A stretch of DNA of 64,000 nucleotides from a bacterium (lineage in GTDB: Bacteria; UBA8248). Both the position numbers and the translations under genes were made by a program. Positions 1-64,000 of this stretch are shown one piece after another. The notes beneath the pieces are model-generated. The model was not told the DNA's origin. It searched no databases and saw only the letters and a list, made by a program, of their open reading frames with translations. The number at the start of each line of letters is the position of its first letter. Positions within the stretch are counted from its first letter, which is position 1. The stretch lies in contig OZ241996.1 of the NCBI GenBank assembly GCA_965204535.1, positions 1,440,001 to 1,504,000 on the forward strand. The letters run 5' to 3'.

Positions 1-2081
1 CGACGCATCGAATAGATAACCTCGCGTTGCTTATTCATCACGTCATCATATTCGAGAAGATGTTTTCTCATTTCGAAGTGATGCGCCTCGACACGTTTCT
101 GAGCGTTCTCGATGGCACGCGTCACCATCCTTGCTTCTATGGGCACTCCTTCCTCCATGCCCAACTTTTCCATCAAGCCCTTGATTCTGTCGGAACCGAA
201 AATACGCAACAAATCATCTTCGAGGGAAAGGAAAAATCGCGAACTCCCTGGGTCTCCTTGCCTGCCCGATCGGCCACGGAGTTGGTTGTCAATGCGACGG
301 CTTTCATGCCGTTCGGTTCCCAGCACATGAAGGCCTCCCAACTTAACAACTTCATCATGCTCCGCTTGGCACAACTCTCGGAAATCCTTCAAAGCATGTT
401 CATACTCAGGACCTTCATTCGTATTCGTTTTGGCAGAGGCGAGAAACTCAGGATTCCCGCCAAGAAGTATATCCGTTCCACGGCCCGCCATATTGGTGGA
501 TATCGTAACAGCTCCCTTGCGGCCTGCCTGTGCGATAATCTCCGCTTCCTTACTATGGTTTTTTGCGTTGAGAACATGATGTGGAATACGTCTTCTTTTA
601 AGAATCGAGGCGAGTCTTTCGCTTTTTTCTATATTGATTGTACCTACTAATACCGGTTGCCCTCTCTTGTGGCATTCAAGTATCTCATCCACTACGGCAT
701 CTATCTTTTCTCGCTCTGAGCGATAGACCACATCAGGATATTCAGTTCGAATCAATTCACGATTCGTCGGCACAACAGCCACATCTATTTTGTAAGTAGA
801 ATTGAATTCCGCCGCTTCGGTATCCGCTGTCCCGGTCATGCCAGCCAGTTTGTTGTAAAGGCGGAAATAATTTTGAAATGTGATTGTCGCCAAAGTCACA
901 TTTTCTTCCTGAATCTTGACGCCCTCTTTCGCCTCTAGTGCCTGGTGGAGGCCATCACTAAAGCGTCGGCCTGGCATCATACGCCCCGTGAATTCATCGA
1001 CTATGACAACCTCGTTGTCCTTCACAACATAATCGATATCTTTGGTGAACAGCACATGCGCCTTTAAGGCCTGCTCCACATGATGCAGCACCGTAATGCT
1101 GTTCATATCATACAAACTTTGGTCATTTGCCATGATGCCGGAGCGGCGAAGAAGTTTTTCGGCTTCATGCCCGCCTGCTTCTTTTAGGTTTACCGTCCGG
1201 CTTTTTTCATCGACAATCAGATATTCGTATTTTTTCTTACTAATGACATCTTTGCCGCCCTCGACATATCCATCGTCTTCTTCCTCGCTGTCTTTCTCAA
1301 CAACGCCTTGTTGCTCTTTGAGCAGGGGACGTATGACGCGGTTTATAACACCATAAAGCCGCGTGGCTTCATCCGCCGGCCCACTGATGATGAGAGGAGT
1401 CCTGGCTTCATCGATCAATATGCTGTCGACTTCATCTACGATGGCGTAATTTAATTCGCGCATGACACGACTGCCGGGCTCGAATTTCATGTTGTCTCTC
1501 AAATAATCGAACCCGAACTCGTTATTCGTGCCATATGTGATGTCGCAGGCATATGCACGTCGCCGCGCATCATCATCCATGCCATGTTGAATACACCCGA
1601 CAGTAAGACCCAGCGCCCTGAAGAGACGGCCCATCCATTCAGAATCACGACTCGCAAGATAATCATTCACGGTAACGATGTGCACACCCTTGCCCTCTAA
1701 AGCATTCAAATAGGCCGCAAGAGTAGCGACGAGGGTTTTGCCTTCCCCGGTTTTCATCTCGGCAATTTTCCCGCCGTGCAGAATAGTGCCTCCGATGAGT
1801 TGAACGTCAAAATGACGCATTTGGAGATGACGCCAGCCCGCTTCTCGGACCAAAGCGAATGCTTCCGGCAAAATGTCATCCAATGTTTCATCGGTCGTGA
1901 GCCGCTCTTTGAAGCGCTTTGTCTCCTCGCGCATCTGTGCATCGGTCATCTCTTTCACGCGGGATTCATGAGAACTGATCTCCGCGACTACCGGGTGCAT
2001 CTTCTTGAGCAGACGGTCATTCGCCGTCCCGAAAACAGATTTGAACATCGATTTACTTGATTCAAGAACCGAGCCTATCAT
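1..2081 (-). CDS. secA: Preprotein translocase subunit SecA (C-terminal part runs off the window start)
   Basis: Manual minus-strand translation: [23 protein letters not shown]...[11 protein letters not shown]...VTVNDYLA...[15 protein letters not shown]...[22 protein letters not shown]...STRRGRID. Absent from the ORF track because no stop falls inside the window. Confidence 0.97.
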
Positions 2082-2191
2082 TCATCACTCCGTGGGGTTC
2101 ATGCGTACGGGCACCTTTCGTGCAAACATAGACTATCATGGTGTCTTGGGGAGAAAAAGCGTGTGCATCAGGCGGGATGATGGCTATTTAT

Positions 2192-3097
2192 TTACTCTAC
2201 GATATATAATCTGGGGTTGACTGCGACTCCGTTTATCCTAACTTCATAGTGAAGATGTGGCCCGGTAGATCTTCCAGTGGAACCAACTTTGGCAATAATG
2301 TCACCTCTTTTTACACGTTGGCCGACTTTCACCAAATTCACGCTATTATGAGCAAATGTTGTAACAATACCCTGCATGTGCTGGATTCGAACAGTTTTCC
2401 CAAATCCCCCTATTCTTTTGGTGCTGATGACGACACCATCCGCCGGGGCGAATATGGGGGTTCCTACCCTTGCGACGACATCAATTCCAGCATGAAATTC
2501 TCGCCGATTCGTAAACGGGGAGCGCCTGTAACCGAAGCTAGACGAGAGCCAACCCTTAACAGGCCATATAGAGGGTGTGTGAGCAAGCAATACACTTTTG
2601 TCGCGGAACGCTCTCAATAAGTCATTGAACGCGCTTTCTTGCTCAGTAGCGCGCTTTTCGATGTCTTGGAATTGACGATTTAATCTCCGAATAAACCTTT
2701 GTTCAGACGGGGTGAGCTTCTCCAAGTCTTCGGGCAGCGCGTCTTTTGAGACACCTCCTACACCCAAGGCGTCTTTTTGTTTGCCCGGTTTCAGTGAGGC
2801 CATGATTCGAAGTTGGTCTTCAAGTTGCTTGAGTTGTATCAGGTTGTCGTCTAGGGATTGGAGCTTGACGTTGAATTTTTCGAGAAGCTCCTTTTGTGTT
2901 TGGTTTTGCTTTTCTAGAGGGGGGAGTTTAGCTAAATGCTTTGCTGTGTGAATTCTCTCTTGTACAAGGTAAAGTGCCGTTCCAACGAGAGAACAAAAAC
3001 CAAAGAGCAATAAGATTAGCATTCCCCTGGTGATACTAACGCGTCGGGTACTGCTGGAATTGCTCGGTATCACTATAATGGTGTACTTCTTACCCAT
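2192..3097 (-). CDS. M23 family metallopeptidase with N-terminal TM and coiled coil
   Basis: HAGID, FAHNS and STGRSTGPHLHYEV motifs; start placed at MGKKYTII after a GGAGG RBS. Confidence 0.92.
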   Translation of the reverse strand: MGKKYTIIVIPSNSSSTRRVSITRGMLILLLFGFCSLVGTALYLVQERIHTAKHLAKLPPLEKQNQTQKELLEKFNVKLQSLDDNLIQLKQLEDQLRIMASLKPGKQKDALGVGGVSKDALPEDLEKLTPSEQRFIRRLNRQFQDIEKRATEQESAFNDLLRAFRDKSVLLAHTPSIWPVKGWLSSSFGYRRSPFTNRREFHAGIDVVARVGTPIFAPADGVVISTKRIGGFGKTVRIQHMQGIVTTFAHNSVNLVKVGQRVKRGDIIAKVGSTGRSTGPHLHYEVRINGVAVNPRLYIVE

Positions 3098-3261
3098 GGG
3101 GTACACCTCCCAGGAACTTGCTAAAATGTTTATTGTGCAAATGGAAACAAGTGTTTCCCCAGTCACTCACTCGTAGTAGATAAAACAAATTATCAAGGCT
3201 GCGGAGACAAGTCAAACTAATATTTGGAACGATAAGCAGTTGTATTTACAGAAATCCCTAT

Positions 3262-4092
3262 TCAACGCATTACAGCTCCCGAGTCGACCAGAATAGCTTG
3301 ACCGGTAATAGTTTTCGCATCATCGCTCGCTAAAAAGGCGACCGCACGTCCAATATCTTCAGTCGATTGCTCAATTCCCATAGGTGTTTGTTCCACAAAA
3401 TAGTCGAAAACTTCTCTGGCAGTTTTTCCTTTGAAATTTGGGAATTTTTTTCTGAACTGAGTGGCCAACTGTTCCCACATTGCGCTCCAGATTAGACCTG
3501 GACAAACTGCGTTCACTGTAATGCCTGAGCGAGCTACTTCCCGCGCAAGTGCCTGGGTGAAAATAATTACCGCCGCTTTGCTCGCGCTGTAATGAGGTAT
3601 GGTTTCGCGGCCATCACGTCCGGCACGCGAGGAGATATTGATGATACGCCCCCAACCTTTCCCCTTCATCTTTTCAAGCGATGCTTGACACAGCAAAAAG
3701 ACACCTTTGACGTTGACGTTGTACGTGTCGTCCCAATCATCTTCATTGATGTCGGATAGAGGCATACCTAGCTTGAAATCCGCCCCGCCAATGACGCCTG
3801 CATTGTTAACCACTATATCCAAGCCGCCCATTTCTTTAGTGGTCGCATCTACGATTTCTACACATTGACTCTTATCTGTCACATCAAGAACATATGGAAT
3901 GATGTTGACGCCGAATTTTTCTATTTCTTCCGCTGCTGCCTCAGCACCGGATTTTGCGATGTCGGCCAATGCCAAATGGACACCCTCTTCTGCCAGGCAT
4001 CGAGCGATGCCGCGACCTATTCCACCTCCGGCGCCGGTGATGAGCGCCACCTTGCCTTTAAGACCGCGTTCTCTTGCCGCTGGGGAAGACAT
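3262..4092 (-). CDS. SDR family NAD(P)-dependent oxidoreductase
   Basis: TGAGGGIG, NNAG and YSASK motifs. Confidence 0.93.
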   Translation of the reverse strand: MSSPAARERGLKGKVALITGAGGGIGRGIARCLAEEGVHLALADIAKSGAEAAAEEIEKFGVNIIPYVLDVTDKSQCVEIVDATTKEMGGLDIVVNNAGVIGGADFKLGMPLSDINEDDWDDTYNVNVKGVFLLCQASLEKMKGKGWGRIINISSRAGRDGRETIPHYSASKAAVIIFTQALAREVARSGITVNAVCPGLIWSAMWEQLATQFRKKFPNFKGKTAREVFDYFVEQTPMGIEQSTEDIGRAVAFLASDDAKTITGQAILVDSGAVMR

Positions 4093-4095
4093 CGC

Positions 4096-4494
4096 TTATT
4101 TTCCATACCCTGTCATGGCCCCTCCTGCTTCTAACCAATCCTCAAATACCTGGAGGCTTTCTAAAACAGCGGGGACGCCGCTGTATGGCGACATCTGAAA
4201 AATCACCTCCATGATTTCTTTATCCGTTGCGCCGTAACTTCGCGCGGCCGTGAAATGGGAGCGCATCTGGTTGAATCGTCCCGTGACACATAAAGCAGCG
4301 AGTGCGCAAAACTCTCTGGTCTTGTGCGGAAGAACATCGCGATCGTACAGCCCCCCGTGAACGAATCGCTGGAACAACATGGAGAAATCAGGATCGAGTT
4401 TGTTCAGTCTGCCAAACAGTTTTTCCGTGTAACCTTCTCCGTATTGCGTATCCCCGCGCCGAATCGCCGGTGGATAAAATTCTTCGGTCATCAA
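4096..4494 (-). CDS. Carboxymuconolactone decarboxylase / AhpD-like protein
   Basis: LPHKTRE...H...A...GAT..EI.E...YSGVP pattern; 132 aa. Confidence 0.85.
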   Translation of the reverse strand: MMTEEFYPPAIRRGDTQYGEGYTEKLFGRLNKLDPDFSMLFQRFVHGGLYDRDVLPHKTREFCALAALCVTGRFNQMRSHFTAARSYGATDKEIMEVIFQMSPYSGVPAVLESLQVFEDWLEAGGAMTGYGK

Positions 4495-4526
4495 TCATTC
4501 TCCCCAGATGTAATGCTCAAAATCCG

Positions 4527-5459
4527 CTAGTCTGCTTTTATAATTTCGTTGCGCAAACGACCCAGCCCGCCGATTTCCACTTCCACCACATCACCCGGCG
4601 TTAGAAACGAGGGTGTTTCTCGAGCGTATCCCACACCCGAAGGCGTACCCGTCAAAAAGATATCGCCCGGCTCCAGGGTGAAACCTTCTGAAAGTACCGA
4701 GATCATCGACGGGATATCGTGGATCATCATGTTCGTGTTCGAATCCTGGCGTGCTTCGCCATTCACCCAGCTTTTAACGGTCTGGTTCATCGGGTCGCCA
4801 TAGTCCTCTTTGGGAACGATGTATGGGCCGAGCGGGCATGTGCCATCAAGGGTCTTGCCCTTGAAAATCTGCTTATGGCGCCTTTGAATATCTCTCGCGG
4901 AGATGTCGTTGGCGCAGCAATAGCCGAAGACGTGCTCATAAACTTCATCCTTGGGGATATTTTTTCCTTTTTTACCGATGATGACGGCGATTTCAGCTTC
5001 GTAATCGAGCTTTTCCGTCACCCGGTGCGCGGGTATGCCCTCATTGTGTCCGATGAGGGTGCTCTGGGCCTTGGTGAAGAATATGGGGTGGTCGAGCTCG
5101 ACCCTTGTCGTTTGCACATCCTTTGCTTGTAATCCCTCGTTTACATGGTCCTGGTAGTTGAGCCCCATGCAAAGAACATGCTTGGGCGGATGGGGAATCG
5201 GGGATATGTGGTGCACATCTTCGGGCGCCATGAGGACGGGAGCTAAATCTTTCTCGTTTTCCTCCGCCCGTGCGACCAACTCATGAAGCGCAGGTCCATG
5301 AGTTTCCCAAGAATTTATGAGTTCAATCATACTGCCGAATGCGAGTTCTTTCTTTCCCAGAATCCCGGCCAGACGCGACAGGTGAGCGATTTTCTCCCCC
5401 ACATACACGCCGACTCTTTCAAGCCCTCTGTAATTGTAAGACAACAGTTTCATTCGCAT
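4527..5459 (-). CDS. Fumarylacetoacetate hydrolase family protein
   Basis: GLNY..H, LDYEAE, NDISARD, GK..D, TGTPSGVG motifs. Confidence 0.93.
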   Translation of the reverse strand: MRMKLLSYNYRGLERVGVYVGEKIAHLSRLAGILGKKELAFGSMIELINSWETHGPALHELVARAEENEKDLAPVLMAPEDVHHISPIPHPPKHVLCMGLNYQDHVNEGLQAKDVQTTRVELDHPIFFTKAQSTLIGHNEGIPAHRVTEKLDYEAEIAVIIGKKGKNIPKDEVYEHVFGYCCANDISARDIQRRHKQIFKGKTLDGTCPLGPYIVPKEDYGDPMNQTVKSWVNGEARQDSNTNMMIHDIPSMISVLSEGFTLEPGDIFLTGTPSGVGYARETPSFLTPGDVVEVEIGGLGRLRNEIIKAD

Positions 5460-5485
5460 CTCCTAGTGAAAAGATTCTCGGATAT

Positions 5486-6574
5486 TCAGGAAACTTTGTA
5501 GCGTTCGATCGCATCCGGCGTAAATTCCACGCCGTGACCGGGCGCGTCGGGGACATTGATACACCCATCGCGCACCGTGAAATCTTGCGTGAAATCATCG
5601 GGAGAGAAAAATTCCATGTATTCGACCATATAGCCCCGGGGCGTTGCGCCCACGAGGCTGACCGACAATTCATGGGCCAGATGACTGCTCAGGGAAATGT
5701 TGAAGGCATCGGCCAGATGCGCAACTTTGATGAATTCCGTCACCCCGCCGCAGCGGCAAACATCGGGCTGCAAAAAGCCCACCGCGCGGCGCTCGCATAT
5801 CTCCCGGAATCCCCAGCGCATGTAGGCGTTCTCGCCCGCTGCCGTGGGCACCATGCTCTTCTCCGCCACCTCCGCGAGGTCATCGACGCAATCGGCCAGC
5901 ACGGGTTCTTCGAACCATGCAACGCCGTATTCCGCCAGCATTGCTGAAACTTCCACAGCCTCGCGCACGTTGTAGTTCTGGTTCGCATCGCAAAAGAGAA
6001 TGAAATCCTCTCCCATATTCTCCCGGAGGTATTCGAGGCGCTCTGCGTCACGCGGCGTGCCGATTTTGAGTTTGTAGCCGCTCATGCCGAGCGAGGCGGC
6101 CTCCTGGGCTTCTTCGAGCAGTTCCGAATCCGGGAGCGTATGCCAGCCCCCGCTGCCGTAGACCGGCATTTCCTGGCGAAATCCGCCCAAGAGGCGATTC
6201 AGGGGCAGGCCGGCGACTTTCGCCACGATGTCCCAGCAGGCGATGTCCACGGCGGAAAGCGAGTACAAGCCCAACCCGCCGCGCATCCTCGCCTTGTTCG
6301 GCGCCCACATGCGATTCCAAAGCGCCTCGGGGGCCAGTGCGTCCTGCCCTGTCACCAATGGAACCAATTCGTTTTGGATGTACGGCAGCATGGCGGCGCC
6401 GCCCTCACCTCCCAGACCCATCGTGAAACCCGTGCCGCTCGGCCCGCCTTCGGTATGCAGGTGCACCACGACGACGTCGAGATGCGTATAGGCGCCGAGC
6501 GAGCTCTGAAATGTTTTTTTGAGGGGTACCTTGAGGGGCATCGCCTCAAGTGAGCGTATGGCCAATTTTGTCAT
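5486..6574 (-). CDS. Mandelate racemase / muconate lactonizing enzyme family (enolase superfamily)
   Basis: KLK, DANQ, WFEEP, GEN and QPD motifs. Confidence 0.92.
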   Translation of the reverse strand: MTKLAIRSLEAMPLKVPLKKTFQSSLGAYTHLDVVVVHLHTEGGPSGTGFTMGLGGEGGAAMLPYIQNELVPLVTGQDALAPEALWNRMWAPNKARMRGGLGLYSLSAVDIACWDIVAKVAGLPLNRLLGGFRQEMPVYGSGGWHTLPDSELLEEAQEAASLGMSGYKLKIGTPRDAERLEYLRENMGEDFILFCDANQNYNVREAVEVSAMLAEYGVAWFEEPVLADCVDDLAEVAEKSMVPTAAGENAYMRWGFREICERRAVGFLQPDVCRCGGVTEFIKVAHLADAFNISLSSHLAHELSVSLVGATPRGYMVEYMEFFSPDDFTQDFTVRDGCINVPDAPGHGVEFTPDAIERYKVS

Positions 6575-6584
6575 TTCGTCTCCG

Positions 6585-7760
6585 CTATAAGAACTTCATC
6601 GAACGAATGCGCATCACTTGGTTCGTTCCGTCGGAATGCAGGAAACTGGTCACGTCTCTCATGTATTTCTCCATCGGCGCATCCGTCATGTAACCGGTGC
6701 CGCCCCATACCTCCAGTGCGCGCGTGGCGATCCGGTATGAGGATTCGGACACGAAACACTTGGTCATGAAACCCATCTTGGGGTCATAGAGGCCTTCCTG
6801 GCCCACCGTCCAGGCGGCGTAGTGGAGCAACCGCCTGCTCGCTTCGTATTCGGCGAAACAATCCGCCAGCATGAAGCCTATCGCCTGATGCTCGATGATC
6901 GGCCTGCCCCCCTGAATTCGGCTCCTCGCGTGCGCCAGGGCGTCTTCATAGGCCGCCCGGGCGGTTCCGAGAACGGTGGCGGCCGCTTCTATGTTCGAGC
7001 CGGGAAAGAACAGCCGGCGCGCCTCCATGGCGCGGTTCACTTCCGTGACGCGGTTTTCATCCGGTATCCGGCAATTCTCAAAGATGAGTTCCGCGTTCAG
7101 GGAGAGACGCTGCCCCATTTTGTCGTGAATCTTCCCGTAGCGAAAACCTTCCATGTCCGGCGTGATGAGGAAATACGTCATTCCCTGGGACACGCCTTTC
7201 GTCGGGTCCGTCCGCATGGCGACGATGCAGAGCTTAGCGATTCCGCCGTTGCTGATGTAGCGCTTCTTGCCGTTGGCTATCCAGCCATCCCCCTCGCGCA
7301 CGGCGGTCGTACGCACGCCGGCGTCGGGGCTGTCGTAGGGGACGATGTTGTCAGAACCCGCGGTTTCCTCCGTCATCCCGACGGCCATGTGGAAACGATG
7401 GTCTTCCAGAATAGATTTCAGATACCGCTCTTTCTGGTCGTCATTCGTCAGTTTGTCGAACAGGTGGGATATCTTCCAGGTCTGATCAAACGTGACGGCC
7501 GTGCCCATATCGCCCCAGGCGAGTTCCTCGCCCACGAGGCAAAGCGTGAGGTTATCGCAGCCCGCACCGCCCAACGCCTTGGGAAGCGCCAGGGTTCTCA
7601 GACCCAGCCTGCTCCCCTTTTCCAGCACCTCCCAGGGGAAACGCTTCATCGGGTCGGGTTCTCTGTCGAGCGCTGCCGCCACGGGGCGTATCTCCTGCGC
7701 GGCGAAGTCGTGCGCCCTCTTCTGGAGTTCAACCTGTTCGGGAGTGAGTGTGAAATCCAT
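6585..7760 (-). CDS. Acyl-CoA dehydrogenase family protein
   Basis: MTE..AGSD, NGKKRYISNG, KMGQR, R.Q.G.PI, GG.GY motifs. Confidence 0.93.
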   Translation of the reverse strand: MDFTLTPEQVELQKRAHDFAAQEIRPVAAALDREPDPMKRFPWEVLEKGSRLGLRTLALPKALGGAGCDNLTLCLVGEELAWGDMGTAVTFDQTWKISHLFDKLTNDDQKERYLKSILEDHRFHMAVGMTEETAGSDNIVPYDSPDAGVRTTAVREGDGWIANGKKRYISNGGIAKLCIVAMRTDPTKGVSQGMTYFLITPDMEGFRYGKIHDKMGQRLSLNAELIFENCRIPDENRVTEVNRAMEARRLFFPGSNIEAAATVLGTARAAYEDALAHARSRIQGGRPIIEHQAIGFMLADCFAEYEASRRLLHYAAWTVGQEGLYDPKMGFMTKCFVSESSYRIATRALEVWGGTGYMTDAPMEKYMRDVTSFLHSDGTNQVMRIRSMKFL

Positions 7761-8005
7761 ATATCATCCTCTGTCTGGTGAGCCGGGCCGTCCGCCATGC
7801 GCCGCCGCGCCCGCGCCAAATCGCCGTTCAAGGTAGTATGGTGCGCCTGATATTATCCCCTCGCTCCTGCGGGCGCAATCGGGAACCGGGCTTGAGATTC
7901 GCCGGGAAGAGCAAACCGGCGATGCGGGGAGTGGATGCCGCCGGGGGAGGAGTTTCGTTCGCGCAAATGCGGGCAATTGCGTGGTCTGAAAAACTTTTTT
8001 TAATT

Positions 8006-8128
8006 CGAGAAATTTCGATAAATACCTAATGCGTTACATTATATTATGGCCACTATCATCTGTTATAGTTGCCAATTTTGAGTTAGTTTTCACCTCGAAC
8101 TTTTTCAGGAATTTATCGATATTTCTCG
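8006..8128. repeat. 22-bp imperfect inverted repeat around an AT-rich 79-bp spacer
   Basis: cgagaaatttcgataaatacct (8006-8027) vs reverse complement of aggaatttatcgatatttctcg (8107-8128): 20/22 match. Confidence 0.7.
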
Positions 8129-8389
8129 TATTTTTCAGTATTGCAAAATCCGCGTCGCTCATTCTGATCTCAAGAGGTTTCATGCTTTCCGCTCTCCGTC
8201 CGAATCGCCGGCGTCCCGAAGATTTCCGCACCCCGCCTTCATGGAGGGGCGTCCCGAGATTAGCGCAGAGGCGGCAGAAAGAATCTACCGCAAATGCGGG
8301 GAAATGCGCGGTTCGCTCCGATTCGCGGGGTCAAATCCGACTGATGAGAGCTTGTTCTAAAAACCTCGTCGGAAGAACATCGCTTCCAA

Positions 8390-8607
8390 GGGCCGTTGAA
8401 AAAGTCCACATAGTCCCCTAGAAGCAGAGGGTTTGTAGGGACAGGCCCCTGTGCCTGTCCCTGTGAAGGGCAACCAGGGGGATGGGTATATCTCGATACG
8501 GGCGGCCACGGGGGGCCGCCCCTACGGGTGAATGCGATTTTAATCGTCATTCCGGGCGAGGAGGGGTTTTTCAACAACCCCTCGCAAGGCGGCTTTTTCA
8601 ACGGCCC
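8390..8607. mobile_element. MITE with 15-bp perfect TIRs enclosing a REP doublet (family 1)
   Basis: gggccgttgaaaaag (8390-8404) / ctttttcaacggccc (8593-8607). Inner GTAG REP gtagggacaggcccctgtgcctgtccc (8435-8461) and inverted REP gggcggccacggggggccgcccctac (8500-8525). Confidence 0.8.
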
Positions 8608-8627
8608 CTCCTCGCCCGGATTTACCC

Positions 8628-9344
8628 CTACTCGTGATAAATCGCCACGGCGCGCACGGGCGAACCCGTTCCCCCTCGAATCTTGAGCGGCAGGCAGGAG
8701 AAGATGAACTTCGTGTTCACCACCTCTTTCAGGTTGCCCAGGTTCTCCACGTTCAGCACCTTGCGCTCCCGGCAGACTTTGTGGGCCCAGTAGCCCTTGT
8801 CTCGGAAGGCCTGTGAGGAATCCACGCTCGGCGAATCGATGCCGACGTTGATGCAGCCCCTGTCCGCCAGCCAGTTCATCGCCGCCTCGGAGAGGCCCGG
8901 ATAGGTATACAGCCAGTCGTGGTAGTCGCCTCCGTAGTTCGCCTCGTAGTGGCCCGTCCAGATGAGGACTGTTCCCTTCTCGGGTACTTCCAGGTCCGCC
9001 CTGGCGCACGCTTCTTCCAGGTCGGCCGGCTCCATCCAGTCCTCGGTGTTGCAGAATTTCGACATATCGAGGCAAATCGCCTCGTTGTAGAACCACTCGA
9101 GGCCCAATTCGTCGATGGTCTCCCCGTCCTTGTCGATGTGGTAGAAGGCGTCCACGTGGCTGGGGCCGTGGTCGCTCATCACGAGGCAGTTCGAGGTCGA
9201 GGTGTGGCCCGAGGGCGAATTCGCATAGGCCTTCGCCGTCTCCTCGTGCGTCTTGTTGGGAAAGATGCCCGTCCGCTGGTGGCCGGGGTATACGGGCATG
9301 CCGTCAAAAATCTCCTGCGATAAATCCACGATGCGAATTGCCAT
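8628..9344 (-). CDS. Cyclase family metal-dependent hydrolase (kynurenine formamidase-like)
   Basis: IVDLSQ, HGPSHVDAFYH, GIDSPSVD, GGTGSPVRAVA; start set at MAIRIV. Confidence 0.9.
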   Translation of the reverse strand: MAIRIVDLSQEIFDGMPVYPGHQRTGIFPNKTHEETAKAYANSPSGHTSTSNCLVMSDHGPSHVDAFYHIDKDGETIDELGLEWFYNEAICLDMSKFCNTEDWMEPADLEEACARADLEVPEKGTVLIWTGHYEANYGGDYHDWLYTYPGLSEAAMNWLADRGCINVGIDSPSVDSSQAFRDKGYWAHKVCRERKVLNVENLGNLKEVVNTKFIFSCLPLKIRGGTGSPVRAVAIYHE

Positions 9345-9479
9345 GTCTTTGCTCTCCATTCGTGAACCGGGTGATGGGTCGAAAAAGGGAAATTTGCGCA
9401 ATCTTACCCAAAAATGTTCGATAAATCTCCCGACATAAGGTGAAAAATTTCCATTTTGAAACGGGGTTTGCCGAACTTC

Positions 9480-9506
9480 GCAGGGACAGGCCCCCGCGCC
9501 TGTCCT
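9480..9506. repeat. Single REP-like palindrome (family 1)
   Basis: gcagggacaggcccccgcgcctgtcct, similar to the 8435 and 28816 copies. Confidence 0.7.
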
Positions 9507-9669
9507 GGTTGCATCCATCTTGAAAAGGACAACCACGTCGGATTATTCCTACGGTTCGATAATCTTTCATCCGCAGGAATCTTGCTCGGACCTGAAAATT
9601 TTTATCAATTTGCCGGCGAATCCGGCTTTCTCAGGGAATGCCTCGAATATGCTCGGCGAGAATTGCAGT

Positions 9670-9924
9670 TTAATTGACAGAAATTGAGATGTTGGCGAAT
9701 TTCAATACAATTTGAATCACAATCAACACGAGAAACATTGCCGTTCCCCAGCCCATGGCCTTGCTGATCTTGTTTTCAACGGCGCGCAACCGTTCGTCTA
9801 TTTTATCGATCCTCTCATCAAGTCGAGTGAAGCCCTGCATAATCCAATTCGATTCATTCGGAGGTGGAGTTGTCGGCTGTCTGGGCCCGATATTTTCCGG
9901 GCTGACACTACCCTTACCTTCCAT
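9670..9924 (-). CDS. Small hypothetical protein, coiled coil plus C-terminal TM helix
   Basis: RLDERIDKIDERLRAVENKI heptads followed by a hydrophobic stretch; overlaps the upstream ORF. Confidence 0.7.
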   Translation of the reverse strand: MEGKGSVSPENIGPRQPTTPPPNESNWIMQGFTRLDERIDKIDERLRAVENKISKAMGWGTAMFLVLIVIQIVLKFANISISVN

Positions 9925-10195
9925 TGGCGCTCAACTTCACGCTAATCCACTCCCAAACTTCCGAGTTGTAGCGTCCCCAATAATTTGTTACAGGAATAAC
10001 GATTCCCGAAGTTGCAGGTTCTTCATCTCCGAGGCCAATTTTTGAAGCTAGCTGGCGGGTAGTTTCCCCCTCTGTAGCAACAAAAAAAGTATTGTCATCG
10101 TCATAATACCTGTCGCTATAGCGCTGTTCTAGTTTCCTTCTTACCAGCGCCGGGTCAGAGATGTTGAAGGCTACAAATACCTGCATCCTCGGCAT
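9914..10195 (-). CDS. Small hypothetical protein
   Basis: 93 aa, AAAGGAG RBS directly upstream, lower GC than flanks. Confidence 0.7.
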   Translation of the reverse strand: MPRMQVFVAFNISDPALVRRKLEQRYSDRYYDDDNTFFVATEGETTRQLASKIGLGDEEPATSGIVIPVTNYWGRYNSEVWEWISVKLSANGR

Positions 10196-10301
10196 CTCCT
10201 TTCGTGGTCTAACTTATTAGCAAAGGAAATATCCCATAAATTTATCTAATCGGTCAATATCACGCAGGCGGCAGGCGATACTGCGCAAAATTTTCACGAC
10301 T

Positions 10302-11072
10302 CTACCCCTCCCGCTCCCACATCCGCCACCGCACGATGATCGCCCCGAACACCAGGACGAGCACCGCGCTCGCGAGATATGCGGCGCGCACCGGGCCGAA
10401 CCAGAGGCTGTCCGCGCGGAAGCCGCTCACCGCGGCGCGCCCCAAGGAGTAGAGGACGAAGTAGAGGCAGAAGATGAAGCCCGGCTTGTGGTTCGTGAGC
10501 CTCAAGCGTCTTAAGACGAAGAACCAGAGGAGGTTCAGGAGAAGCTCGTATATCATCACGGGGTGCGTCGCCTGTCCGGGAAACTCCCGGCCCGCGATGG
10601 AGGTCATCGGAAACTCCACGCCCCAGGGCATCGCCGTCGGCACGCCGTGGGCATCGCCGTTCATGAAATTGCCGAAACGCCCGAACACCTGCCCCAGCAT
10701 GATGGCCGGCGCCACCGCGTCTGCGAACTCCCAGGTGGATACCGCGTGGTTTCTCAAATACAGATAGCCGGCCAGCACGCCGCCGAGGAGGCCGCCGTGT
10801 ATGGCGAGGCCCCCTTTCCAGATGGTGAAGACCTCCCACAGGGCGCTCCGGTAAAACTCCCAGTTGAAGAGGACGTAATAGATTCTCCCGCCCAGGATGC
10901 CGGCGAACATGACGAGGAGGCCGAAGTTCATCACCTCATCGGGCGTGATGGGCATTCCCTTGCGCGCGGCTTCCCTCCTCACCAGCCAGACGCCCGCCAG
11001 CACGGCGGCGACGTACATGAGTCCGTACCAGCGCAACGCGAAGGGGCCGATTTCGAATATGACGGGGCTCAA
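10302..11072 (-). CDS. lgt: Prolipoprotein diacylglyceryl transferase
   Basis: LRWYG, GGRIYYV, GGLAIHGG, GRFGNFMN, HP..IYE motifs; TTG start. Confidence 0.95.
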   Translation of the reverse strand: MSPVIFEIGPFALRWYGLMYVAAVLAGVWLVRREAARKGMPITPDEVMNFGLLVMFAGILGGRIYYVLFNWEFYRSALWEVFTIWKGGLAIHGGLLGGVLAGYLYLRNHAVSTWEFADAVAPAIMLGQVFGRFGNFMNGDAHGVPTAMPWGVEFPMTSIAGREFPGQATHPVMIYELLLNLLWFFVLRRLRLTNHKPGFIFCLYFVLYSLGRAAVSGFRADSLWFGPVRAAYLASAVLVLVFGAIIVRWRMWEREG

Positions 11073-11137
11073 ATTTCTGTTTCCTTACCAGACGGCTGTG
11101 GATGGTGTGCGCGCGTTTCGTATGAGCCGCGCAACAA

Positions 11138-11310
11138 GGGGTTGTTAAAAATGCGGAGAGGGAAAATTTGTTTGTGTGTAGGGGTCGCATACATGCGACC
11201 CTGGTTTTTTCTCACCCCCTACACGGGCCGCATATATGCGGCCCCTACAAAAACCGCCCCTTCCCCAATCGAGTCAAAGCCTCGCACATCGGATATTCTC
11301 CAACAACCCC
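11138..11310. mobile_element. MITE enclosing a REP doublet (family 2)
   Basis: ggggttgttaaaaa ... tccaacaacccc ends; gtaggggtcgcatacatgcgaccc (11178) and gggccgcatatatgcggcccctac (11225-11248). Confidence 0.8.
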
Positions 11311-11345
11311 ACAAGATTCCAATTGATAGGCCCAAATCCATCCAG

Positions 11346-12428
11346 TTATTTCGGGTGGCGGTAGATCACGCTCTCGGGAAAATAATCCTTCCAGCCGAAC
11401 CAGAACGCGAGCGTCGTGGACAGCTGATTCAACCTCGCGCCCGCAAGCGGCCCGTCCACGGCCAGGCCGGTCAGGCGCTGCCAGCGCGATCCCGTTTTCC
11501 TGTCCTTCATGAACCTGCACGCTGCGGCGCCCTTGGCCCCGCTCTCCGTGATGAGTTCGAACTCGAGCACCTCGCCCTTCAGGACGCGGTCGAAAACGAC
11601 GCCCGTGCCCGCGCCCTCGCAATAGGTGACGAGAACGTCCCGGCCGGCGAAGCGGTCGTTCACGACGCCCGCGCGGTTCAAGTCGGCGAACGGGTAGACC
11701 TTGGCGACCTGCTCGCCCTTTTCTTTCGGGGAATCGAGCGCAAGAGCCACCAGCAGGGTTTTGGGATGTAAGCGATTATCGCGGTATTTCTCGGGGATCA
11801 CGCCGGTCTGAGCGCTGTAGTAATAGCCCTCATACGGATCGCGTGAAGGGCTTCGGAAGGCGCCCCCCATGCCTTTCAGCTTTTTTTTCAGCACCAGGGT
11901 GTCGGGATAGAGCTGCTTCCATTCCGAATAGCGCATCATGGCGGCAGGGAACGTCTTCAAGCGCTCCCCCTTGAGCGGTCCGATGAGGCCCTCCCCCGTC
12001 AGATGGCTCCAGAGCGTGTCCGTCTGGCGGTCGTACATGATGAGCACGTTTTTCCAGAGTTTTCCCGAAACGCCGAAGCTGAGCTTTTTGTCCCCCAGGT
12101 TACGGTCATACACGATGGCCGTGTAGCAAAGCGGTCACCAGGTGACGGAGACGGCGCTCCCGCCCACGACGTCGTTCACGATCTCGTGCGAACTGAGCAG
12201 GGGGACGGAATAGGCCCGCTTGTCGCCTTTGATGTTGATCCCGATGACCATCTCGTTCGGCTGCATGAAGCCCTCGGCATCTTTCACGCTCGCGTATTCG
12301 GGCGCATCGATGGCGGGAATGCCGTCTTTGGGCAGCAGGGTGCGGATCTCGGTTTCGGGACTCGCGCCCGATAGAGCCGGGAATGTGAGGATGACCAGGG
12401 CGAATAGAACGCTTTTCATATGCGGCAT
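11346..12428 (-). CDS. DUF3179-family putative selenoprotein with signal peptide (in-frame UGA at 12135-12137)
   Basis: The 97-aa and 255-aa ORFs are in frame and joined by TGG TGA CCG CTT TGC = W-U-P-L-C, where the family CxxC motif is expected; KDGIPAID and HEIVND motifs; downstream hairpin. Confidence 0.85.
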
Positions 12429-12458
12429 GAAAATGCTCTCCTCAGGCGGCCTGAGCCG

Positions 12459-13880
12459 TTAGCGTTTGAATCCATGAAGCACGGTGAAAAATGTCCGCTC
12501 CCCGCGGTTCGTCCCGCGCACGACCTGGCCCAGGACGTTTGCGCCCGCCGGGATTTTTTTGAGCAACGCCTCGATGTCTTCGAGTTTTTCGATCGAGACG
12601 CGGACGGGCGTTTTCCCGTTTCCGGGCAGGCGGTAGGTCAGTCCGCGTATCACCATGCCCTCGCGCAGGCCGTCATAATAGGCCCTGCTGCCCTCATCCA
12701 CGCTACTGATATAAACGCCGCTGTCGGTTGTCAGATTGTTTTTTTCCTTGAGCTCATCGGTCAGGTTCTCAAGCGCCACACCGTAGTTTTTCCTGGTCTC
12801 GGGCTCATCGACCTTGGTGTTCCCCGCCAGAGTGCTCCTCGATTCCGGTTCCGGCAGACGGACCAGCTTGATCTTGAATTTCTTTCTTTGGGCATCGCGC
12901 ACCACTTCCACGGACACGTCGTCTCCCGGCGGCGTCCAGCCCACGAGCCGTTGGAGGTGGGCCGTATCCACGACGCTCGTGCCGCCGAGGCGGACGATGA
13001 CGTCCCCCATGCGGATGCCCGCCCCCTCCGCCGGCCCGTCCTTGAGCAAAGCGCCCACGAGCGCGCCCCTGGCTTTCGGGAGCCCCAGCAGGTAGGCCAT
13101 GTCCTGGCTGACCGGCTGGATGGTCACGCCCAGATAGCCACGCGGGAAGTTCCCGCTCCGTCTCAGGTATTTGATGACGTCTTTCGCCATGTTGACGGGA
13201 ATTGCGAACCCGATGCCGCTGCCGGGCGCCGGGATCGCCGTGTTGATGCCGATGACCTGGCCGTCGATGTTCACCAGGGGCCCGCCGCTGTTGCCCCGGT
13301 TGATGGCGGCGTCCGTCTGGATGAAATACTCATAGCGCGCGACGCCGACGCCGCTGCGCCCGATGCCGCTCACCACGCCCACCGTGAACGTCCTCGTGAT
13401 GCCGAACGGATCGCCCACGGCTATCGACCACTGCCCCACCTTCACCTTGTCGGAGTCTCCGAACGTCGCCACCGGCAGCTTGCGGTGCGGCTCGATTTTG
13501 ATGAGCGCGAGATCGGTATAGCGATCCGTGCCGACGATTTTCGCCCAATGCGCGGACTCATCCCAAAGGCGCACGCGCAGCCTGCGCGTATTGCTGACCA
13601 CGTGGTTGTTCGTGAGGATATATCCCGCCGGGTCGATGATGACGCCCGAACCCGAAGAGAAAGTCGGTATGTTCGGGTGGGGGGATTGGGGCGCCTGTTG
13701 CGCCGCTCCCTTGATTCTCTCCCCTTGTATGCTCACGACGGTCGGCTTCACATTTTCCGCAATACCGGTGAACGCCGCCTCGATCTTCCGCATGTAGTCG
13801 ATGCCCGGGTTCGCCTGTGCAGACGCAGCGAAACTCATGGACAAAATCAAAAGCATCGAAAGGATGAAGCGAAGAATCAT
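12459..13880 (-). CDS. HtrA/DegP (Do family) serine endoprotease with PDZ domains
   Basis: GSGVI, TNNHVV, DLALIK, QTDAAINRGNSGGPL motifs; signal peptide from MILRFILS. Confidence 0.93.
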   Translation of the reverse strand: MILRFILSMLLILSMSFAASAQANPGIDYMRKIEAAFTGIAENVKPTVVSIQGERIKGAAQQAPQSPHPNIPTFSSGSGVIIDPAGYILTNNHVVSNTRRLRVRLWDESAHWAKIVGTDRYTDLALIKIEPHRKLPVATFGDSDKVKVGQWSIAVGDPFGITRTFTVGVVSGIGRSGVGVARYEYFIQTDAAINRGNSGGPLVNIDGQVIGINTAIPAPGSGIGFAIPVNMAKDVIKYLRRSGNFPRGYLGVTIQPVSQDMAYLLGLPKARGALVGALLKDGPAEGAGIRMGDVIVRLGGTSVVDTAHLQRLVGWTPPGDDVSVEVVRDAQRKKFKIKLVRLPEPESRSTLAGNTKVDEPETRKNYGVALENLTDELKEKNNLTTDSGVYISSVDEGSRAYYDGLREGMVIRGLTYRLPGNGKTPVRVSIEKLEDIEALLKKIPAGANVLGQVVRGTNRGERTFFTVLHGFKR

Positions 13881-13982
13881 GGAACCCCCACCATTTTGTT
13901 TCACCAGCGGCTTGTTATCCTGCAAGATTATACAGGGATGCCCGGTCTTTGTAAGCGCAAGAAGATATATGCTTCCCTTTTT

Positions 13983-14186
13983 GGCTGTTGGAAAAAGCCC
14001 TCCTCGGTCGGAATTGACGACCGCCGTCATTCTGGGCGTCATTGCCACTCCTGTTGTAGGGGTCGCATACATGCGACCCGGCTTTTTTCGCCGCCCGTCA
14101 TGGGCCGCATATATGCGGCCCCTACACAAACCGTCGCCTCCCGAGTCGCGTCAAACCCTCGTTCATCAGGATTTTATCAACACCCC
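13983..14186. mobile_element. MITE enclosing a REP doublet (family 2)
   Basis: ggctgttggaaaaa ... ttttatcaacacccc ends; REPs at 14056 and 14102-14125 identical to the 11178 and 11225 copies. Confidence 0.75.
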
Positions 14187-14225
14187 ACCAGACAGTAGTA
14201 TCCTCATAACTCACGTGCACATAAC

Positions 14226-14684
14226 TCACTTAACCTCAAGTATCACCTCAAGTTCCACGGGCGCTCCCAGGGGCAGTTCCGCCACGCCCACCGCCACTCT
14301 GGCGTGCTTGCCCTTGTCTCCAAAAATCTCGGCGGCCAGATTGGACGCTCCGTTCACGACGAGGGGCTGGGCGGTGAAATCCGGCGCAACGGCCACGTAG
14401 CCGCTCATGCGCACGATCCTCTCCACGCGCTCCAGATCGCCCAGGGCCGCTTTCGCCTGCGCGATGGCGTTCAGGAAACAGAGCGCCGCGCATTCCTGGC
14501 CCTGCTCGACCGTGACGTCGAGCGGCACTTTTCCCTCATGAATCATTTTGCCGTCCCTTATCGGGATCTGGCCCGAGATGAACATCAAGGACCCGGAGAT
14601 GACGTATGGCACATAGGCCCCGACCGGCGCGGGCGCATCGGGCAGTTCGATTCCCAGTTCGTTCATTCGCTCGGCGACGCTCAT
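14226..14684 (-). CDS. RidA/YjgF family protein
   Basis: PVGAYVP, ISGQIP, NGAS, GKHAR.AVGVAELP motifs. Confidence 0.9.
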   Translation of the reverse strand: MSVAERMNELGIELPDAPAPVGAYVPYVISGSLMFISGQIPIRDGKMIHEGKVPLDVTVEQGQECAALCFLNAIAQAKAALGDLERVERIVRMSGYVAVAPDFTAQPLVVNGASNLAAEIFGDKGKHARVAVGVAELPLGAPVELEVILEVK

Positions 14685-15304
14685 TTCAGCTCTCCCCTCA
14701 TCGAGATGGTTTTGATTTTTTCGAATTCCTCGGGCGTGTTCGCGTTCAGAAAAGAGACCCCTTCGGCGTCCCACTCTCTCCAGACCGCCTCTTCCACACG
14801 CCTCACGCTCACGTGTTCGTGAAACCCTATCATCTTAAGACGCCCCCTCGAAATCGACTCCTCGATGTGGGGCGCGCAATCCTTTCCGTAGAGCGCGCAA
14901 AGCGGCTCGGGGTAGTCGTCCTTCACCGGAATTACGACGTCCCAGTCCTCCACCAAAGAGGCGAGGCCGCGGATGAGGGCGGGTTGCAAGAGCGGCATGT
15001 CGCAGCCCGCCACGAAGACGTGCGAGCACCTTGCTCTCACGACAGCCGTGTGGAGGCCGCCCAGCGAGTCGTTGCCGGGGTGAATGTCGCCCACCACGGC
15101 GAGACCCATTCGCTCGTATCCTTCTTTCTCGTTCGCCACGACGAACACTTCTTCGAACATCCCGCCCAAAGTGTCCGCGATGCGCCTGATGACGGGTATT
15201 CCGCCAATCTCCATCATGGATTTGTCCTGGCCCATCCGGCGGCTTCGGCCGCCCGCCAGGATGGCGGCGGAAAACGGCAGCCTGGGCGTTGATTCTGTGT
15301 TCAT
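14681..15304 (-). CDS. mobA: Molybdenum cofactor guanylyltransferase
   Basis: ILAGGRSRRMGQDK, CDMP, EPLCALY, NANTPEE motifs. Confidence 0.92.
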   Translation of the reverse strand: MNTESTPRLPFSAAILAGGRSRRMGQDKSMMEIGGIPVIRRIADTLGGMFEEVFVVANEKEGYERMGLAVVGDIHPGNDSLGGLHTAVVRARCSHVFVAGCDMPLLQPALIRGLASLVEDWDVVIPVKDDYPEPLCALYGKDCAPHIEESISRGRLKMIGFHEHVSVRRVEEAVWREWDAEGVSFLNANTPEEFEKIKTISMRGELK

Positions 15305-15347
15305 GCGGGGCGCTCCGGGAGGAGGCGATGAGCCGGAAACAATTGAT

Positions 15348-16619
15348 TCAGGAGTGCACCCGTTCGGGAGTGGCGGCTTCGACGTGCCCGGGTTTTTGAG
15401 AGGGCATCTCTTCCAGCAGGATCACCTGCACGCGGCTTCCGGCGGCGAGTTCGGTCTCATACTCGGGGAACACGACCAGGGCGTTCGCCCGCACCATGGA
15501 ATGCAGGATGTTGGAGCCCTGCGCCTCGATGGCCTGAACGGTCCATTCCTCCCCGTCGCGGTAGAGGACGGAGCGCACGTAGTGCCGCCGCTCGGGGGAT
15601 TTCGTGAGCGGGTGTAAGAGGCGCGCCTCCACGCTCGGGCGGAAGAGGTTCTCAAAACCCTGCATCTTGAGCAGCGACGGCCGTACGAACAGCTCGAAGC
15701 TCACCATGGTGGATACGGGGTTCCCCGGCAGGCCGAACACGGGCTTTCCGTTCAGCACGCCGAACGCCATCGGCTTGCCCGGCTTCATGCGCACGCGCCA
15801 GAAGCGCATGTCGTTTCCCAGCCCGCCCAGCGTGGATTTCACGAGATCGAAATCACCCACCGACACGCCGCCGCTGGTGATCAGGAGATCCGCGGCCAGG
15901 CCGTCGTTGATGTGGCGGGTCAGGTCTTCGGCGTTGTCCCGGGCGATGCCCAGGAGAACCGGTTCCCCGCCGGCTTCGAGCACCTGCGCGGCGAGAGCGT
16001 AGGAGTTGGAGTTGAATATCTGCCCCACGCCTGGGGCGTCGCCCAGATCGACGAGTTCCTCTCCCGTCGCGAGGATGGCCACCTTCGGTTTCTGGTACAC
16101 GTACACCCTCGCCCGGCCGATGTTCGCCAGCATTCCGGCGGAAGCGGGTCCCAGTCGGGCACCGCTTGAGAGAACCGTCTCGCCGGGCTGGACGTCTTCC
16201 CCTGCCAGACGGATGGCTTCTCCCTCGGGCACGGCGAGGAATATCTCTACCTCACCCTCAGAGATCCGCTCCGTCTCCTCGACGAGCACGACGGCGTCCG
16301 CCCCGTCGGGAATGGGCGCGCCCGTCATGATCTTGATGGCCCCGCCCGGGCCGAGGGTGCGGGTCGCCACGACGCCGGCCTGAATCTCCTCGACCACTTT
16401 CAGCGTCCTGGGCGTCTCCCGGCTCGCGCCCGCTACATCCTCCGCGCGCAGGGCGTAGCCGTCCATCGCCGAGTTGTTCCAGGGCGGAACGGGGCGTGAG
16501 GACCTCACATCCTCGGCCAGCACCCTGCCCGGACAATCGAGCAGACCCACCCGCTCGCGCCCCATCGGGTGAATCATCTCCAGTATCGAATTGCGAGCCT
16601 CTTCCACGCTGATCATCAT
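15348..16619 (-). CDS. moeA: Molybdopterin molybdotransferase
   Basis: SAMDGYA, IMTGAPIP, SGGVSVGDFD, KPGKP, GLPGNPVS motifs. Confidence 0.95.
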   Translation of the reverse strand: MMISVEEARNSILEMIHPMGRERVGLLDCPGRVLAEDVRSSRPVPPWNNSAMDGYALRAEDVAGASRETPRTLKVVEEIQAGVVATRTLGPGGAIKIMTGAPIPDGADAVVLVEETERISEGEVEIFLAVPEGEAIRLAGEDVQPGETVLSSGARLGPASAGMLANIGRARVYVYQKPKVAILATGEELVDLGDAPGVGQIFNSNSYALAAQVLEAGGEPVLLGIARDNAEDLTRHINDGLAADLLITSGGVSVGDFDLVKSTLGGLGNDMRFWRVRMKPGKPMAFGVLNGKPVFGLPGNPVSTMVSFELFVRPSLLKMQGFENLFRPSVEARLLHPLTKSPERRHYVRSVLYRDGEEWTVQAIEAQGSNILHSMVRANALVVFPEYETELAAGSRVQVILLEEMPSQKPGHVEAATPERVHS

Positions 16620-16762
16620 CGACTCCGAATGCTGTGAAAAGCGACCGGCCCCATCCCGGCCGCCGCTATTATAACCGACGCCGAGGCGGGAACAAACGGA
16701 GGACGGCTTCTGCAAGAGAACCCGGGTTTGCGAATTTCCGGCGTTTTCTTTAGAAATGCCCT

Positions 16763-17206
16763 ATGCCAAAGGACCAGTACAGCTACAAGAGTGAAATGCG
16801 CGTGCGCTTCGGCGAAACCGACTTGCAAGGCGTGGTGTTCAACGCCAACTACCTCCTCTACGTCGACACCGCGCAGATGGACTACCTGCGCACCATCGGC
16901 GTCCCCTACTTCGACATGCTCGAGCGCGGGTATGACATCGTGATCGTCGACGCCTCCCTCCAGTTTCTCGCACCCGCCCGTTTCGACGAGGTGCTCCACG
17001 TCTACGCGCGGATTTACGACATCGGGAACTCGAGCATCAGGATGGACTATGAGATCTACGAGGCGGAATCGGAGCGCTTCGTCGCCAGGTCGCAGACGGC
17101 CTATGTGATCATCGACAGGGAGTCGCAAAAACCCGTCCGCGTGCCTCCCTACATCCGCCGCGCCGTCAGGGAATTCGAGTCGAGAGAAGACATCGAAGAA
17201 ACGTAA
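16763..17206 (+). CDS. Acyl-CoA thioesterase (4HBT/YbgC hot-dog family)
   Basis: VRFGETDLQGVVFNANY motif. Confidence 0.9.
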   Translation: MPKDQYSYKSEMRVRFGETDLQGVVFNANYLLYVDTAQMDYLRTIGVPYFDMLERGYDIVIVDASLQFLAPARFDEVLHVYARIYDIGNSSIRMDYEIYEAESERFVARSQTAYVIIDRESQKPVRVPPYIRRAVREFESREDIEET

Positions 17207-17471
17207 ACACAGGCGATTTCATGCTTCATGCGCCCCGGATAATGCAATTACCGCCAATTTCCGGCCATCGGCGAAAATCGCATCGTTGAGAAGCGCTCTG
17301 CTTCATGGTAAAATTCAGGAGTTCATAATCGCTGTATTGCAAGATCGCTTTTCGGGAAGTTCCGGCTTTGACGAGAGTGGGGGGCATTCGTCATCTTCAA
17401 ACCATAAACCAGTCGTGGGATCATTTTCGCTGTAGCAGGCACAGCATTCTGCAGCATAAACAGGAGGGAAT

Positions 17472-18476
17472 ATGATGAAATCGCTGAAACCATCGAAACG
17501 CGCTATTCCGTTCCTCACCCTTGCGCTGAGTTTGCTTATCGTCGTTGCGCTGGGGACCACACAGGCTCTTGCTGCATGGAAGCCCACGCGCCCGATTGAG
17601 TTCGTCATCATGGCGGGCAAGGGCGGCGGCGCGGACCGCATCGCCCGCCTCATGCAGAAGATCGTCACCCAGAACAAGTGGTCGCCCCAACCCCTGGTTC
17701 CGATCAACAAGAAAGGCGGCTCGGGCGCCGAGGCGATGCTCTATCTGCTGTCGAAAAAAGGGAACCCGCACGTCATCCTCGTGACGCTGAACAGCTTCTT
17801 CACCACCCCTGCCCTGCGGAAGCTGCCGGTGAACTACACGAAGCTCACGCCCGTCTACCGCCTGGCCATGGACACGTTCCTGCTCTGGGTCAACACGAAA
17901 TCGGGAATCAAGAACATGGATGATTTCGTGAAGGCCGTGAAAGCCAAGAAAGGGAAGTGGACGATGGGCGGCACGGGCAAGATGCAGGAGGACCAGCTCG
18001 TCACGAACATGCTCATGCAGGCCTACGGCCTCAAGGGCATGATCACCTACGTGCCCTTCCGGGGCGGCGGCACCGTGGCGAAAAACCTCGCCGGCGGCCA
18101 CGTCGATTCGACGGTGAACAACCCCTCCGAGGGTCTGCCGCACTATCCCGGCAAGATGAGGCCGATCGCCGCGCTGACGCCCGAGCGCATCCCTGCGTTC
18201 AAGGATGTCCCCACGTTCAAGGAACTGGGCCAGCCGCAGCTCGTGTACTTCATGCAGCGCAGCATCAACGCGCCCGGCGGCATCCCCAAGGACGCCCTGG
18301 CATGGTATACGAACCTGTTCAACAAGCTGTGCAATTCCAAGGAGTGGAAGGACTATACGTCCAAGAAGGCGCTGAACCGCGCCTGCCTGAGCGGCGCGCC
18401 GCTGGGCAAGTTCTTCGCCGATGAGGACGTGAAGCACAAGAAGCTGCTCATGGGCATGGGATTGCTGAAGAATTAG
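17472..18476 (+). CDS. tctC: Tripartite tricarboxylate transporter substrate-binding protein (TctC/Bug)
   Basis: Signal peptide, PTRPIEF...GGGAD, NKKGGSG, VPFRGGG, DVPTFKELG. Confidence 0.9.
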   Translation: MMKSLKPSKRAIPFLTLALSLLIVVALGTTQALAAWKPTRPIEFVIMAGKGGGADRIARLMQKIVTQNKWSPQPLVPINKKGGSGAEAMLYLLSKKGNPHVILVTLNSFFTTPALRKLPVNYTKLTPVYRLAMDTFLLWVNTKSGIKNMDDFVKAVKAKKGKWTMGGTGKMQEDQLVTNMLMQAYGLKGMITYVPFRGGGTVAKNLAGGHVDSTVNNPSEGLPHYPGKMRPIAALTPERIPAFKDVPTFKELGQPQLVYFMQRSINAPGGIPKDALAWYTNLFNKLCNSKEWKDYTSKKALNRACLSGAPLGKFFADEDVKHKKLLMGMGLLKN

Positions 18477-18495
18477 TTTGCGGAGAAGAATCCAG

Positions 18496-18987
18496 ATGCA
18501 ACGGGCGGATAGGATAGTCGCCATCGGGCTGATTTTCGTGTCCCTCGGCGTCGCCTGGAAAGCTACGGAACTACCCGTCGGCATTCTTCCCAAAGAAGGG
18601 CCAGGAGGGGGTTTCCTCCCCTTCTGGCTTTCTTTGGGAATCGCCGCCGTGGCGCTGATGGTATTGATCCAGTCGCTGCTTTCTTCCCGCCGGGACAAAT
18701 CCGATACGGCCAGCGCGGGAGTCTTCATGAGCCGGGAAGGCTTGCGCGACCTGATGCGCGTCGGCCTGCCCGGAATGATCATGATCCTCCTGATCGGCGT
18801 TATCTCGGTCTATTTCTCGGCGGCTCTTTTCATTTTTTATTGCCTGTTCATGGTCGGGGGGCACAACCTCAAGACGAGCCTCGGCGTGTCGATAGGCGTG
18901 CCCGTCGTGGTGTATTACATTTTCGAGAAATTCTTGATCATCCCCCTGCCGAAGGGGTATGCGGAGTTTTTGTTTTACTGGAATTGA
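18496..18987 (+). CDS. tctB: Tripartite tricarboxylate transporter small membrane subunit
   Basis: Four TM segments, GPG..P and C-terminal IPLP.G; lies between tctC and tctA. Confidence 0.85.
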   Translation: MQRADRIVAIGLIFVSLGVAWKATELPVGILPKEGPGGGFLPFWLSLGIAAVALMVLIQSLLSSRRDKSDTASAGVFMSREGLRDLMRVGLPGMIMILLIGVISVYFSAALFIFYCLFMVGGHNLKTSLGVSIGVPVVVYYIFEKFLIIPLPKGYAEFLFYWN

Positions 18988-19067
18988 TGATTTCACCGTT
19001 TCCTTTGCCATCCGTCAGGAAATCTCCGTAATCGTGGGGGCAGGGTTTGTCCTAAGGGCCGGGTAAA

Positions 19068-20594
19068 TTGGAGATTCTTGGAAATCTATTCTACGGGCTG
19101 GGCATTGCGCTCTCGCCGCAAAATCTCTTGATGGCGTTGTTCGGCGTCGTCCTGGGCGTCGCCATCGGCGCGATGCCGGGCTTGGGATCCGTGAATGGCG
19201 TCGCCATTCTCCTGCCCATCACGTTCGCCGTTCCGCCCACGAGCGCCATCATCTTCCTGGCCGCCATCTACTACGGGGCCATGTACGGCGGCGCCATCAG
19301 TTCGATCACGCTGAACATTCCGGGCGCGTCCACGGCCGTCGCGACCACGTTCGACGGCTATCCGCTTGCGAGAAGGGGGAAAGCCGCCGATGCCCTTGTG
19401 ACGGCCGCGGTCGCCAGCTTTATCGGCGGAACGATATCCATCGTCCTCTTTACCTTTTTCGCCCCGCCCCTGGCCGAGTTCGCCTTGCGCTTCGGCCCGC
19501 CCGAGGAGTTCGCCGTCGTGCTGCTGGCGTACGCCACCTTTGCGGGACTGGGCGGGGAAAGCCCGCTCAAGACCATCATCGCCACCATGCTGGGCCTGCT
19601 CATGTCCACCGTGGGCACCGACATCGTGAGCGGCTCCCCGCGCCTGATATTCGGGGGCATCACGGGTTTTTACCACGGCATCAATTTCCTCGTGCTGGCC
19701 ATCGGCATCTACGGCGTCGGGGAAATTTTCTATACCCTGGAAGAAGGGTTCAAGACGAAAGAGAGATACCAGGCGAAACTCGGCGTCAGTGAAATCATCT
19801 CGACGCTCAAGAACCTCACGAAATGCACCCCCACCATCGCGAGAGGCTCTCTGCTCGGGTTTTTCGTCGGCATGCTGCCCGCCGCGGGCGCCACGCCCGC
19901 GAGTTTCATGAGCTACAGCATCGCGAAGCGGTTTGCGAAGAACCCGGAGGAATTCGGAAAGGGCGCCCTCGAAGGGGTGGCCGCGCCCGAGTGCGCCAAC
20001 AACGCGGCGAGCACGGGCTCCATGCTCCCCATGCTGACGCTGGGAATCCCGGGTTCGCCGACCACGGCGGTGATGCTCGGCGCCCTGTTCGTATGGGGGC
20101 TCGTGCCGGGTCCCCGGCTGTTCGTCGAAAACGCGGAGTTCGTCTGGGGGCTTACCGGGAGCCTCTATATCGCGAACACGATGGCGGTCATCGTCGCCAT
20201 CTTCGCCGTCCCCATCTTCATCTGGATGCTCCGGATGCCAATGACGATTCTGGCGCCGATCATCCTGGTCGTCTGCGCTGTGGGCGGGTTCTCGCCGACG
20301 CAGGACATGTTCGACGTGTATCTCATGTTCATATTCGGCGCGGTCGGCTACGTGTTCCGCAAACTCGACTATCCCCTCGCCCCGATGGTGCTGGCCCTGG
20401 TACTGGGCGGGCTGACGGAGCGCACCTTCCGCCAGAGCATGATTATGAGCCACGGGAATCCGGGCATCTTCTTCGACTTCGCAGGCCACCCCATCGCGGC
20501 GGCCTTGATGATGGTTTCCGTCGTCTTGTTCGTTCTTCCGCTTATTCCGATGATATTCAGGTTCAGGGTTTCCCGGGCGGGCACCTCGGCCTGA
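19068..20594 (+). CDS. tctA: Tripartite tricarboxylate transporter large membrane subunit
   Basis: GAMPGLG, YGGAIS.I..NIPG, DGYPLA, PECANNA, TLGIPG motifs. Confidence 0.93.
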   Translation: MEILGNLFYGLGIALSPQNLLMALFGVVLGVAIGAMPGLGSVNGVAILLPITFAVPPTSAIIFLAAIYYGAMYGGAISSITLNIPGASTAVATTFDGYPLARRGKAADALVTAAVASFIGGTISIVLFTFFAPPLAEFALRFGPPEEFAVVLLAYATFAGLGGESPLKTIIATMLGLLMSTVGTDIVSGSPRLIFGGITGFYHGINFLVLAIGIYGVGEIFYTLEEGFKTKERYQAKLGVSEIISTLKNLTKCTPTIARGSLLGFFVGMLPAAGATPASFMSYSIAKRFAKNPEEFGKGALEGVAAPECANNAASTGSMLPMLTLGIPGSPTTAVMLGALFVWGLVPGPRLFVENAEFVWGLTGSLYIANTMAVIVAIFAVPIFIWMLRMPMTILAPIILVVCAVGGFSPTQDMFDVYLMFIFGAVGYVFRKLDYPLAPMVLALVLGGLTERTFRQSMIMSHGNPGIFFDFAGHPIAAALMMVSVVLFVLPLIPMIFRFRVSRAGTSA

Positions 20595-20608
20595 TCGGGT
20601 GAGGTTTT

Positions 20609-21694
20609 ACACCCCACGCATCGCTGATGCACTTCCGGCTGCCGCACGGCTTCGGGCGGCAAGCCACCTTACGGCGTAATGAACTCCCAGCGGGAAAGCT
20701 TGGCATCCGCCCTATCGCAATCGTCCACAAACAGGGTTCGCCAGCGGTCGGCGCTTGAGTAGGTGGCGGCGGAGACAGCACCGACCGCGAGGCACAGGTT
20801 GGAATTCTTGAGGACCAGCTTGCCGTCGGCTTTCAGATCGAAACGCTGAAAATTGGCAGCGTTGAAGAAGATGGACGAGGTGCCGCAATCGGCGAGCATC
20901 GCGGCGGCGCCCGGCAGGGCGCCCCGATTCACGCCGGCAATGGTCACGCACTTGTTGGGCGCCGGAAACCGGATATAGCCTTCCGGTGTAAACACGACGG
21001 CCGCGTCCGGCGGCAGCCCGACCTTACAATTGTGGGCGAACAGCGGGATATCCGTGCGCAGATTGCCGGGGGTGCCCGGAATGTCGATGCAATAGCCGTC
21101 CCGCGGCCGGTCGAGACGGTCGATGAGGCGCAGATGCTGCTCGGCAGCGGCCTTTGTGCTGACGATGGTCAACAGACCGCCGATGAGGCCACAAGCGGCA
21201 ATCGTGTGAAGAACCTTCAGGAACCTCTTCAGATGAATTCTCAACTCGCCCCTCCAAACGGGTGCGCAACCACGGGCAGAATACCAGCCCCGCCTTTGGC
21301 GGCAAGTTCGAGGCCCGGATATCCCGATTGTGACTTGCGGCAGGGCTGATCGCCGGCAATGTTTCGGGAATGAGATGGATCGTCGCCGCCGTTGTCTTGT
21401 TTGCTCGGTTTTCTCAGTTAATCATTATATAACAATGGATTATCTTTTTCATTCTCCAGATGTCTTCATGCAGGGATCAGATGTTTTCCACTCCGCGCTC
21501 CCGTGTGTCCACTTGGGAAGCCGGAACGGCGGCGATATCTGGCGACCTCCGAGTAAGCGTTCCATCAGGTCGTGGCGGGCGCTGCCGCTCAAGCGCCGCT
21601 CGGGCTAAACGCCGCTGACACAACGGCTTGCAGCCCCCGAGCGTTTGAGCGGCCCGGAAGCGCGATGCGGACGCCCTTCGGCGGTTTGGTTCAC
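20609..21694. mobile_element. Putative non-autonomous cassette unit 1
   Basis: Left end acaccccacgcatcgctgatgcacttcc (20609); ~120-bp right end 21574-21694 homologous to 23146-23270. Confidence 0.65.
20669..21244 (-). CDS. Ricin-B-type lectin domain protein
   Basis: GYCIDI, HNC, KCVT, QRF, LCLAV and SRW beta-trefoil-like repeats with paired cysteines. Confidence 0.7.
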   Translation of the reverse strand: MRIHLKRFLKVLHTIAACGLIGGLLTIVSTKAAAEQHLRLIDRLDRPRDGYCIDIPGTPGNLRTDIPLFAHNCKVGLPPDAAVVFTPEGYIRFPAPNKCVTIAGVNRGALPGAAAMLADCGTSSIFFNAANFQRFDLKADGKLVLKNSNLCLAVGAVSAATYSSADRWRTLFVDDCDRADAKLSRWEFITP

Positions 21695-21774
21695 ACACCC
21701 CACGCATCGTTGGTGCACTTCCTGCCGGCGTCCACCATCGCGTGATCCTGCGGATTATGCCGTTGTTTCAGAGC

Positions 21775-22044
21775 CTGACGGCCCGCCCCGTCCCGCCCCG
21801 GCGCGCGGTCTGCGCGGACACGAAGCTCGGCAGTCTGCGCCTGCCTGACCTGCGCCATACCGCCGCAAGTCAGGCGGTTATGTCGGGCGAAGGTCTGCCG
21901 CTCGTCGGCCGGCTTCTCGGGCACAACCGGCATCGCACCACGGCAGGCTACGCCCACCTTGCCGATGCGCACCTTGTCGATGCGGCGGAAAAGGTCGGGC
22001 AATCATCGCCACCGCGATGGCGAGTCAACGCCCACGACCGATAA
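21775..22044 (+). pseudogene. Tyrosine recombinase/integrase C-terminal remnant
   Basis: LRLPDLRHTAAS...LLGH...TTAGYAHL; the expected His of HxxR reads Pro, the N-terminal domains are absent, and there is a probable frameshift after EKVG. Confidence 0.85.
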
Positions 22045-22100
22045 CGCATCGACAACAGCACCGCAGCGCTCCGGGTCGCGGAGCACGTCGAAAGCGTGCA

Positions 22101-22742
22101 TCAATCCGGCGCGACCGCCTCGCCCGTGTAAAAGGCCGCCGTACGCTGCGCCGCTGCGCGCGCAACGTCGGCGTCCGTTCCCGCTGCCTCGGCCGCCCGG
22201 CCCCACGCCGCACTGCTTCCGACGATGAGCGCCTTTCCGTCACGAGTCGTGTGGAACGTTGCCCCGTCCAACTTGGGTTCGTTCGGCCGCGTAAGATGCA
22301 GTTCCATCCCCAGCAAGCCCATCTCCCAACCTACGCCGACGGCGCCGGGACCGAACTTGCGCCAATGGTCCGACACCAGCGCGGTATGCGTAATCGCAAG
22401 ACGCGAGCGGCCGGTACTATCGTTACACAGACGCGCCTCCACCCAGCTCACGTCATCGCCGAACTCCCATGTCAGCCCGAGATGCGAGGGACGCTCGCAG
22501 TGCCGAATCGTGCCGCCTGCGTTTCCCTCCAGTTGGTAGCGACCGCCGAGTTCGAGGCGGCCGCTGACCGGCAGGAACCAGCATGGGATTCGTTCCGCGC
22601 TCGTCACGGCGTCCCAGAGGTCCTCCACTGTCGTCGCGTAGCTGCGGGCCAAGGTGACCGCGCGAGCGGCCTGTCCGTCGCGCTCCAGGGACGACACTGC
22701 GCGCTCCACGGCGCCGAGGAGGCGTTCGACATCCAGGTCCAT
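22101..22742 (-). CDS. SRPBCC (Aha1/START-like) domain protein
   Basis: EDLWDAVT..ERI..WF, GGRYQLEGNAGG, GPGAVGVGWE motifs. Confidence 0.85.
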   Translation of the reverse strand: MDLDVERLLGAVERAVSSLERDGQAARAVTLARSYATTVEDLWDAVTSAERIPCWFLPVSGRLELGGRYQLEGNAGGTIRHCERPSHLGLTWEFGDDVSWVEARLCNDSTGRSRLAITHTALVSDHWRKFGPGAVGVGWEMGLLGMELHLTRPNEPKLDGATFHTTRDGKALIVGSSAAWGRAAEAAGTDADVARAAAQRTAAFYTGEAVAPD

Positions 22743-23326
22743 GGCTTCTCCGTTTCATCAAGCAGGCGATTATCCAGGTACATGCCACTGCGTACAGCAA
22801 ATCAAGCCGCGTGGACGATGGCTCGGACCGTCCACAAGGTCGCAGACCGTCCGACAACAGCAAGTCGGAAGCCCGCCCAAAGGCGACACGCCTCGACGAG
22901 CACGAGCGCCGACAGATGGCCCGGCACTTCCTTCCCCGCAACTGTCACCCGCGGTGCGGCGACTGTTGTGCGATCTGATGACCGCTTCCCCTCTGCGCCA
23001 ATGTATACGTTACCCGGCACTTCGCGCCCGAGACAACGAGTCCGGCGTCTGTCATGCCGCCCCGCATTGTCCTGTTATCTCGTGCTTCCTATAACTGCCG
23101 CCCGGAAGCCGCGCGACGGTTCGGGACGTGTTCCCGCAAGTGCGCGGCGGGCGCTGCCGCTCAAGCGCCGCTCGGGCTGAATGCCCGGCCTGCAACGCTT
23201 TGCAGTGCGCGGTCGCTTGGTTGGCCAGGAAGCGGGTTGACGACGCCCTTCGGCGGTTCGTGGTCACACCTGAAGCATTCTTCAGTCGAAGGGTGTTGCG
23301 TCCTGCAGATTTTGAGAGATGAAACT

Positions 23327-24223
23327 TCAGGCGTCCATCGCGCACCGGAAGCCGATGTTGAAATTCTTGTACCAGGGCTCGAAGCCCTCTCTCGCCGAGC
23401 ACCTAAGGCTGTCTTCGATGTAATCCCAGCCGCAGCCCCGGGCGACCTTGGCCGTCCAGGCGTAGCCCGCCCGGCGCGGGAGCCAGCCCTCGGTGTTCCC
23501 GAAACGGATCCTGTAGCTGTCCTCGTCGCGGTGCAGTATCTCGTAGCGCTCGCCGCGCTTGACTTCGCCCAGGCTCAGGCTGCCCCCGCCCGGAACGGCG
23601 AATACGGGCACCTTCGCCATCGCCACTTCGAAGGTCGGCTTCTCCAGCCCCCGGGGGTTCTCCGCCGGGCCCGTCTGGTAGTAAAACCCGTCGAACCAGT
23701 CCGACACCCACTCGAAGACGTTCCCGGCCATCTGCACGCAACCGTAGGGAGAGGCGCTCTCTTCGAACCCGCTCACATTGGCGGGGCAGTGAATATCCGT
23801 TTCCGTGCTCGCATAGACGGCCCGCCCGGGAGAGGGTTCCTCCTCGCCCCATGGATACTTGCGCCCGTCCGTTCCGCGCGCCGCCTTCTCCCATTCCGCC
23901 TCGGTCGGCAGGCGCTTGCCCACCCAGCGGGCGTAGGCGTTCGCCTCCTCCCAACTGATGCTGACGATGGGCTGTTCCGGCCCCACGAAATCATCCCTCG
24001 CGAACGAGGGAGGCGGCGGAAACGCTTCGGTCTCCTCCAGGAAAGCGCGGTACTGCGCGTTCGTCACGCAGTATTTGTCGATCCAGAAAGCGTCGAGGGT
24101 AACCTCGCGCTCCGGACGCTCGTCCGCGTTGCCGACGTCGGAACCCATGAGAAAGGGCCCCTCGGGCACGCACACCATCGCGGCCTCGTCTTTCCCTTTT
24201 TTCATTTCCCTCGCTTCGTTCAT
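23327..24223 (-). CDS. FGE-sulfatase (SUMF1-like) domain protein with an internal SH3b-like insert
   Basis: F.MG, RLPTEAEWEKAARG, MAGNVFEWV, IGFRC; extra ~55 aa between NPRG and KVARG. Confidence 0.85.
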   Translation of the reverse strand: MNEAREMKKGKDEAAMVCVPEGPFLMGSDVGNADERPEREVTLDAFWIDKYCVTNAQYRAFLEETEAFPPPPSFARDDFVGPEQPIVSISWEEANAYARWVGKRLPTEAEWEKAARGTDGRKYPWGEEEPSPGRAVYASTETDIHCPANVSGFEESASPYGCVQMAGNVFEWVSDWFDGFYYQTGPAENPRGLEKPTFEVAMAKVPVFAVPGGGSLSLGEVKRGERYEILHRDEDSYRIRFGNTEGWLPRRAGYAWTAKVARGCGWDYIEDSLRCSAREGFEPWYKNFNIGFRCAMDA

Positions 24224-24251
24224 CTTCGTCTCTTCGGAGCAGGCAATAGCG

Positions 24252-24282
24252 AAAAAGAGCGGGACCCCGAAGGGCCCCGCCC
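24252..24282 (-). terminator. Intrinsic terminator after the oxidoreductase operon
   Basis: Minus strand gggcggggccc-ttc-ggggtcccgctc followed by ttttt. Confidence 0.65.
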
Positions 24283-24310
24283 TGGACTTGCCGGTTCTTC
24301 GTTCCCTACC

Positions 24311-25339
24311 CTACTTCTTGCTCGGGTCGTTCACCTTGAAGGGGATGACACCGGGAACCATCCAGTCGTCCCACATCTTGTCCACTTCGCTCTGGAAGTA
24401 TTCGTAGTCTTCCTCTACGAAGTGGTGGAAGCGGCCCTGCGTCTCCAGGTACTCGCGCACCGGCTTGCGGCGGCGCTTGCCGTACACCTGTCGTGCCGAA
24501 ATGCCCGTATAGGTGAGCGCCCCGTCCGTCATCTCCCAGAGCGGGAAGAGCCCCGTCTCCACGGCCAGTTCGCCGAGCTTGTGGGAGTAGAACGGGTCGT
24601 AGTCCCAGCCTTTGGGGCACGGGTCGAGCGTGTGCACGAAGGCGGGCCCCTTCACGGCCAGCGCCTTGCGGACCTTGTCAATCAGATCGGCGGGATAGGA
24701 AGCGTCCGCCGTCGCCACGTAGTTGCAGCGCGTGTGGCCGACCGCATACATGGCGGCGATGTTCTTTTTCCAGCAATCGTGCATGATGCGGAATTTCTTG
24801 CCCGGAGGCGTGAACGTCGTGTTGGCGCCCCACGGAGATGCGCCCGAAATCTGGATGTCGGTGTTCGCGTACGACTCGTTGTCGTAGCAGATGATCGCCA
24901 GATTGTACTTCGCGTGCATGAGCGCCGCCGAGATGGACGAGACGCCCATGTCGATGCCGCCGCCGTCGCCGCAGAAGGCGATGACGTTGATGGGCTCTTC
25001 CTTCATCTTGCCCTTGCGCATGAGCGCCCGGAGCGCCGCCGCCGTTCCCGTGGCCGCAGAACCCGAAGAACCCAACTGCGTGTGCATCCACGGCACCACC
25101 CAGGGGGTGCTGTAGTACGTGGTGTTCGCCACGTACATGCAGCCCGTGCTGCCCAGGATGATGGAGCGGGGGCCGGCCGCCTTGGCCATGAGGCGCATGA
25201 TGAGCGCGCTCTCACAACCCTGGCACGTCCTGTGCCCGCTGGTGAAATACTCTTCCACCGCCTTTTCGGGGATGGCGTTCACCTTCCCCATCAAGGGAAG
25301 TTCCTGTGTCCCGATGTTGTATTCAGAGGTTTCGGCCAT
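24311..25339 (-). CDS. 2-oxoacid:ferredoxin oxidoreductase beta (TPP-binding) subunit, oxalate oxidoreductase-like
   Basis: GHRTCQGC, GCMYVAN, GDGG...YDNESYANT and PCP motifs. Confidence 0.9.
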   Translation of the reverse strand: MAETSEYNIGTQELPLMGKVNAIPEKAVEEYFTSGHRTCQGCESALIMRLMAKAAGPRSIILGSTGCMYVANTTYYSTPWVVPWMHTQLGSSGSAATGTAAALRALMRKGKMKEEPINVIAFCGDGGGIDMGVSSISAALMHAKYNLAIICYDNESYANTDIQISGASPWGANTTFTPPGKKFRIMHDCWKKNIAAMYAVGHTRCNYVATADASYPADLIDKVRKALAVKGPAFVHTLDPCPKGWDYDPFYSHKLGELAVETGLFPLWEMTDGALTYTGISARQVYGKRRRKPVREYLETQGRFHHFVEEDYEYFQSEVDKMWDDWMVPGVIPFKVNDPSKK

Positions 25340-25342
25340 GAT

Positions 25343-26560
25343 TTAGTCCCTCACTCCGATCCAGTCGACATCGTTGTCGGCCGCATCGTTCTGACCCATG
25401 GAAATGACCTTGTCAGCCATCAGTTTGACGTCTTCGAGCAGCACCTCACGGCCACCGAGGCCGCAGACGAATCCTTTCATGTGAGGCACCTTGTCCGCTC
25501 CGTACATGGCGGCTTTCACTTCGTTGAACACTATACCACCATGATAGGGAGAACCAAACGAGTAGTCGCGGTCGATGACGCCCACCGCCTTGAATCGCGA
25601 GAGCGACGCGCGCAGCTCTTCCGTCGGGAAGGGGCGGAACCACTTGAGGCGAACCATGCCGACCTTCTTGCCTTCCTTGCGCATCTCGCGGATGGCGACC
25701 TTCACCGGCAGGCTCAGCGTCCCCATGCCGCACAGCACGACGTCGGCGTCCTCGGTCATGTATTCATCGAGGAAGGGGTCCGTGTCCACGCCGAAAGTCT
25801 TGCTGAAATCGGCGTGGGCTTCCTTGAGCACGGTGTAGGCGTTTTTCGCCGCCTCGCTGCTCTGGCGCCTCACCTCCATCAGCCAGTCTTCGTTCGCCTG
25901 GGGCGCGATGGTGATCGGGTTGTCGGGGTGAAGCAGCAGGTCGCCCCTGTCGTAGGGCGGGAGGAACACGTTGACTTCCTCCTGGCCGGGCAGCCGCACC
26001 GTCGCCTGGCTGTGCGTCAGGAACGCGCCGTCCATCGCAATGGCGCACGGCAGGTAGACTCTGGGGTCCTCGGCGACGCGATAGGCAAGTAGACCCAGTT
26101 CGACGACTTCCTGCGCCGTGTCGGGGAAGTTGATCATCCAGCCCAGATCGCGCACCAGCATGGCGTCGTTGTGCTCGGTGCCGAACGCGCCGGGGTCATC
26201 CAAAGCGCGGCAGCCCACCAGGGCCACCATGGGCAGCCTGAGGCCCGCCGTAACGGCCAGCGGCTCCATCGCGTAGAGCCAGCCCACGCCGCTCGAACCG
26301 GTGAACACGCGCGCGCCGCAGGCCGAGGCGTGCTTGACGATCTCGAACTGGCCGTGCTCGCTTTCCGCCGGAATGTAGTCGGCGTCGAAATCGCCCTCGG
26401 CGATGAATTTGGAAACATACTGCATCACGGTGTCATACGGCCGGATCGGATACGCCGTGATGACATCCACGTCGGCGAGGCGGCAGACGTGCGCCATGAC
26501 CTCGCTTCCGGTGAGGAGATGAACTCCCGCACCTTGTTGCTGTTCAGTAGCTGTTGCCAT
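25343..26560 (-). CDS. 2-oxoacid:ferredoxin oxidoreductase alpha subunit, oxalate oxidoreductase-like
   Basis: YPIRP rather than YPITP, ESEH, TGSSGVG, FRPFP, GLGG. Confidence 0.9.
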   Translation of the reverse strand: MATATEQQQGAGVHLLTGSEVMAHVCRLADVDVITAYPIRPYDTVMQYVSKFIAEGDFDADYIPAESEHGQFEIVKHASACGARVFTGSSGVGWLYAMEPLAVTAGLRLPMVALVGCRALDDPGAFGTEHNDAMLVRDLGWMINFPDTAQEVVELGLLAYRVAEDPRVYLPCAIAMDGAFLTHSQATVRLPGQEEVNVFLPPYDRGDLLLHPDNPITIAPQANEDWLMEVRRQSSEAAKNAYTVLKEAHADFSKTFGVDTDPFLDEYMTEDADVVLCGMGTLSLPVKVAIREMRKEGKKVGMVRLKWFRPFPTEELRASLSRFKAVGVIDRDYSFGSPYHGGIVFNEVKAAMYGADKVPHMKGFVCGLGGREVLLEDVKLMADKVISMGQNDAADNDVDWIGVRD

Positions 26561-26578
26561 CAGTTCGCTCCTATTATC

Positions 26579-27769
26579 CTATTTGAGGTCCTGGAGAGAT
26601 TTGACCTGGGCCGTTTCGGGGTTGTGACCCATCTCGATGCCGATGCCGGAGAACGCCTGCCCAAGACCGGTGATGGGGTGACGACCCTCTATCTTGCCGG
26701 TGCTGATCTTCTCGTCCATGTATTTGTCGTAATCTTCCTTGTTCTCCTGCCACATCTGCCACTGGCTGTCGCGCTCCTCGAAGACGACCTCGTTCACCAT
26801 GGTGATGCAGTCCTTGACGGGGCAGATGGCTTCGCACACGCCGCAGCCGCAGCAGGCTTCCATGTTGGCATCGAAGAAGCCGTCCGGCGTGACGTCGAAA
26901 CAGGTGTCCGGACACGCGACCCAGCACAGGGTGCATTTCGTGCACTTATCGAACGAGACGACCGGACGCATGGTGCGGGTCGACCATTTCTTGAAGTAGG
27001 GGTTGCGTCCCGGCTCATAGCCGCCCTCGCCGCCCCGGAAGCCCTCGTGGCCGCCCACGCCGTCGATGACGACGCCCTGACGCATTTCGTGCCACTTGAG
27101 GAGTTCGAACGTGAAGGGAACCTCATCGTTGCCCTGGCCCGGTTCGATCTCGACGGGACGCAGGTCTTCATACACCTCCCGCGCGGCTTCGACGTGCGTT
27201 TCCGAGCCGATGTTCTCGCGAATCGCCGATTCAAGCGACGCGATGGAGCACATGCTCGGTTCGGCCTTGAGAGCCGCCGCCAGACAGCGCGCGTCGGTGC
27301 CGTCGTCCTTGTACACCCAGAGGCCGGCGAAGCTCGCCTCGCCGGGGATGATCGCGAGCTTGTAGGGCGTGTCCCTGCGGTGGATGTGCTGGACGAGTTC
27401 TTCTTCTTTCTGGTTGGACGTGACGATCAGCGTGCCGCCGGGCTTCGTGACGGCGTTGATCGGCTGAAGGCCGTACCATGCCCACGATTCCACGCCTTTG
27501 CACAGGGTGTCGTCCACACAGATGGAGATGTCCACCTGCTTGGGCTCGTATTGAGCCGCCACGGTCTCGAGTTCTTCCTCGTTGTCCGCGATGTAGCCGA
27601 ACTGCTTGGCTGGAATTCCGTTTCGCTCGGGCGAATCGCTGTAGCGCCCGAAGGAGATGCCCGGCTTCCCTTCTTTCACGGCCGCGAGGATCAACGTCCG
27701 TGAAATTTTCACCGCAAGGCTTTTCTGAAAAATTCCTCTGTAAATGACTTCAAACGATATGACGCTCAC
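26579..27769 (-). CDS. Fused gamma plus 2x[4Fe-4S] ferredoxin (delta) subunit of the oxidoreductase
   Basis: N-terminal gamma-like domain; CTKCTLCWVACP and CCGCGVCEAICP motifs. Confidence 0.88.
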   Translation of the reverse strand: MSVISFEVIYRGIFQKSLAVKISRTLILAAVKEGKPGISFGRYSDSPERNGIPAKQFGYIADNEEELETVAAQYEPKQVDISICVDDTLCKGVESWAWYGLQPINAVTKPGGTLIVTSNQKEEELVQHIHRRDTPYKLAIIPGEASFAGLWVYKDDGTDARCLAAALKAEPSMCSIASLESAIRENIGSETHVEAAREVYEDLRPVEIEPGQGNDEVPFTFELLKWHEMRQGVVIDGVGGHEGFRGGEGGYEPGRNPYFKKWSTRTMRPVVSFDKCTKCTLCWVACPDTCFDVTPDGFFDANMEACCGCGVCEAICPVKDCITMVNEVVFEERDSQWQMWQENKEDYDKYMDEKISTGKIEGRHPITGLGQAFSGIGIEMGHNPETAQVKSLQDLK

Positions 27770-27840
27770 ATTCGATACCCCCCACTTGAAGTTGAAGAAG
27801 TAGAACTTTTTGCTTTAAGGCTTTGTTCCCTGAAAGTCGG

Positions 27841-28584
27841 TTATTCCGATTCGAGTTTCGCCAGATGATCCAGTTTCAAATGGGCTTCGGCCTCGCTGCC
27901 CTCAATCTCGACCAGATGGCCGATCATTCCCGCCATCGCCCTGTTCTTGTCCTTGTCCAAAACGGCGCCCAGAATCTTCTGGTGCGCTTCCCACGAGCGG
28001 AAGCGAACATTCTCGTCACGGCGAAGCGAGCGTTCCCGCATTTCGCTCAGGGAATTGAGCAGACTGCTCAGCAGATGATGGAGGAATTGATTCTTGGCGG
28101 CCTCTGCGAGTTCGAGATGAAACCGGGTATCCTCCCTCAAACCGAGTCTCCCGCCTTCTATCGCATCATGCTGCCGCTGGATAGTATCTTCGAGCATGGC
28201 CAACTCCGCCACCGTCGCGCGCTCTGCGGCCAGGGCGGCGATTTGAGGCTCCAGCACCATGCGCGCCTCGAAAAGATCGTGGATGCCGCTCGCCGCGTCG
28301 GAGGAGACTTTTTCGGAAATCATGGGGAGCAGGGCCTCAGGCTGCGCCGTGACGAACGTGCCCTCCCCCTGCTTCGTCTCGACGAGCCTGGCGGATTCCA
28401 GCGAACGCGTGGCTTCGCGCACCGAATTGCGGCCCACGCCGAATTGCTCGCAAAGCTCACGCTCGGAGGGCAGCTTCTCGCCGGGCTTGATTTCGCCCTC
28501 CAGTATCAAAGCCGTGAGTTGATCGACGATGGCCTCGTAGACGCGCGTCTTCTTCACCGCCTGTAGTCTGTCGCCGATGACCAC
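27841..28584 (-). CDS. FadR/GntR family transcriptional regulator
   Basis: LPSEREL...GVGRNSVREA wHTH and FCD domain (EAR..LE, D.RFH, H..I). Confidence 0.93.
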   Translation of the reverse strand: MVIGDRLQAVKKTRVYEAIVDQLTALILEGEIKPGEKLPSERELCEQFGVGRNSVREATRSLESARLVETKQGEGTFVTAQPEALLPMISEKVSSDAASGIHDLFEARMVLEPQIAALAAERATVAELAMLEDTIQRQHDAIEGGRLGLREDTRFHLELAEAAKNQFLHHLLSSLLNSLSEMRERSLRRDENVRFRSWEAHQKILGAVLDKDKNRAMAGMIGHLVEIEGSEAEAHLKLDHLAKLESE

Positions 28585-28636
28585 GCTTCAAGCCCCCGGA
28601 TATATGCCTCACAGAAAGACTCGTCACCTTATGGGA

Positions 28637-28679
28637 TTGTCCTACCAGTAAATTTACGTCTGTTTCCCAGAAGTGTCAA
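28637..28679 (-). promoter_or_regulatory. Sigma70 promoter with adjacent FadR-type operator
   Basis: Minus strand TTGACA-17 bp-TAAATT, then TGGTAGGACAA (28637-28647), one mismatch from the FadR-subfamily TGGT-N3-ACCA consensus. Confidence 0.7.
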
Positions 28680-28815
28680 CCGTAAATACGGGCAAATACC
28701 GGGTTTTGGGTCGAATATGCGGAAATCGGCGAGACATATTGCCTTATTTTCATTTCCCCATCGAAATTCAGGGTTTCAATTTGTAGGGACTTCTCCGACC
28801 TCCGAGATGTTCGCC

Positions 28816-28905
28816 GTAGGGACAGGCCCCCGTGCCTGTCCTCCTGAATCGCAACCACGGAGATGGGTAAATCCGATACGGGCGGCCACGGGGGGCCGCC
28901 CCTAC
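28816..28905. repeat. REP doublet (family 1) without TIR shell
   Basis: gtagggacaggcccccgtgcctgtcc ... gggcggccacggggggccgcccctac; right half identical to 8500-8525. Confidence 0.8.
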
Positions 28906-29025
28906 GAAGCCTCTTCGTTCATCATCCCGATTCCCGCAGGGGCGCATCCCCACCTACCCCCGCCCGTATCAAAATGCTAGGATTTCCCGTCTTCAATTTC
29001 GCCTCATCATCTTCTCAATGAAAGA

Positions 29026-30249
29026 TTGAACGCCTTGAAGAAATGGCAACTCCTCGGCCTGCTCACCATCGGCCACGCTTGCGAACACTGGTTCCAGGGC
29101 GTTCTGGGGCCCGTCATCCCCTACCTGACCGACGACTTGGGCCTCACGCTCACCCAGGTGGGACTCCTCTTCACCGGCAGAGCGGTCATGAGCGCCTTGA
29201 GCAGCGTGGGAACGGGCTACGTGATCGACGTCTACGGCGGCGGGAAATGGCTGCTGGTCGGGTGCATGGCTTCGGCCGCCCTGTTCTACGGCGGGGCGGG
29301 CTTCGCGACGGGATTCTGGACGCTCGCCCCCATCATCTGGCTGAGCGGTCTGGCGACGCACACCTGGCACCCTCCCTCCATGGGGCTGCTGGGCATGCGC
29401 TTCGATGATCGAAAGGGTTTCGCCCTGGGCGTGCACGGCACGGGCGCGAACCTGGGGCAGACCCTGGCCCCCATCATCGCGGGTTATCTGCTCCTCCTCA
29501 TGAGCTGGCGGGGCGTCCTGCTGGCGAACACGATTCCTCTTCTCGTCACGGCGATGCTCTTGTGGATTTTTCTGGAGCCGTTTCAGATCAGCGGAAAGCA
29601 AAAACCCGGCTCCTCGATCACCCCCCGCAATTTCGTGGATGCGCTCATCAAAAACCCGGGGATGATGGGGGCTTGCGTCTTCTCGGGCGTGCGGACGCTC
29701 GCGCACAACATCGTCGCGATTTTCCTGCCCATCCTGCTGGTGAGAAAATACGGCGTGGGGCCGAGCACCCTGGGCCTTGCGCTCGGCGTGTATTCGGCGG
29801 CCTCCATATTTCCCGAAACGATCGTGGGCTATCTCTCCGACAGGATTTCCCGGAAATTGATCCTCTTCATCGGGACCGCCGCCGGCGGAATCGCGCTGTT
29901 CCTGATCCCCCACGCGGGCACGGGAATTTTCCTCTACGTCTGCGTCGCGTCGGTCGGCGTTTTTCTCATCTCCATGCGCTCGGCGATTTTCGCATACGGC
30001 TTCGAGGTCAGCCCGCCCAGGCTGGCGGGAAGCGTCGTCGGCGTAATTTTTACGGCGAACCAGATTTTTGTTGGCCTGGGGTTGTTCTTTCTGGGTATAC
30101 TGGCGGATGCATACGGCTTGGAGCTCGTTTTCGGGACCATCGGCATCGCATGTCTGGGGAGTCTGGTCGCTTTCTCCTGGTTGCCTCGATCGGAGAAGAA
30201 TCCGGACCTTCAGCAGGCAGCGGCGAATCCGGGAGATCTTGTGCGCTAG
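29026..30249 (+). CDS. MFS transporter
   Basis: About 12 hydrophobic segments, G.LSDRISRK motif, Fsr-like WHP. Confidence 0.9.
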   Translation: MNALKKWQLLGLLTIGHACEHWFQGVLGPVIPYLTDDLGLTLTQVGLLFTGRAVMSALSSVGTGYVIDVYGGGKWLLVGCMASAALFYGGAGFATGFWTLAPIIWLSGLATHTWHPPSMGLLGMRFDDRKGFALGVHGTGANLGQTLAPIIAGYLLLLMSWRGVLLANTIPLLVTAMLLWIFLEPFQISGKQKPGSSITPRNFVDALIKNPGMMGACVFSGVRTLAHNIVAIFLPILLVRKYGVGPSTLGLALGVYSAASIFPETIVGYLSDRISRKLILFIGTAAGGIALFLIPHAGTGIFLYVCVASVGVFLISMRSAIFAYGFEVSPPRLAGSVVGVIFTANQIFVGLGLFFLGILADAYGLELVFGTIGIACLGSLVAFSWLPRSEKNPDLQQAAANPGDLVR

Positions 30250-30279
30250 TCCTTCATGATTTGTGCGGGGGGATGTCAT

Positions 30280-33200
30280 ATGAGCGTTCGGATTGAAGAG
30301 CATCCGGGATTTTCCCATATCGAAAAACTCTTGCCGGGCGGCGCTCCCACGCCCGCGGCGAAGGACCTCCTGGCCCTGATCGGGGTCAGCGATCCGGTAG
30401 GCGTAACCAGAAATCTCCAGTCCCTGGCCTTGCACCCCGCGTTCCCGCGCAACAACTCCGAGTTTTTGCTCCAATTGTTGTCCTCTCTGCGCAACACGTT
30501 CGACCCCGAACGCGCCCTGAGCAATTTCGAGCGCATTCTGGGCACCCGCGAGAATCCGGACCTGCTGTTGAGATCCCTCACCCGCTCGGATGAGCGCAGG
30601 GCGGAATTTTTCGCGCTGGCGGGCGGGAGCCAGTTCCTGATCGAAACGATTCTGCGGCATCCCCGTTTTCTCGACTGGCTCCTGCGGCCCGGCACACTGA
30701 GTACCGCCCGCACGAAGGAAAAAATGGTCTCCGAGCTATGGAAGTGGGTGCAGGAGAACCGGGATGAGGCCAATGGGCCGGAAAACGCGATGCGCCGGTT
30801 CCGTCAGCGCGAATACCTGAGAATCGCGGTGCTGGATCTGTTGCGGCGGGCGTCGCTCATGGAAATCACCACGAATCTCTCCCACCTGGCGGACGCCTGC
30901 CTGGAGGTGGCGGTCCGCCTCGCAAGGGCCGAGCTCGTGGAAAAATACGGGAAACCCCGCCACAAAGGGGCGGACGGGAGATGGCGAAGCACCGAATTCA
31001 GCGTGATCGGGATGGGCAAGCTCGGCGGGCTGGAGCTCAACTTCAGTTCGGACATCGATCTGATCTTCGTGTATTCATCGGACGAAGGAGAGACGACCGG
31101 GGTGACGGACGCGATCACGGGCCGGACGAAAAGGAGCATCTCCAACCACGAGTTTTTCGCCCATCTCTCCCGGCGCCTCATATCCCTGATGGCGAAAAAC
31201 ACCGAAGAGGGCCACGTGTTCCGGATAGACACGCGCCTCAGGCCCGAGGGGTCGCAAGGCGCACTGGCGTATTCACTCAGAAGCTGTGAGGTGTATTACG
31301 AATCCTGGGGCGAGACGTGGGAGCGGCAGGCTCTCATCAAATCCCGGCACTGCGCGGGTTCCGCCGCCTTGAGCGATGACTTCATGAAGATGATTCGCCC
31401 GTTCGTGTACCGGCGGACGATGGACATCAGCGTGCTCGAGGAGATCGGCCGCATCAAGGGCCGCATCAACGAAAACCTGAAGGGCGTGGACGCGGCGACG
31501 CGAAACGTGAAGCTCGGCGAAGGCGGCATCCGCGAGATCGAATTCATCACCCAGGCATTGCAGCTCATCTACGGCGGCCGCGAAACGCTTCTCCAGAACC
31601 CGGGCACGCTGGCGGGCCTTTCCATCATCGAGGCGCTCGGCCTTTTGCCCGCCCATGAATGCGACCAGCTCTCGAACGCCTACGTGTTCCTAAGAGACGT
31701 AGAGCACCGCGTGCAGGTCACGCACGGGCTTCAGACGCACGAGGTTCCGGCGGATGAGAAGAGCCTGAACGTGCTGGCGCGCAAGATGGACTGCGCGGAA
31801 AGCGCTGAACTGAGAACCCGGCTGGCGTATCACCAGAACAACGTATCCAGGGTTTTTGAAAACATGTTCCGGGGTGAAAACGGGGAAGAGGAAACGCCGT
31901 CGCCGAGCGGTGCCCCGACGCCGGCGCTTACGCTGGGCGACTCGCTGTCCGCCGAGGATCTGGGCTCCTACAGCTTTGTGGACCCCGAAGGCGTGAGCAC
32001 GCACCTCAAACTCCTGCGCAACGGCGCATCGCTCGAACACGTGAGCGCCAAGGCGAAGCGGATTTTCGACGAACTCCTCCCCCGCATGCTGCACCAGACG
32101 CTCGACCTCCCCGAACCGGACAGGGCCATCGCGCACCTCAATAAATTCGTGGAGCGGGGGGGCGGGCGCGAATCCATCCTGGGATTCATGGCCGCGCAGG
32201 AAGAATCGCTGGAAATCATTCTCAAGCTCTTCGCTTCGAGCAATTATCTGGCCGAGGTGCTGATCGAACAGCCCGGGCTCCTGGAGACGCTCTTTCAGAG
32301 GGAAACGCTCACCGAGCCGCGCTCCGAGGCGCTGCTCGCCGAAGAGCTGAACAAAATAACGGGCGCCCAAATCTCGCCGGAAGAAAAATTCAACCGCCTG
32401 CATCTGCTCAAGAAAAGCGAGGAGCTCGCGATAGGCATCAGAAGCATTCTCGGGGCGGCGGACATCCTCGAAACGCTCTCCGCCCTCTCCCACCTCGCCG
32501 AAGCAATACTCAAGAGCGGCTACGACATCGCCCACGAGAGAATGCGGAAGCTCTACGGCGTCCCGATGGAGGAGGAGACGGGGGCGGAAGCCCGATTCGC
32601 CATCATCGGCCTCGGCAAGCTGGGCAGCGGGGAGATGAACTACGGCTCGGACCTCGACCTGATATTCGTCTACAGCGCCGCCGGGACGACGAGCGGCCAA
32701 TTCGACGGCAAACCAGCCGAATACCGAGCCGTCTCGAACCACGAATTCTACATCAAGGTCGCCACGTTCCTGCGCGACAGCCTGGCCGCATCGGGCTCAC
32801 GTGAGAGGACATACGAGATGGACCTGCGCCTGCGGCCCGAAGGAGTGAAGGGTGCATTGGTCGCGCCGGTGGATGTGTTTGCAGATTACTTTAACAACCG
32901 GGCTGAAACATGGGAAAGGCAAGCACTTACGAGATCAAGGCATGTCGCGGGATGTGAAGGGTTCGGCGCACAGTTCATGGAGTTGGTGAATGAATTCGTG
33001 TATGTGCGCGAAGCGCCCGCGGACCTCGCCGAACAGGTGCGTCACATGCGCGGACGCATCGAAAAAGAACTCTCCGCCGAGGATGAGGGAATCGCCGACA
33101 TCAAGCTCGGTCGCGGGGGGATCATCGACATCGAGTTCTTGACGCAGTATCTGTTGATAGGAAATGGAGGAGCGCATCCGGATATCCGGGTTCCGAACAC

Positions 33201-33495
33201 CTACCTCGCCCTGCAGGCCTTGAGGAAGGCGGGTTTTCTTTCGGGCGAGGATGCCGGGGCGTTGCTCGATGGGTACCGCTTCCTGCGCCTCGTCGAGAAC
33301 CGACTCCGCATCGGGAATGCGCAATCGATCAACATCTTTTTGAAAACGAGACACGCCATGAACATGTTGGCGCGGCGAATGAATTTCGTGGATGATATGG
33401 ATGGAAGCGCCAACGCCAAATTGTTGGCCCGGTTCGAAATGCATACGGACCGCGTGAGGCAGGTCTATGAGAAAATCGTAACCGCGAACGAGTGA
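30280..33495 (+). CDS. glnE: Bifunctional glutamine synthetase adenylyltransferase/adenylyl-removing enzyme
   Basis: Two GKLG..E.N..SD.DL nucleotidyltransferase domains, D.RLRPEG, WERQAL, KLG.GGI..IEF. Confidence 0.95.
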   Translation: MSVRIEEHPGFSHIEKLLPGGAPTPAAKDLLALIGVSDPVGVTRNLQSLALHPAFPRNNSEFLLQLLSSLRNTFDPERALSNFERILGTRENPDLLLRSLTRSDERRAEFFALAGGSQFLIETILRHPRFLDWLLRPGTLSTARTKEKMVSELWKWVQENRDEANGPENAMRRFRQREYLRIAVLDLLRRASLMEITTNLSHLADACLEVAVRLARAELVEKYGKPRHKGADGRWRSTEFSVIGMGKLGGLELNFSSDIDLIFVYSSDEGETTGVTDAITGRTKRSISNHEFFAHLSRRLISLMAKNTEEGHVFRIDTRLRPEGSQGALAYSLRSCEVYYESWGETWERQALIKSRHCAGSAALSDDFMKMIRPFVYRRTMDISVLEEIGRIKGRINENLKGVDAATRNVKLGEGGIREIEFITQALQLIYGGRETLLQNPGTLAGLSIIEALGLLPAHECDQLSNAYVFLRDVEHRVQVTHGLQTHEVPADEKSLNVLARKMDCAESAELRTRLAYHQNNVSRVFENMFRGENGEEETPSPSGAPTPALTLGDSLSAEDLGSYSFVDPEGVSTHLKLLRNGASLEHVSAKAKRIFDELLPRMLHQTLDLPEPDRAIAHLNKFVERGGGRESILGFMAAQEESLEIILKLFASSNYLAEVLIEQPGLLETLFQRETLTEPRSEALLAEELNKITGAQISPEEKFNRLHLLKKSEELAIGIRSILGAADILETLSALSHLAEAILKSGYDIAHERMRKLYGVPMEEETGAEARFAIIGLGKLGSGEMNYGSDLDLIFVYSAAGTTSGQFDGKPAEYRAVSNHEFYIKVATFLRDSLAASGSRERTYEMDLRLRPEGVKGALVAPVDVFADYFNNRAETWERQALTRSRHVAGCEGFGAQFMELVNEFVYVREAPADLAEQVRHMRGRIEKELSAEDEGIADIKLGRGGIIDIEFLTQYLLIGNGGAHPDIRVPNTYLALQALRKAGFLSGEDAGALLDGYRFLRLVENRLRIGNAQSINIFLKTRHAMNMLARRMNFVDDMDGSANAKLLARFEMHTDRVRQVYEKIVTANE

Positions 33496-33567
33496 CCCCC
33501 GGCGGGAGCCGCCGGCCGGGCAACCCCGCGCATCCCTTTTCGCACAACCAACGCCAGAGGACTCGAA

Positions 33568-34791
33568 TTGCTTATCAATCCAGATCGTTTTCGCCTGTCC
33601 ATGGAGGAGATGGCCCGGGTCGGAGCGACTAAAGGAGGCGGCGTCAACCGCCTCACGCTCACCGACGCCGACAAGGAAGCCAGGGATTTGTTCGCCGCGT
33701 GGGTGGGCGAGGCCGGCCTCGATTTGCGGATCGACGAGATGGGAAACATGTTCGCCAGGCGCGCGGGCCGGGAAAACGACGCCCCTCCCGCCATGGCGGG
33801 CAGCCACCTGGACTCCGTGCCGAACGGCGGCCGCTTCGATGGCTCGCTGGGCGTACTGGCCGCCCTGGAAACCGTGAGGACGCTGAACGACAAGAACATA
33901 TCGACGAGGCGCCCGGTAGAGATCGTCAACTGGACGAACGAGGAGGGCCCCCGCTTCCCGCCTTCGATGCTCGGAAGCGGCGTGTTCGCGGGCGCGATAC
34001 CGATCGAGGCGGCCTATGAGACGAAAGACGCTGATGGCGCGAGGTTTATCGATGAACTCGAGCGCATCGGCTACCGGGGAGATGCGCCCTGCACCCCCCG
34101 GCCTGTCGGGTCGTACCTCGAACTCCACATCGAGCAAGGCCCCGCCCTCGTGAGCGAAGGGGTTCAGGTAGGCGTCGTGGAGGGGATTTTCGGCCTCACC
34201 TGGCTGCGGGTCACCATGAAAGGAGAGCGCGACCACGCCGGCCCCACGCCGATGCACATGCGGCGCGACGCCCTGGTGGGCGCGGCGCGGACGATTGCGG
34301 CCATCCGTGAAATCCCGGGGAAACTGCATACCGAATTCGTCGCCACGGTGGGGGAATTCTCCCTCTCCCCCAATGCGATCAACGTCATTCCCGATGACGT
34401 GACGTTCTCGGTCGATTTCAGGCACAGCGACCCGGAACTGCTCGGTGAGGCGCGAAAGCTCATCGAGGAGGCCGCGCACAGAGAAGCGGAGAAGGAAAAT
34501 CTCGAGGTCGAGATTCAAGAGGTCGGCGGCTCTACCCCCACCGCGTTCAACGCAAGCGTGGCGCAGACCGTCAGGAACGCTTGCGAGGAGTCGGGCTACA
34601 GCCACCGCTCCATGTGGAGCGCCGCCGGGCACGACGCCCGCTATGCGGCAGACCTCGGGCCCACGGCCATGATCTTCGTTCCCTGCGTCGCCGGGAAGAG
34701 CCACTCCGAAGAAGAGGACCTGGACTGGGAGGACGCCTACCGGGGCTGCGACGTCCTGGCACGCGGGTTGCTGAAAACGGCGGATTCCTGA
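33568..34791 (+). CDS. M20 Zn-dependent amidohydrolase (N-carbamoyl-L-amino acid / allantoate hydrolase type)
   Basis: GSHLDSVP.GG.FDG, NEEG.RF, ELHIEQGP, HAG.TPM, AGHDA, SHS..E. Confidence 0.92.
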   Translation: MLINPDRFRLSMEEMARVGATKGGGVNRLTLTDADKEARDLFAAWVGEAGLDLRIDEMGNMFARRAGRENDAPPAMAGSHLDSVPNGGRFDGSLGVLAALETVRTLNDKNISTRRPVEIVNWTNEEGPRFPPSMLGSGVFAGAIPIEAAYETKDADGARFIDELERIGYRGDAPCTPRPVGSYLELHIEQGPALVSEGVQVGVVEGIFGLTWLRVTMKGERDHAGPTPMHMRRDALVGAARTIAAIREIPGKLHTEFVATVGEFSLSPNAINVIPDDVTFSVDFRHSDPELLGEARKLIEEAAHREAEKENLEVEIQEVGGSTPTAFNASVAQTVRNACEESGYSHRSMWSAAGHDARYAADLGPTAMIFVPCVAGKSHSEEEDLDWEDAYRGCDVLARGLLKTADS

Positions 34792-34830
34792 GCGGAATAC
34801 TTTCCACACAGCAAGGATGAGGGGAAACGA

Positions 34831-35670
34831 ATGGCTAGAGTGAAATGGGAAAACGGGGCGCGATGCGCCGTATGTCTGACTTTCGACGTGGACGGCGAGA
34901 CGGTCTGGATGGGCCGGGACCCCTCGCTGGGGGGCCGCCCCATCCACAACTCCATGGGCGCTTACGGCCCCAAGGTGGGAATCCCGCGGATACTGAAGCT
35001 CCTAAAGAAATACAGCCTGCCCGGCGCTTTCTACATCCCGAGCTGGACGGTGGAGAAATGGCCGAAGATGACCGAATCCATCGTGAAGGCGGGCCATGAA
35101 ATCGGCCACCACGGCCACATTCACGAAAAGCCCTACCAGATGTGCGACGCCGAGCGCGAAGAGGAACTGCTCGTGCGCGCCCTCGATATATTAAGGCGCG
35201 ACACGGGGCAGGAAATCCTGGGGTCCCGCACCCCCTCGGCGGACCCGAGCGTCCACACGATGGGGCTGCTCAAGAAATACGGGCTCTTGTACCACTCGAA
35301 CATGATGGACGACGACTGGCCCTACTATCACGACTGCGGCCTCGTTGAGTTGCCCACCAAGTGGAGCCTGGATGATTTCATCTTCTTCGCCCACAGCACG
35401 AATCCGCCGCTCGGCCACGGCATCCGCGACCCCGAATCGGTCTATTCGATATGGGTCGAGGAGTTCGAGGGCACGTATGAGGAAGGCGGATACATCAACA
35501 TCATGTGCCATCCCCAGATCATCGGCCAGCACCACCGCATGCGGATGCTTGAGCGGCTGATTCAGCACATCCTCACGAAGGGCGACGCCTGGATCGCCGC
35601 ACCTGTCGACGTGGCGAAGTGCTGGGCGTCACAAAGAAAAGCACCCAGGGTGAGAAGAACGAGAAGATAA
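34831..35670 (+). CDS. Polysaccharide deacetylase (CE4, PgdA/PuuE-like)
   Basis: LTFDVD, GHEIGHHGHIH, HPQIIG motifs. Confidence 0.88.
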   Translation: MARVKWENGARCAVCLTFDVDGETVWMGRDPSLGGRPIHNSMGAYGPKVGIPRILKLLKKYSLPGAFYIPSWTVEKWPKMTESIVKAGHEIGHHGHIHEKPYQMCDAEREEELLVRALDILRRDTGQEILGSRTPSADPSVHTMGLLKKYGLLYHSNMMDDDWPYYHDCGLVELPTKWSLDDFIFFAHSTNPPLGHGIRDPESVYSIWVEEFEGTYEEGGYINIMCHPQIIGQHHRMRMLERLIQHILTKGDAWIAAPVDVAKCWASQRKAPRVRRTRR

Positions 35671-35684
35671 GTCGCGGCGTAGTC

Positions 35685-36122
35685 TCAGAGTATCGGGGAG
35701 AGCCAGCCCAGCAGGCCGCCATAGATCGCATGGGCGATCACGGCGGTCTGCCACGCCCTGGGGTGGAACTTTCGGCTGAAAAAACCGTGCCCCGTGATGA
35801 GCGGGTTGAAGACGCATTGGGAGAAGATCAGGAGCACCCCGCCCCAGATCAGGCCGCGCACGACGTTTGGCCCGGCAAGATACCCCGCCGCCCAGGTGGC
35901 GTATATCAGGCCGAAGATAACCCCGTTCAGATGCACGGCGATGAAGCCGAGCGCGTAAGGCGGATTCCCCTCGTACGCCTCGCCGAACAGGAGCATCGAC
36001 ACCCCCTTGCCGAAGTCCAGCCTCGCCATGCCTATCTTGTCCGCGATCAGGGCGAAGACGAGATGGGCGTAGGTGGCCAGAAAAGAGGCCGCGCAGACGA
36101 CGAAAAAGTCACCCGGGTTCAT
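35685..36122 (-). CDS. Small integral membrane hypothetical protein
   Basis: Four hydrophobic helices with His residues (VHLNG, AHAIYG); GAGGGG RBS. Confidence 0.7.
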   Translation of the reverse strand: MNPGDFFVVCAASFLATYAHLVFALIADKIGMARLDFGKGVSMLLFGEAYEGNPPYALGFIAVHLNGVIFGLIYATWAAGYLAGPNVVRGLIWGGVLLIFSQCVFNPLITGHGFFSRKFHPRAWQTAVIAHAIYGGLLGWLSPIL

Positions 36123-36347
36123 AAATCCCCTCCTCGCTCGGCGGTGGAATCCTGAATTTTCCAAAAAATTCTTGCAGGGCGCATCCCCGGCGGGGAGGCG
36201 TCCCCATGAAGAAGAGAATACAGGCATCGGCGCGCACTCGCCAAGCCCTGTCCGACCTGATCGAAGGCCGTCTGTCGAGTCCCGATGCGCGAACCGATCA
36301 GATAAAACCGGCCACGCGGCTCATCGTATAAGAAGCCCTTGAAGTGG

Positions 36348-36417
36348 AAAACGACATCAGGCAGCCCTCGGCCGATATGCGCCCAAAGAAATTACCCGGC
36401 ATCTACGGTACTTGACC
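36348..36417 (+). repeat. ~70-bp direct repeat, copy 1
   Basis: aaacgacatcaggcagccctcggccgatatgcgcccaaagaaattacccggcatctacggtacttgacc, colinear with 37553-37622. Confidence 0.85.
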
Positions 36418-36563
36418 GTCGGCATGCCATTCCATCCGCAAAAAGTAACAAATGGAGACCATGAACGGGTCGTAGTTGTCGTCGGGCTTGGTTGTGGTGG
36501 GATACGAGTCGTCTTTTGTGTCCTACTTCTTCCCAGACTTTGGCTCCATCTTGTCGCTTGGCC

Positions 36564-36589
36564 TATTACAGGTTATATTACTGGTAATA
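36564..36589 (+). promoter_or_regulatory. Probable TA autoregulatory operator
   Basis: Palindrome tattac-tg-gtaata (36576-36589) plus a degenerate overlapping copy just before the AAGGAGG RBS of the antitoxin. Confidence 0.55.
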
Positions 36590-36604
36590 ACAAGGAGGTC
36601 ACTC

Positions 36605-36907
36605 ATGAGTGATATATCCCGGAGACGTGCGACAAAAAAATATCGGAGCCGTTTGGCTGAACGCGGCATGGCCCGCTTCGAGGTCCTCGGGCGCGACGCT
36701 GACAAAGAGCTTATCCGCTCGTTAGCCAGACGTTTGGCGGAAGACTGTCCGGAAGCCGATCGTCTGAGGAGCGTCGTCAGCCAGGGCGTCACGGGGAAAC
36801 CGCCACGGAAAGGCGGAATCCTTGAAGCGCTGCGCCGCTCGCCGCTCGTCGGCGCCGAAGCCATTGCATCCCGTCCATTCGAGTCCGGTCGCAAGATTGA
36901 TCTGTGA
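36605..36907 (+). CDS. Putative antitoxin partner of the PIN toxin
   Basis: Small basic ORF after AAGGAGG, 4-bp GTGA overlap with the PIN gene. Confidence 0.75.
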   Translation: MSDISRRRATKKYRSRLAERGMARFEVLGRDADKELIRSLARRLAEDCPEADRLRSVVSQGVTGKPPRKGGILEALRRSPLVGAEAIASRPFESGRKIDL

Positions 36908-37338
36908 GCCGGTATCTTCTTGACACCAATATCATCAGCAGCGTCACGAAGCCTGCGCCACCGCAGTCTCTGCTGACCTGGATGGCCGGGCAGGCTGACG
37001 AAAATCTCTTCATATCCGCGCTCACCATCGCCGAGGTCCGACGCGGCGTATTGGAGAAGCCTGCCGGCCGCAAACGTGATCAACTCGAAGCGTGGTTCAC
37101 AGGTCCGGAGGGGCCACCGGCTCTTTTTGTTGGCCGCGTCCTCCCCTTCGACGAGAAGGCCGCTCTCGTATGGGCAAGACTTATGGCGGAAGGCAAGGCG
37201 CAAGGCCGTTCCCGCAGCGCGCTCGACACGATCATCGCGGCGATTGCGGAAGCCAATGAATGTATCGTCGTGACCGACAATGAAAAGGACTTCATCGGCG
37301 TCGAGACGTTCAACCCGCTTCGAAACACGGCACGATGA
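36904..37338 (+). CDS. vapC: VapC-like PIN domain toxin
   Basis: YLLDTN, TIAE, D.IIAAIA, VTDN..DF motifs. Confidence 0.9.
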   Translation: MSRYLLDTNIISSVTKPAPPQSLLTWMAGQADENLFISALTIAEVRRGVLEKPAGRKRDQLEAWFTGPEGPPALFVGRVLPFDEKAALVWARLMAEGKAQGRSRSALDTIIAAIAEANECIVVTDNEKDFIGVETFNPLRNTAR

Positions 37339-37392
37339 AACAGCGAGTGCTCAGCGTTCAGTTCGTTATCGCGAGTCACCAAAGAGAACAAG

Positions 37393-37560
37393 ATGTCGAA
37401 GACCCGGGTAGAGTGGACGGATGCAGCCTGGAATCCCGTGGCGGGATACGCCGTTCCGACAACCGGCTGCACCGATTGTTACGCCATGGCGATGCGAAGC
37501 GCCTGGAGGCCATGAGGTCGAGAAATATGCGGGAGCGACTCGCCGGAGCGGGAAACGACA
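37393..37560 (+). pseudogene. Remnant of a phage Gp37/Gp68 (DUF5131)-like gene
   Basis: Manual translation MSKTRVEWTDAAWNPVAG...GCTDCYAM, then frameshifts and truncation at the repeat. Confidence 0.75.
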
Positions 37561-37622
37561 TCAGCCAGCCTTCGGCCGAAATGCGCCAAAAGAAATTATC
37601 CGGCATCTACGGGGCTTGACCC
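37553..37622 (+). repeat. ~70-bp direct repeat, copy 2
   Basis: aaacgacatcagccagccttcggccgaaatgcgccaaaagaaattatccggcatctacggggcttgacc. Confidence 0.85.
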
Positions 37623-37672
37623 CGCTCGGCGAATTCACCCCTTGAATCACGCACCTTCGACATCCTTTGCCC

Positions 37673-38854
37673 CTACCCGGTGTACTCCAGGATGTGCATC
37701 CCCGCTCCGTTCCGGTCGATCAGGTAGAGCAGGCCGTTCTCGTCCATGCCGATGTCGTTCGACTGGGCGTAGTCCTTACCGAAGTTCATTTCGGGGATGT
37801 AGTGTCCGACTTCCTCAGGCTTGAACGGATCCGACACATCGATGGCCCGAAGCCCCGAGTTGAAGTACGTCAGGAAGACAAGGTCCTTCCAGGGGCCTTC
37901 CGCAGGGAGATATTCAAGTATGTTGTGCGCCCCGAAGCGCCCTCCCCGGTTCATGTTCTCTTCCCTGTCGGGGATGTAGGTGGAGACGGGTATCGGGTTC
38001 GTCTCGTCCCGGATGTCCACCACCCACATGAACTGGCTGTGTTCGTAGTTCTCCCGCGCGTTCGCCTCGTCCGTCACCACCACGTACGGCCTGTCGCCGA
38101 GCGGCCAGACGGTATGCGTGGAGCCGACGAAGGGCGGCGACCAGCAAAGGCGCCCCACGCACTCGATGTTTCGCAGATCTGCGCAATCGAAAATGCCCAT
38201 GCCCGCCCCCCAGAAACCGCAGTACATGCGATCTCCGCGAATGGTGGCGGGGCCGTGGCACGTCCACGAACGCGAGAAATCCTCAGGCTCTTCGTACTCG
38301 TAATCGAGACTCAGATCCTGCTGCGGCAGACCGACGATGTTGAGCACCTCGGGCTTGAGAGGATTCGTGATGTCGAGAGTCCACATGACCCGGTTTCGCC
38401 ACCCCTCGGCATGGTTCGGCAGAAACGCGAGCCCGCGTTCGTTGTCGACGCCGAAACGATGCGGCCCTGTGCCGGGCAGATCGAAAAAGCCGACTTCCTT
38501 CGGCTCCGCCGGATTCGAGATATCGAAAATGCACAGGCCCGACCGCGCCGCCTCTCCTTCAGGCGTCTTGAGTCGCTCGTGATTCACATAGAGCAGGTCG
38601 TCCCCCACGATGCGAACCTTGTGATTGTGCAGGCCGGGGGGCGCGAACACCTCGGCGATGCGTCTCGGGTTGCTGGGGTCGGATACGTCGTGGACGGTCC
38701 AGCCCTCCGGTCCGTCGTAGCTCGCCGTTCCCACCGCGCCCACATAGGCGTATCCGTTTTTCACCTCGACGATGCTGCCCCCGCCCCATGCCGCGTCCTG
38801 GTCGTGTCCTACGAGTCTGAAATTCTTCGATTCAGCCGGTGCGCCTTTCGCCAT
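37673..38854 (-). CDS. LVIVD-repeat beta-propeller protein
   Basis: Repeated (V/I)D(V/I)S(D/N)P..P..(V/I)G units; GLRAIDVSDP..P.EVG. Confidence 0.85.
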   Translation of the reverse strand: MAKGAPAESKNFRLVGHDQDAAWGGGSIVEVKNGYAYVGAVGTASYDGPEGWTVHDVSDPSNPRRIAEVFAPPGLHNHKVRIVGDDLLYVNHERLKTPEGEAARSGLCIFDISNPAEPKEVGFFDLPGTGPHRFGVDNERGLAFLPNHAEGWRNRVMWTLDITNPLKPEVLNIVGLPQQDLSLDYEYEEPEDFSRSWTCHGPATIRGDRMYCGFWGAGMGIFDCADLRNIECVGRLCWSPPFVGSTHTVWPLGDRPYVVVTDEANARENYEHSQFMWVVDIRDETNPIPVSTYIPDREENMNRGGRFGAHNILEYLPAEGPWKDLVFLTYFNSGLRAIDVSDPFKPEEVGHYIPEMNFGKDYAQSNDIGMDENGLLYLIDRNGAGMHILEYTG

Positions 38855-38895
38855 TGTCCGTCTCCTGTACAGTCGCCGTGAAACCAACAATCAAC

Positions 38896-39771
38896 CTAAC
38901 GGTCCTTCCCCTCATATACTTCCACCACGCGCGCGCAGTCATCCTCCGCCCAGCCTGCCTCTTGCGCACGACGGAACATCGTCAGTCCAGCTTCCGCTAA
39001 AGTCGCATCAAATCCTTTTTCTCTCGCGAGGTCAACGCAGAGGCCGAGATCTTTCACATATATGCTCAAGGCGCCGTGAGGTGTGAAATCGCGCGCGAGT
39101 ATTTTTTCTCCCTTGAGGTCCAGGAGAACTCCTGCCGCTGCCCCCGAACGCAGACAGGACATGATCGTATCGTGCGACAAGCCCGAGCGCTCGCCCAGGA
39201 GCAATCCCTCTGTCAGCAAAGCGACGCCCGCGTTCACGATCAAGTTCGTCACCAGCTTCATGGAACACCCCGTTCCGTTGGGCCCGGTATGGAGGACGCT
39301 TTTGGCCAGGGGTTCGATGATGGGCTTGATGCGCTCGAAAATTTCTTTCTTCCCGCCCACCATGTAAGCCAGCGTTCTCGACTCCACGTGCGGCACGGTT
39401 CCCGAGACGGGAGCATCGACCATCTCCACGCTTCTGGTTTCGAGCGCACTCGCCAAATCAGCCGACCATGTCGGGTTCATCGTGCTCATCTCGATCAGGA
39501 TGAGGCCTTTCTTGCCCGCAGCGGCGATCCCTTCCGGCCCGATGGTGTTCATCTCGATGTGTTCTGGCTTGAGCAGCATGGTGAAAACGACGTCCGAACG
39601 CTCGGCCACCTCTTTTGCGTTCGCGCAAGGGGTTCCGCCTGCTTCCCGCAACTGCTCCATGCGCGCAGGATCGACGTCGAAGCCCGACACCTCATGGCCA
39701 TCGGCCAGGAGATTTTGGGTCAACGGCGTTCCCATCTTGCCCAGACCGATGAATCCCAGTTTCTCACCCAT
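38896..39771 (-). CDS. Beta-hydroxyacid dehydrogenase family (3-hydroxyisobutyrate dehydrogenase-like)
   Basis: GFIGLGKMG, DAPVSG, KLVTN, KDL motifs. Confidence 0.92.
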   Translation of the reverse strand: MGEKLGFIGLGKMGTPLTQNLLADGHEVSGFDVDPARMEQLREAGGTPCANAKEVAERSDVVFTMLLKPEHIEMNTIGPEGIAAAGKKGLILIEMSTMNPTWSADLASALETRSVEMVDAPVSGTVPHVESRTLAYMVGGKKEIFERIKPIIEPLAKSVLHTGPNGTGCSMKLVTNLIVNAGVALLTEGLLLGERSGLSHDTIMSCLRSGAAAGVLLDLKGEKILARDFTPHGALSIYVKDLGLCVDLAREKGFDATLAEAGLTMFRRAQEAGWAEDDCARVVEVYEGKDR

Positions 39772-39927
39772 GCTTCGTCTCGCCTCCCGATATGGAAAGA
39801 AAAAAATTGATATGCTTTACCCGGTTCCTTTCACCCTCGGATAGGGCGTAGAATAGAAAAGCGTTGCATTTTAGTCGGACCAATTCATTTTCCGCATTCA
39901 ACCAGACAATGCCTGGAGAGGAAACCA

Positions 39928-41004
39928 ATGTCAGCCATTCCCCTGCTCTCTTTGCATCAGGCGGCAGACGCCGAGTTCATTGAAGAAACGGGATGGCGAA
40001 TCCCCGCATCGTATGGAGACGCGGTAGCCGAGCATCTCGCTTGCAGAGAAAGCGCCGTCGCAATCGACCTGTCCCACCGGGGCAACCTCTGCTTCAGCGG
40101 CCCCGACACCGAAGAATTTCTCCACCGGATGCTTTCCAACCGCGTGAAAGAACTGATGCCCGGCGAGGGTGCGTACAACACCTTCCTGACGCGACAGGGA
40201 AAGTTTATCTCCGATCTGTATATGTACAAATCCGAAACATTTGTCGTCGCCTCGGTGGCTCCCGGAACGGCGGATACGCTCGCCGAGGAGATCGACAGGT
40301 TTATCATCATGGATCAGGTGGAAGTGGCGAACGAGACGGAAAACTCGTTTTGCTTCGGTCTTTTCGGTCCCGAATCACGGGAGATCATCGCTGAAGCGGG
40401 CATGGGCGAGCCCTCTCCCGAGGAACACGGCCATACGACTTCGGGCAACATGATGATAGCGCGGGAGCTATGGACGGGGGAAGACGGCTACCTCCTCATG
40501 GGGCCTCGCGAGAACGCGGATTCCGCTTGGCGCGCATTGTCGGACGCGGGGGCGAAACCGGCGGGCGTCGCGGCGTTCGAATCGCTCACTTTGGAGGCCG
40601 GTGTGCCCTTGTTCGGCAAGGACATGACCTCGGCCGTCAACCCCATGCAGGCGGGGCTCGAGGAAAAGGCCATCGACTTCGAGAAGGGTTGCTACATCGG
40701 GCAGGAAGTCATCGCCAAGATCAAGTACCTGGGCCAGGTGAATCGCGGGCTCGTGGGGCTTAAAGTCAGCGGTGAAACCACGCCCGAGGCGGGAGCCGCC
40801 GTCCATTCCGATGAGAAAAAAATCGGTTCCATCACCCGCTCCGCATATTGCCCGACGGTCGACGCCGTTTTGGCTTTTTCCTATCTCCCGCGCGCCCAGA
40901 TGGAGCCTGGCACCGAGGTAAGAGTCGCTTGCCGGGGCGACGACGCGAAGGCGACGGTCGAGAGTCTGCCCTTCTATCGGAAAGAAATGGAAGGCGTCCG
41001 ATGA
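39928..41004 (+). CDS. ygfZ: YgfZ/GcvT-like folate-binding protein
   Basis: DLSHRG and KGCYIGQE signature. Confidence 0.85.
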   Translation: MSAIPLLSLHQAADAEFIEETGWRIPASYGDAVAEHLACRESAVAIDLSHRGNLCFSGPDTEEFLHRMLSNRVKELMPGEGAYNTFLTRQGKFISDLYMYKSETFVVASVAPGTADTLAEEIDRFIIMDQVEVANETENSFCFGLFGPESREIIAEAGMGEPSPEEHGHTTSGNMMIARELWTGEDGYLLMGPRENADSAWRALSDAGAKPAGVAAFESLTLEAGVPLFGKDMTSAVNPMQAGLEEKAIDFEKGCYIGQEVIAKIKYLGQVNRGLVGLKVSGETTPEAGAAVHSDEKKIGSITRSAYCPTVDAVLAFSYLPRAQMEPGTEVRVACRGDDAKATVESLPFYRKEMEGVR

Positions 41005-41205
41005 GGAGGAGGATTCGACAATTCCCGAAAATCCGCGCGGCGGATGAAGTGAAAGAGACCTCGGTTTGCTTTTGACTTCTATCATTACGCGAGGCATATT
41101 GCGGCCTCCTTTGGGCAAATTTTAACGGGATTTGCAACGACTTCAGGCGCATATACCGCCGCGAAAAATCTTCAGGAAACGTCGATTCCCGGGAGGAAGC
41201 AACAC

Positions 41206-42840
41206 ATGGCGTCAACCAAGGAGGGGGGAAAGGCAGCCTCCTCACCTGCGAAAATAGGGACGGCAAAGACATTCGGCCTCCATAAAATGGGCCTCAAGAA
41301 CGTCGGCAAGGTGTACCGAAATCTCCCCATTCCTACACTAAACGAAATGGCGGTCGCGCGAGGCGAAGGATTCCTCGCTCCCAACGGCGCGCTTGTCGTC
41401 CACACGGGGAAATTCTCGGGCCGCTCGCCCAAGGACAAGTTCACCGTGGATCAGGACCCCTCCAACAAGAAGATATGGTGGGGGCCCATCAACCAGAAGA
41501 TATCCACCGAAAACTGGGACAACATTTTTCAAAAAATCGCCAGCTACGCCCAACAGCGCGACCTTTTCATTTTCGACGGTTTCGTGGGCAACGACCGGAG
41601 ATACAAACTCCCCGTGCGCGTCATCTCCGAACTGGCGTGGCATTCGATGTTCTGCCAAACGCTGCTCGTCCGCCCCGAGCCAGGCGAACTCGACAACCAT
41701 AAAAATCCCTTCACGGTCATCGACATGGGCAGGTTTCTCGGAGCGGGCCCGGCGGAAGGACTCCGGCAGGAGAACTTCACGCTGGTGAACTTCGAGAAAA
41801 ACATGGCGCTCATCGGCGGTTCCGAATACGCCGGCGAGATGAAGAAATCCGCCTTTTTCATCATGAACTACCTGCTCCCGCAACAAGGCGTTTTCCCGAT
41901 GCACTGTTCGGCGAACATGGGCCACAAGGGGGACACCGCTCTTTTCTTCGGCCTCTCCGGCACGGGCAAGACCACATTGTCCGCAGATACGAACCGAAAG
42001 CTCATCGGCGACGACGAACACGGGTGGTCGGATTCGGGCATCTTCAATTTCGAGGGCGGGTGCTACGCGAAAACCATCAACTTGACGCGGGAGAAAGAAC
42101 CCCAGATTTGGGACGCCATCCGCTTCGGCTCCGTCCTTGAGAACGTCATCGTCGACCCGCTGACGCGGGAGATCGATTACGACGACATGTCGATCACCGA
42201 AAACACGCGCGCCACATATCCCAACCACTTCATCGACAACTGCGTGCTATCGGGCATGGGGGGGCATCCGAAGAACGTCTTCTTTCTCACATGCGACGCT
42301 TTCGGCGTCCTGCCCCCCATCAGCAGGCTCACGCCCGAGCAGGCCGCCTACCATTTCCTCTCCGGCTATACGGCGAAAGTGGCGGGCACCGAGGCGGGCG
42401 TCGATGAGCCGATGGCCACGTTCAGCAGTTGTTTCGGCGCGCCTTTCCTGGCCTTGCACCCCGCCGAATACGGAGAAATGCTCAAGGAGAGACTCAAAAA
42501 ACACGACGCGCAGGTCTGGCTCGTCAACACGGGCTGGATCGGCGGGGCAGCCGGCGAGGTCGACAGGATGCCGCTGCACCATACGCGCGCGCTCCTGACG
42601 GCCGCCATGACGGGCGAACTGGCCAAGGTTCCCACCCAGGACGTGCCGATATTCGAACTCCATGTTCCTACAAGCTGCCCCGGGGTGCCGAAGAAATACA
42701 TGATCCCCAGAAACCTTTGGAGAAGCAAGAAAAAATACGACGAGAAAATACGCGAGCTCGCCGGAGCGTTCCGGGAGAATTTCGAGCAGTTCGCAGATCG
42801 GGTGACGCCGGACGTCGCGGCGGCCGGCCCCAAAATCTAG
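41206..42840 (+). CDS. pckA: Phosphoenolpyruvate carboxykinase (ATP)
   Basis: GRSPKDKF, YAGEMKK, FGLSGTGKTTLS, LIGDDEHGW, EGGCYAK, NTGW. Confidence 0.97.
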   Translation: MASTKEGGKAASSPAKIGTAKTFGLHKMGLKNVGKVYRNLPIPTLNEMAVARGEGFLAPNGALVVHTGKFSGRSPKDKFTVDQDPSNKKIWWGPINQKISTENWDNIFQKIASYAQQRDLFIFDGFVGNDRRYKLPVRVISELAWHSMFCQTLLVRPEPGELDNHKNPFTVIDMGRFLGAGPAEGLRQENFTLVNFEKNMALIGGSEYAGEMKKSAFFIMNYLLPQQGVFPMHCSANMGHKGDTALFFGLSGTGKTTLSADTNRKLIGDDEHGWSDSGIFNFEGGCYAKTINLTREKEPQIWDAIRFGSVLENVIVDPLTREIDYDDMSITENTRATYPNHFIDNCVLSGMGGHPKNVFFLTCDAFGVLPPISRLTPEQAAYHFLSGYTAKVAGTEAGVDEPMATFSSCFGAPFLALHPAEYGEMLKERLKKHDAQVWLVNTGWIGGAAGEVDRMPLHHTRALLTAAMTGELAKVPTQDVPIFELHVPTSCPGVPKKYMIPRNLWRSKKKYDEKIRELAGAFRENFEQFADRVTPDVAAAGPKI

Positions 42841-42888
42841 GCGTTTATACCAGATATATTCACTCCCCGTTCAAAAGGAGGTATTCCG

Positions 42889-43074
42889 ATGCCCGTTGTT
42901 CAGGTAAGCCTGCTGTCAGGAAGATCGAAAGATCAGAAAAAGGCGATGGCGGATGAAATTACCGAGACCGTCCACAAGCATTCAGGCGCCCCGAAAGACG
43001 TCATCACGGTGATATTCCAGGACGTCGGGACGGATTCCTGGGCAGCGGGCGGGACTCTCTTTGAAGACCGATAG
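42889..43074 (+). CDS. 4-oxalocrotonate tautomerase family protein
   Basis: 61 aa, catalytic Pro1, GRS.DQK, W..GG. Confidence 0.9.
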   Translation: MPVVQVSLLSGRSKDQKKAMADEITETVHKHSGAPKDVITVIFQDVGTDSWAAGGTLFEDR

Positions 43075-43107
43075 CGGCTGTATTCCTTTAATGGAGGAGG
43101 GATAGAG

Positions 43108-43965
43108 ATGAGCGCCGACAACTTCAGGCTCGCACTCGTGCAACCGATGGGGTATCCCCCGCCGGACGATGAAAAAAACGTGGCCGACGCGGTCCGCTAC
43201 GTGGAAGACGCCGCCGCGCAGGGGGCCGATTTCGTCGCCTTCCCCGAATCGTATCCGGGTCCATGGCGGATGCCGGCGACGTTCGACCCCACCGAGGCGA
43301 TGGAGGAAGTGGCCAAGCGCTGCGGCGTTTATGTCCAATACGGAACGCTCGAACCGCTGGACAACGAGAAGAAGACGGCCCACAACCTGCTGAACCTCGC
43401 CCGCCCCACGGGCGGCGCATCGGGGCGCTACCGCAGGACCCATCCGCCCGGCCCCTGGATATACACGGGCGGCGGCATCTGGGAGTTTCAGTACGTCGCA
43501 GGGAACGAGTACCCCGTTTTCGAGACCCAGTACGGCCAGGTCGGCATGGCGATGTGCAGCGAGGTCTACATGCCCGAGGTGACGCGCGCGCTCTCGCTGC
43601 GCGGGGCGGAAATCATCTTCCTGCCCGCGGGCGTGGACAAGAAGAGGCTGTGGGGCACTTGGCGGAACCTCATCTGGTCGCGCGCGATCGAAAACCTCGC
43701 GGTCGTCATCACCACGCAGAACCTCTTCGACAAGAGCCAGCGCGGCCTGGCGATGGTGGCGACGCCCGAGGAAGTCATTTTCGAGAGCACGAAGGCCGGC
43801 ATGTTCATGGTCGACGTGGATCTGGAGAGAATGCGCGAGCTTCGCGAGCAAAACGACGAGGTGACCTCATCGGGGCAAAACGCGGCCAAGGCCGGTGTGC
43901 TGAAGCAGTGGCAACGGCCCGAGTTGTACGACAAGTTCTTCCCAAAAGAAGGCGCGGCCAGTTAA
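43108..43965 (+). CDS. Carbon-nitrogen hydrolase (nitrilase superfamily)
   Basis: FPE, YRRTH, MCSE..MPE, RAIEN motifs. Confidence 0.88.
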   Translation: MSADNFRLALVQPMGYPPPDDEKNVADAVRYVEDAAAQGADFVAFPESYPGPWRMPATFDPTEAMEEVAKRCGVYVQYGTLEPLDNEKKTAHNLLNLARPTGGASGRYRRTHPPGPWIYTGGGIWEFQYVAGNEYPVFETQYGQVGMAMCSEVYMPEVTRALSLRGAEIIFLPAGVDKKRLWGTWRNLIWSRAIENLAVVITTQNLFDKSQRGLAMVATPEEVIFESTKAGMFMVDVDLERMRELREQNDEVTSSGQNAAKAGVLKQWQRPELYDKFFPKEGAAS

Positions 43966-44033
43966 TGACGCATCCACCCCCGGGGCGCAGGTCCGGGGGT
44001 CGATGCGCAAACATTTCCTGCTAGAAGATACGA

Positions 44034-44537
44034 ATGTCGAACACCTATTTCTGGCTTCTTTACGTCCATATACTGGCGGCATGTCTGTATGAGGGCGCGC
44101 TGGTCTTCTTCTGGCTCCTCATGGGGCACTTGAGGCGCAGGCTATCTCCCGAAGAATATGCGGGCGAGATCATCTCCATCCTGCGTTTCTACCACCCCTT
44201 CGTGCTCATCTGCATGGGCGTGCTCATCATGACGGGCGCGTGGTATCTGACGGGTCTCAAGATGGCGATGGGGCCTGCATTCGGGAAACTCTTTGTTCCA
44301 TTGGGACTTAAGCTACTGACGGTTTTCCTGATGATGATGGGGATCAGCTTCCAGTTCTTCGCCGTGGGACTCAGGCTCACGCGGGGGACGGGACCCGCCG
44401 GAAACGGGCGTCCCATAGGCGATACGACGGATGAGCGGGTGAAATTATTGAGGACGCTCGAACACGTGAACCTCGGGAACGCCGTGCTCGCCCTGTTCGC
44501 CATCTTCTTCGGTCTTGCGCTCAACAAGGGTTTTTAG
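44034..44537 (+). CDS. Membrane hypothetical protein (CopD/DUF2269-like four-helix topology)
   Basis: HILAA, TG, LKL pattern and four hydrophobic helices. Confidence 0.65.
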   Translation: MSNTYFWLLYVHILAACLYEGALVFFWLLMGHLRRRLSPEEYAGEIISILRFYHPFVLICMGVLIMTGAWYLTGLKMAMGPAFGKLFVPLGLKLLTVFLMMMGISFQFFAVGLRLTRGTGPAGNGRPIGDTTDERVKLLRTLEHVNLGNAVLALFAIFFGLALNKGF

Positions 44538-44660
44538 ACAGATATTTGCGATGCGTAATTAAAGTAACGCTTCATATATTTTTCGCTGATTTTATTTATC
44601 GCAAAACCCCGTGAATTTATCCAATTTTATCGAATTTTTCAGAAATGATGAGGGTGTCCC

Positions 44661-45392
44661 ATGGCGACGGAACGAGAACTCGCGAGCGCGGCGAACAGGC
44701 GCCCGGCAGGCGGCGCAGAAGTCACGCCTCGCCGCTGGGAGGATTTCTCGGGCGTCGCGCTCTCGAGCCCAAGAACCTCTCTCGAACCCGTCGATGCCGA
44801 TCGCGACGCGGCCGGCATCTTCCGCGCGGCGACCATGGGCGAAGATACCGATCGGATATTCGATTACATGAACGTGGGCCCCTTCTCCACGGAAGCGCAG
44901 GTGCATGACCTCCTGGTGGAGCGGCAAGCCTCGCAGGACCCGGCCTTCGTCGTCTACCGCGACAACGAGACGGGCCGCCTCGGCGGGATGGGCAGTTTTA
45001 TGGAAATCCGCGCCCATATCGGGGTCGCCGAAATCGGCCACATCTGGTTCGGCCGCACATGGCAGCGAGACGTGCGGGCCACGGAAGTCCTCTCCCTCAA
45101 GATGCGCCACGTTCTCGACACCCTGGGCTACCGCCGCCTGGAATGGAAGTGCGACGCCTTAAACGCCGCTTCACGCGCGGCGGCCCTGCGCCTGGGTTTC
45201 CGCTACGAAGGGATATTCCTGAACCACATGATCGTCAAGGGACGCAGCCGCGACACCGCCTGGTTCTCCCTCACGGGGGAGGAATGGCCCGGCGTGCGCG
45301 ATGCCCACGACCGCTGGCTCGCGCCTGAGAATTTCGACGCCGCCGGCCGCCAGAGATGCGCCCTGAGCGACCTCACCCGCGCGCTCTGGTGA
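44661..45392 (+). CDS. GNAT N-acetyltransferase (RimJ/RimL type)
   Basis: EIGHIW, LGYRRLEWKCDALN..S..AA.RLGF.YEG, RDTAWFS. Confidence 0.92.
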   Translation: MATERELASAANRRPAGGAEVTPRRWEDFSGVALSSPRTSLEPVDADRDAAGIFRAATMGEDTDRIFDYMNVGPFSTEAQVHDLLVERQASQDPAFVVYRDNETGRLGGMGSFMEIRAHIGVAEIGHIWFGRTWQRDVRATEVLSLKMRHVLDTLGYRRLEWKCDALNAASRAAALRLGFRYEGIFLNHMIVKGRSRDTAWFSLTGEEWPGVRDAHDRWLAPENFDAAGRQRCALSDLTRALW

Positions 45393-45429
45393 GAGATGCT
45401 TTCCCCTTCTCCAGACTATCCGCAACCCT

Positions 45430-45457
45430 GTAGGGACAGGTCGCGACATGTCCCTGC
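45430..45457. repeat. Single GTAG REP-like palindrome
   Basis: gtagggacaggtcgcgacatgtccctgc between convergent genes. Confidence 0.65.
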
Positions 45458-45552
45458 TTTCATGGTGCAATTCACTTCGGAAATGCCGTCTCTGGAGCAA
45501 GATCGATGTGTATTCGCTTACTTTTGACGCAAGGAGCCGGCCCTTTGTTACA

Positions 45553-46395
45553 TCAAGTCGAATGGGGCGGCTGGGCGGCGCAACGGAAACCGATGTAGGC
45601 GTGGCCCGTCGCCTGCCTGCCGGGCATCACGACTTCCCGGTTCGTTGCCGTCATGCCGTCCGGCAGGCTTGCCGAATTGCCGCCCCGCACGACGCGTCCA
45701 TCGACTGCACTCAGCTTCTCGCGCCCGTCCTTTGGCTCGTAGGGATACGCCATCGCCAGAGAAGTCGTCCACTCCCATACCTGCCCCGCCATGTCGTTCA
45801 CGCCGTACGGGCTCGCGCCCCTGGGGTAGCTGCCCGCGACCGCCGTCTGCCCCCGGTAGTCTCCCAGGAACAGATATTCCCCCGACGGCTTCCGGTCTCC
45901 CCACGGGTAGAGGCGGCCGTCGGTTCCGCGCGCCGCCTTTTCCCACTGCGCCTCGGTGGGCAGCTTCTTCCTCTTCCATCGGCAGTAGGCCAGGGCGCCG
46001 CCCCAGGCCATCTCGCCCGCCGGGAATTTTTCAAAACCCTTCTCGACGACCCAGCCGTCGCCTTGGGAGACGATCTTGGCGTCGGGGTCGTCGGTATCGA
46101 GATACATCTCCCCCTGGGGCCCGGCGGGGCCTTTCTCCTTGATGAAGGGGAGGTAATCCGCCCACGTCACCAGGTTCCGGTCGATGTAATAAGCGGGCAG
46201 AAACACGCGGTGCGCGGGCTTTTCCTCATCGGGGCCGTCGTTGCGCCCCATCGTGAAAGGGCCGGCGGGGATGAGCACCATCCCTGCGTACCTGCCCTTG
46301 CCCATCTTGGGGGCGGCGGCGTGAGCCGTTTCTACAAAAGCCGCCGCCAGCAGGATCAAAACGAGCACCCAGATGCTGAGCGTTTTATTCATCAC
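45553..46395 (-). CDS. Secreted FGE-sulfatase (SUMF1-like) domain protein
   Basis: Signal peptide, LPTEAQWEKAARG, DMAGQVWEW, IGFRC. Confidence 0.88.
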   Translation of the reverse strand: MMNKTLSIWVLVLILLAAAFVETAHAAAPKMGKGRYAGMVLIPAGPFTMGRNDGPDEEKPAHRVFLPAYYIDRNLVTWADYLPFIKEKGPAGPQGEMYLDTDDPDAKIVSQGDGWVVEKGFEKFPAGEMAWGGALAYCRWKRKKLPTEAQWEKAARGTDGRLYPWGDRKPSGEYLFLGDYRGQTAVAGSYPRGASPYGVNDMAGQVWEWTTSLAMAYPYEPKDGREKLSAVDGRVVRGGNSASLPDGMTATNREVVMPGRQATGHAYIGFRCAAQPPHST

Positions 46396-46515
46396 GCGCG
46401 CAACCCTCGAAAAGTGGATTTCCGGGGATTATAGTGGAAAGCGGTTGGAAAAACCGCACAGGGATCCAGCAAGAGTTCCCCTCGCATAACGAGATCGAGA
46501 CCCTCCAATGAGTTT

Positions 46516-46652
46516 CGTCATTCCGGCGAAAACCGGAATCCATTTGCCTTTCGTTTTTATACCGTTGTTTCCAGCCCGAGCATCGAGAAAAGAGAATGCC
46601 GCAATATGCGCGCCCCGTCTCTTTTTGGATTCCGGCTTTCGCCGGAATGACG
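46516..46652. repeat. Palindromic miniature element (inverted pair of hairpins)
   Basis: cgtcattccggcgaaaaccggaatcca ... tggattccggctttcgccggaatgacg. Confidence 0.8.
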
Positions 46653-46718
46653 GCGGCGGGGTTCTGCATCGCCGGAAGGGTGCAGGAGTCACATACGGGG
46701 CCGCGCGCGAACAACCCC

Positions 46719-47438
46719 CTACCCATCCTGCGGCGGCCAGATGCGGCTTGCCGCCAGTGGCGAGCCGGGGGGATGGACGAGATACCCGTGCACGCGCTTC
46801 GTCCCTTCGGTCTCTTCGAGCGCGATGTAGTTCGCCTCGCGCGCCTCTAAAGACGTGTATTCATACAGAACGGAATGCTTGGGCGAAGCCGTGGCCACCA
46901 GGTATTTCCTCGCGCCCATGCAGCCGGGCGTGTCCGCAACCCGCGCCATGCGCTCCTGGGCGTACCAGGCCTGGAGGTCCTCATCGTTGCCCCCCGCATC
47001 GTAGCGGCCCATCTGGATCGCGGGCGCCATGACGTCGGGGGCCTCCCTCTCGCCCGCGTCCGGGCCTTCCACCCGCCACTCCTCGCAAAGGATGAGTCCC
47101 CTCGCCTGAATCCGCATCCCCGTCATCGCCCGGGTCTCCTGGTTCTGGCGCTCTTTCAGCTGCACCGGACTCGGATCGTAGAAAACGCGGGTGGTCTCCC
47201 CGCCGAAGAGCGCGATGAATCCCGCGCCCGATGCGAGAGCAGGATCGTCGGTGCGGTTCAGGCGCGCAGCGATTTGCTCGAAGCGTTCGCCGGGGTGTTT
47301 CACCTCGTAGTGCGCCGCCCAGACGTAGCCGGGACGCGAGAGCTTTTCGGGGATGTGCACCCCGTGGAACCATTCCATGTACTCATCGCGCCCCTCCTCG
47401 GGCAGATCGTAGATGATCGCCCACACCGCCCTGTCCAT
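46719..47438 (-). CDS. Hypothetical protein with two dimeric alpha-beta-barrel (EthD/DUF4286-like) repeats
   Basis: EWFHGVHIPEKLSRPG and AWYAQERMARVADTPG internal repeats. Confidence 0.65.
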   Translation of the reverse strand: MDRAVWAIIYDLPEEGRDEYMEWFHGVHIPEKLSRPGYVWAAHYEVKHPGERFEQIAARLNRTDDPALASGAGFIALFGGETTRVFYDPSPVQLKERQNQETRAMTGMRIQARGLILCEEWRVEGPDAGEREAPDVMAPAIQMGRYDAGGNDEDLQAWYAQERMARVADTPGCMGARKYLVATASPKHSVLYEYTSLEAREANYIALEETEGTKRVHGYLVHPPGSPLAASRIWPPQDG

Positions 47439-47509
47439 GTCCCGCCTCCGTTTACGAAAAAATGATTTGTGGATGAAGATAATGCGAAGGCCACCGGTTT
47501 CGCCTCACC

Positions 47510-47857
47510 CTACACTCCCGACGCCTCTGGTTTTCGAGCCACTTCCTTCAGGTCCTGCTGAGTAAAGAGGGTCTTGCAGACCTTGTCCATGTGCGCCTTG
47601 AGCGGCGGATAGGTCGTCAGTTCGTAACTTTTCACGTCCACACTGAACGGCAGATTGCTCTCATGAAACATGGTCCAGAGGCGATCGATCTGCTTTTCTT
47701 TGATACCGCCTCGCAGTGCCAGGTCGACGTCCGAATTCGGGCGATAGTCGCCCGTGGCGCGTGAACCGAACAGTTCGACCGAGGCGATCTCCTCGGCGTA
47801 GAGCGCCAGAATTTGTTTCAAAACCGCGAGCTGGCGGTCCGAGAGTCCGTGGTTCAT
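47510..47857 (-). CDS. Minimal nucleotidyltransferase (MNT) antitoxin
   Basis: LFGSRA.G...SDVDL motif; 4-bp overlap with the HEPN gene. Confidence 0.88.
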   Translation of the reverse strand: MNHGLSDRQLAVLKQILALYAEEIASVELFGSRATGDYRPNSDVDLALRGGIKEKQIDRLWTMFHESNLPFSVDVKSYELTTYPPLKAHMDKVCKTLFTQQDLKEVARKPEASGV

Positions 47858-48279
47858 GGCCGCTCCCCGCTTTTATCAAGAAACAGGATGTGCAATGCGT
47901 CGAAGGCGCGAAGGTAGTCTTTTCTGATCTCTTCGATGACGGCTTCGAACCTTTTGAGGTCATAATTGTGCGACATCTTGTTGCGCGCATCGAGTGCGTC
48001 CATCCACGTTTGTCCATCCCCCAGCAGATTCGCTTCGAAGGCTTTCCGTATGACGGCTCTGGGCGTTACCTGCTCAAAAGCGACATTCTCACTCTCCAGA
48101 TAGTCCTTCATGAGGTTCCAGGCAAGTTCGGTCGTATATTCAAACCGCTGGATGATCCCTTCTTTTTCAAGCTGGCTCGGTTCCCTTTCGTCCATCATTT
48201 CGATGGCCTCGCGCAGCAGGGAAAATGCGCGCTTGTAATTCTCGAATCGGTATCGCCAGCGCGGGGTGTCGTCGTTCAC
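47854..48279 (-). CDS. HEPN toxin (HI0074-type nucleotidyltransferase substrate-binding family)
   Basis: IQRFEYT.ELAW and RNKMSH (RX4H) motifs. Confidence 0.9.
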   Translation of the reverse strand: MNDDTPRWRYRFENYKRAFSLLREAIEMMDEREPSQLEKEGIIQRFEYTTELAWNLMKDYLESENVAFEQVTPRAVIRKAFEANLLGDGQTWMDALDARNKMSHNYDLKRFEAVIEEIRKDYLRAFDALHILFLDKSGERP

Positions 48280-48479
48280 CGGGCTTTCCTCTCTCTTGAG
48301 CGTTCGTGGAGCCTAGACGTATATCCAGCTTGTGCGCACAACGAAACAACATGCTTCACGGGATGGTGCGCGTCAAGTATATTACTTTTCCGCGTTTCGC
48401 TATTTCATGACGCGAGGACTCCTGCCGACGTTCATTGAACAGGGGCCGTCCGCGTCCAAAACCTGGAGTTTATTCACCC

Positions 48480-49109
48480 ATGATATATGAAGTTCGCGCT
48501 TACACGTTCCCCTCAGGATTCGCTCAAGAAGGCGTGGAGGATTTCGGCAGAATCATCGAGAAACGAGCCGCGATATCCCCTTTAATCGGGTTTTTCATCT
48601 CCGCGATCGGGGGGCTGAACCGGATTCTCCACATCTGGGAGTACGAGAACTCCGCCCACCGGGAACAAGCGCGCGCCGAAGCCCTCGCCCAGCCGTGGTG
48701 GCCGCCGCTCCAGGTGGATAAGATCCTCTACCAGCAAACGCGCATCATGCGGGCGGCGCCGTTTTGTCCCAAGCCGCGGACGGGAGCGATGGGAAGCGTA
48801 TACGAGATCAGGAGCGACGTGATGCTCACGGGCAAGATGCGGGACATCAGCGCGGCGTGGGAGAAGAATCTGCCCGCACGGGAGCGCCTCTCGCCCCTGG
48901 CGGCGGCGTTCGCCAACCCGGCGGGAGAGTTCGAATCCGGCATCCTGAACGAGTTTCTGCACATCTGGCCCTACCGGGACATGAACCACTGGGCCGAAGT
49001 CCAACGGCAGGCCGAGGAACTTCCCGACTGGGGAAAAAGTTACAGGCCTTATCTTCGGAGCGAGACTTCTGAAATCTGGTATCCGGTGGCGTATTCGCCC
49101 ATGAAATAG
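48480..49109 (+). CDS. NIPSNAP family protein (two domains)
   Basis: IYE.R.Y ... G.LN..LHIW.Y repeated twice; ends YSPMK. Confidence 0.85.
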   Translation: MIYEVRAYTFPSGFAQEGVEDFGRIIEKRAAISPLIGFFISAIGGLNRILHIWEYENSAHREQARAEALAQPWWPPLQVDKILYQQTRIMRAAPFCPKPRTGAMGSVYEIRSDVMLTGKMRDISAAWEKNLPARERLSPLAAAFANPAGEFESGILNEFLHIWPYRDMNHWAEVQRQAEELPDWGKSYRPYLRSETSEIWYPVAYSPMK

Positions 49110-49149
49110 CGGGGACCGCATTCGCGACCCCCGCCGGGTGATGGATAAA

Positions 49150-49224
49150 TGGAGCGGGAAACGGGATTTGAACCCGCGACCCCAACGTTGGCAACGTTGT
49201 GCTCTACCACTGAGCTATTCCCGC
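49150..49224 (-). tRNA. tRNA-Gly(GCC)
   Basis: Minus strand GCGGGAATAGCTCAGTGGTAGAGCA-CAACG-TTGCCAA-CGTTG-GGGTCGCGGGTTCAAATCCCGTTTCCCGCTCCA; cloverleaf with encoded CCA. Confidence 0.97.
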
Positions 49225-49347
49225 TTACAACCCCAAAAAGTTTACCCGACTCGCATCAAGAGTCAAGGGCTTCAGCGATTTGTCCTGAGTCATCCCGGTT
49301 ATGCGGGGTTGTTGAAAAGGCCCCTCGTCAACCGGGTTCGGCGCGTA

Positions 49348-49517
49348 GGGGCTGTTGAAAAGCCGGAGAGGGAAAATTAGCTTGTGTGTAGGGGTCGCAT
49401 ATATGCGACCCTGATTTTTTTCACCACCACAAGGGCCGCATATATGCGGCCCCTACAAAAACCGTCCCTTCCCAAGCCGCGTCAAACCCTCGTTAATCCG
49501 GACTTTCTCAACACCCC
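49348..49517. mobile_element. MITE enclosing a REP doublet (family 2), with an extra orphan left end at 49305
   Basis: ggggctgttgaaaa ... tttctcaacacccc; body colinear with 11138-11310; REPs at 49388 and 49433-49456. Confidence 0.8.
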
Positions 49518-50257
49518 CTTCGGGCATGAATCCGCACCGAAACCACAGGACGAAACGGAGCGTGGCCGGAAATTTCCACTTCTCGAAACCCGGCGCCCGC
49601 CAGAAGAGACTCCCATTCGGCCTCCTCGCAAACGCCGCCGAGCGAGGCGTTCCACGCCTGGGGGTCCTGGGCGATCTCGACCGGCAGTTCGCCCTCGCGT
49701 ATCAACTCACGAGCCACGAGGCGCCCGCCCGGCTTCAGGATCCTGTGCACCTCGGCGAGCGCTTTTTGCTTATCTACCGTGAGGTTGAACGACGCGTTGG
49801 CCAGCACGATATCGGCGACCCCGTCCACCAGCGGGAGGCTCTCCATGTCCCCGGCCAATAGATGCAGGCACGCCCCGCTGCGAACTCCCGCAAACGCCTC
49901 GCGCGCGCGGTGAAGCATCTGGGGCGCGAAATCCACCGCGAACAGACTGGCGCCGGCCTCCAGCCTCTCGCTCACGAGGCGCGCGTCGAGTCCCGCGCCG
50001 CATCCGAGCTCCACGACCGTCCGCACACCTTTGAGATCGACCCCATCGAGCAGATACCCGCAACCGCAATAAGAAGACGAAACGCGCTCGGGCAGTCCGT
50101 CGATGAATCGGGCGGGATAGCCCGCACCCCGCGCCCTGCCCGCGCCGCCTTCGGGGAACGCATGCGCCTCGGCCAGATGGGCGTAGCGCTTTCTGACAAA
50201 GGATTTCACCTGCTGCTCCCACGCCCTCGGCTTCGCGCCTTGAACGGTGACGGGCAT
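49508..50257 (-). CDS. Class I SAM methyltransferase, arsenite methyltransferase (ArsM)-like
   Basis: YCGCG, VVELGCGAGLD, N.SFNL..DK, RILKPGG. Confidence 0.8.
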   Translation of the reverse strand: MPVTVQGAKPRAWEQQVKSFVRKRYAHLAEAHAFPEGGAGRARGAGYPARFIDGLPERVSSSYCGCGYLLDGVDLKGVRTVVELGCGAGLDARLVSERLEAGASLFAVDFAPQMLHRAREAFAGVRSGACLHLLAGDMESLPLVDGVADIVLANASFNLTVDKQKALAEVHRILKPGGRLVARELIREGELPVEIAQDPQAWNASLGGVCEEAEWESLLAGAGFREVEISGHAPFRPVVSVRIHARRGC

Positions 50258-50264
50258 GGCCGGC

Positions 50265-51041
50265 CTAGTGGGGCATTTGGGCCGGGTTCCAGAATTCCCC
50301 GGTCCGCACCATCCTGGCGATTCGCTCGCCGTGAGGCATCCAGCCGTTCTCGTTCTTCTTCGCCTGCGCTTCGCAGTCGTACGCCACGCGCTTGGTCTCG
50401 ACGCGCCACTCGCCCCCGCCTTCGTATTCCACGACCGAATAGGCGGGGCGGTAGTCGCCGTCCCAGTTCATGCCCACCGCGGCGGTGCAGACGAGCGTCT
50501 GGCCGTCCACCTCGCGGACGTAGGGGCCATGCACGTGACCGAAGGCCATGATCTCCGCGTCCGTTCCCTTGATCTTCTCTTTCACCTCCTCGTCGGTGAA
50601 CCTCAGGGGAATCGCGTCCTCGATGTCGTCCGGCGTGGCGTGGAAGATATGGAAATCGTGCCCCTTCTCGGGCGTGATCGTCATCGACCACATGAGGCCG
50701 TCGAGATAGTCGATCTGCCCGGCGGAAAGTCGCTCGCGCGTCTTCTTCACCATCTCGTAGAGCCAGACGTGGTGTTCGCTCCTGGGCGGGTCGGTCTCGT
50801 CTTTTCGCTTCGATACCCACCAGTCGAGGTTTCCGGCGAGCACGTCCACGTCCTTGCGCCCCATAAAACGCTCCACCACCTCGGCGGGTTCGGGGCCGAG
50901 CATCACCAGATCGCCGATGACGATCTCGCGGTCCGCGTTTTCCTTCGCCACGGCCTCCTGCACGGCGTCCAGAGGCGCAAGCTGGGCGTGGATGTCGGAA
51001 TACAGAACAATCTTCACGTCATTACCCTTTCCAAGTATCAA
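50265..51041 (-). CDS. Metallophosphoesterase (YfcE-like)
   Basis: SDIH, GDLV, GN, FHA, GHVH motifs; alternative GTG start at 51017. Confidence 0.88.
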   Translation of the reverse strand: MILGKGNDVKIVLYSDIHAQLAPLDAVQEAVAKENADREIVIGDLVMLGPEPAEVVERFMGRKDVDVLAGNLDWWVSKRKDETDPPRSEHHVWLYEMVKKTRERLSAGQIDYLDGLMWSMTITPEKGHDFHIFHATPDDIEDAIPLRFTDEEVKEKIKGTDAEIMAFGHVHGPYVREVDGQTLVCTAAVGMNWDGDYRPAYSVVEYEGGGEWRVETKRVAYDCEAQAKKNENGWMPHGERIARMVRTGEFWNPAQMPH

Positions 51042-51103
51042 AAGAACGGGGCCGCCGCACCCGTTGGCGCGACGACCCCGAGCCTTTGCTTGATGAAGCC
51101 TTA

Positions 51104-52117
51104 TTAAATCTTGCCGGCCTTGGCGAGCGCCGCTTTCGTCACGCTCGTGTCGACGATGTCCTCATAGGAGGGAACCTTGCCCTTGATCTTGCCGAGCCGC
51201 TTCATGTAGTCCGCCGTGAAGGCGACCGATGCCTTGGGGATGCCGTTGTTCACGCCCCAGATTTTCTCCGCCACGAAGACGTCATACGTCTTCGACATGA
51301 TCTCGGGGTTTTTCTTATAGACGGGACGCACCCATTTATTCGCCGATTTGAGGTAGCCCGCCTTGTCCTTGTAGATGGAGCGGTTGGACTGCATCATCGC
51401 CATCGCGAAACGCACGTAGGCGTCCTTGTTCGAGTTGATCTTCGAAGACGACGCGATGAACGCCCCGTAGAAGAAGTTCGGCATGGCCTTCCACAGGTCC
51501 ATCAGCTTGTTGAAGCTGGGCTTTCTCTTCTTGACGACGAGAACCTGCTCGACGTGAATGACCACGGCGTCGGCCTTGCCCTTGAGCAGAAACGGAACGC
51601 GCGCCGGCGGCGGGGTCTTGATGTACTTCACGTCCTTGTCGGTCAGACCGGCGGTCGCCAGCACGGCGAGCGCGCCCAGGTGGCTGTATCCGCCGCGCCC
51701 CTCGATGCCGATGGTCTTGCCCTTGAGGTCGGCGGGTTTCTTCACCTGATCGTTCGCGGCCATCTGCGCCTCGTTCAGGAAGGCCATGGAGTGGAAGAAC
51801 TTCATGCCGCTGCCCTTGGTGATACCCACCATGGCGATCGGCGCCGGCACCCAGGCGGCGTCCAGGCCGCTCTTCTTGCTCGTGATCGCCCGGTGCGTGG
51901 CGACGCCGCCGCGGAAGAATTTGATCTCCACGTCGAGGCCGTGTTTCTTGAAGATATCGTTATCGAGCGCGTAGAACACCGGCAGGTGCACCATGACCGG
52001 CGGACGCACGGGCATGCCGAGCACTATCTTGTCGGCGGCGACGGACTGCGCCGGCGCACTCCACACCGCTGCGGCGAGCACGAACGCCGCGACCAATACC
52101 ATCCACGTCTTTTTCAT
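51104..52117 (-). CDS. ABC transporter substrate-binding protein (NitT/TauT/SsuA-like)
   Basis: Signal peptide, F.KHGLDVE, DLKGKTIG; operon context. Confidence 0.88.
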   Translation of the reverse strand: MKKTWMVLVAAFVLAAAVWSAPAQSVAADKIVLGMPVRPPVMVHLPVFYALDNDIFKKHGLDVEIKFFRGGVATHRAITSKKSGLDAAWVPAPIAMVGITKGSGMKFFHSMAFLNEAQMAANDQVKKPADLKGKTIGIEGRGGYSHLGALAVLATAGLTDKDVKYIKTPPPARVPFLLKGKADAVVIHVEQVLVVKKRKPSFNKLMDLWKAMPNFFYGAFIASSSKINSNKDAYVRFAMAMMQSNRSIYKDKAGYLKSANKWVRPVYKKNPEIMSKTYDVFVAEKIWGVNNGIPKASVAFTADYMKRLGKIKGKVPSYEDIVDTSVTKAALAKAGKI

Positions 52118-52170
52118 TTCGAACTCCTTAAAAAGAAAGGAAAATAGATTTTCCGGCAAGACGCCCGCCA

Positions 52171-52995
52171 TCAGGACTCCTGCCGAACCCTCCAGGATGA
52201 AAACTTCGTTTCACAGATGTTCACCACTTTCGTTAAAGCTATACCGACTACCATCAACAAGACAACAGGCGCGAGGCCCTTGTCCAGTTCCAGATCCGCA
52301 ATGTAGTCCTGGCTCAGTGCGCCCAGGCCCGAGATGCTCATCAGAAACTCGGCCACGACCATGCCCACCAGGGCGCGCCCGCACGCGAGTCCCAGTCCCG
52401 CGACGAGATAGGGGACCACGCTCGGGAAAATCAGGTCCCGCCAGCGCTGGCCCTCCGTGGAGCAGAACGAGCGCGTCACCTCGAGGAGCGAGAGATCCAC
52501 GTTCCGCACGCCGTGGTAGACGTTCACGATGATCGGCATGATGGCGAAGAAGACGACGATGGTCGTCTTGCCGACGAAGTCGACGCCAAGGACCATGGCT
52601 ATCGGGAACGCCAGCGCGACCACCGGCGTGGCGTAGAGGGCGAACACATAGGTGTCCACGGCGTACTCGAATATCTGGAAGCGCCCCATGAGAATCCCCA
52701 GCACGATGCCGAGGGGAATCGCGATGAGCAGGCCCGCCACCAGGATTTGAGAACTCTCATACGCGGCGGCTGTCATCTGGCCGCTGGCGATCAAATCCCA
52801 GAACGCAACGCATATGGCGCTCGGGTAGCTGAAAGTGACCGGGTCGATGTTCCCGGTCTGTCCCATCAGTTCCCACCCGCCGATGACAACGACGAGCGAT
52901 ATCAAGCGCACGTATACGGCGGGTTCCTTGATGCGCTCCCAGAACGCCTTCTCATCCCTCGATATGCCTGTTGCCGCCGGGGCGTCGGTAGCCAA
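52171..52995 (-). CDS. ABC transporter permease (NitT/TauT type)
   Basis: Six TM segments, EAA-like loop, VVAEF....GLG. Confidence 0.9.
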   Translation of the reverse strand: MATDAPAATGISRDEKAFWERIKEPAVYVRLISLVVVIGGWELMGQTGNIDPVTFSYPSAICVAFWDLIASGQMTAAAYESSQILVAGLLIAIPLGIVLGILMGRFQIFEYAVDTYVFALYATPVVALAFPIAMVLGVDFVGKTTIVVFFAIMPIIVNVYHGVRNVDLSLLEVTRSFCSTEGQRWRDLIFPSVVPYLVAGLGLACGRALVGMVVAEFLMSISGLGALSQDYIADLELDKGLAPVVLLMVVGIALTKVVNICETKFSSWRVRQES

Positions 52996-53008
52996 AGATG
53001 GATGCCTC

Positions 53009-53818
53009 CTATTCCAGGGCGAGTTCGGGGACGGGCTCGGGTTCCACCTCGGGGTTGCGCATCGCTTCCCAGAGGTAATGGCGCAGCGCCTGAAAGCGCT
53101 TGCCGCCCCTGATTTCCTCCAAGTCCCTGCCGCGGCCGAAGCCGGTTTCGAACTGAAAGCGTATTCTCCCCGGGCGCGGCGTCATCACCAGAACGCGGTC
53201 GCCGAGGAGGAGCGCCTCATCGATGCTGTGGGTGATGAAGATCATCGCCTTGGGCTCCGCCTCGTTGATGCGCAGCAACTCCTCCTGCAGGGTTTCGCGC
53301 GTCAGCGCATCGAGAGCGCCGAAGGGCTCATCCATGAGCAAAACGTCGGGCTGGGCGGCGAGCGCCCGCGCCAGGCCCGCTCGTTGCTGCATCCCGCCCG
53401 AAAGCTGGGAGGGGTAGTTCGCCTCGAAACCGCCCAGGCCCACCAGTTCCGTGTAGTGGCTCACGAGGCGGTCGATTTCGCCCTTCTCCCTGCCCTGTAT
53501 CCTGAGCGCGTAGCCGATGTTCTGATCCAGGCGTTTCCAGGGGAAGAGGCCGAAATTCTGGAACACCATGGCCATCTCGGGCCTCGGGCCGTCCACCGCC
53601 TCGCCCTTGAAGGAAACCTCGCCCCTCTCGCAGAGAATGAGCCCGTTCACGATGCGAAGAAGCGTCGTCTTCCCGCATCCGCTGGGGCCCAGGATCGTCA
53701 GAATCTCCTGCGTCTTCACGTCGATGTCGATGTCATCGAGCACATGCAGGGAGCCGAACCATTTCCCCACTCCCTGGAGGCGCAGCGTCGGATTCGTGCC
53801 GTTGTCGGATGAGGACAT
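53009..53818 (-). CDS. ABC transporter ATP-binding protein (NitT/TauT type)
   Basis: GPSGCGKT, LSGGMQQR, MDEPFGALD, ITHSIDEA. Confidence 0.93.
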   Translation of the reverse strand: MSSSDNGTNPTLRLQGVGKWFGSLHVLDDIDIDVKTQEILTILGPSGCGKTTLLRIVNGLILCERGEVSFKGEAVDGPRPEMAMVFQNFGLFPWKRLDQNIGYALRIQGREKGEIDRLVSHYTELVGLGGFEANYPSQLSGGMQQRAGLARALAAQPDVLLMDEPFGALDALTRETLQEELLRINEAEPKAMIFITHSIDEALLLGDRVLVMTPRPGRIRFQFETGFGRGRDLEEIRGGKRFQALRHYLWEAMRNPEVEPEPVPELALE

Positions 53819-54024
53819 GGATACGAGGGTTCCTGTCGAGAAAGCGGCCCGATGCGCTTCGTTCGGATGGCGTAACGATTCACCGCGCGAATGAGGGCCA
53901 CAGGTCAGACGTATCATGAAAAACGCGACGCCCGCTCACCATCCGGAAGCGATTCAATAGTTTTGCGAGACTAGCATTCTTTAGATGAAGCGGCAAATAT
54001 GGGGTTTTGCACCCGCCCCCTGCC

Positions 54025-54417
54025 CTACTCCTCACCGATGACGGCGATGGCCTGTATCTCGACCATCATCTCGGGCTTTGCGAAACCCGCCGCCGTGATC
54101 AACGCGCTGCCCGGAAATCCATCGGGAAAATACTGCTTTCTGAGCTCGACGAACCTGTCCCCGTTCGCCCCGTCGAGGATGAACACCGTCATCGTCACGA
54201 TGTCCTGCAGCTTCCCGCCCGCACGCTCCAGGGTGCGCTCTATCTGGCGAAACGTGGCGTGCACCTGCGCGTCGAAATCCCCCGCCAGCACGTTCCCCCG
54301 CTCATCGCGCCACATCCCCACGCCGGCCAGCCAGACGTGCTCGCCGCCTTTCGTCTTGACCGCAGGCGAAAAAGAACGATCCTGCTGCCAGGTGCCCTTG
54401 AAATACTCTCGCGTCAT
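54025..54417 (-). CDS. RidA/YjgF family protein
   Basis: FSPAV, Q....F..I...L..AG, VEIQAIA. Confidence 0.85.
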   Translation of the reverse strand: MTREYFKGTWQQDRSFSPAVKTKGGEHVWLAGVGMWRDERGNVLAGDFDAQVHATFRQIERTLERAGGKLQDIVTMTVFILDGANGDRFVELRKQYFPDGFPGSALITAAGFAKPEMMVEIQAIAVIGEE

Positions 54418-55643
54418 TTTGTCTCCTTCCTCGGGTTATCGGATATCTGCTTTTTGCCTCTTAATTGCGCTGACGTTGAAACGGCCAGCCAACTCATGAT
54501 CGCAAAACAAAAATAGCTCGCATCCAGATTTACCTGCCCGGCGAGCCAGCCGCCCAGCAAGGGAGCGAGAAAACTCAAGCCGTGGCAGGTATAGATAAAG
54601 CCGACGGATGAAGCCAGAATATCTTTTTCCGAGAAATCCGCCGCCGCGGTGAGGATAATCGGGCTTACGAACCCGACGACGCCGGTCAATGCGGACAGAA
54701 TATAAAAACCCGTTTGCCATCCCATGAACGGCAGGGCGAGAACGAAGACCCCCAGCAGCGTCATCGGCCAGAACAGGGCCGCTCTCGCGCCCCAGCGGTT
54801 ATACAGGATGCCCATCAGCGGTTTGGCCAACATGCCGAAACCGAAATGGAGCGACACGGCCACGCCGATTTGCGCCGTGGTCATCCCCAGCTTCGAGGTC
54901 GCGAGTAAGGGGAGAAACCCTATCATCCCCTTGGTGCACATGCTGCGCAAGGTGTAGGTCGCCGCCAGCCACACCGTGTTCCTGTTCTCTACGACCCGCT
55001 TGATGATGGAGAAAACTTTCAATTCCGCCGCTTTCCCCGCCTCACGTTCGATCCCGCTCTTTCCCTCAACAAACCGTGCGTTCACCAGGGGGAGGAGCGC
55101 AATGGCCGGCGCCGCGCAGGCGCCGACCGCCGCGCGCCAGCCCGCCATCGCCGCCACGGCCGCCTGGGCCAGCGGAAGGATGCTGGTTCCCAGGTTGCCG
55201 CCCAGGCTGTGCCAAGAAATAGCGAATGCGCGGTCGCGCTCGAAGCGATTCGCCGCCAGGGCCGTTCCGCACGGGTGGTAGACGGAATTTCCCGCCCCCG
55301 CCAGAAACGCCAGGGCGCACATCGGCAAGAAGCGGCTCACCCACATCATCGCAATGAAAGACGCGGCGGAGAGGCCCATGCCCGCCAGGAGTATCAGCTT
55401 TCTTCTGCCTGTATTATCCGCCAGTATGGAGAGCGGGTATTGGAAGATCATCTGCCCCAGACTGAAAGTGCTGAGCAAAACCCCCACTTCGAAGGGTGAC
55501 AGGTCGAGATCCATGACGATGAGCGCAAGAACGGGAACGAGCATGTTGGAGAACCCGTCGCTCAACCCGTGGGTCAAGCCGATGACGCTCAGATCGAAAT
55601 AATCACCGAATCTCCAGGCAGGCTTTTCCACATGAGAGGTCAT
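54414..55643 (-). CDS. MFS transporter
   Basis: About 12 TM segments, LAD..GRR, GNSVYHP. Confidence 0.88.
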   Translation of the reverse strand: MTSHVEKPAWRFGDYFDLSVIGLTHGLSDGFSNMLVPVLALIVMDLDLSPFEVGVLLSTFSLGQMIFQYPLSILADNTGRRKLILLAGMGLSAASFIAMMWVSRFLPMCALAFLAGAGNSVYHPCGTALAANRFERDRAFAISWHSLGGNLGTSILPLAQAAVAAMAGWRAAVGACAAPAIALLPLVNARFVEGKSGIEREAGKAAELKVFSIIKRVVENRNTVWLAATYTLRSMCTKGMIGFLPLLATSKLGMTTAQIGVAVSLHFGFGMLAKPLMGILYNRWGARAALFWPMTLLGVFVLALPFMGWQTGFYILSALTGVVGFVSPIILTAAADFSEKDILASSVGFIYTCHGLSFLAPLLGGWLAGQVNLDASYFCFAIMSWLAVSTSAQLRGKKQISDNPRKETK

Positions 55644-56635
55644 TACGAAGCGGGCAGGTCTCGCCAGGCGGGAATGATTCCTCCGCCGTCGGCTTCCATG
55701 ACCGCGCGGCAAATCGCATGGCCGGCGGCCTCAATCGCCGCCGCCCCGACGACGTCGAGGGCCGCCTCGCGGTCCCCGCAAGAGAGGGCGAAGACCATGT
55801 CTCCATCCACAGTGGTGTAGGATGGGCGCACCGTTCGGATGAGTCCGTTCGCCGCCAACTGGGCGAGTTTGTGCGTTTCGGTTTTTGTGAGGCGGGCGTT
55901 CGTCGCCACGGCGACCAGCGTCGTATTCTCGGAGGTGTTGGAGAATCCCTCGAAAGGCCGCCCGTGGATCCTCAGGTGTTCTTCTGTATTCACGATTCCC
56001 TGCTCGGGGGCCATCGCTCTGGGACCTGCGACGGGTTTTCCCGTCCCCGGCTCGTACACGCCGCCAAAGGCGTTCACCGCGGCGATAGCGCCGACGACGC
56101 CGCCTCCCGGGAGTTTCACGCTCGCCGTGCCGAGGCCGCCCTTCATGGCGCGCTCCTGGCCGAAGAGTTTCCCGACCGTGGCGCCCGCTCCTCCGCCCAC
56201 GCTCCCCTGGGGACCTTCCTCGTTCGAGGCCGCCTCGCACGCGGCGCGCCCCATCGCGGCGTCCGGGCGGACGCGGCCGTCGCCGAAATGGAGATCGAAC
56301 AGCACGCCGGCGGCGACCGTGGGCACGTTGAAGAGGCCGGTAGGGAACCCCCTGCCCTGCTCCTCCAGAAAAGCCATGACGCCCTCGGCAGAAGCCAGGC
56401 CGAACGCGCTGCCTCCCGTCAGAACGATGGCGTCCACGCCTCCGACCAGGTGCTCGGCGCGCAGCGCATCCATCCCGCGCGTGGCCGTCGCCGTGCCGCG
56501 CAATTCGCACGCCCCGACCGTTCCGGGGGGGCAAAGCACCACGGAGACGCCCGTTCTCGCCGCCTCATCTTGCGCGTGGCCGAGATAAAAGCCCGGCACG
56601 TCGGTTATGCAGCCTTTGAGGTCAGAGAGTTTCAG
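55643..56635 (-). CDS. P1/DmpA (S58) family aminopeptidase, probable CTG start
   Basis: ITDVPGF..GH, GGSAFGL, G.VG.GAGA, NTTL..VATNA, DGD..F motifs. Confidence 0.88.
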   Translation of the reverse strand: MKLSDLKGCITDVPGFYLGHAQDEAARTGVSVVLCPPGTVGACELRGTATATRGMDALRAEHLVGGVDAIVLTGGSAFGLASAEGVMAFLEEQGRGFPTGLFNVPTVAAGVLFDLHFGDGRVRPDAAMGRAACEAASNEEGPQGSVGGGAGATVGKLFGQERAMKGGLGTASVKLPGGGVVGAIAAVNAFGGVYEPGTGKPVAGPRAMAPEQGIVNTEEHLRIHGRPFEGFSNTSENTTLVAVATNARLTKTETHKLAQLAANGLIRTVRPSYTTVDGDMVFALSCGDREAALDVVGAAAIEAAGHAICRAVMEADGGGIIPAWRDLPAS

Positions 56636-56676
56636 AGGGGAGACTCCTCGTTTCTTCGGGCATCCATCTACCCGCT

Positions 56677-57333
56677 CTAGTCCGCGACAGGAAGCTCGCC
56701 GGACGGGCGGCCGGGCAATTCGCCGGTCTCCAGGATGCTGTCGATGACGTATCTGTATTGTTCCGCAGGCACCGCGCCGACCATCACCGCTTTGTCGTTC
56801 ACGACGACGGAGGGAATGCCAGTGATCCCCAAATTCGTGGCCTCCATGTATTCCTTGGCGGCCTTTTCCTTCAAACCCCCGCTCTCGAGAGCGTCGCGGT
56901 ATCTGTCCATGTCCAGCCCGCTTTCCTCGGCCACGTCGCTCACCACTTCCGGGTCCGAGATGTTGCGGTTATCCGTGAAGAAGGCGGCCAGAAGGTTGTC
57001 GTGGAATTTCTCCCACTCCTCAGACCCCTGGAATCTCGCCGCCAGCCCGGCTTCCGCAGACGGCATCGAGCAGTTCGGAAACGCCTCCTCGCTCTCCCAC
57101 GGGGTGAAATCGCCGGAATCGGGCTGTGAGTTCGCATTATTCCAGTGGTTTCTGCGGTAATCGTTGAACACCGCCGTGGGGTCGGGCTCGGGCCGAAGCA
57201 TAAATACCCTGTACTGGATGTCTACTTTATCGCCGTATTCTTCCTTAATCTTCTTCAGGCGCACGGCCGAGTTGAAGCACCAGGGTCACAAAAAATCGCT
57301 GTAAACGGTGAATCGCACAGGGGCGTTATCCAT
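56677..57333 (-). CDS. DsbA/FrnE family putative selenoprotein (in-frame UGA at 57286-57288)
   Basis: ATG at 57333 after an AGGAG RBS gives MDNAPVRFTVYSDFL-U-PWCFNSAVRLKK, in frame with the 195-aa ORF; cis-Pro motif GITGIP. Confidence 0.9.
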
Positions 57334-57389
57334 TATCTCTCTCCTTTGGCTCCGGGAGGATGCGACGGAGCCGGTTGATGAACGGCAGT

Positions 57390-58277
57390 CTATAGTCTCA
57401 TGTGCCGCATATGCACTTTTACTTTCTCGCCGACCTCCGCTTCCAGGAACTGCGCGGCATTTCCTTCGGGCACGAATATCTCGAGCCGCGTCCAGCTGTT
57501 GAACTGCGCCCCGAGTTCGCCCGCCTTCACCGCCTGGTAGTATTCGCTGACCCCGTTGATCGCGTGGCCGCCGATTTCGATGATCGGCAAATGCGCGGCG
57601 TCGTCCTCTCCATACTCGAAACGCCAGAAAGTCGTGGTGTCGATGTTCGTCACCAGGTTCCCGTAATGATCGACGTATATCACCTCGCCGGTGATGGTGT
57701 CGGCGTCCTCGAATTCCACCAAGGGAAAATCGAAGCGAACCGGGTCGGTGATGATGGAGCCGAAATCCTCGGGCGGAACCCCGCAGGAGAGATGCCCCGC
57801 AACGGGTGCGAAGATGTCCCTGCCGTGGAAGGTGGAGCTCACCTCGTTCAGGAAAAATGCGTCTTCTTCGAGTTCTCTCGTCCAGATGTAGAGCGGGTCG
57901 TCATACACGCAGGAGAACAGGCCGTTGTCCGGCCCCACGAAATAGTAGTTTTCCGTGGCGGCCATGACTCCCCTCCGGCTGCTGCCCACGCCCGGGTCCA
58001 CGACCGCCACGTGAATCGTCCCGCGCGGAAAATAATGCGCCGAGGAATCCAGGATCAACGACGCGGCCTTCACGTCGTACGGCTTGACGGAATGCGAAAT
58101 ATCGACGATGCGGGCCACCGGGTTTACCGCCATCACGACGCCCTTCATCACGCCGACGTAGTGCTCATCGCTGCCGAAATCCGTGAGGAGCGTAACTATC
58201 GGCTGCGCGTCGCTTTCCTCTTCGAAATCGGGCGCGCCCTCGTGAAAAGGATTCGGGCGCGATTGATCGTCCGTCAT
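57390..58277 (-). CDS. DUF62 family SAM hydroxide adenosyltransferase (SAM hydrolase/halogenase fold)
   Basis: LLTDFG, VVDPGVG, GPDNG, STFHGRDIFAP, D.YGNL.TN. Confidence 0.9.
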   Translation of the reverse strand: MTDDQSRPNPFHEGAPDFEEESDAQPIVTLLTDFGSDEHYVGVMKGVVMAVNPVARIVDISHSVKPYDVKAASLILDSSAHYFPRGTIHVAVVDPGVGSSRRGVMAATENYYFVGPDNGLFSCVYDDPLYIWTRELEEDAFFLNEVSSTFHGRDIFAPVAGHLSCGVPPEDFGSIITDPVRFDFPLVEFEDADTITGEVIYVDHYGNLVTNIDTTTFWRFEYGEDDAAHLPIIEIGGHAINGVSEYYQAVKAGELGAQFNSWTRLEIFVPEGNAAQFLEAEVGEKVKVHMRHMRL

Positions 58278-59686
58278 GGCGCAAACTCTCCCCATAAGGC
58301 ATCCGACCTTGCGGCGATGCGGGAAAATCCGTTCTTCTCGGGCAAGGGCGCGAGCCGCATCCGAACCGTTCGGCCTATCCACTCATCGGGGCCGGAGGCC
58401 GACACGCGGATATAATTGTCCGACAAACCGGTGAGAAGGCCGTCTTCCGGGCGGCGGCTCTCGAACAGCACCTCCGTTTCCCGCCCCGTTTGCGAGGAGA
58501 CGAACGCCGCCCATTTCCTGCGCCCCAACTCCTGCAACGCGCGCGCGCGTTTTTTCTGCTCGGCTTTCTGAATTTGCTCCGGCATCTCGATGGCCGCCGT
58601 CCCCTCGCGCGGTGAATACGGAAAAACGTGCAGGTAGGCCAGCGGCGATTCCCGCACCCATTCCATGGTCCGTTCGAACGCCTCTTTGCTCTCGCCGGGG
58701 AAACCGACGATGAAATCTCCGCCGAGGCAGGCCCCGTCAATTTTCTTCGCGATCTCATCGAACCTGCTCGCGCAGCGCGCAGCGGTGTAGTTGCGTTTCA
58801 TCGCTCCCAGGGTTTCATCATCTCCGCTCTGGACGGGTATGTGGAAATGACGGCAGACGTAACTTCCCACGTTCGAGCGGCCAGAACCATATGCCTCGCT
58901 CGCCACGACGCGGATGAGTTCGCGCGTGAATTCCCCCGGCTCCACGGAGGAGAGCCTGAGGCGGAAAGTTCTTTCCATCCCGAGCAACCGGCTCACCAGA
59001 CGGCTCAGGGTGCTGCGCGGCTTCATGTCCCTGCCGTATGCGCCGAGGTGAATCCCTGTGAGCACCAGTTCCTCGTGACCGCCCGAAAGCAGCGTATCGG
59101 CGTGCTCGACGCATGAATCCACTTCCAGTGAGCGGCTCGCCCCGCGCGCGATGGTCGTCGCACAGAAAGAACAAGAGAAATTGCACCCGTCCTGCACCTT
59201 GAGATAGGCCCGCGTCCGGCTGCCGAACTGGGGCAGGACGACGCTCTCGATATCAAGACTTTCCTCGATCGGAGAAATCCGCATCTCGGGCTTTTCATCT
59301 CTCTCATGGGGCTTCGCCAGCTCCTCGGGAAGATGCAGCTTCTCCCTGTTGCCAAGCAGGAGATCGACTTCCGGGATCAGCATTTTCTCCGCGTTCGCCT
59401 GGGCGGAGCATCCCGCGATGACGACCCGGGCGTCCGGGCCGCCCATCCGCCGTGCCCGCCGCGCCAGCCGTCTGCCCTCCCGGTCGGCTTCCGCCGTGAC
59501 CGTGCAACTGTTGACGACGTAGACATCCGCCTCCCCGCTGAAAGGAACGAGCTCATATCCGGCTCCGGCGCACAGGTGCTTCATGGCTTCGCCCTCGGCG
59601 TGATTGAGCTTGCACCCCAGATTCGCCAGGGCGAGGCGCAGGGGTTTCGCGCTTGCGCTCGTATCGGCTTTGTTCGTCTCGTTCAT
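58274..59686 (-). CDS. mtaB: tRNA methylthiotransferase MtaB
   Basis: LGCKLN, NSCTVT, KVQDGCNFSCSFC radical SAM motif, HVFPYS.R.GT. Confidence 0.92.
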   Translation of the reverse strand: MNETNKADTSASAKPLRLALANLGCKLNHAEGEAMKHLCAGAGYELVPFSGEADVYVVNSCTVTAEADREGRRLARRARRMGGPDARVVIAGCSAQANAEKMLIPEVDLLLGNREKLHLPEELAKPHERDEKPEMRISPIEESLDIESVVLPQFGSRTRAYLKVQDGCNFSCSFCATTIARGASRSLEVDSCVEHADTLLSGGHEELVLTGIHLGAYGRDMKPRSTLSRLVSRLLGMERTFRLRLSSVEPGEFTRELIRVVASEAYGSGRSNVGSYVCRHFHIPVQSGDDETLGAMKRNYTAARCASRFDEIAKKIDGACLGGDFIVGFPGESKEAFERTMEWVRESPLAYLHVFPYSPREGTAAIEMPEQIQKAEQKKRARALQELGRRKWAAFVSSQTGRETEVLFESRRPEDGLLTGLSDNYIRVSASGPDEWIGRTVRMRLAPLPEKNGFSRIAARSDALWGEFAP

Positions 59687-59983
59687 GCGGGCTACCTTCA
59701 AGTGTTCAAAAATGCTACTTTTACAGCGAATCTTACGCTTTGCGCAATTTCACCCGCAAGGGCCGTTTCGCTTGACGGGAAAGCGGGGCAGTTGGTAGGG
59801 TAGGCTCGCCCGTACGAGAGTGAAAGTTGTTTGCCGGTCCGGTTCGCCGGAGACGCCGGACGGCCAATTCGCCCAAAGCGTTTTCCTTGGTCCCTTCCGT
59901 CGGGTATGATTCGGCTTCGTTTCAGTTTTCATTGCAGGCGTGGATTGATTCTATTTCAGACGATTTGAGGAGAGTTTCCGTTT

Positions 59984-60850
59984 ATGCGTGGTTTTGACTT
60001 CGTGGCGCCGACGACCATATCGGCCACACTAAAAGCGGCAAAAGGCAGAAATACAAAGTTCATCGCCGGAGGAACCAATTTCCTGCCCGATCTCAGGCAT
60101 CAGCACGACGGCCCCGCGAAAGTCGTCATCGACCTGATGAGAGTCTCTGCGCTACAGGGGATTTCCTCATCGAAGGGCCAGATCAAGCTGGGCGCCCTCG
60201 CAACGATGACGGATTTTCTGACGAATAAAATCATTCTCAAGGAAGCGCCGATTCTGGCGGCGATGTCGGAGAAATTCGCAGGCCCGATCATTCGCAACCG
60301 CGCCACGGTGGCCGGCAACATCATCGACGGCGGCCCGGCGGCGGACGCCGTTCCTCCCCTGCTCGCCCTGAAGGCGAAGGTGAGGCTCGCCAGCGAAAAA
60401 GGAAGGCGGACGGTCGATCTGGATAAATTCCTCACCGGATACCGCCAGACGGCCATCCGGTCCGATGAGCTGATCACCGCCGTGACCTTCCCCTCCCCCG
60501 GCAGGAACCACAAATGGGGGTATTACAAACTCGCCCGCAGAAACGCCATGGCCATCACGGTAGTGGGCGTAGCGGTCGTGCTGAAGGTGAGGCGCAAGAA
60601 GGTGGAGGAGGCGGGCATTTCGCTGGGCTCCGTGACGGCCGCCCCGATCCGCTGCTACGAGGCCGAGAAGATTCTCGAAGGCAACGCCGTGGACCTCGAA
60701 CTGGCCCAAAAGGCCGCGGAAGCCTGCGCCGCCGTGGCGACGCCCATTGACGACATTCGCGCATCGGCTGAATACCGCAAGCTGATGTGCGAAGTACTGC
60801 CGCGTCGCCTCATCTGCCAGGCGCTGGATATTTCACAGGACAACGACTAA
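59984..60850 (+). CDS. Molybdenum hydroxylase FAD-binding medium subunit (CoxM/CutM-like)
   Basis: AGGT, IRNRATVAGN, DIRASAEYR. Confidence 0.9.
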   Translation: MRGFDFVAPTTISATLKAAKGRNTKFIAGGTNFLPDLRHQHDGPAKVVIDLMRVSALQGISSSKGQIKLGALATMTDFLTNKIILKEAPILAAMSEKFAGPIIRNRATVAGNIIDGGPAADAVPPLLALKAKVRLASEKGRRTVDLDKFLTGYRQTAIRSDELITAVTFPSPGRNHKWGYYKLARRNAMAITVVGVAVVLKVRRKKVEEAGISLGSVTAAPIRCYEAEKILEGNAVDLELAQKAAEACAAVATPIDDIRASAEYRKLMCEVLPRRLICQALDISQDND

Positions 60851-60894
60851 AGACTTCATCGTCTCTTGCGTATTTCATTGGAGAATCCTTGAAG

Positions 60895-61443
60895 ATGGCT
60901 ACAGCGAGCAAATCGAAACGAACCGGAAAATCGAGCGCACCCGTATACGTGCCTCCCAAGAAGCTGCCCATTTCCTTCACCGTGAACGGCCAGGAAGTCA
61001 ACGCCGAAGCGCCCGCGCACACCAGTTTGCTGTATCTGCTGCGCGACCTGGGCTTCACCGAGGTGAAAAACGGCTGCGAGGCGGGCGATTGCGGCGCGTG
61101 CACGATTCTCCTGGATGGTCTGGCGATGAACGCATGCTGCGCGCTCGGCGTCCAGGCGGAAGGGCGTGAGATCACCACCGTCAAAGGCATCGGGACGGTG
61201 GACAACCTCCATCCGATACAGGTGAAATTCATCGAGCACGGCGCCATTCAGTGCGGCTTCTGCACGCCCGGAATGATAGTCGCCGCCAAGGAATTGCTCG
61301 ACGACAACCCGAACCCCAGCCGACATGAAATCAAGGCCGGCATCGCGGGCAATCTTTGCCGCTGCACCGGCTACGTGAAGATCATCGACGCTATCGAGGC
61401 CGCGGCTGAAGAACTTTCCTCGAAGAAAGGAAAAAGGAAATAA
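60895..61443 (+). CDS. Molybdenum hydroxylase 2x[2Fe-2S] small subunit (CoxS-like)
   Basis: GCEAGDCGACT, QCGFCTPG, NLCRCTGY. Confidence 0.93.
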   Translation: MATASKSKRTGKSSAPVYVPPKKLPISFTVNGQEVNAEAPAHTSLLYLLRDLGFTEVKNGCEAGDCGACTILLDGLAMNACCALGVQAEGREITTVKGIGTVDNLHPIQVKFIEHGAIQCGFCTPGMIVAAKELLDDNPNPSRHEIKAGIAGNLCRCTGYVKIIDAIEAAAEELSSKKGKRK

Positions 61444-61445
61444 AC

Positions 61446-62390
61446 GTGACTGCCTCATCGAATTCCACCAAAAAGAAAAAAAGTTCCGGGCAGGGATTCA
61501 AGGACGTAGACGACGTTCAGGAATCGTTCCGGAATCTCGACTACATCTCCGACCGCACCCTGGCGACCACCCTCTTCCTGGCCACCAAACTGGAAAAACC
61601 CCTTTTCCTCGAAGGAGAAGCGGGCGTAGGAAAGACGGAACTCGCCAAGGTGCTCGCCAGCGCGATGGATACCGAACTCATCCGCCTGCAATGCTACGAG
61701 GGTCTCGACGCGAACTCGGCTCTCTATGAGTGGAACTACGCGAAGCAACTCCTCCACATCAAGATGGAGGAAGGCAGGGATTCGGACGCGAAGCAGATCG
61801 AACGGGACATCTTCAGCGAGCAATACCTCATCGAACGTCCCCTTCTTCGCGCGCTTTTGCGCTCGAAAGAAAAGCCGGTGGTCCTGCTCATCGACGAAAT
61901 CGACCGCTCCGATGAAGAATTCGAGGCGTTCCTGCTGGAAATCCTCTCCGACTACCAGATCACGATTCCCGAGATGGGAACCGTCCAGGCGGCCAGCAGA
62001 CCCCTGGTGGTGCTCACCAGCAACCGGACCCGCGAAATCCACGACGCCCTCAAGCGCCGCTGCCTGTATCTGTGGGTCGACTATCCCTCCTTCGAGAAAG
62101 AAGTGGAGATCATCACGACCAAGGTGCCCGGGGTCAGCGAGCGGCTGGCGGAGCAAATTTCGCGCTTCATGACCCAGGCGAGGCAAATGGATTTCTACAA
62201 GCGCCCCGGCGTGGCCGAATCCCTCGATTGGGCGCAGGCGCTCCTCGCACTGCACCGCAATGAATTAGACGCCGACGCCGTGCGTGAGACCATCGGCTGC
62301 ATCCTGAAATACCAGGACGACATCAAGCGCGTGGAGAGTGACGGTCTCGACAGCATGGTGGCGACGGCGCAACTGGCGCCCGACGCCTGA
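61446..62390 (+). CDS. MoxR-type AAA+ ATPase (CoxD-like)
   Basis: GEAGVGKT, RLQCYEGLD, LIDEIDR, ALKRRC. Confidence 0.92.
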   Translation: MTASSNSTKKKKSSGQGFKDVDDVQESFRNLDYISDRTLATTLFLATKLEKPLFLEGEAGVGKTELAKVLASAMDTELIRLQCYEGLDANSALYEWNYAKQLLHIKMEEGRDSDAKQIERDIFSEQYLIERPLLRALLRSKEKPVVLLIDEIDRSDEEFEAFLLEILSDYQITIPEMGTVQAASRPLVVLTSNRTREIHDALKRRCLYLWVDYPSFEKEVEIITTKVPGVSERLAEQISRFMTQARQMDFYKRPGVAESLDWAQALLALHRNELDADAVRETIGCILKYQDDIKRVESDGLDSMVATAQLAPDA

Positions 62391-62404
62391 TCCGGACAAA
62401 CCTC

Positions 62405-63670
62405 ATGGCAACTTCCATTCGCCCCATCGTTCAGGGCACCCTGCCCAAGCGCAGGATCCGCGTAAAGGGCCGGGGCCTCAAAGGAGAGATGATCGGCTTT
62501 TGCCGCATCCTCAGGCGCGCGGGTCTCAAGATAACCTCGGGCCGCATCATCGACGTCTTCCGCTGCTTCGATTCGCTCGACGCCACGAATCTCGACAACA
62601 TCTACGTCGCCAGCAAGTCGAATCTCATCTCGAGCCAGGACGAGAGCATGATTTTCGACGCCGTGTTCCGGCAATACTGGTTCGATGAGGAAGGCAATCC
62701 TTACTCGGGCGACGAATCGGTGCAGGTCGATACCCAATTCGAGGAAGAGGGCGAAGGCCAGGCCAGCGAAGGGGGCGGCTCTTCAGAAGAAGGTGAGTCG
62801 GACGCCGAGGGCGAGGGGCAGGAAAACCCCGGGCTTCCATCGGAAGACGACGTCGAAAGCGCCGCCGAACCCGGCGAGCAGGGAGACGACGACGAGGGCG
62901 TGCCCTCCTACAGCCCCGCCGAAGTCATATCGGACAAGGATTTCTCTTCGCTGAACATGGATCAGGTCGCCGAACTGAGACGCCTCATCGCGAAGCTCGT
63001 TCCCAAGCTCGCCACCAAGATCAGCCGCCGCAAACGGCCCGACATGCGCTCCCCCGAAATCGACATGAGGCGCAGCGTCAAGAGAAGCGTCCGCTCGGGC
63101 GGCGAGGTGCTGAAGCTCTTCCGCCGCAGGAGAAAGATACAAAAAACCCAGATCGTGCTCATCTGCGACGTATCGGGCTCGATGGACAGCTACAGCCAGT
63201 TTCTGATTCAGTTTCTCTACAGCCTGCAGAACGAGATCAAATCGCTGCGCACGTTCGTCTTCAGCACGCGCCTTTCGGACGCCACGCCGTATCTGCGCCA
63301 CAAGGACGTCAACACCGCTCTCAAGCGCCTATCCATGGAGGTGCACGACTGGAGCGGCGGCACGCAGATCGGCAACTGCCTCAAAACATTCAACTACGAA
63401 TACGGCAGGACCATCCTGAACAGCCGCACCATCGTCATCATCATATCGGACGGCTGGGACCGGGGCGACACGGATACGCTGGCGGAGGAAATGAACCGCC
63501 TCAAGAAAATCTGCTACAAGCTCTTCTGGCTCAATCCATTGCTGGGCAGCCCCGGCTACCGCCCGATAGACAGAGGCATGCGAACGGCCCTGCCCTACTG
63601 CGATGAATTTCTGGCGGCCCACAACCTCGACAGCCTGATCGACATGACGAACAAGATCGCGCGCATATAA
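62405..63670 (+). CDS. VWA domain protein (CoxE-like)
   Basis: DVSGSM, FVFSTRL, WSGGT.IG, ISDGWD, WLNPL. Confidence 0.92.
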   Translation: MATSIRPIVQGTLPKRRIRVKGRGLKGEMIGFCRILRRAGLKITSGRIIDVFRCFDSLDATNLDNIYVASKSNLISSQDESMIFDAVFRQYWFDEEGNPYSGDESVQVDTQFEEEGEGQASEGGGSSEEGESDAEGEGQENPGLPSEDDVESAAEPGEQGDDDEGVPSYSPAEVISDKDFSSLNMDQVAELRRLIAKLVPKLATKISRRKRPDMRSPEIDMRRSVKRSVRSGGEVLKLFRRRRKIQKTQIVLICDVSGSMDSYSQFLIQFLYSLQNEIKSLRTFVFSTRLSDATPYLRHKDVNTALKRLSMEVHDWSGGTQIGNCLKTFNYEYGRTILNSRTIVIIISDGWDRGDTDTLAEEMNRLKKICYKLFWLNPLLGSPGYRPIDRGMRTALPYCDEFLAAHNLDSLIDMTNKIARI

Positions 63671-63751
63671 CAATTCCTCTTTTCTTCTCACCTCATCTGG
63701 CTGTATAAATTGCACTTTTAATTGACCCCCTATCGTGGACAGGGAAAGAAA

Positions 63752-64000
63752 TTGGCGAATCTACTGATTTACACGGCGGACAACGGATTCGCGGACGCGC
63801 TCGGGCGCGCCCTGCGGCGAGAGGGCCATTTCTGCAAGATGGTGCAGGACGAAACCACGGCCTTACAGGAAGTGCGCGCCAGGGGCCTGGCCCTCATCCT
63901 GCTCGACGACGCCCCCGCCCTGCCCAAGGTCGAGGAAATGCGGAACTGGACCACGCTGCCAATCCTCCTGCTCCTCGAGCCGGACCGCCTCGCCGTGGTT
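63752..64000 (+). CDS. Response-regulator receiver-like protein (partial, runs off the window)
   Basis: Manual translation from TTG: MANLLIYTADNGFADALGRALRREG...LILLDD...LPILLL, receiver-like beta/alpha pattern. Confidence 0.6.
   Translation, partial: MANLLIYTADNGFADALGRALRREGHFCKMVQDETTALQEVRARGLALILLDDAPALPKVEEMRNWTTLPILLLLEPDRLAVV

Follow-up and report, generated by a model that had tools for sequence, protein, structure and literature searches.

A DUF3179 gene of a UBA8248 bacterium with an in-frame TGA, predicted to encode an exported UxxC selenoprotein

Two open reading frames on the reverse strand of the window (the whole 64,000-nucleotide stretch of DNA analyzed here) are separated by a single TGA codon, which raises the question of whether this TGA is read through as selenocysteine and, if so, what kind of protein results. 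The initial annotation had joined the two frames through the context SVTW-U-PLCYT. Translation of the minus strand confirmed this: the gene (Table 1) consists of 97 codons, one TGA, 262 codons and a terminal TAA, and the TGA, codon 98 of 360 (...SVTW*PLCYT...), is the sole break in the frame. Standard ORF calling splits it into 12135-12428 and 11346-12113. The read-through product matched the Pfam family DUF3179 with 303 bits (gathering cut-off 27; E 2.9e-90) and the match spans the TGA, while no NCBIfam model matched the protein. The gene is present in a single copy in its own genome, and Haloferax volcanii has a homolog.

Table 1. Positions of the DUF3179 gene, its parts and its two neighbors, in window coordinates
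Feature	Positions	Strand	Basis or remark
DUF3179 (PF11376) selenoprotein gene (predicted), 360 aa, one in-frame TGA	11346..12428	-	translation and Pfam match
Shine-Dalgarno-like GAGGAG, 9 nt 5' of the ATG, inside the 30-nt gap after the htrA stop	12438..12443	-	sequence
Predicted cleavable signal peptide, residues 1-22	12363..12428	-	by eye; residues 1-20 of low pLDDT
TGA codon 98, predicted selenocysteine, the U of UxxC	12135..12137	-	frame and conservation
Cys101, second residue of the U-P-L-C motif	12126..12128	-	81/81 full-length homologs; DSSP: beta-hairpin turn
Putative SECIS hairpin, 7-pair stem (one C-A mismatch here), loop CGUGU	12103..12121	-	20 nt after the UGA
Repeat 1 (about residues 56-182), predicted Rieske-like, carries UxxC, without Fe-S ligand motifs	11883..12263	-	
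Repeat 2 (about residues 221-358), predicted Rieske-like, no UxxC; Cys270 at the U98-equivalent place	11355..11768	-	
HtrA/Do-family protease gene, upstream neighbor, lineage-limited	12459..13880	-	
lgt, downstream neighbor, lineage-limited	10302..11072	-	273 nt past the DUF3179 gene

The genome carries the machinery for selenocysteine incorporation. The selA gene (E 4.9e-172) adjoins selB (E 2.9e-116) on contig C2, selD is present and itself contains an in-frame TGA, and a tRNA-SeC(TCA) is found among 52 tRNAs in total. The same 52 tRNAs include no tRNA-Trp(TCA), and the sole tRNA-Trp reads CCA. The TGA is also conserved, although related sequences are not independent in any of the counts given here and below, whether of TGA, Cys, pairing, fusions or neighbors. 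Each of the 22 other genomes in the genus has a DUF3179 gene with exactly one TGA, at the same codon. In a sample biased to close relatives, the best 78 of 584 confirmed GTDB loci, the position is TGA in 75 and a Cys codon in three, and never TAA or TAG; these loci include Dehalococcoidia and Anaerolineae (Chloroflexota), Poribacteria, Binatia, Methylomirabilota and Acidobacteria. Among 81 full-length protein homologs, Cys stands opposite the TGA in 74 and Cys is found at position 101 in every one. In a set of 39 homologs the TGA column held 35 Cys, three Ser, one Gly and no Trp.

These observations bear on the alternative that the TGA is a real stop in a split gene or pseudogene, a tryptophan codon, or an assembly error. 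The closest database proteins are mostly C-terminal fragments of 230-260 aa that start after the TGA, as a real stop would predict, and the hairpin described below is not the lowest-energy fold of the single sequence. The fragments are, however, explained by gene callers cutting at the UGA. A stop or an error would also have to fall at the predicted catalytic Cys position in loci of several phyla without ever taking the form of TAA or TAG, and a tryptophan codon is at odds with both the homologs and the tRNA set, as well as with the neighboring loci, in which ordinary genes end in TGA. In contigs from four public runs no alternative base was listed for the codon or the hairpin, and the hairpin covaries. 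This alternative is scarcely credible. The initial annotation had named in advance a genome lacking Sec machinery, Trp rather than Cys aligned to the TGA, and a TGA unique to this assembly as findings against a selenoprotein; none of the three was observed, and the selenoprotein reading is strongly supported.

The hairpin that had been pointed out downstream of the UGA was examined as a candidate SECIS element. It is present as quoted: its arms occupy 12121-12115 and 12109-12103, and its loop 12114-12110. The bacterial SECIS model given in PMC13188914 has a loop of 3-9 nt, a stem of 4-16 bp, a G in the first two loop positions, a distance of 16-37 nt from the UGA and a minimum free energy of at most -7.5 kcal/mol. 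The present hairpin falls within that description, with a loop of 5 nt, 6 of 7 pairs, a distance of 20 nt and -9.4 kcal/mol when the hairpin is enforced. Folding of the single sequence with ViennaRNA nevertheless preferred another structure (-10.9 kcal/mol, z +1.05), so that the hairpin was not significant on this basis, and of the 130,151 in-frame TGAs that were scanned genome-wide, 14.7% are followed by a loosely defined SECIS-like pattern. For these two reasons only covariation was counted as evidence for a SECIS.

The alignment used for this purpose contained 82 of 97 distinct TGA sequences, with 12 near-identical congeners and three sequences of a divergent paralog clade left out. In it, 94.3% of cells were paired, compared with 80.9% in shuffled alignments. 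Covariation was 0.299 against 0.080 in shuffled controls, and it reached at most 0.089 in slid controls, which paired 26-44% of cells; the structure was derived from the present sequence, which biases the comparison with slid controls in its favor. Changes on both sides were seen in five of the seven pairs, a number reached by 3 of 500 shuffles. Over all 97 TGA sequences the same pairs form in 616 of 679 cells, as opposed to 25 of 49 cells in seven Cys-codon sequences. Codons 103-108 show zero synonymous variation in 26 close sequences (elsewhere in these genes Tyr is TAT in 147 of 333 cases), and residues 104 and 108 change jointly, as the pairing demands. The hairpin thus exceeds chance across the 82 homologous loci, though not in the single sequence, and the compensatory changes across phyla amount to strong comparative evidence for a putative SECIS. 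On these sequence-based grounds, UGA codon 98 is very likely decoded as selenocysteine by way of the downstream hairpin. The divergent paralog clade (L058-L060) belongs to the same family and reads Y-U-T-L-C, but the sequence downstream differs, and its SECIS has therefore probably evolved separately.

The selenoprotein status of the family is not new, and this gene is a further member of a listed family. DUF3179, with the motif UxxC/T, forms a row in the selenoprotein table of PMC9312934 and appears in the table of PMC13188914 under the heading ‘Predicted with high confidence’; the initial annotation was right that Sec-containing members have been reported. Both sources cite Zhang and Gladyshev 2007 (PMC1976440) for it, and DUF3179 is presumably the OS_HP1 of that study; PMC9230427 lists a DUF3179 protein without comment. 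In the literature searched, outside which most subscription journals lie, neither an assigned activity for DUF3179 nor a cluster-free Rieske-like selenoprotein was found. The family comprises 16,320 representatives at 50% identity (E up to 0.001). As the fragments and the TGA-bearing loci indicate, gene callers cut DUF3179 genes in two across many phyla, and because they do so, protein databases understate both the size of the family and how often its members carry Sec.

The nature of the protein was examined through a structure model of high confidence (pLDDT 91, pTM 0.88). Its two halves are duplicates of one another (hhalign probability 99.9% over 126 columns). In a wide structural search the first 45 rows were all Rieske-type domains: residues 238-343 aligned to 2qpz (Z 7.9, rmsd 3.3, 93 aligned) and residues 70-164 to 3gkq (Z 6.6, rmsd 2.6, 83 aligned). 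Foldseek likewise ranked Rieske ferredoxins and NirD-like subunits at the top by probability, whether the whole model or only its N-terminal domain was queried, at E values above 0.01. A search of PDB sequences with the family profile gave nothing below E 0.1, and profile-profile comparison (hhalign) with seven Rieske domains of the same genome gave non-significant probabilities of 0.8-13%. The model therefore likely contains two tandem Rieske-like beta domains; the fold is not proven, because Z is at most 7.9, in the range that the tool calls common, and no significant sequence-level link accompanies it.

A fold in common with Rieske domains does not in itself show a function. One possible consequence is that the protein is a true Rieske iron-sulfur electron carrier with selenocysteine as a cluster ligand, to which the structural matches lend some weight. 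Cysteine or selenocysteine is found at positions 98, 101, 270 and 304 and histidine at positions 3, 81, 142, 221 and 358, however, and neither of the cluster boxes C-x-H and C-x-x-H occurs anywhere in the chain. A low-probability alignment sets D309-R-K-T312 of repeat 2 on the Rieske C-P-x-H box. NirD-type Rieske-like subunits, which are not known to carry a cluster, are among the best matches. An iron-sulfur carrier is therefore highly improbable. In the model, U98-x-x-C101 lies where strand 91-98 turns into strand 103-108 (DSSP). No thioredoxin family is among the Pfam or structural matches listed for the protein, although absence from such a listing does not count against a thioredoxin fold, and the UxxC is placed in a beta-hairpin turn, not at the start of a helix. 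Of 26 close sequences, 23 retain Cys270, whereas the wider alignment does not conserve it.

A Sec/Cys pair, an invariant second Cys and predicted export together point to redox chemistry outside the membrane. The initial annotation had proposed an exported redox protein. This proposal is plausible and gains support from the fusions described below. The prediction of export was made by eye, from a basic n-region, a hydrophobic stretch and the site SGA|S, with no lipobox Cys and no twin Arg; these features are kept in close kin. Fusions were scanned in all 29 representatives of at least 475 aa among the best 150 of the 16,320 family hits. An AhpC-TSA/Redoxin (TlpA-type) domain was found in 13 of the 29, mostly with WCxxC, and the rest carried Fn3, VWA, Ig-like, beta-propeller or ArsP domains or nothing recognized. 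The fusions with thioredoxin are distant Cys-form relatives of the present gene, the TlpA-DUF3179 protein P0154 being one example. In one protein, P0124, a CcdA-like membrane domain, a TlpA-like domain and DUF3179 are joined in one chain; its DsbD label comes from a precomputed table, and a Pfam scan at 1e-7 gave just the TlpA-like and DUF3179 domains. When longer forms were sought by shared words, only three proteins were obtained, which is weak evidence either way.

The genome itself contains a CcdA-like gene with both Cys motifs (a weak match, E 6.3e-7) and several TlpA-like proteins with N-terminal hydrophobic segments. Together with the fusions and P0124, these genes suggest a terminal reductase that is recharged by CcdA and TlpA. 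The preferred reading, to which a probability of about 0.55 is given, is accordingly that of a putative exported selenol/thiol oxidoreductase acting at U98-P-L-C101. In this mechanism, U98 would attack an oxidized substrate outside the cytoplasmic membrane, which might be either an oxidized Cys or Met residue within a protein or a small compound that reacts with thiols. C101 would resolve the intermediate to a Se-S bond, and this bond would be re-reduced by a TlpA/ResA-type thioredoxin, itself fed by CcdA, as in CcdA-Etrx-MsrAB. No thioredoxin or ccdA gene neighbors this DUF3179 gene, and the three genes are unlinked in the genome; of the 78 closest loci, three have a TlpA-like gene in the vicinity and none has ccdA. 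The two clearest TlpA genes of the genome adjoin ccm genes, and their role may be confined to cytochrome c maturation. A TlpA-like protein (G000:C1:665937-666296, minus strand) has an N-terminal hydrophobic leader and a UxxC read through a TGA, and is a candidate for a Sec-bearing reductant of the DUF3179 protein.

The main rival to this redox reading is metal or metalloid handling. An exported selenoprotein of this kind would bind or detoxify As(III), Hg or Cu through a UxxC hairpin ‘knuckle’ together with the conserved H81, E82, N85 and D86, and would pass the metal on instead of carrying out disulfide exchange. D35, R109 and D133 are conserved as well. CPxC turns are common metal sites, and an ArsS-type radical SAM gene (DUF3641) lies in 5 of the 78 loci, in four phyla (one of the matches is weak, E 2e-9). 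Among the 29 long representatives, one carries a fused ArsP-type permease, and metal-binding predictions exist for some selenoprotein families in general (PMC13188914). The remaining 73 of the 78 loci have no ArsS neighbor, however, nor is one nearby in the window; each chain holds only one CxxC-type motif; and fusions to thioredoxin outnumber that to the permease by 13 to 1 among the 29. Metal handling is therefore considered unlikely. Two of the loci with an ArsS-type gene, L095 and L139 (Binatia and Acidobacteria), are islands in which DUF3179, a gene ending at TGA, the ArsS-type radical SAM gene and another gene stand together; by eye, the TGA-ending gene is presumably GrdB-like and the other mercuric-reductase-like.

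The influence of the two flanking genes on the interpretation was also considered, since the initial annotation had placed the gene between an HtrA protease gene and lgt, as is indeed the case (Table 1), and had suggested a role in envelope quality control. As a dedicated partner of HtrA and Lgt, the protein might reduce or reshuffle the Cys of HtrA clients or maintain the lipobox Cys in its reduced state for Lgt. In most of the lineage the three genes follow one another on the same strand as htrA-DUF3179-lgt, and in the window 30 nt separate the first two. Of the 22 congeneric loci, 20 have htrA beside the gene and 21 have lgt (one contig stops short); seven family- or order-level loci have both neighbors. 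The order is broken, however, in two congeners, in which a RidA gene lies directly upstream instead of htrA, and both genes are missing at the four family-level loci L062, L070, L084 and L170. At the more distant loci L084-L156 neither was found (0 of 73, with flanks of up to 6 kb and some short contigs), and the neighbors of distant homologs are unrelated housekeeping genes. A Pfam scan of 95 of 183 neighbor-cluster representatives from the 78 loci yielded no conserved operon; selD is nearby in five of these loci, all of Chloroflexota. Inherited gene order explains the arrangement as well as shared function does. A role in quality control with HtrA and Lgt is weakly supported, and a dedicated partnership is improbable.

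Among congeners, anywhere from about 50 to 750 nt separate DUF3179 from lgt. In the window this interval contains a short palindromic REP-like repeat (about 11200-11250), a similar copy of which lies upstream of htrA (about 14090-14130), and 49 exact and about 121 near copies occur genome-wide. Downstream of lgt, two small ORFs of 84 and 93 aa (9670-10195, minus strand) have no Pfam match. Sponge metatranscriptome contigs of related strains (two runs of one study) cover the gene, one spanning the TGA and one the htrA boundary; they were not used as evidence because such contigs show neither transcription nor a shared transcript.

Several further copies of the family were encountered. At L042 (G024:C478:13288-15556) two tandem DUF3179 genes, both with a TGA, lie between htrA and lgt. 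The copy at L044 (G023:C214:26311-27335) has a TGA and lies in three pieces in different frames, and is frameshifted or mis-assembled. Long DUF3179-like forms with a TGA and open frames of 617-729 codons were seen at L157 and L158 (G028:C1:992034 and G030:C4:549149), and at L157 the next gene, AhpD/CMD-like, is in turn split by a TGA. The genome under study looks selenoprotein-rich: a TGA lies inside 7 of its 12 Redoxin matches, and a scan by eye gave repeated CxxU and GxU-GSC motifs read through TGA, of which the CxxU motifs are taken to be of AhpD/CMD type and further cases to be SelW- and glutaredoxin-like. Its closest named relatives are MAGs labeled Nitrospinota, Nitrospinaceae or Ca. Tectomicrobia. 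According to BSepDB, three UBA8248 MAGs with such labels are among the ten most selenoprotein-rich genomes, with 48-54 selenoprotein genes (PMC13326102), and the present genome probably belongs with them.

Three known systems invite comparison. The tabulated DUF3179 selenoprotein family agrees with the present gene in its Pfam family, its UxxC motif, its one Sec and its downstream bacterial SECIS, and there is no difference in kind between the two. The DUF3179 entries of the reviews give no fold, location or partner, and to them the present analysis adds a predicted fold, a duplication, covariation of the SECIS and fusions with thioredoxin. Predictions as they are, the fold and fusion clues make the function testable.

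Rieske ferredoxins and NirD-type subunits (2qpz, 1vm9, 3gce, 3c0d) resemble the predicted beta fold of each half, with Z 6.6-7.9, rmsd 2.6-3.9 Å over 83-96 residues and 8-19% identity to Rieske/NirD-type structures. DUF3179 differs from them in its two tandem copies, its predicted export, the lack of Cys/His cluster ligands and the position of UxxC on another hairpin. It is tentatively suggested, as a possibility less likely than the general redox reading, that DUF3179 represents an unrecognized class of extracytoplasmic selenol/thiol reductases, in which duplicated Rieske domains gave up the Fe-S cluster for UxxC, the protein serves as the terminal enzyme of a CcdA-TlpA relay, and the lineage-specific Cys270 acts as an extra relay residue.

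The third system is CcdA-Etrx-MsrAB2 of Streptococcus pneumoniae, in which an extracellular terminal enzyme is re-reduced by a TlpA-type thioredoxin fed by CcdA (PMC3914529). Neither sequence nor fold searches identify DUF3179 as an Msr, and in this genome the three genes are not linked; the likeness lies in its fusion, elsewhere, to the same two kinds of domain.

Follow-up and report, generated by a model that had tools for sequence, protein, structure and literature searches.

Predicted SECIS hairpins follow the in-frame UGA codons of a DUF3179 gene and a DsbA-like gene, and their shared geometry is likely a coincidence driven in part by codons

The consensus bacterial SECIS element (bSECIS; Zhang and Gladyshev 2005, summarised in Fig. 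2A of PMC13188914) sits within the coding sequence, immediately 3' of the UGA, and presents a G within the first two positions of its apical loop, followed by G or U, at a spacing of 16-37 nt. Table 1 of the same review already lists DUF3179 (PF11376, UxxC/T) and DsbA-like protein form 1 (PF01323, UxxC) as selenoprotein families. Both are represented on the minus strand of the window, by which we mean the whole 64,000-nt stretch of DNA analysed here. The two genes resemble the listed families in Pfam domain and UxxC motif, with one Sec each, and we find no departure from them.

The DUF3179-domain gene (11346..12428, minus strand) encodes 360 residues when its TGA (12135..12137, minus strand) is read as Sec, with U at residue 98 in the motif TW-U-PLC; the codon is predicted to encode Sec from the alignment of orthologues and homologues. 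Standard gene callers cut this gene into pieces of 94 and 255 residues, the pieces are annotated separately in public databases, and 39 of 120 database hits start after the UGA. The DsbA/FrnE-like gene (56677..57333, minus strand), whose ATG is preceded by AAGGAG, encodes 218 residues with U at residue 16 (FL-U-PWC), its predicted Sec codon lying at 57286..57288 on the minus strand. Pfam assigns the genes to DUF3179 (E 3e-90) and DSBA (E 5e-24), confirming the earlier statement that they are unrelated. In both, the UGA takes the first, nucleophilic Cys position of a CxxC motif, which for the DsbA-like gene is the CxxC of the DSBA model. In RNA runs, little of the DUF3179 stretch is covered (shares of 0.04-0.10), and what there is comes from contigs of relatives; one such contig spans the UGA and reveals neither transcription nor habitat.

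Among the 30 DUF3179 loci returned, 25 have TGA at the site, four have Cys and one is not aligned, and Cys stands there in 74 of 81 site-spanning database homologues. For the DsbA-like gene, every one of the 30 retrieved loci, which extend to class level, has TGA, and none is a close Cys orthologue. The reading frame stays open on either side of the UGA in all orthologues. The genome holds over-cut-off matches for tRNA-Sec (75.9 bits), selA, selB and selD, the last with one TGA; a single one of 12 matches to the tRNA-Sec model exceeds the cut-off, with anticodon UCA followed by G-CCA. The C-terminus of SelB (winged-helix region) matches structures of SECIS-binding domains (E 3e-24), and its nearest named relative, 92% identical, comes from a 'Nitrospinota bacterium' MAG, so that the genome probably falls within this lineage. 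Both UGAs in the window are thus very likely Sec codons.

After each UGA, a hairpin with a 5-nt loop is predicted. In the DUF3179 gene it occupies 12102..12122 on the minus strand (+13..+33 after the UGA), with the stem ACGG-C-CAU / AUG-A-CCGU, which contains one mismatch, and the loop CGUGU (12114-12110; G+22 and U+23 at 12113-12112). In the DsbA-like gene it occupies 57253..57277 on the minus strand (+9..+33), with the loop CGUGC (57265-57261; G+22 and U+23 at 57264-57263) on the apical helix GGC/GCC (57268-57258), whose pair probability is 0.87-0.93 in this genome. The preliminary description had noted that exactly 20 nt separate each TGA from CGTGT or CGTGC, and had drawn the DsbA stem as GGC/GCC plus CUUCA/UGAAG; both observations hold. 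Like the bSECIS consensus, the hairpins follow the UGA directly within the coding region and have a 5-nt apical loop with U after the G at loop position 2; their spacing (20 nt) is among those permitted. Against the -7.5 kcal/mol of the bSECIS model, the stem-loops alone are weaker (-5.1 and -6.6 kcal/mol), while the values for the 50-nt segments are -10.4 and -11.2 kcal/mol. With the E. coli fdhF SECIS, as described in the available excerpt of PMC8659212, they have in common a loop GU, the presumed SelB contact, and an upper stem that starts about 12-15 nt after the UGA. The GU lies at +22/+23 here and at +20/+21 in that element (there numbered G23/U24, starting with the U of UGA), and the DUF3179 hairpin has no 5' bulged U at the place equivalent to the bulged U17 in that excerpt.

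The DUF3179 stretch can also fold into a UACACG/CGUGUA helix (12109..12125, minus strand; loop GCCAU at +16..+20). In free RNA of this genome, this is the minimum-energy fold, with a pair probability of 0.93 against 0.06 for the 5-nt-loop fold. Only a block on pairing of the first 12 nt reverses the order (0.02 against 0.95). Across orthologues the 5-nt-loop fold is ahead in 18 of 25 unconstrained and in 24 of 25 with 12 nt blocked. The predicted DUF3179 stem is not the free-RNA minimum, as far as this genome goes, but it leads under the 12-nt block and in most orthologues.

Synonymous codons point to selection on the RNA. At codons +5..+10, 5/5 are invariant in DUF3179 against 5/43 elsewhere, and 2/6 in the DsbA-like gene against 0/33. 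Codons +6..+10 of DUF3179 are unchanged across the 25 orthologues, and the frozen letters include C+30 and U+27, the latter part of TAT (at 32% the rarer Tyr codon); both are paired in the 5-nt-loop fold and lie outside the UACACG/CGUGUA helix. The loop reads CGTGT in 25/25 DUF3179 and CGTGC in 26/30 DsbA orthologues; of the DsbA orthologues, the five that are most distant have a shifted stem closing a loop of four nt (GUUC four times, GUGC once). The 50-nt segments are no more stable than shuffled ones (z +0.44 and -0.42), and neither hairpin is matched in Rfam. Covariation in relatives, proposed in the preliminary description and run on both DUF3179 folds and the DsbA fold, is uninformative: the core pairs are invariant and no compensatory change is seen. 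Taken together, the results support a selected hairpin of SECIS type after each UGA, with U following a G at the second loop position; for DUF3179 the loop class is conditional on the 5-nt-loop fold.

We predict about 57 selenoprotein genes in the genome, a count that includes three genes from two families outside the review table and may miss families without a seed or Sec near the C-terminus. Of 77 listed candidates, 62 were fetched and scanned; no family scan was run on the other 15, which were set aside after reading of the context (ten) or on the listing alone (five). Seven fetched candidates were rejected: in L029 and L030 an upstream gene stops ahead of TraL, L075 is GrdG-type but its TGA falls past the domain, and L081-L084 are an IS21 piece or have no family. 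A completeness check finds no missed TGA gene among matches to AhpC-TSA (TGA in 7/13), rhodanese (2/11), CMD (9/20), MsrA (0/2) and Fdh-alpha (0/17). Table 2 of BSepDB gives 63 for the Olavius Delta 1 symbiont and 48-54 for three UBA8248 'Nitrospinota' genomes (PMC13326102); the methods differ, so that our 57 is not directly comparable, and we claim no record. The first loop G lies at +18 in nine of the 57 genes, +19 in three, +20 in eight, +21 in seven, +22 in 11, +24 in five and elsewhere in eight, and six have none. A loose hairpin filter was discarded as too unspecific (44/50 Sec candidates, but also 225/1225 gene-ending TGAs and 384/1200 Cys codons). The G(G/U)-loop rule passes 46/57 Sec genes against 58/600 Cys codons and 112/1218 gene-ending TGAs, although at an 11-nt block it passes only 12/25 DUF3179 and 20/30 DsbA orthologues. 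With 46 of 57 passing, the Sec genes obey the published bacterial rule of a G(G/U) loop at variable spacing.

If the UACACG/CGUGUA hairpin were the true DUF3179 SECIS, the two genes would share no geometry. It leads not only in free RNA but also with 8-11 nt blocked (0.70 at 11 nt; this genome), 94% of cells pair across orthologues, and its 15-nt spacer falls just below the published range. However, its stem (+10..+15) intrudes on the 11-nt zone below the E. coli upper stem in the excerpt of PMC8659212, its loop has G at position 1 followed by C rather than G or U, and in 7 of the 24 distinct rows a Thr-to-Ser change disrupts an inner pair. It also leaves the frozen U+27 and C+30 unexplained and falls behind in nearly all orthologues at the 12-nt block. 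The preliminary description had named dominance of this fold, together with a match owed only to a shared Val codon, as a refutation of its proposal; the fold dominates in free RNA and gives way under the block, and we consider it unlikely to be the functional element. That the UGAs are instead recoded as Cys by a tRNA-ReC-type tRNA, or are plain stops in split genes, is very improbable. SECIS-dependent UGA-to-Cys decoding by tRNA-ReC is reported in the excerpt of PMC13582414, and the separately annotated pieces would suit split genes. Against both stand the single over-cut-off match in the scan with the tRNA-Sec model, the complete Sel machinery, the membership of both families among listed selenoproteins and the frames open on both sides of the UGA.

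The preliminary description further proposed UGA-N20-CGUG(U/C) in a hairpin as a lineage-specific SECIS consensus with which the rest of the selenoproteome could be found. The match is exact in two unrelated genes and well conserved in each, +22 is the commonest position of the first G, a DsbA paralogue (C1:699979) reads N20-CGTG-G, and no gene-ending TGA carries the motif. Yet it recovers only 2 of the 57 predicted Sec genes, and a genome scan for TGA-N20-CGTG(T/C), run without a hairpin filter, yields 136 sequence matches of which two are Sec genes. Within the window, three of five matches are antisense or out of frame. SelD and fdhA do not bear it out: the selD loop is GGA at +18, and fdhA, with a single match over the cut-off, lacks an in-frame stop and is the Cys form. 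The tetraloops of the distant DsbA orthologues also depart from it. As a consensus the motif is refuted, with next to no probability left, and at best it would be one geometry among several that are tolerated. How much of the match is chance can be gauged from the 57 genes: in 32 of 1458 cross-family pairs, an identical 4-mer starting (N)G(G/U) stands at the same position in both genes, and one pair shares 10 nt. The match therefore exceeds chance only modestly. The suspicion, also voiced earlier, that it reflects a shared Val codon is borne out in part: the loop GU begins the Val codon at +8, which 71 of the 74 Cys-form DUF3179 homologues also carry, and CGTG(T/C) contexts hold 7.5% of all Val codons (5520/73304). 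Ala at this position in four class-level Cys DUF3179 loci had suggested that the SECIS gave rise to Val +8, an idea rejected in view of these closer Cys homologues.

We therefore favour, with a probability of about 0.88, that the UGAs are read as Sec through standard-type predicted SECIS hairpins of their own, and that the N20 plus CGUG match is likely a coincidence, driven in part by codons, rather than a lineage signature. From established bacterial Sec biology, the ribosome with the UGA in its A site would keep about the first 11-12 nt single-stranded while the upper stem forms; SelB would then bind the exposed G+22/U+23 and deliver Sec-tRNA. Both hairpins may have been built around a Val codon already in the protein, which would supply the GU. 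A single SelB likely accepts loops in which the first G is found, for the most part, between +18 and +24.

Outside the window, two genes of the DUF442/Blh sulfur-transferase domain (PF04273, TIGR01244; C1:709102-709566 and C2:1923729-1924181) have UGA at the catalytic Cys. They share with DUF442/Blh the PTP-like domain with its H-C-x4-R loop, in which TGA replaces the Cys in 30/30 loci. Among the DUF442 database proteins, 24 of 26 end right before the TGA, and in the 41 genomes searched the TGA form occurs within family f1 only.

The other by-product is a CoA-transferase-fold alpha subunit gene (C2:146859-147608) with UGA at the position of IpdA Glu105. We take that Glu to be catalytic; in GctB the catalytic Glu reportedly lies at the beta site. 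Cys occupies the site in 119/120 homologues, and in the beta subunit Val takes the place of the AibB Cys, at a position two residues ahead of the conserved Gly. The fold is like that of IpdAB and AibA/AibB (hydrolase and decarboxylase; PDB 6CO6, 6COJ, 6CON, 5MZW; TM 0.85-0.89), and the gap-free alignment places the UGA column at E in 6CON and at A in 6COJ (the E105A mutant). The DUF442 and CoA-transferase-fold Sec families appear in neither the 2026 review table nor the NCBIfam seleno-models. We lean towards reading the former as a PTP-fold sulfur/selenium transferase with a Sec nucleophile, and the latter, with Sec at the IpdA Glu105 position and without the classical beta-subunit Glu, as a candidate selenoenzyme of non-redox type that would act on acyl-CoA thioesters via an acyl-selenoester.

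The two window genes themselves add little new: their SECIS elements are standard, and both selenoprotein families are already listed. The negative is clean: no fixed-spacing motif fits the SECIS set of this lineage. Its 57 hairpins and one SelB form a natural panel that maps how much variation is tolerated: loop lengths run from 3 to 8 nt, and the first G of the loop mostly falls between +18 and +24. Frozen synonymous codons offer a simple discriminator of true Sec codons. Two selenoprotein families, DUF442 and the CoA-transferase-fold subunit, are truncated in databases. If Sec is indeed the acyl nucleophile of the CoA-transferase-fold enzyme, selenium chemistry would extend beyond redox catalysis.

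The two predicted selenocysteine (Sec) genes of the window lie on the minus strand. With its in-frame TGA (12137-12135) read as Sec, the DUF3179 gene (11346-12428) encodes 360 residues with the motif TW-U-PLC; the DsbA-like gene (56677-57333; in-frame TGA, 57288-57286) encodes 218 residues with the motif FL-U-PWC. As the preliminary description noted, CGTGT and CGTGC, respectively, follow exactly 20 nt past the TGA. This pattern occurs after a TGA five times in the window, and the three other occurrences are antisense or out of frame. A tRNA-Gly (GCC) at 49150-49224 (minus) adjoins two short genes at 47510-48279.

The genome (4.56 Mb; two contigs, C1 and C2; 95.7% complete, 5.3% contamination) contains, over cut-off, a tRNA-Sec with UCA anticodon, selA, selB, and selD, the last with its own TGA. 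The C-terminus of SelB matches solved SECIS-binding domains; among named SelB proteins, the closest (92%) comes from a 'Nitrospinota bacterium' MAG. Thirty loci per gene, drawn from 41 genomes, were returned for orthologue comparison. The DsbA-like site is TGA in 30/30. For DUF3179, 25 loci carry TGA, 4 carry Cys, and the remaining one is unaligned. Of 120 database homologues of DUF3179, 81 extend across the site, 74 with Cys and 7 with a different residue; the other 39 do not cover it, most of them starting past it. Table 1 of PMC13188914 lists both as selenoprotein families carrying UxxC motifs.

Synonymous codons at codons +5 to +10 (counted after the UGA) are invariant in 5/5 cases in DUF3179 (5/43 elsewhere; 25 orthologues) and in 2/6 in the DsbA-like gene (0/33 elsewhere; 30 orthologues), figures that are a within-gene contrast and not a p-value, because related genomes are not independent. 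Neither 50-nt segment folds more stably than shuffled sequence, and neither orthologue alignment contains compensatory changes, because the core pairs never vary. The two elements are very probably real, canonical SECIS elements (predicted hairpins) in known selenoprotein families.

They do not, however, represent the lineage-specific consensus proposed from them, UGA-N20-CGUG(U/C) in a hairpin. Sec candidates were listed, independently of this motif, from coding potential flanking TGA, paralogue alignments, and hairpin scans, and read-through proteins were scanned against NCBIfam (64) and Pfam (19). After rejection of 7 candidates and removal of 15 more without a family scan, 57 predicted Sec genes remain: AhpD-like (13), UGSC (8), DsbA-like (5), OsmC-like (5), deiodinase-like (3), PrdB-like (3), Prx-like (3), DUF442 (2), Grx (2), rhodanese (2), and one each of DUF3179, SelD, TlpA, Trx, GrdA, GrdB, CUAEP radical SAM, CoA-transferase alpha, DsrE, SelW, and ArsC. 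Five family searches of the genome found no overlooked TGA gene. The motif has 136 matches in the genome and fits 2/57 Sec genes, both in the window. It is not shared by selD (loop GGA at +18) or by fdhA, which is a Cys form. The loops differ from family to family: AGGU at +17 (deiodinase-like), GUA/GUG at +20 (UGSC), GUA at +21 (OsmC), GGUC at +22 (AhpD), and GUU at +24 (Grx). A narrowed version of the published bacterial consensus described in PMC13188914 (loop start +16 to +26, loop ≤8 nt, G(G/U) within the first two positions) is passed by 46/57 Sec genes versus 58/600 Cys codons and 112/1218 gene-ending TGAs, a somewhat optimistic recall because the rule was set after the hairpins were seen and SelW entered via a hairpin filter.

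Folding bears out the proposed loop for the DsbA-like gene, where the GGC/GCC helix capped by CGUGC has a probability of about 0.9 in this genome, but not for the free DUF3179 RNA of this genome. In the five most distant DsbA-like orthologues (one at order level, four at class level), the helix is slipped by one base, leaving a 4-nt loop (GUUC in four, GUGC in one) that retains G+22 and U+23. In DUF3179, the minimum is instead a UACACG/CGUGUA hairpin with loop GCCAU at +16 to +20 (0.93, vs 0.06 for the CGUGU-loop hairpin). It is still the minimum when 8-11 nt are blocked; once 12 are blocked, the CGUGU-loop hairpin prevails (0.95 vs 0.02). The latter is favored in 24/25 orthologues with 12 nt blocked, 18/25 unconstrained, and 6/25 with 9 nt blocked; in the E. 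coli SECIS, as described in PMC8659212, the upper stem begins 11 nt from the UGA. The frozen U+27 and C+30 are paired in the CGUGU-loop hairpin only, U+27 belonging to TAT, the codon for 32% of Tyr, and a Thr-to-Ser change disrupts the UACACG/CGUGUA helix in 7/24 distinct rows. We favor the CGUGU-loop hairpin, with a probability of roughly 0.85.

In both genes, codon +8 encodes Val, and G+22 and U+23 supply its first two bases. This Val is already present in 71/74 Cys-form DUF3179 homologues, and 7.5% of Val codons in the genome are in a CGTG(T/C) context. The third positions flanking the GU are fixed by selection. An identical (N)G(G/U) 4-mer at equal offset is found in 32/1458 cross-family pairs, involving 34/57 Sec genes. 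That the DUF3179 and DsbA-like genes agree is most readily explained by their having converged on a shared solution. A longer identity than theirs, 10 nt (+15 to +24) spanning the predicted SECIS loops, is shared by deiodinase-like genes and a thioredoxin (C2 106094, C1 1156414, C2 1862440); both kinds are thioredoxin-fold proteins.

BSepDB, as described in PMC13326102, counts 48-54 selenoprotein genes in three 'Nitrospinota' genomes of UBA8248, and its highest count overall is 63; therefore, a large selenoproteome is already known in this lineage, to which the genome probably belongs, and 57 is no record. The sole over-cut-off formate dehydrogenase alpha subunit (C1:1571503-1573539) has Cys despite this large selenoproteome. 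A glycine/sarcosine reductase-type cluster (C2:69891-74757, stretch L290) comprises Sec-GrdA, a GrdG-like subunit, and Sec-GrdB, and three additional PrdB-like Sec genes are located elsewhere. Sec-glutaredoxin is fused with a DinB-like domain (C1:586793-587545, L059), and a UGSC domain with a long C-terminal region without family match (C2:1791766-1793373, L046). An MsrA gene without in-frame stop (C2:847503-847943) is immediately downstream of selD. C1:183067-197837 and 200713-215427 are 99.6-99.9% identical to both ends of C2, because either the assembly overlaps there or a mobile region has been duplicated, and contain none of the counted Sec genes.

Outside the window, two DUF442/Blh-like genes (C1:709102-709566, L055; C2:1923729-1924181, L054) have TGA at the catalytic Cys, that of the H-C-x4-R loop, in 30/30 loci, with frozen codons in 5/6 cases versus 1/33 elsewhere. 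Among database proteins, 24/26 stop immediately ahead of the TGA site, and the two genes are truncated at 95 aa in databases. One orthologue, in another genome (L164 in G010), has a second TGA within the match. A Sec-OsmC gene lies immediately upstream of one Sec-DUF442 gene (C2:1923729-1924728, L287), likely forming a two-selenoprotein operon. A literature search for DUF442 with selenocysteine found no report.

Also outside the window, a CoA-transferase-fold alpha subunit (C2:146859-147608, L079, L175) has a conserved TGA at the position of IpdA Glu105. Its partner beta subunit (L285:8612-9364) is without Glu at what we take to be the classical position, and a Cys-form paralogue pair is at C2:682871-684462 (L291). 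The alpha site is TGA in 22/30 loci and Cys in 3, and the other 5, which are more distant, have His. Codons are frozen in 5/6 cases versus 5/50 elsewhere, and a G(G/U)-rule hairpin is predicted in 22/22 TGA loci. Cys occupies the site in 119/120 database homologues. The predicted model (pLDDT 92.7) matches GctA, IpdA, and AibA, with the TGA site falling on the E105A residue of PDB 6COJ in the alignment. No report of such a selenoprotein was among the matches listed in a literature search. Neither DUF442 nor the alpha subunit matches an NCBIfam seleno-model, appears in Table 1 of PMC13188914, or is mentioned in the main text of the deep-Sep paper; Deng et al. 2026, Haft and Tolstoy 2025, or the BSepDB family list may name them.

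Follow-up and report, generated by a model that had tools for sequence, protein, structure and literature searches.

A tandem array between tctA and an FGE-sulfatase-domain gene

The window, by which we mean the whole stretch of 64,000 nucleotides that was analysed, contains two units arranged head to tail after tctA, with the layout L-lectin-R-L-integrase remnant-SRPBCC-R. The features are:

19068..20594, plus strand: tctA, the left chromosomal flank (PF01970)
20609..20615, plus strand: left junction with the 7-bp overlap ACACCCC; the predicted MOBF nick falls between 20609 and 20608 of the minus strand
20609..20644, plus strand: L1, left end of the element; read on the minus strand, a relaxase-type hairpin GCATC-GCT-GATGC plus the nick sequence
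20669..21244, minus strand: cargo of unit 1, a 191-aa protein with a beta-trefoil lectin domain (PF00652, E 2.4e-6; at 28.2 bits, slightly below the cut-off of 29)
21574..21694, plus strand: R1, the right end of unit 1 in truncated form; it meets the upstream DNA at an 8-bp microhomology, GGCGGGCG
21695..21808, plus strand: middle junction core (21695-21701) plus L2, taking in the first 113 bp of the L-intA spacer
21800..22044, plus strand: C-terminal remnant of intB, the last ~80-90 codons, with 80% nucleotide identity to intact intB
22101..22742, minus strand: cargo of unit 2, an SRPBCC/AHSA1 protein of 213 aa (PF08327)
23064..23265, plus strand: R2, full-length right end, with 78-81% identity to intact elements
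23266..23272, plus strand: right junction, with overlap ACACCTG; next comes the chromosomal half-site AAGCATTC, which is without a hairpin
23327..24223, minus strand: a gene with an FGE-sulfatase domain, the right chromosomal flank (PF03781)

A preliminary description of the locus had reported paired L and R repeats with exactly shared blocks and an ACACC at each junction, and these are borne out. The L copies at 20609 and 21695 are identical at 31 of 36 positions, and the R copies (21574-21686 and 23146-23258) at 88 of 113, free of gaps. Both R copies contain the same 33-nt block, which occurs four times genome-wide, and a 17-nt block, at 21670 and 23242; ACACC lies at 20609, 21695 and 23266. 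The L pattern matches twice in the window, as against 0.01 matches expected from shuffles. The cargo genes do have the same orientation, lectin and SRPBCC both being on the minus strand. The proposed R of about 120 bp has to be lengthened: the gap-free 113-bp match stands, but R at full length spans about 200 bp (23064-23265), of which R1 is a shortened version. The sequence of genome G012 departs from R1 past 21581.

L1 matches the L of an intact element in genome G026 at 31 of 31 positions, and the stretch from 21668 to 21808 has 79% identity to G026. In unit 2, about 2.2 kb is missing, namely intA and most of intB, and the end of intB is fused to L. This remnant matches PF00589 (tyrosine integrase) below the cut-off, and its HxLRH motif reads PDLRH. 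The middle junction is crossed without differences by short-read contigs of two runs, which may be the source sample, with only one contig having at least 31 letters on each side; the runs containing the window stretch are mostly sponge metagenomes. The array probably consists of two decayed copies, both without integrases and probably now immobile; the window copies are remnants only.

Intact relatives and the alleles at tctA

The proposal of a family with asymmetric ends is upheld by intact relatives of the form L–intA–intB–cargo–R, in which intA lies ~190-205 bp from L and intB overlaps intA. Both integrases are ordinary arm-domain proteins of ~390 aa. In the window's class the relatives are 7-9 kb long (intA 396 aa, intB about 390 aa), and intact copies overall range from ~3 to 37 kb. 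Intact elements were found in Alpha- and Gammaproteobacteria, Binatia, the window's class and metagenomes, and a Bryobacterales genome has an L and an R, with the integrases absent. The exact L pattern is present at 16 loci in the genome collection (including Alpha- and Gammaproteobacteria, Acidobacteria and Binatia), and the intA search gave 38 metagenome loci. The survey for L and R that the preliminary description called for has thus yielded intact, integrase-bearing copies in several phyla, but no intact cognate element in the window genome or in 23 genomes of the genus, where the best intA has 43% identity. Plasmid records contain distant integrases only (at most 43% identity), and the exact R block is absent from the viral contigs searched.

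The cargo of the relatives is mostly defence: type ISP, MmeI, Mrr, a DNA methylase with Vsr, GmrSD, Abi-alpha and HNH proteins (restriction-modification or other). Gene content downstream of intB varies, and there is no conserved third gene there in the intact elements. No relaxase family was recognised among 72 selected ORFs from 18 elements, picked from a greedy list of ~130 with integrases and shadow frames dropped, and tblastn found no TrwC between L and R. A sister integrase pair, ~40% identical, starts 210-225 bp from the same core in five of six loci and is intact in the window's genus (two genomes). Sister pairs lie at the MOBF nick core at loci L227 (G011), L228 (G013), L210, L214 and L215 (G031).

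The end of tctA could be matched in 21 of the 23 genus genomes. The site is filled in five of these (G000, G002, G011, G012 and G016, G000 being the window genome) and not filled in 16, four of which keep a recognisable look-alike, GTTTC GC(A/G)CCGG A; the empty site that the preliminary description had proposed to look for after tctA therefore exists in four genus genomes. The filled alleles differ: L-lectin-R in G011 and G012; L-lectin-first 45 codons of intA-SRPBCC-R in G002 and G016; and a tandem with the end of intB in G000. Judged from the sequences, the simplest reading would be that all five descend from a single old tandem in which unit 2 originally carried both integrases, with separate decay in each lineage. 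Contig depths and joints of the short-read runs gave no circle junction, although contigs cannot show absence.

These alleles bear on the suggestion that the units form a non-autonomous, integron-like cassette system, mini-cassettes moved in trans as they stand. Both ends are kept in the window units, small deleted L-R copies of 1.4-1.7 kb are present in other genomes (L052, L056), and SRPBCC adjoins R away from tctA in G012 and G018, all of which would fit. However, the SRPBCC-R copies of G012 and G018 have other DNA upstream, with no L found, and an identical deleted unit was not found at two sites. What is seen instead is different deletions at one site, which retains the N-terminus of intA in G002 and G016, the C-terminus of intB in G000, and neither in G011 and G012. 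The intact copies, moreover, carry their own integrases, and a cognate integrase was not found among the 23 genus genomes. Movement of the mini-units in trans is unsupported, and we regard such a cassette system as improbable. One small copy (L052 / L061) lies within the loop of a REP-like palindrome.

The R|L junction and the MOBF transfer origin

Read on the minus strand, L consists of a hairpin followed in the window by TGCGTGGGGTGT, which is identical to the nick sequence of the F plasmid, and more generally by TGCGTNNGGTGT. According to passages of PMC3074121, the window version of L corresponds to the last 12 nt of the F 5'-oriT oligonucleotide, where it is likewise preceded by a hairpin. 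A junction profile search of the window genome gave 12 further full R|L junctions with E below 1e-7; five of the six sequences from which the profile was built are among these 12. All 12 are internal to large repeated elements, with homology extending, among the matches listed, ~3 kb upstream and mostly ~700 bp downstream. In one annotated oriT copy, ssb, DUF4326 and YspA-SLOG genes are directed at the junction, and a TrwC/MobF relaxase is encoded in the same element. A NikA-like ribbon-helix-helix (RHH) gene follows a sister R|L junction. Given the identity to the F nick, the hairpin and the context of TrwC elements, R|L is most likely a MOBF oriT, nicked just to the left of ACACC, and R2 is predicted to be the leading side of an oriT-like att site. 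This oriT identity of L|R, with MOBF oriTs as the main target, was overlooked in the preliminary description.

Over 27 junctions, the pairing in the arm of the L hairpin is T-A in 16, C-G in 10 and broken in one, a covariation that amounts to one or few events because the sequences are related. Folding of the junction strands is mostly no better than that of shuffles (z of 0.02, -0.96 and -0.66, with -2.35 at the right junction), and stability is therefore set aside as evidence.

The flanks of the relatives indicate what is targeted. Upstream of intA, 27 distinct left junctions were collected, and 16 lie in an oriT-type flank, defined as leading-region genes or an R-type hairpin upstream of the left junction; the 11 others miss this rule, several being oriT-like by eye or by the right flank. 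Outside the 27 are nine intA hits without an L core by pattern and five without upstream sequence. Several right junctions lead into an oriT-type hairpin or an RHH gene, and in G031 and G034 a TrwC gene lies outside the element, past the right junction. G031 also has different elements in tandem inside one oriT. The elements at L209, L210 and L213 have ssb and YspA-SLOG genes immediately within their R ends, an arrangement like that of a conjugative leading region.

The large TrwC elements have integrase pairs of their own, whose ends are unrelated and without L and which form a clade separate from both the intA-intB pairs and their sister pairs in a quick tree. Candidate helpers in the window genome are eight TrwC, four TrwB and two TraG/VirB4-like ATPase ORFs of ~900 aa (PF19044); PF03135 was not found there.

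Several further observations concern these large elements in G000. At 11 places such an element starts with two tandem genes of its own for arm-domain tyrosine integrases, mostly not near tRNA genes. One copy, of 12 kb or more, is duplicated (C1:183449 on and C2:2956500 on), with a cas1-like ORF just past the C1 copy. A 1.78-kb element with ~100% identical copies, at C1:743683-745467 and, among the matches listed, ~13 other places, lies on the leading side in many oriTs, ~250 bp away from the nick, and also occurs at a few other sites; it resembles a site-preferring IS. A degenerate L with an intB remnant (C2:2368694-2370185) lies within a large TrwC element, distant from its oriT.

Crossover, proposed mechanism and known systems

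Junction comparisons bound the exchange from the base left of ACACC to position +7. The preliminary description's crossover core of ACACC was right in being short and regenerated, but the core exchanged is the 7-bp ACACCNN rather than 5 bp. In G032, an Mrr-like gene is interrupted by an element whose left core is ACAACAG and whose right core is ACACCCG. Homologs of the gene that lack the insertion have ACAGCAG in two genomes, and at the diagnostic position +6 four of five alleles show the base of the left core. At tctA, the GG of the target is found on the left in G002, G011 and G012, on the right in G016, whose two junctions sit on different contigs, and at neither end in G000. One oriT insertion in G031 has the target 7-mer on the right. 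Among 15 other paired junctions, the cores differ in eight and are identical, hence uninformative, in seven. The G036 target gave no information, and for the G038 insertion no close empty allele was found. There is no clear symmetric core-binding repeat around the 7-mer.

Precise alleles of this kind also bear on whether the units are simply left-over oriT fragments of large conjugative elements, produced by unrelated deletions with no dedicated targeting. The junction sequence is indeed abundant in the genome, and leading-region genes stand at some R ends. Leftovers would not account for precise empty and filled alleles, for an insertion that leaves both halves of a coding gene in frame, or for an L-intA spacing that is fixed across phyla; the paired junctions largely refute this reading, and we give it very little credence.

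A mismatch-tolerant 7-bp overlap with both outcomes is a product of two-strand tyrosine recombination. The target 7-mer on either side of the element fits such recombination, and neither joining at the nick alone nor the one-sided bias of the strand-biased circularizing elements (SE) discussed below. The junctions are thus consistent with tyrosine recombination through ACACCNN as the putative 7-bp overlap. The competing view is that a TrwC-type relaxase joins its strand to a look-alike of the nick, the unit being a nick-to-nick strand with the integrases as passengers. The unit ends do coincide with the nick region, and passages of PMC3264647 describe insertion of DNA by TrwC into minimal oriT look-alikes in the laboratory. 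Joining by a relaxase needs the target 7-mer on the right, as it is in G016 and in the G031 case; it cannot yield the left-sided 7-mer of the Mrr-like site, G002, G011 and G012, and the passenger role sits poorly with the constant spacing between L and the intA-intB pair, seen in two integrase clades. As a general mechanism, relaxase joining at the nick is opposed by the empty alleles (the Mrr-like site and three tctA alleles), with the two other cases compatible, and we think it unlikely. The crossover side is read from one sister oriT and from two sites whose empty alleles have 65-92% identity, and all three tctA alleles with the left-sided outcome come from one site; with alleles so few and distant, some relaxase-driven exchange between junctions may occur.

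Returning to tyrosine recombination, we consider it likely that the window array represents two decayed copies of an L–intA–intB–cargo–R element whose two recombinases together integrate it through ACACCNN, abutting the predicted MOBF nick. The architecture, the match to the MOBF nick, insertions in oriT flanks, empty alleles, tandems and a target 7-mer on the left or the right are all in hand at the level of sequence. The earlier idea of integrase-driven integration on a short core, with tandem accretion, gains support from the intact elements, the empty alleles and the tandem junctions. In the mechanism that we propose, the R|L joint of the circular form would be att site and oriT at once, and IntA and IntB would recombine it with oriT nick regions or their look-alikes. 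Integration would rebuild a nick-type site at each end, so that further copies could stack. We infer that the tctA site is a chromosomal oriT look-alike, and look-alikes of this sort would be secondary targets. A TrwC-type relaxase of a larger helper would then nick the element junctions and transfer the element R end first; insertion at oriT nicks makes it likely that the elements use the transfer machinery of larger elements, with no relaxase of their own.

It is tempting to go further, in a proposal that we hold tentatively and judge somewhat more apt to fail than to succeed. The elements would be widespread, relaxase-less twin-integrase parasites whose att site is a working MOBF oriT. Transfer by a helper relaxase would begin at the right junction and end at the left one, so that the element would exit as a circle, before its host or in its place, without excision by the integrases, and such elements would stack across phyla of sponge symbionts. 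If this is true, the defence cargo would go first, and the integrases would afterwards insert the element into any oriT of the MOBF type or any look-alike.

Integron cassette arrays likewise gather unrelated cargo in tandem at a single site. In contrast to their cassettes, each unit of the present family is a complete element that has integrases of its own and ends that differ from each other, and no IntI is involved: the IntI model TIGR02249, with a cut-off of 265 bits, scored 33.8 and 28.3.

The closest known system is IME_oriT of Streptococcus and Staphylococcus which, as described in passages of PMC7563843 and PMC5704250, shares a tyrosine integrase aimed at the oriT nick region of another element, secondary chromosomal sites and varied cargo. 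According to the same passages, IME_oriT elements target MobT oriTs in Firmicutes, with a Rep_trans relaxase of their own and one integrase, and their insertion is suggested to impair the host oriT (PMC7563843). The present elements are like them in inserting at an oriT nick, and differ in that the nick is of MOBF rather than MobT type, the integrases are two and adjacent, no relaxase, Rep_trans or other, was found, and the ends rebuild nick-type sites. The iOriT genomic islands, in the passages of bioRxiv 10.64898/2026.01.13.699239, have an oriT but no relaxase or mating channel and are predicted to hitch-hike on helpers; an integrase plus oriT, without relaxase or mating channel, is also what the sequences contain here. 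In iOriT islands of six clinical species, however, oriT and att are separate, and those passages do not describe an att that is the oriT nick, with insertion into helper oriTs, although the supplements could list related islands.

With SE, Tn554, GInt and RIT the elements have in common several tyrosine recombinases at one end and a short spacer carried over from earlier targets (passages of PMC10214605). The same passages describe SEs as requiring intA-tfp-intB-srap, one-sided in their bias and non-mobilizable. Here, intA and intB overlap directly, with no intA-tfp-intB-srap operon, and the few informative junctions place the target 7-mer left at two sites and right in two cases; nor is there the third recombinase of RIT or the TnpC of Tn554. 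TrwC-mediated integration uses the same MOBF nick region and look-alike targets (passages of PMC3264647, with further TrwC biology in PMC4853378), but its joints are at the nick and it works without an integrase, whereas several junctions here join beyond the nick. No description of a MOBF-nick-targeting twin-integrase family was found in the literature searched, which left out most subscription papers; the window contains remnants of an apparently undescribed family of this kind.

On this reading, integration targeted to oriT is a feature of the MOBF (F/R388) family as well as of the MobT systems of Firmicutes. Should att and oriT be the same site, two integrases and ~30 bp would suffice for targeting, transfer and stacking, restriction and other defence genes would have a simple path between phyla, and the elements would offer a testable example of a parasite at the first bases transferred. 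An integrase pair that has a conserved nick sequence as its target could likewise serve to mark conjugative elements.

R ends are found at other chromosomal sites as well. A second hotspot lies near the 3' end of a leucyl-aminopeptidase-like gene, named from its translation (L239, L240, L244, L250 and L254), with R ends in G003, G005, G008, G018 and G067, while additional genomes have other inserts there; neither this hotspot nor a third R-end site gave usable left junctions. At G000:C1:732855 and G002:C1:3574913 (L029:6905-6960), the R end adjoins a single 36-nt sequence, which in G002 is the repeat of a CRISPR array (C1:4248626-4251166). Beside the R end this sequence is part of a hairpin, and it is possibly tracrRNA-like or an orphan repeat.
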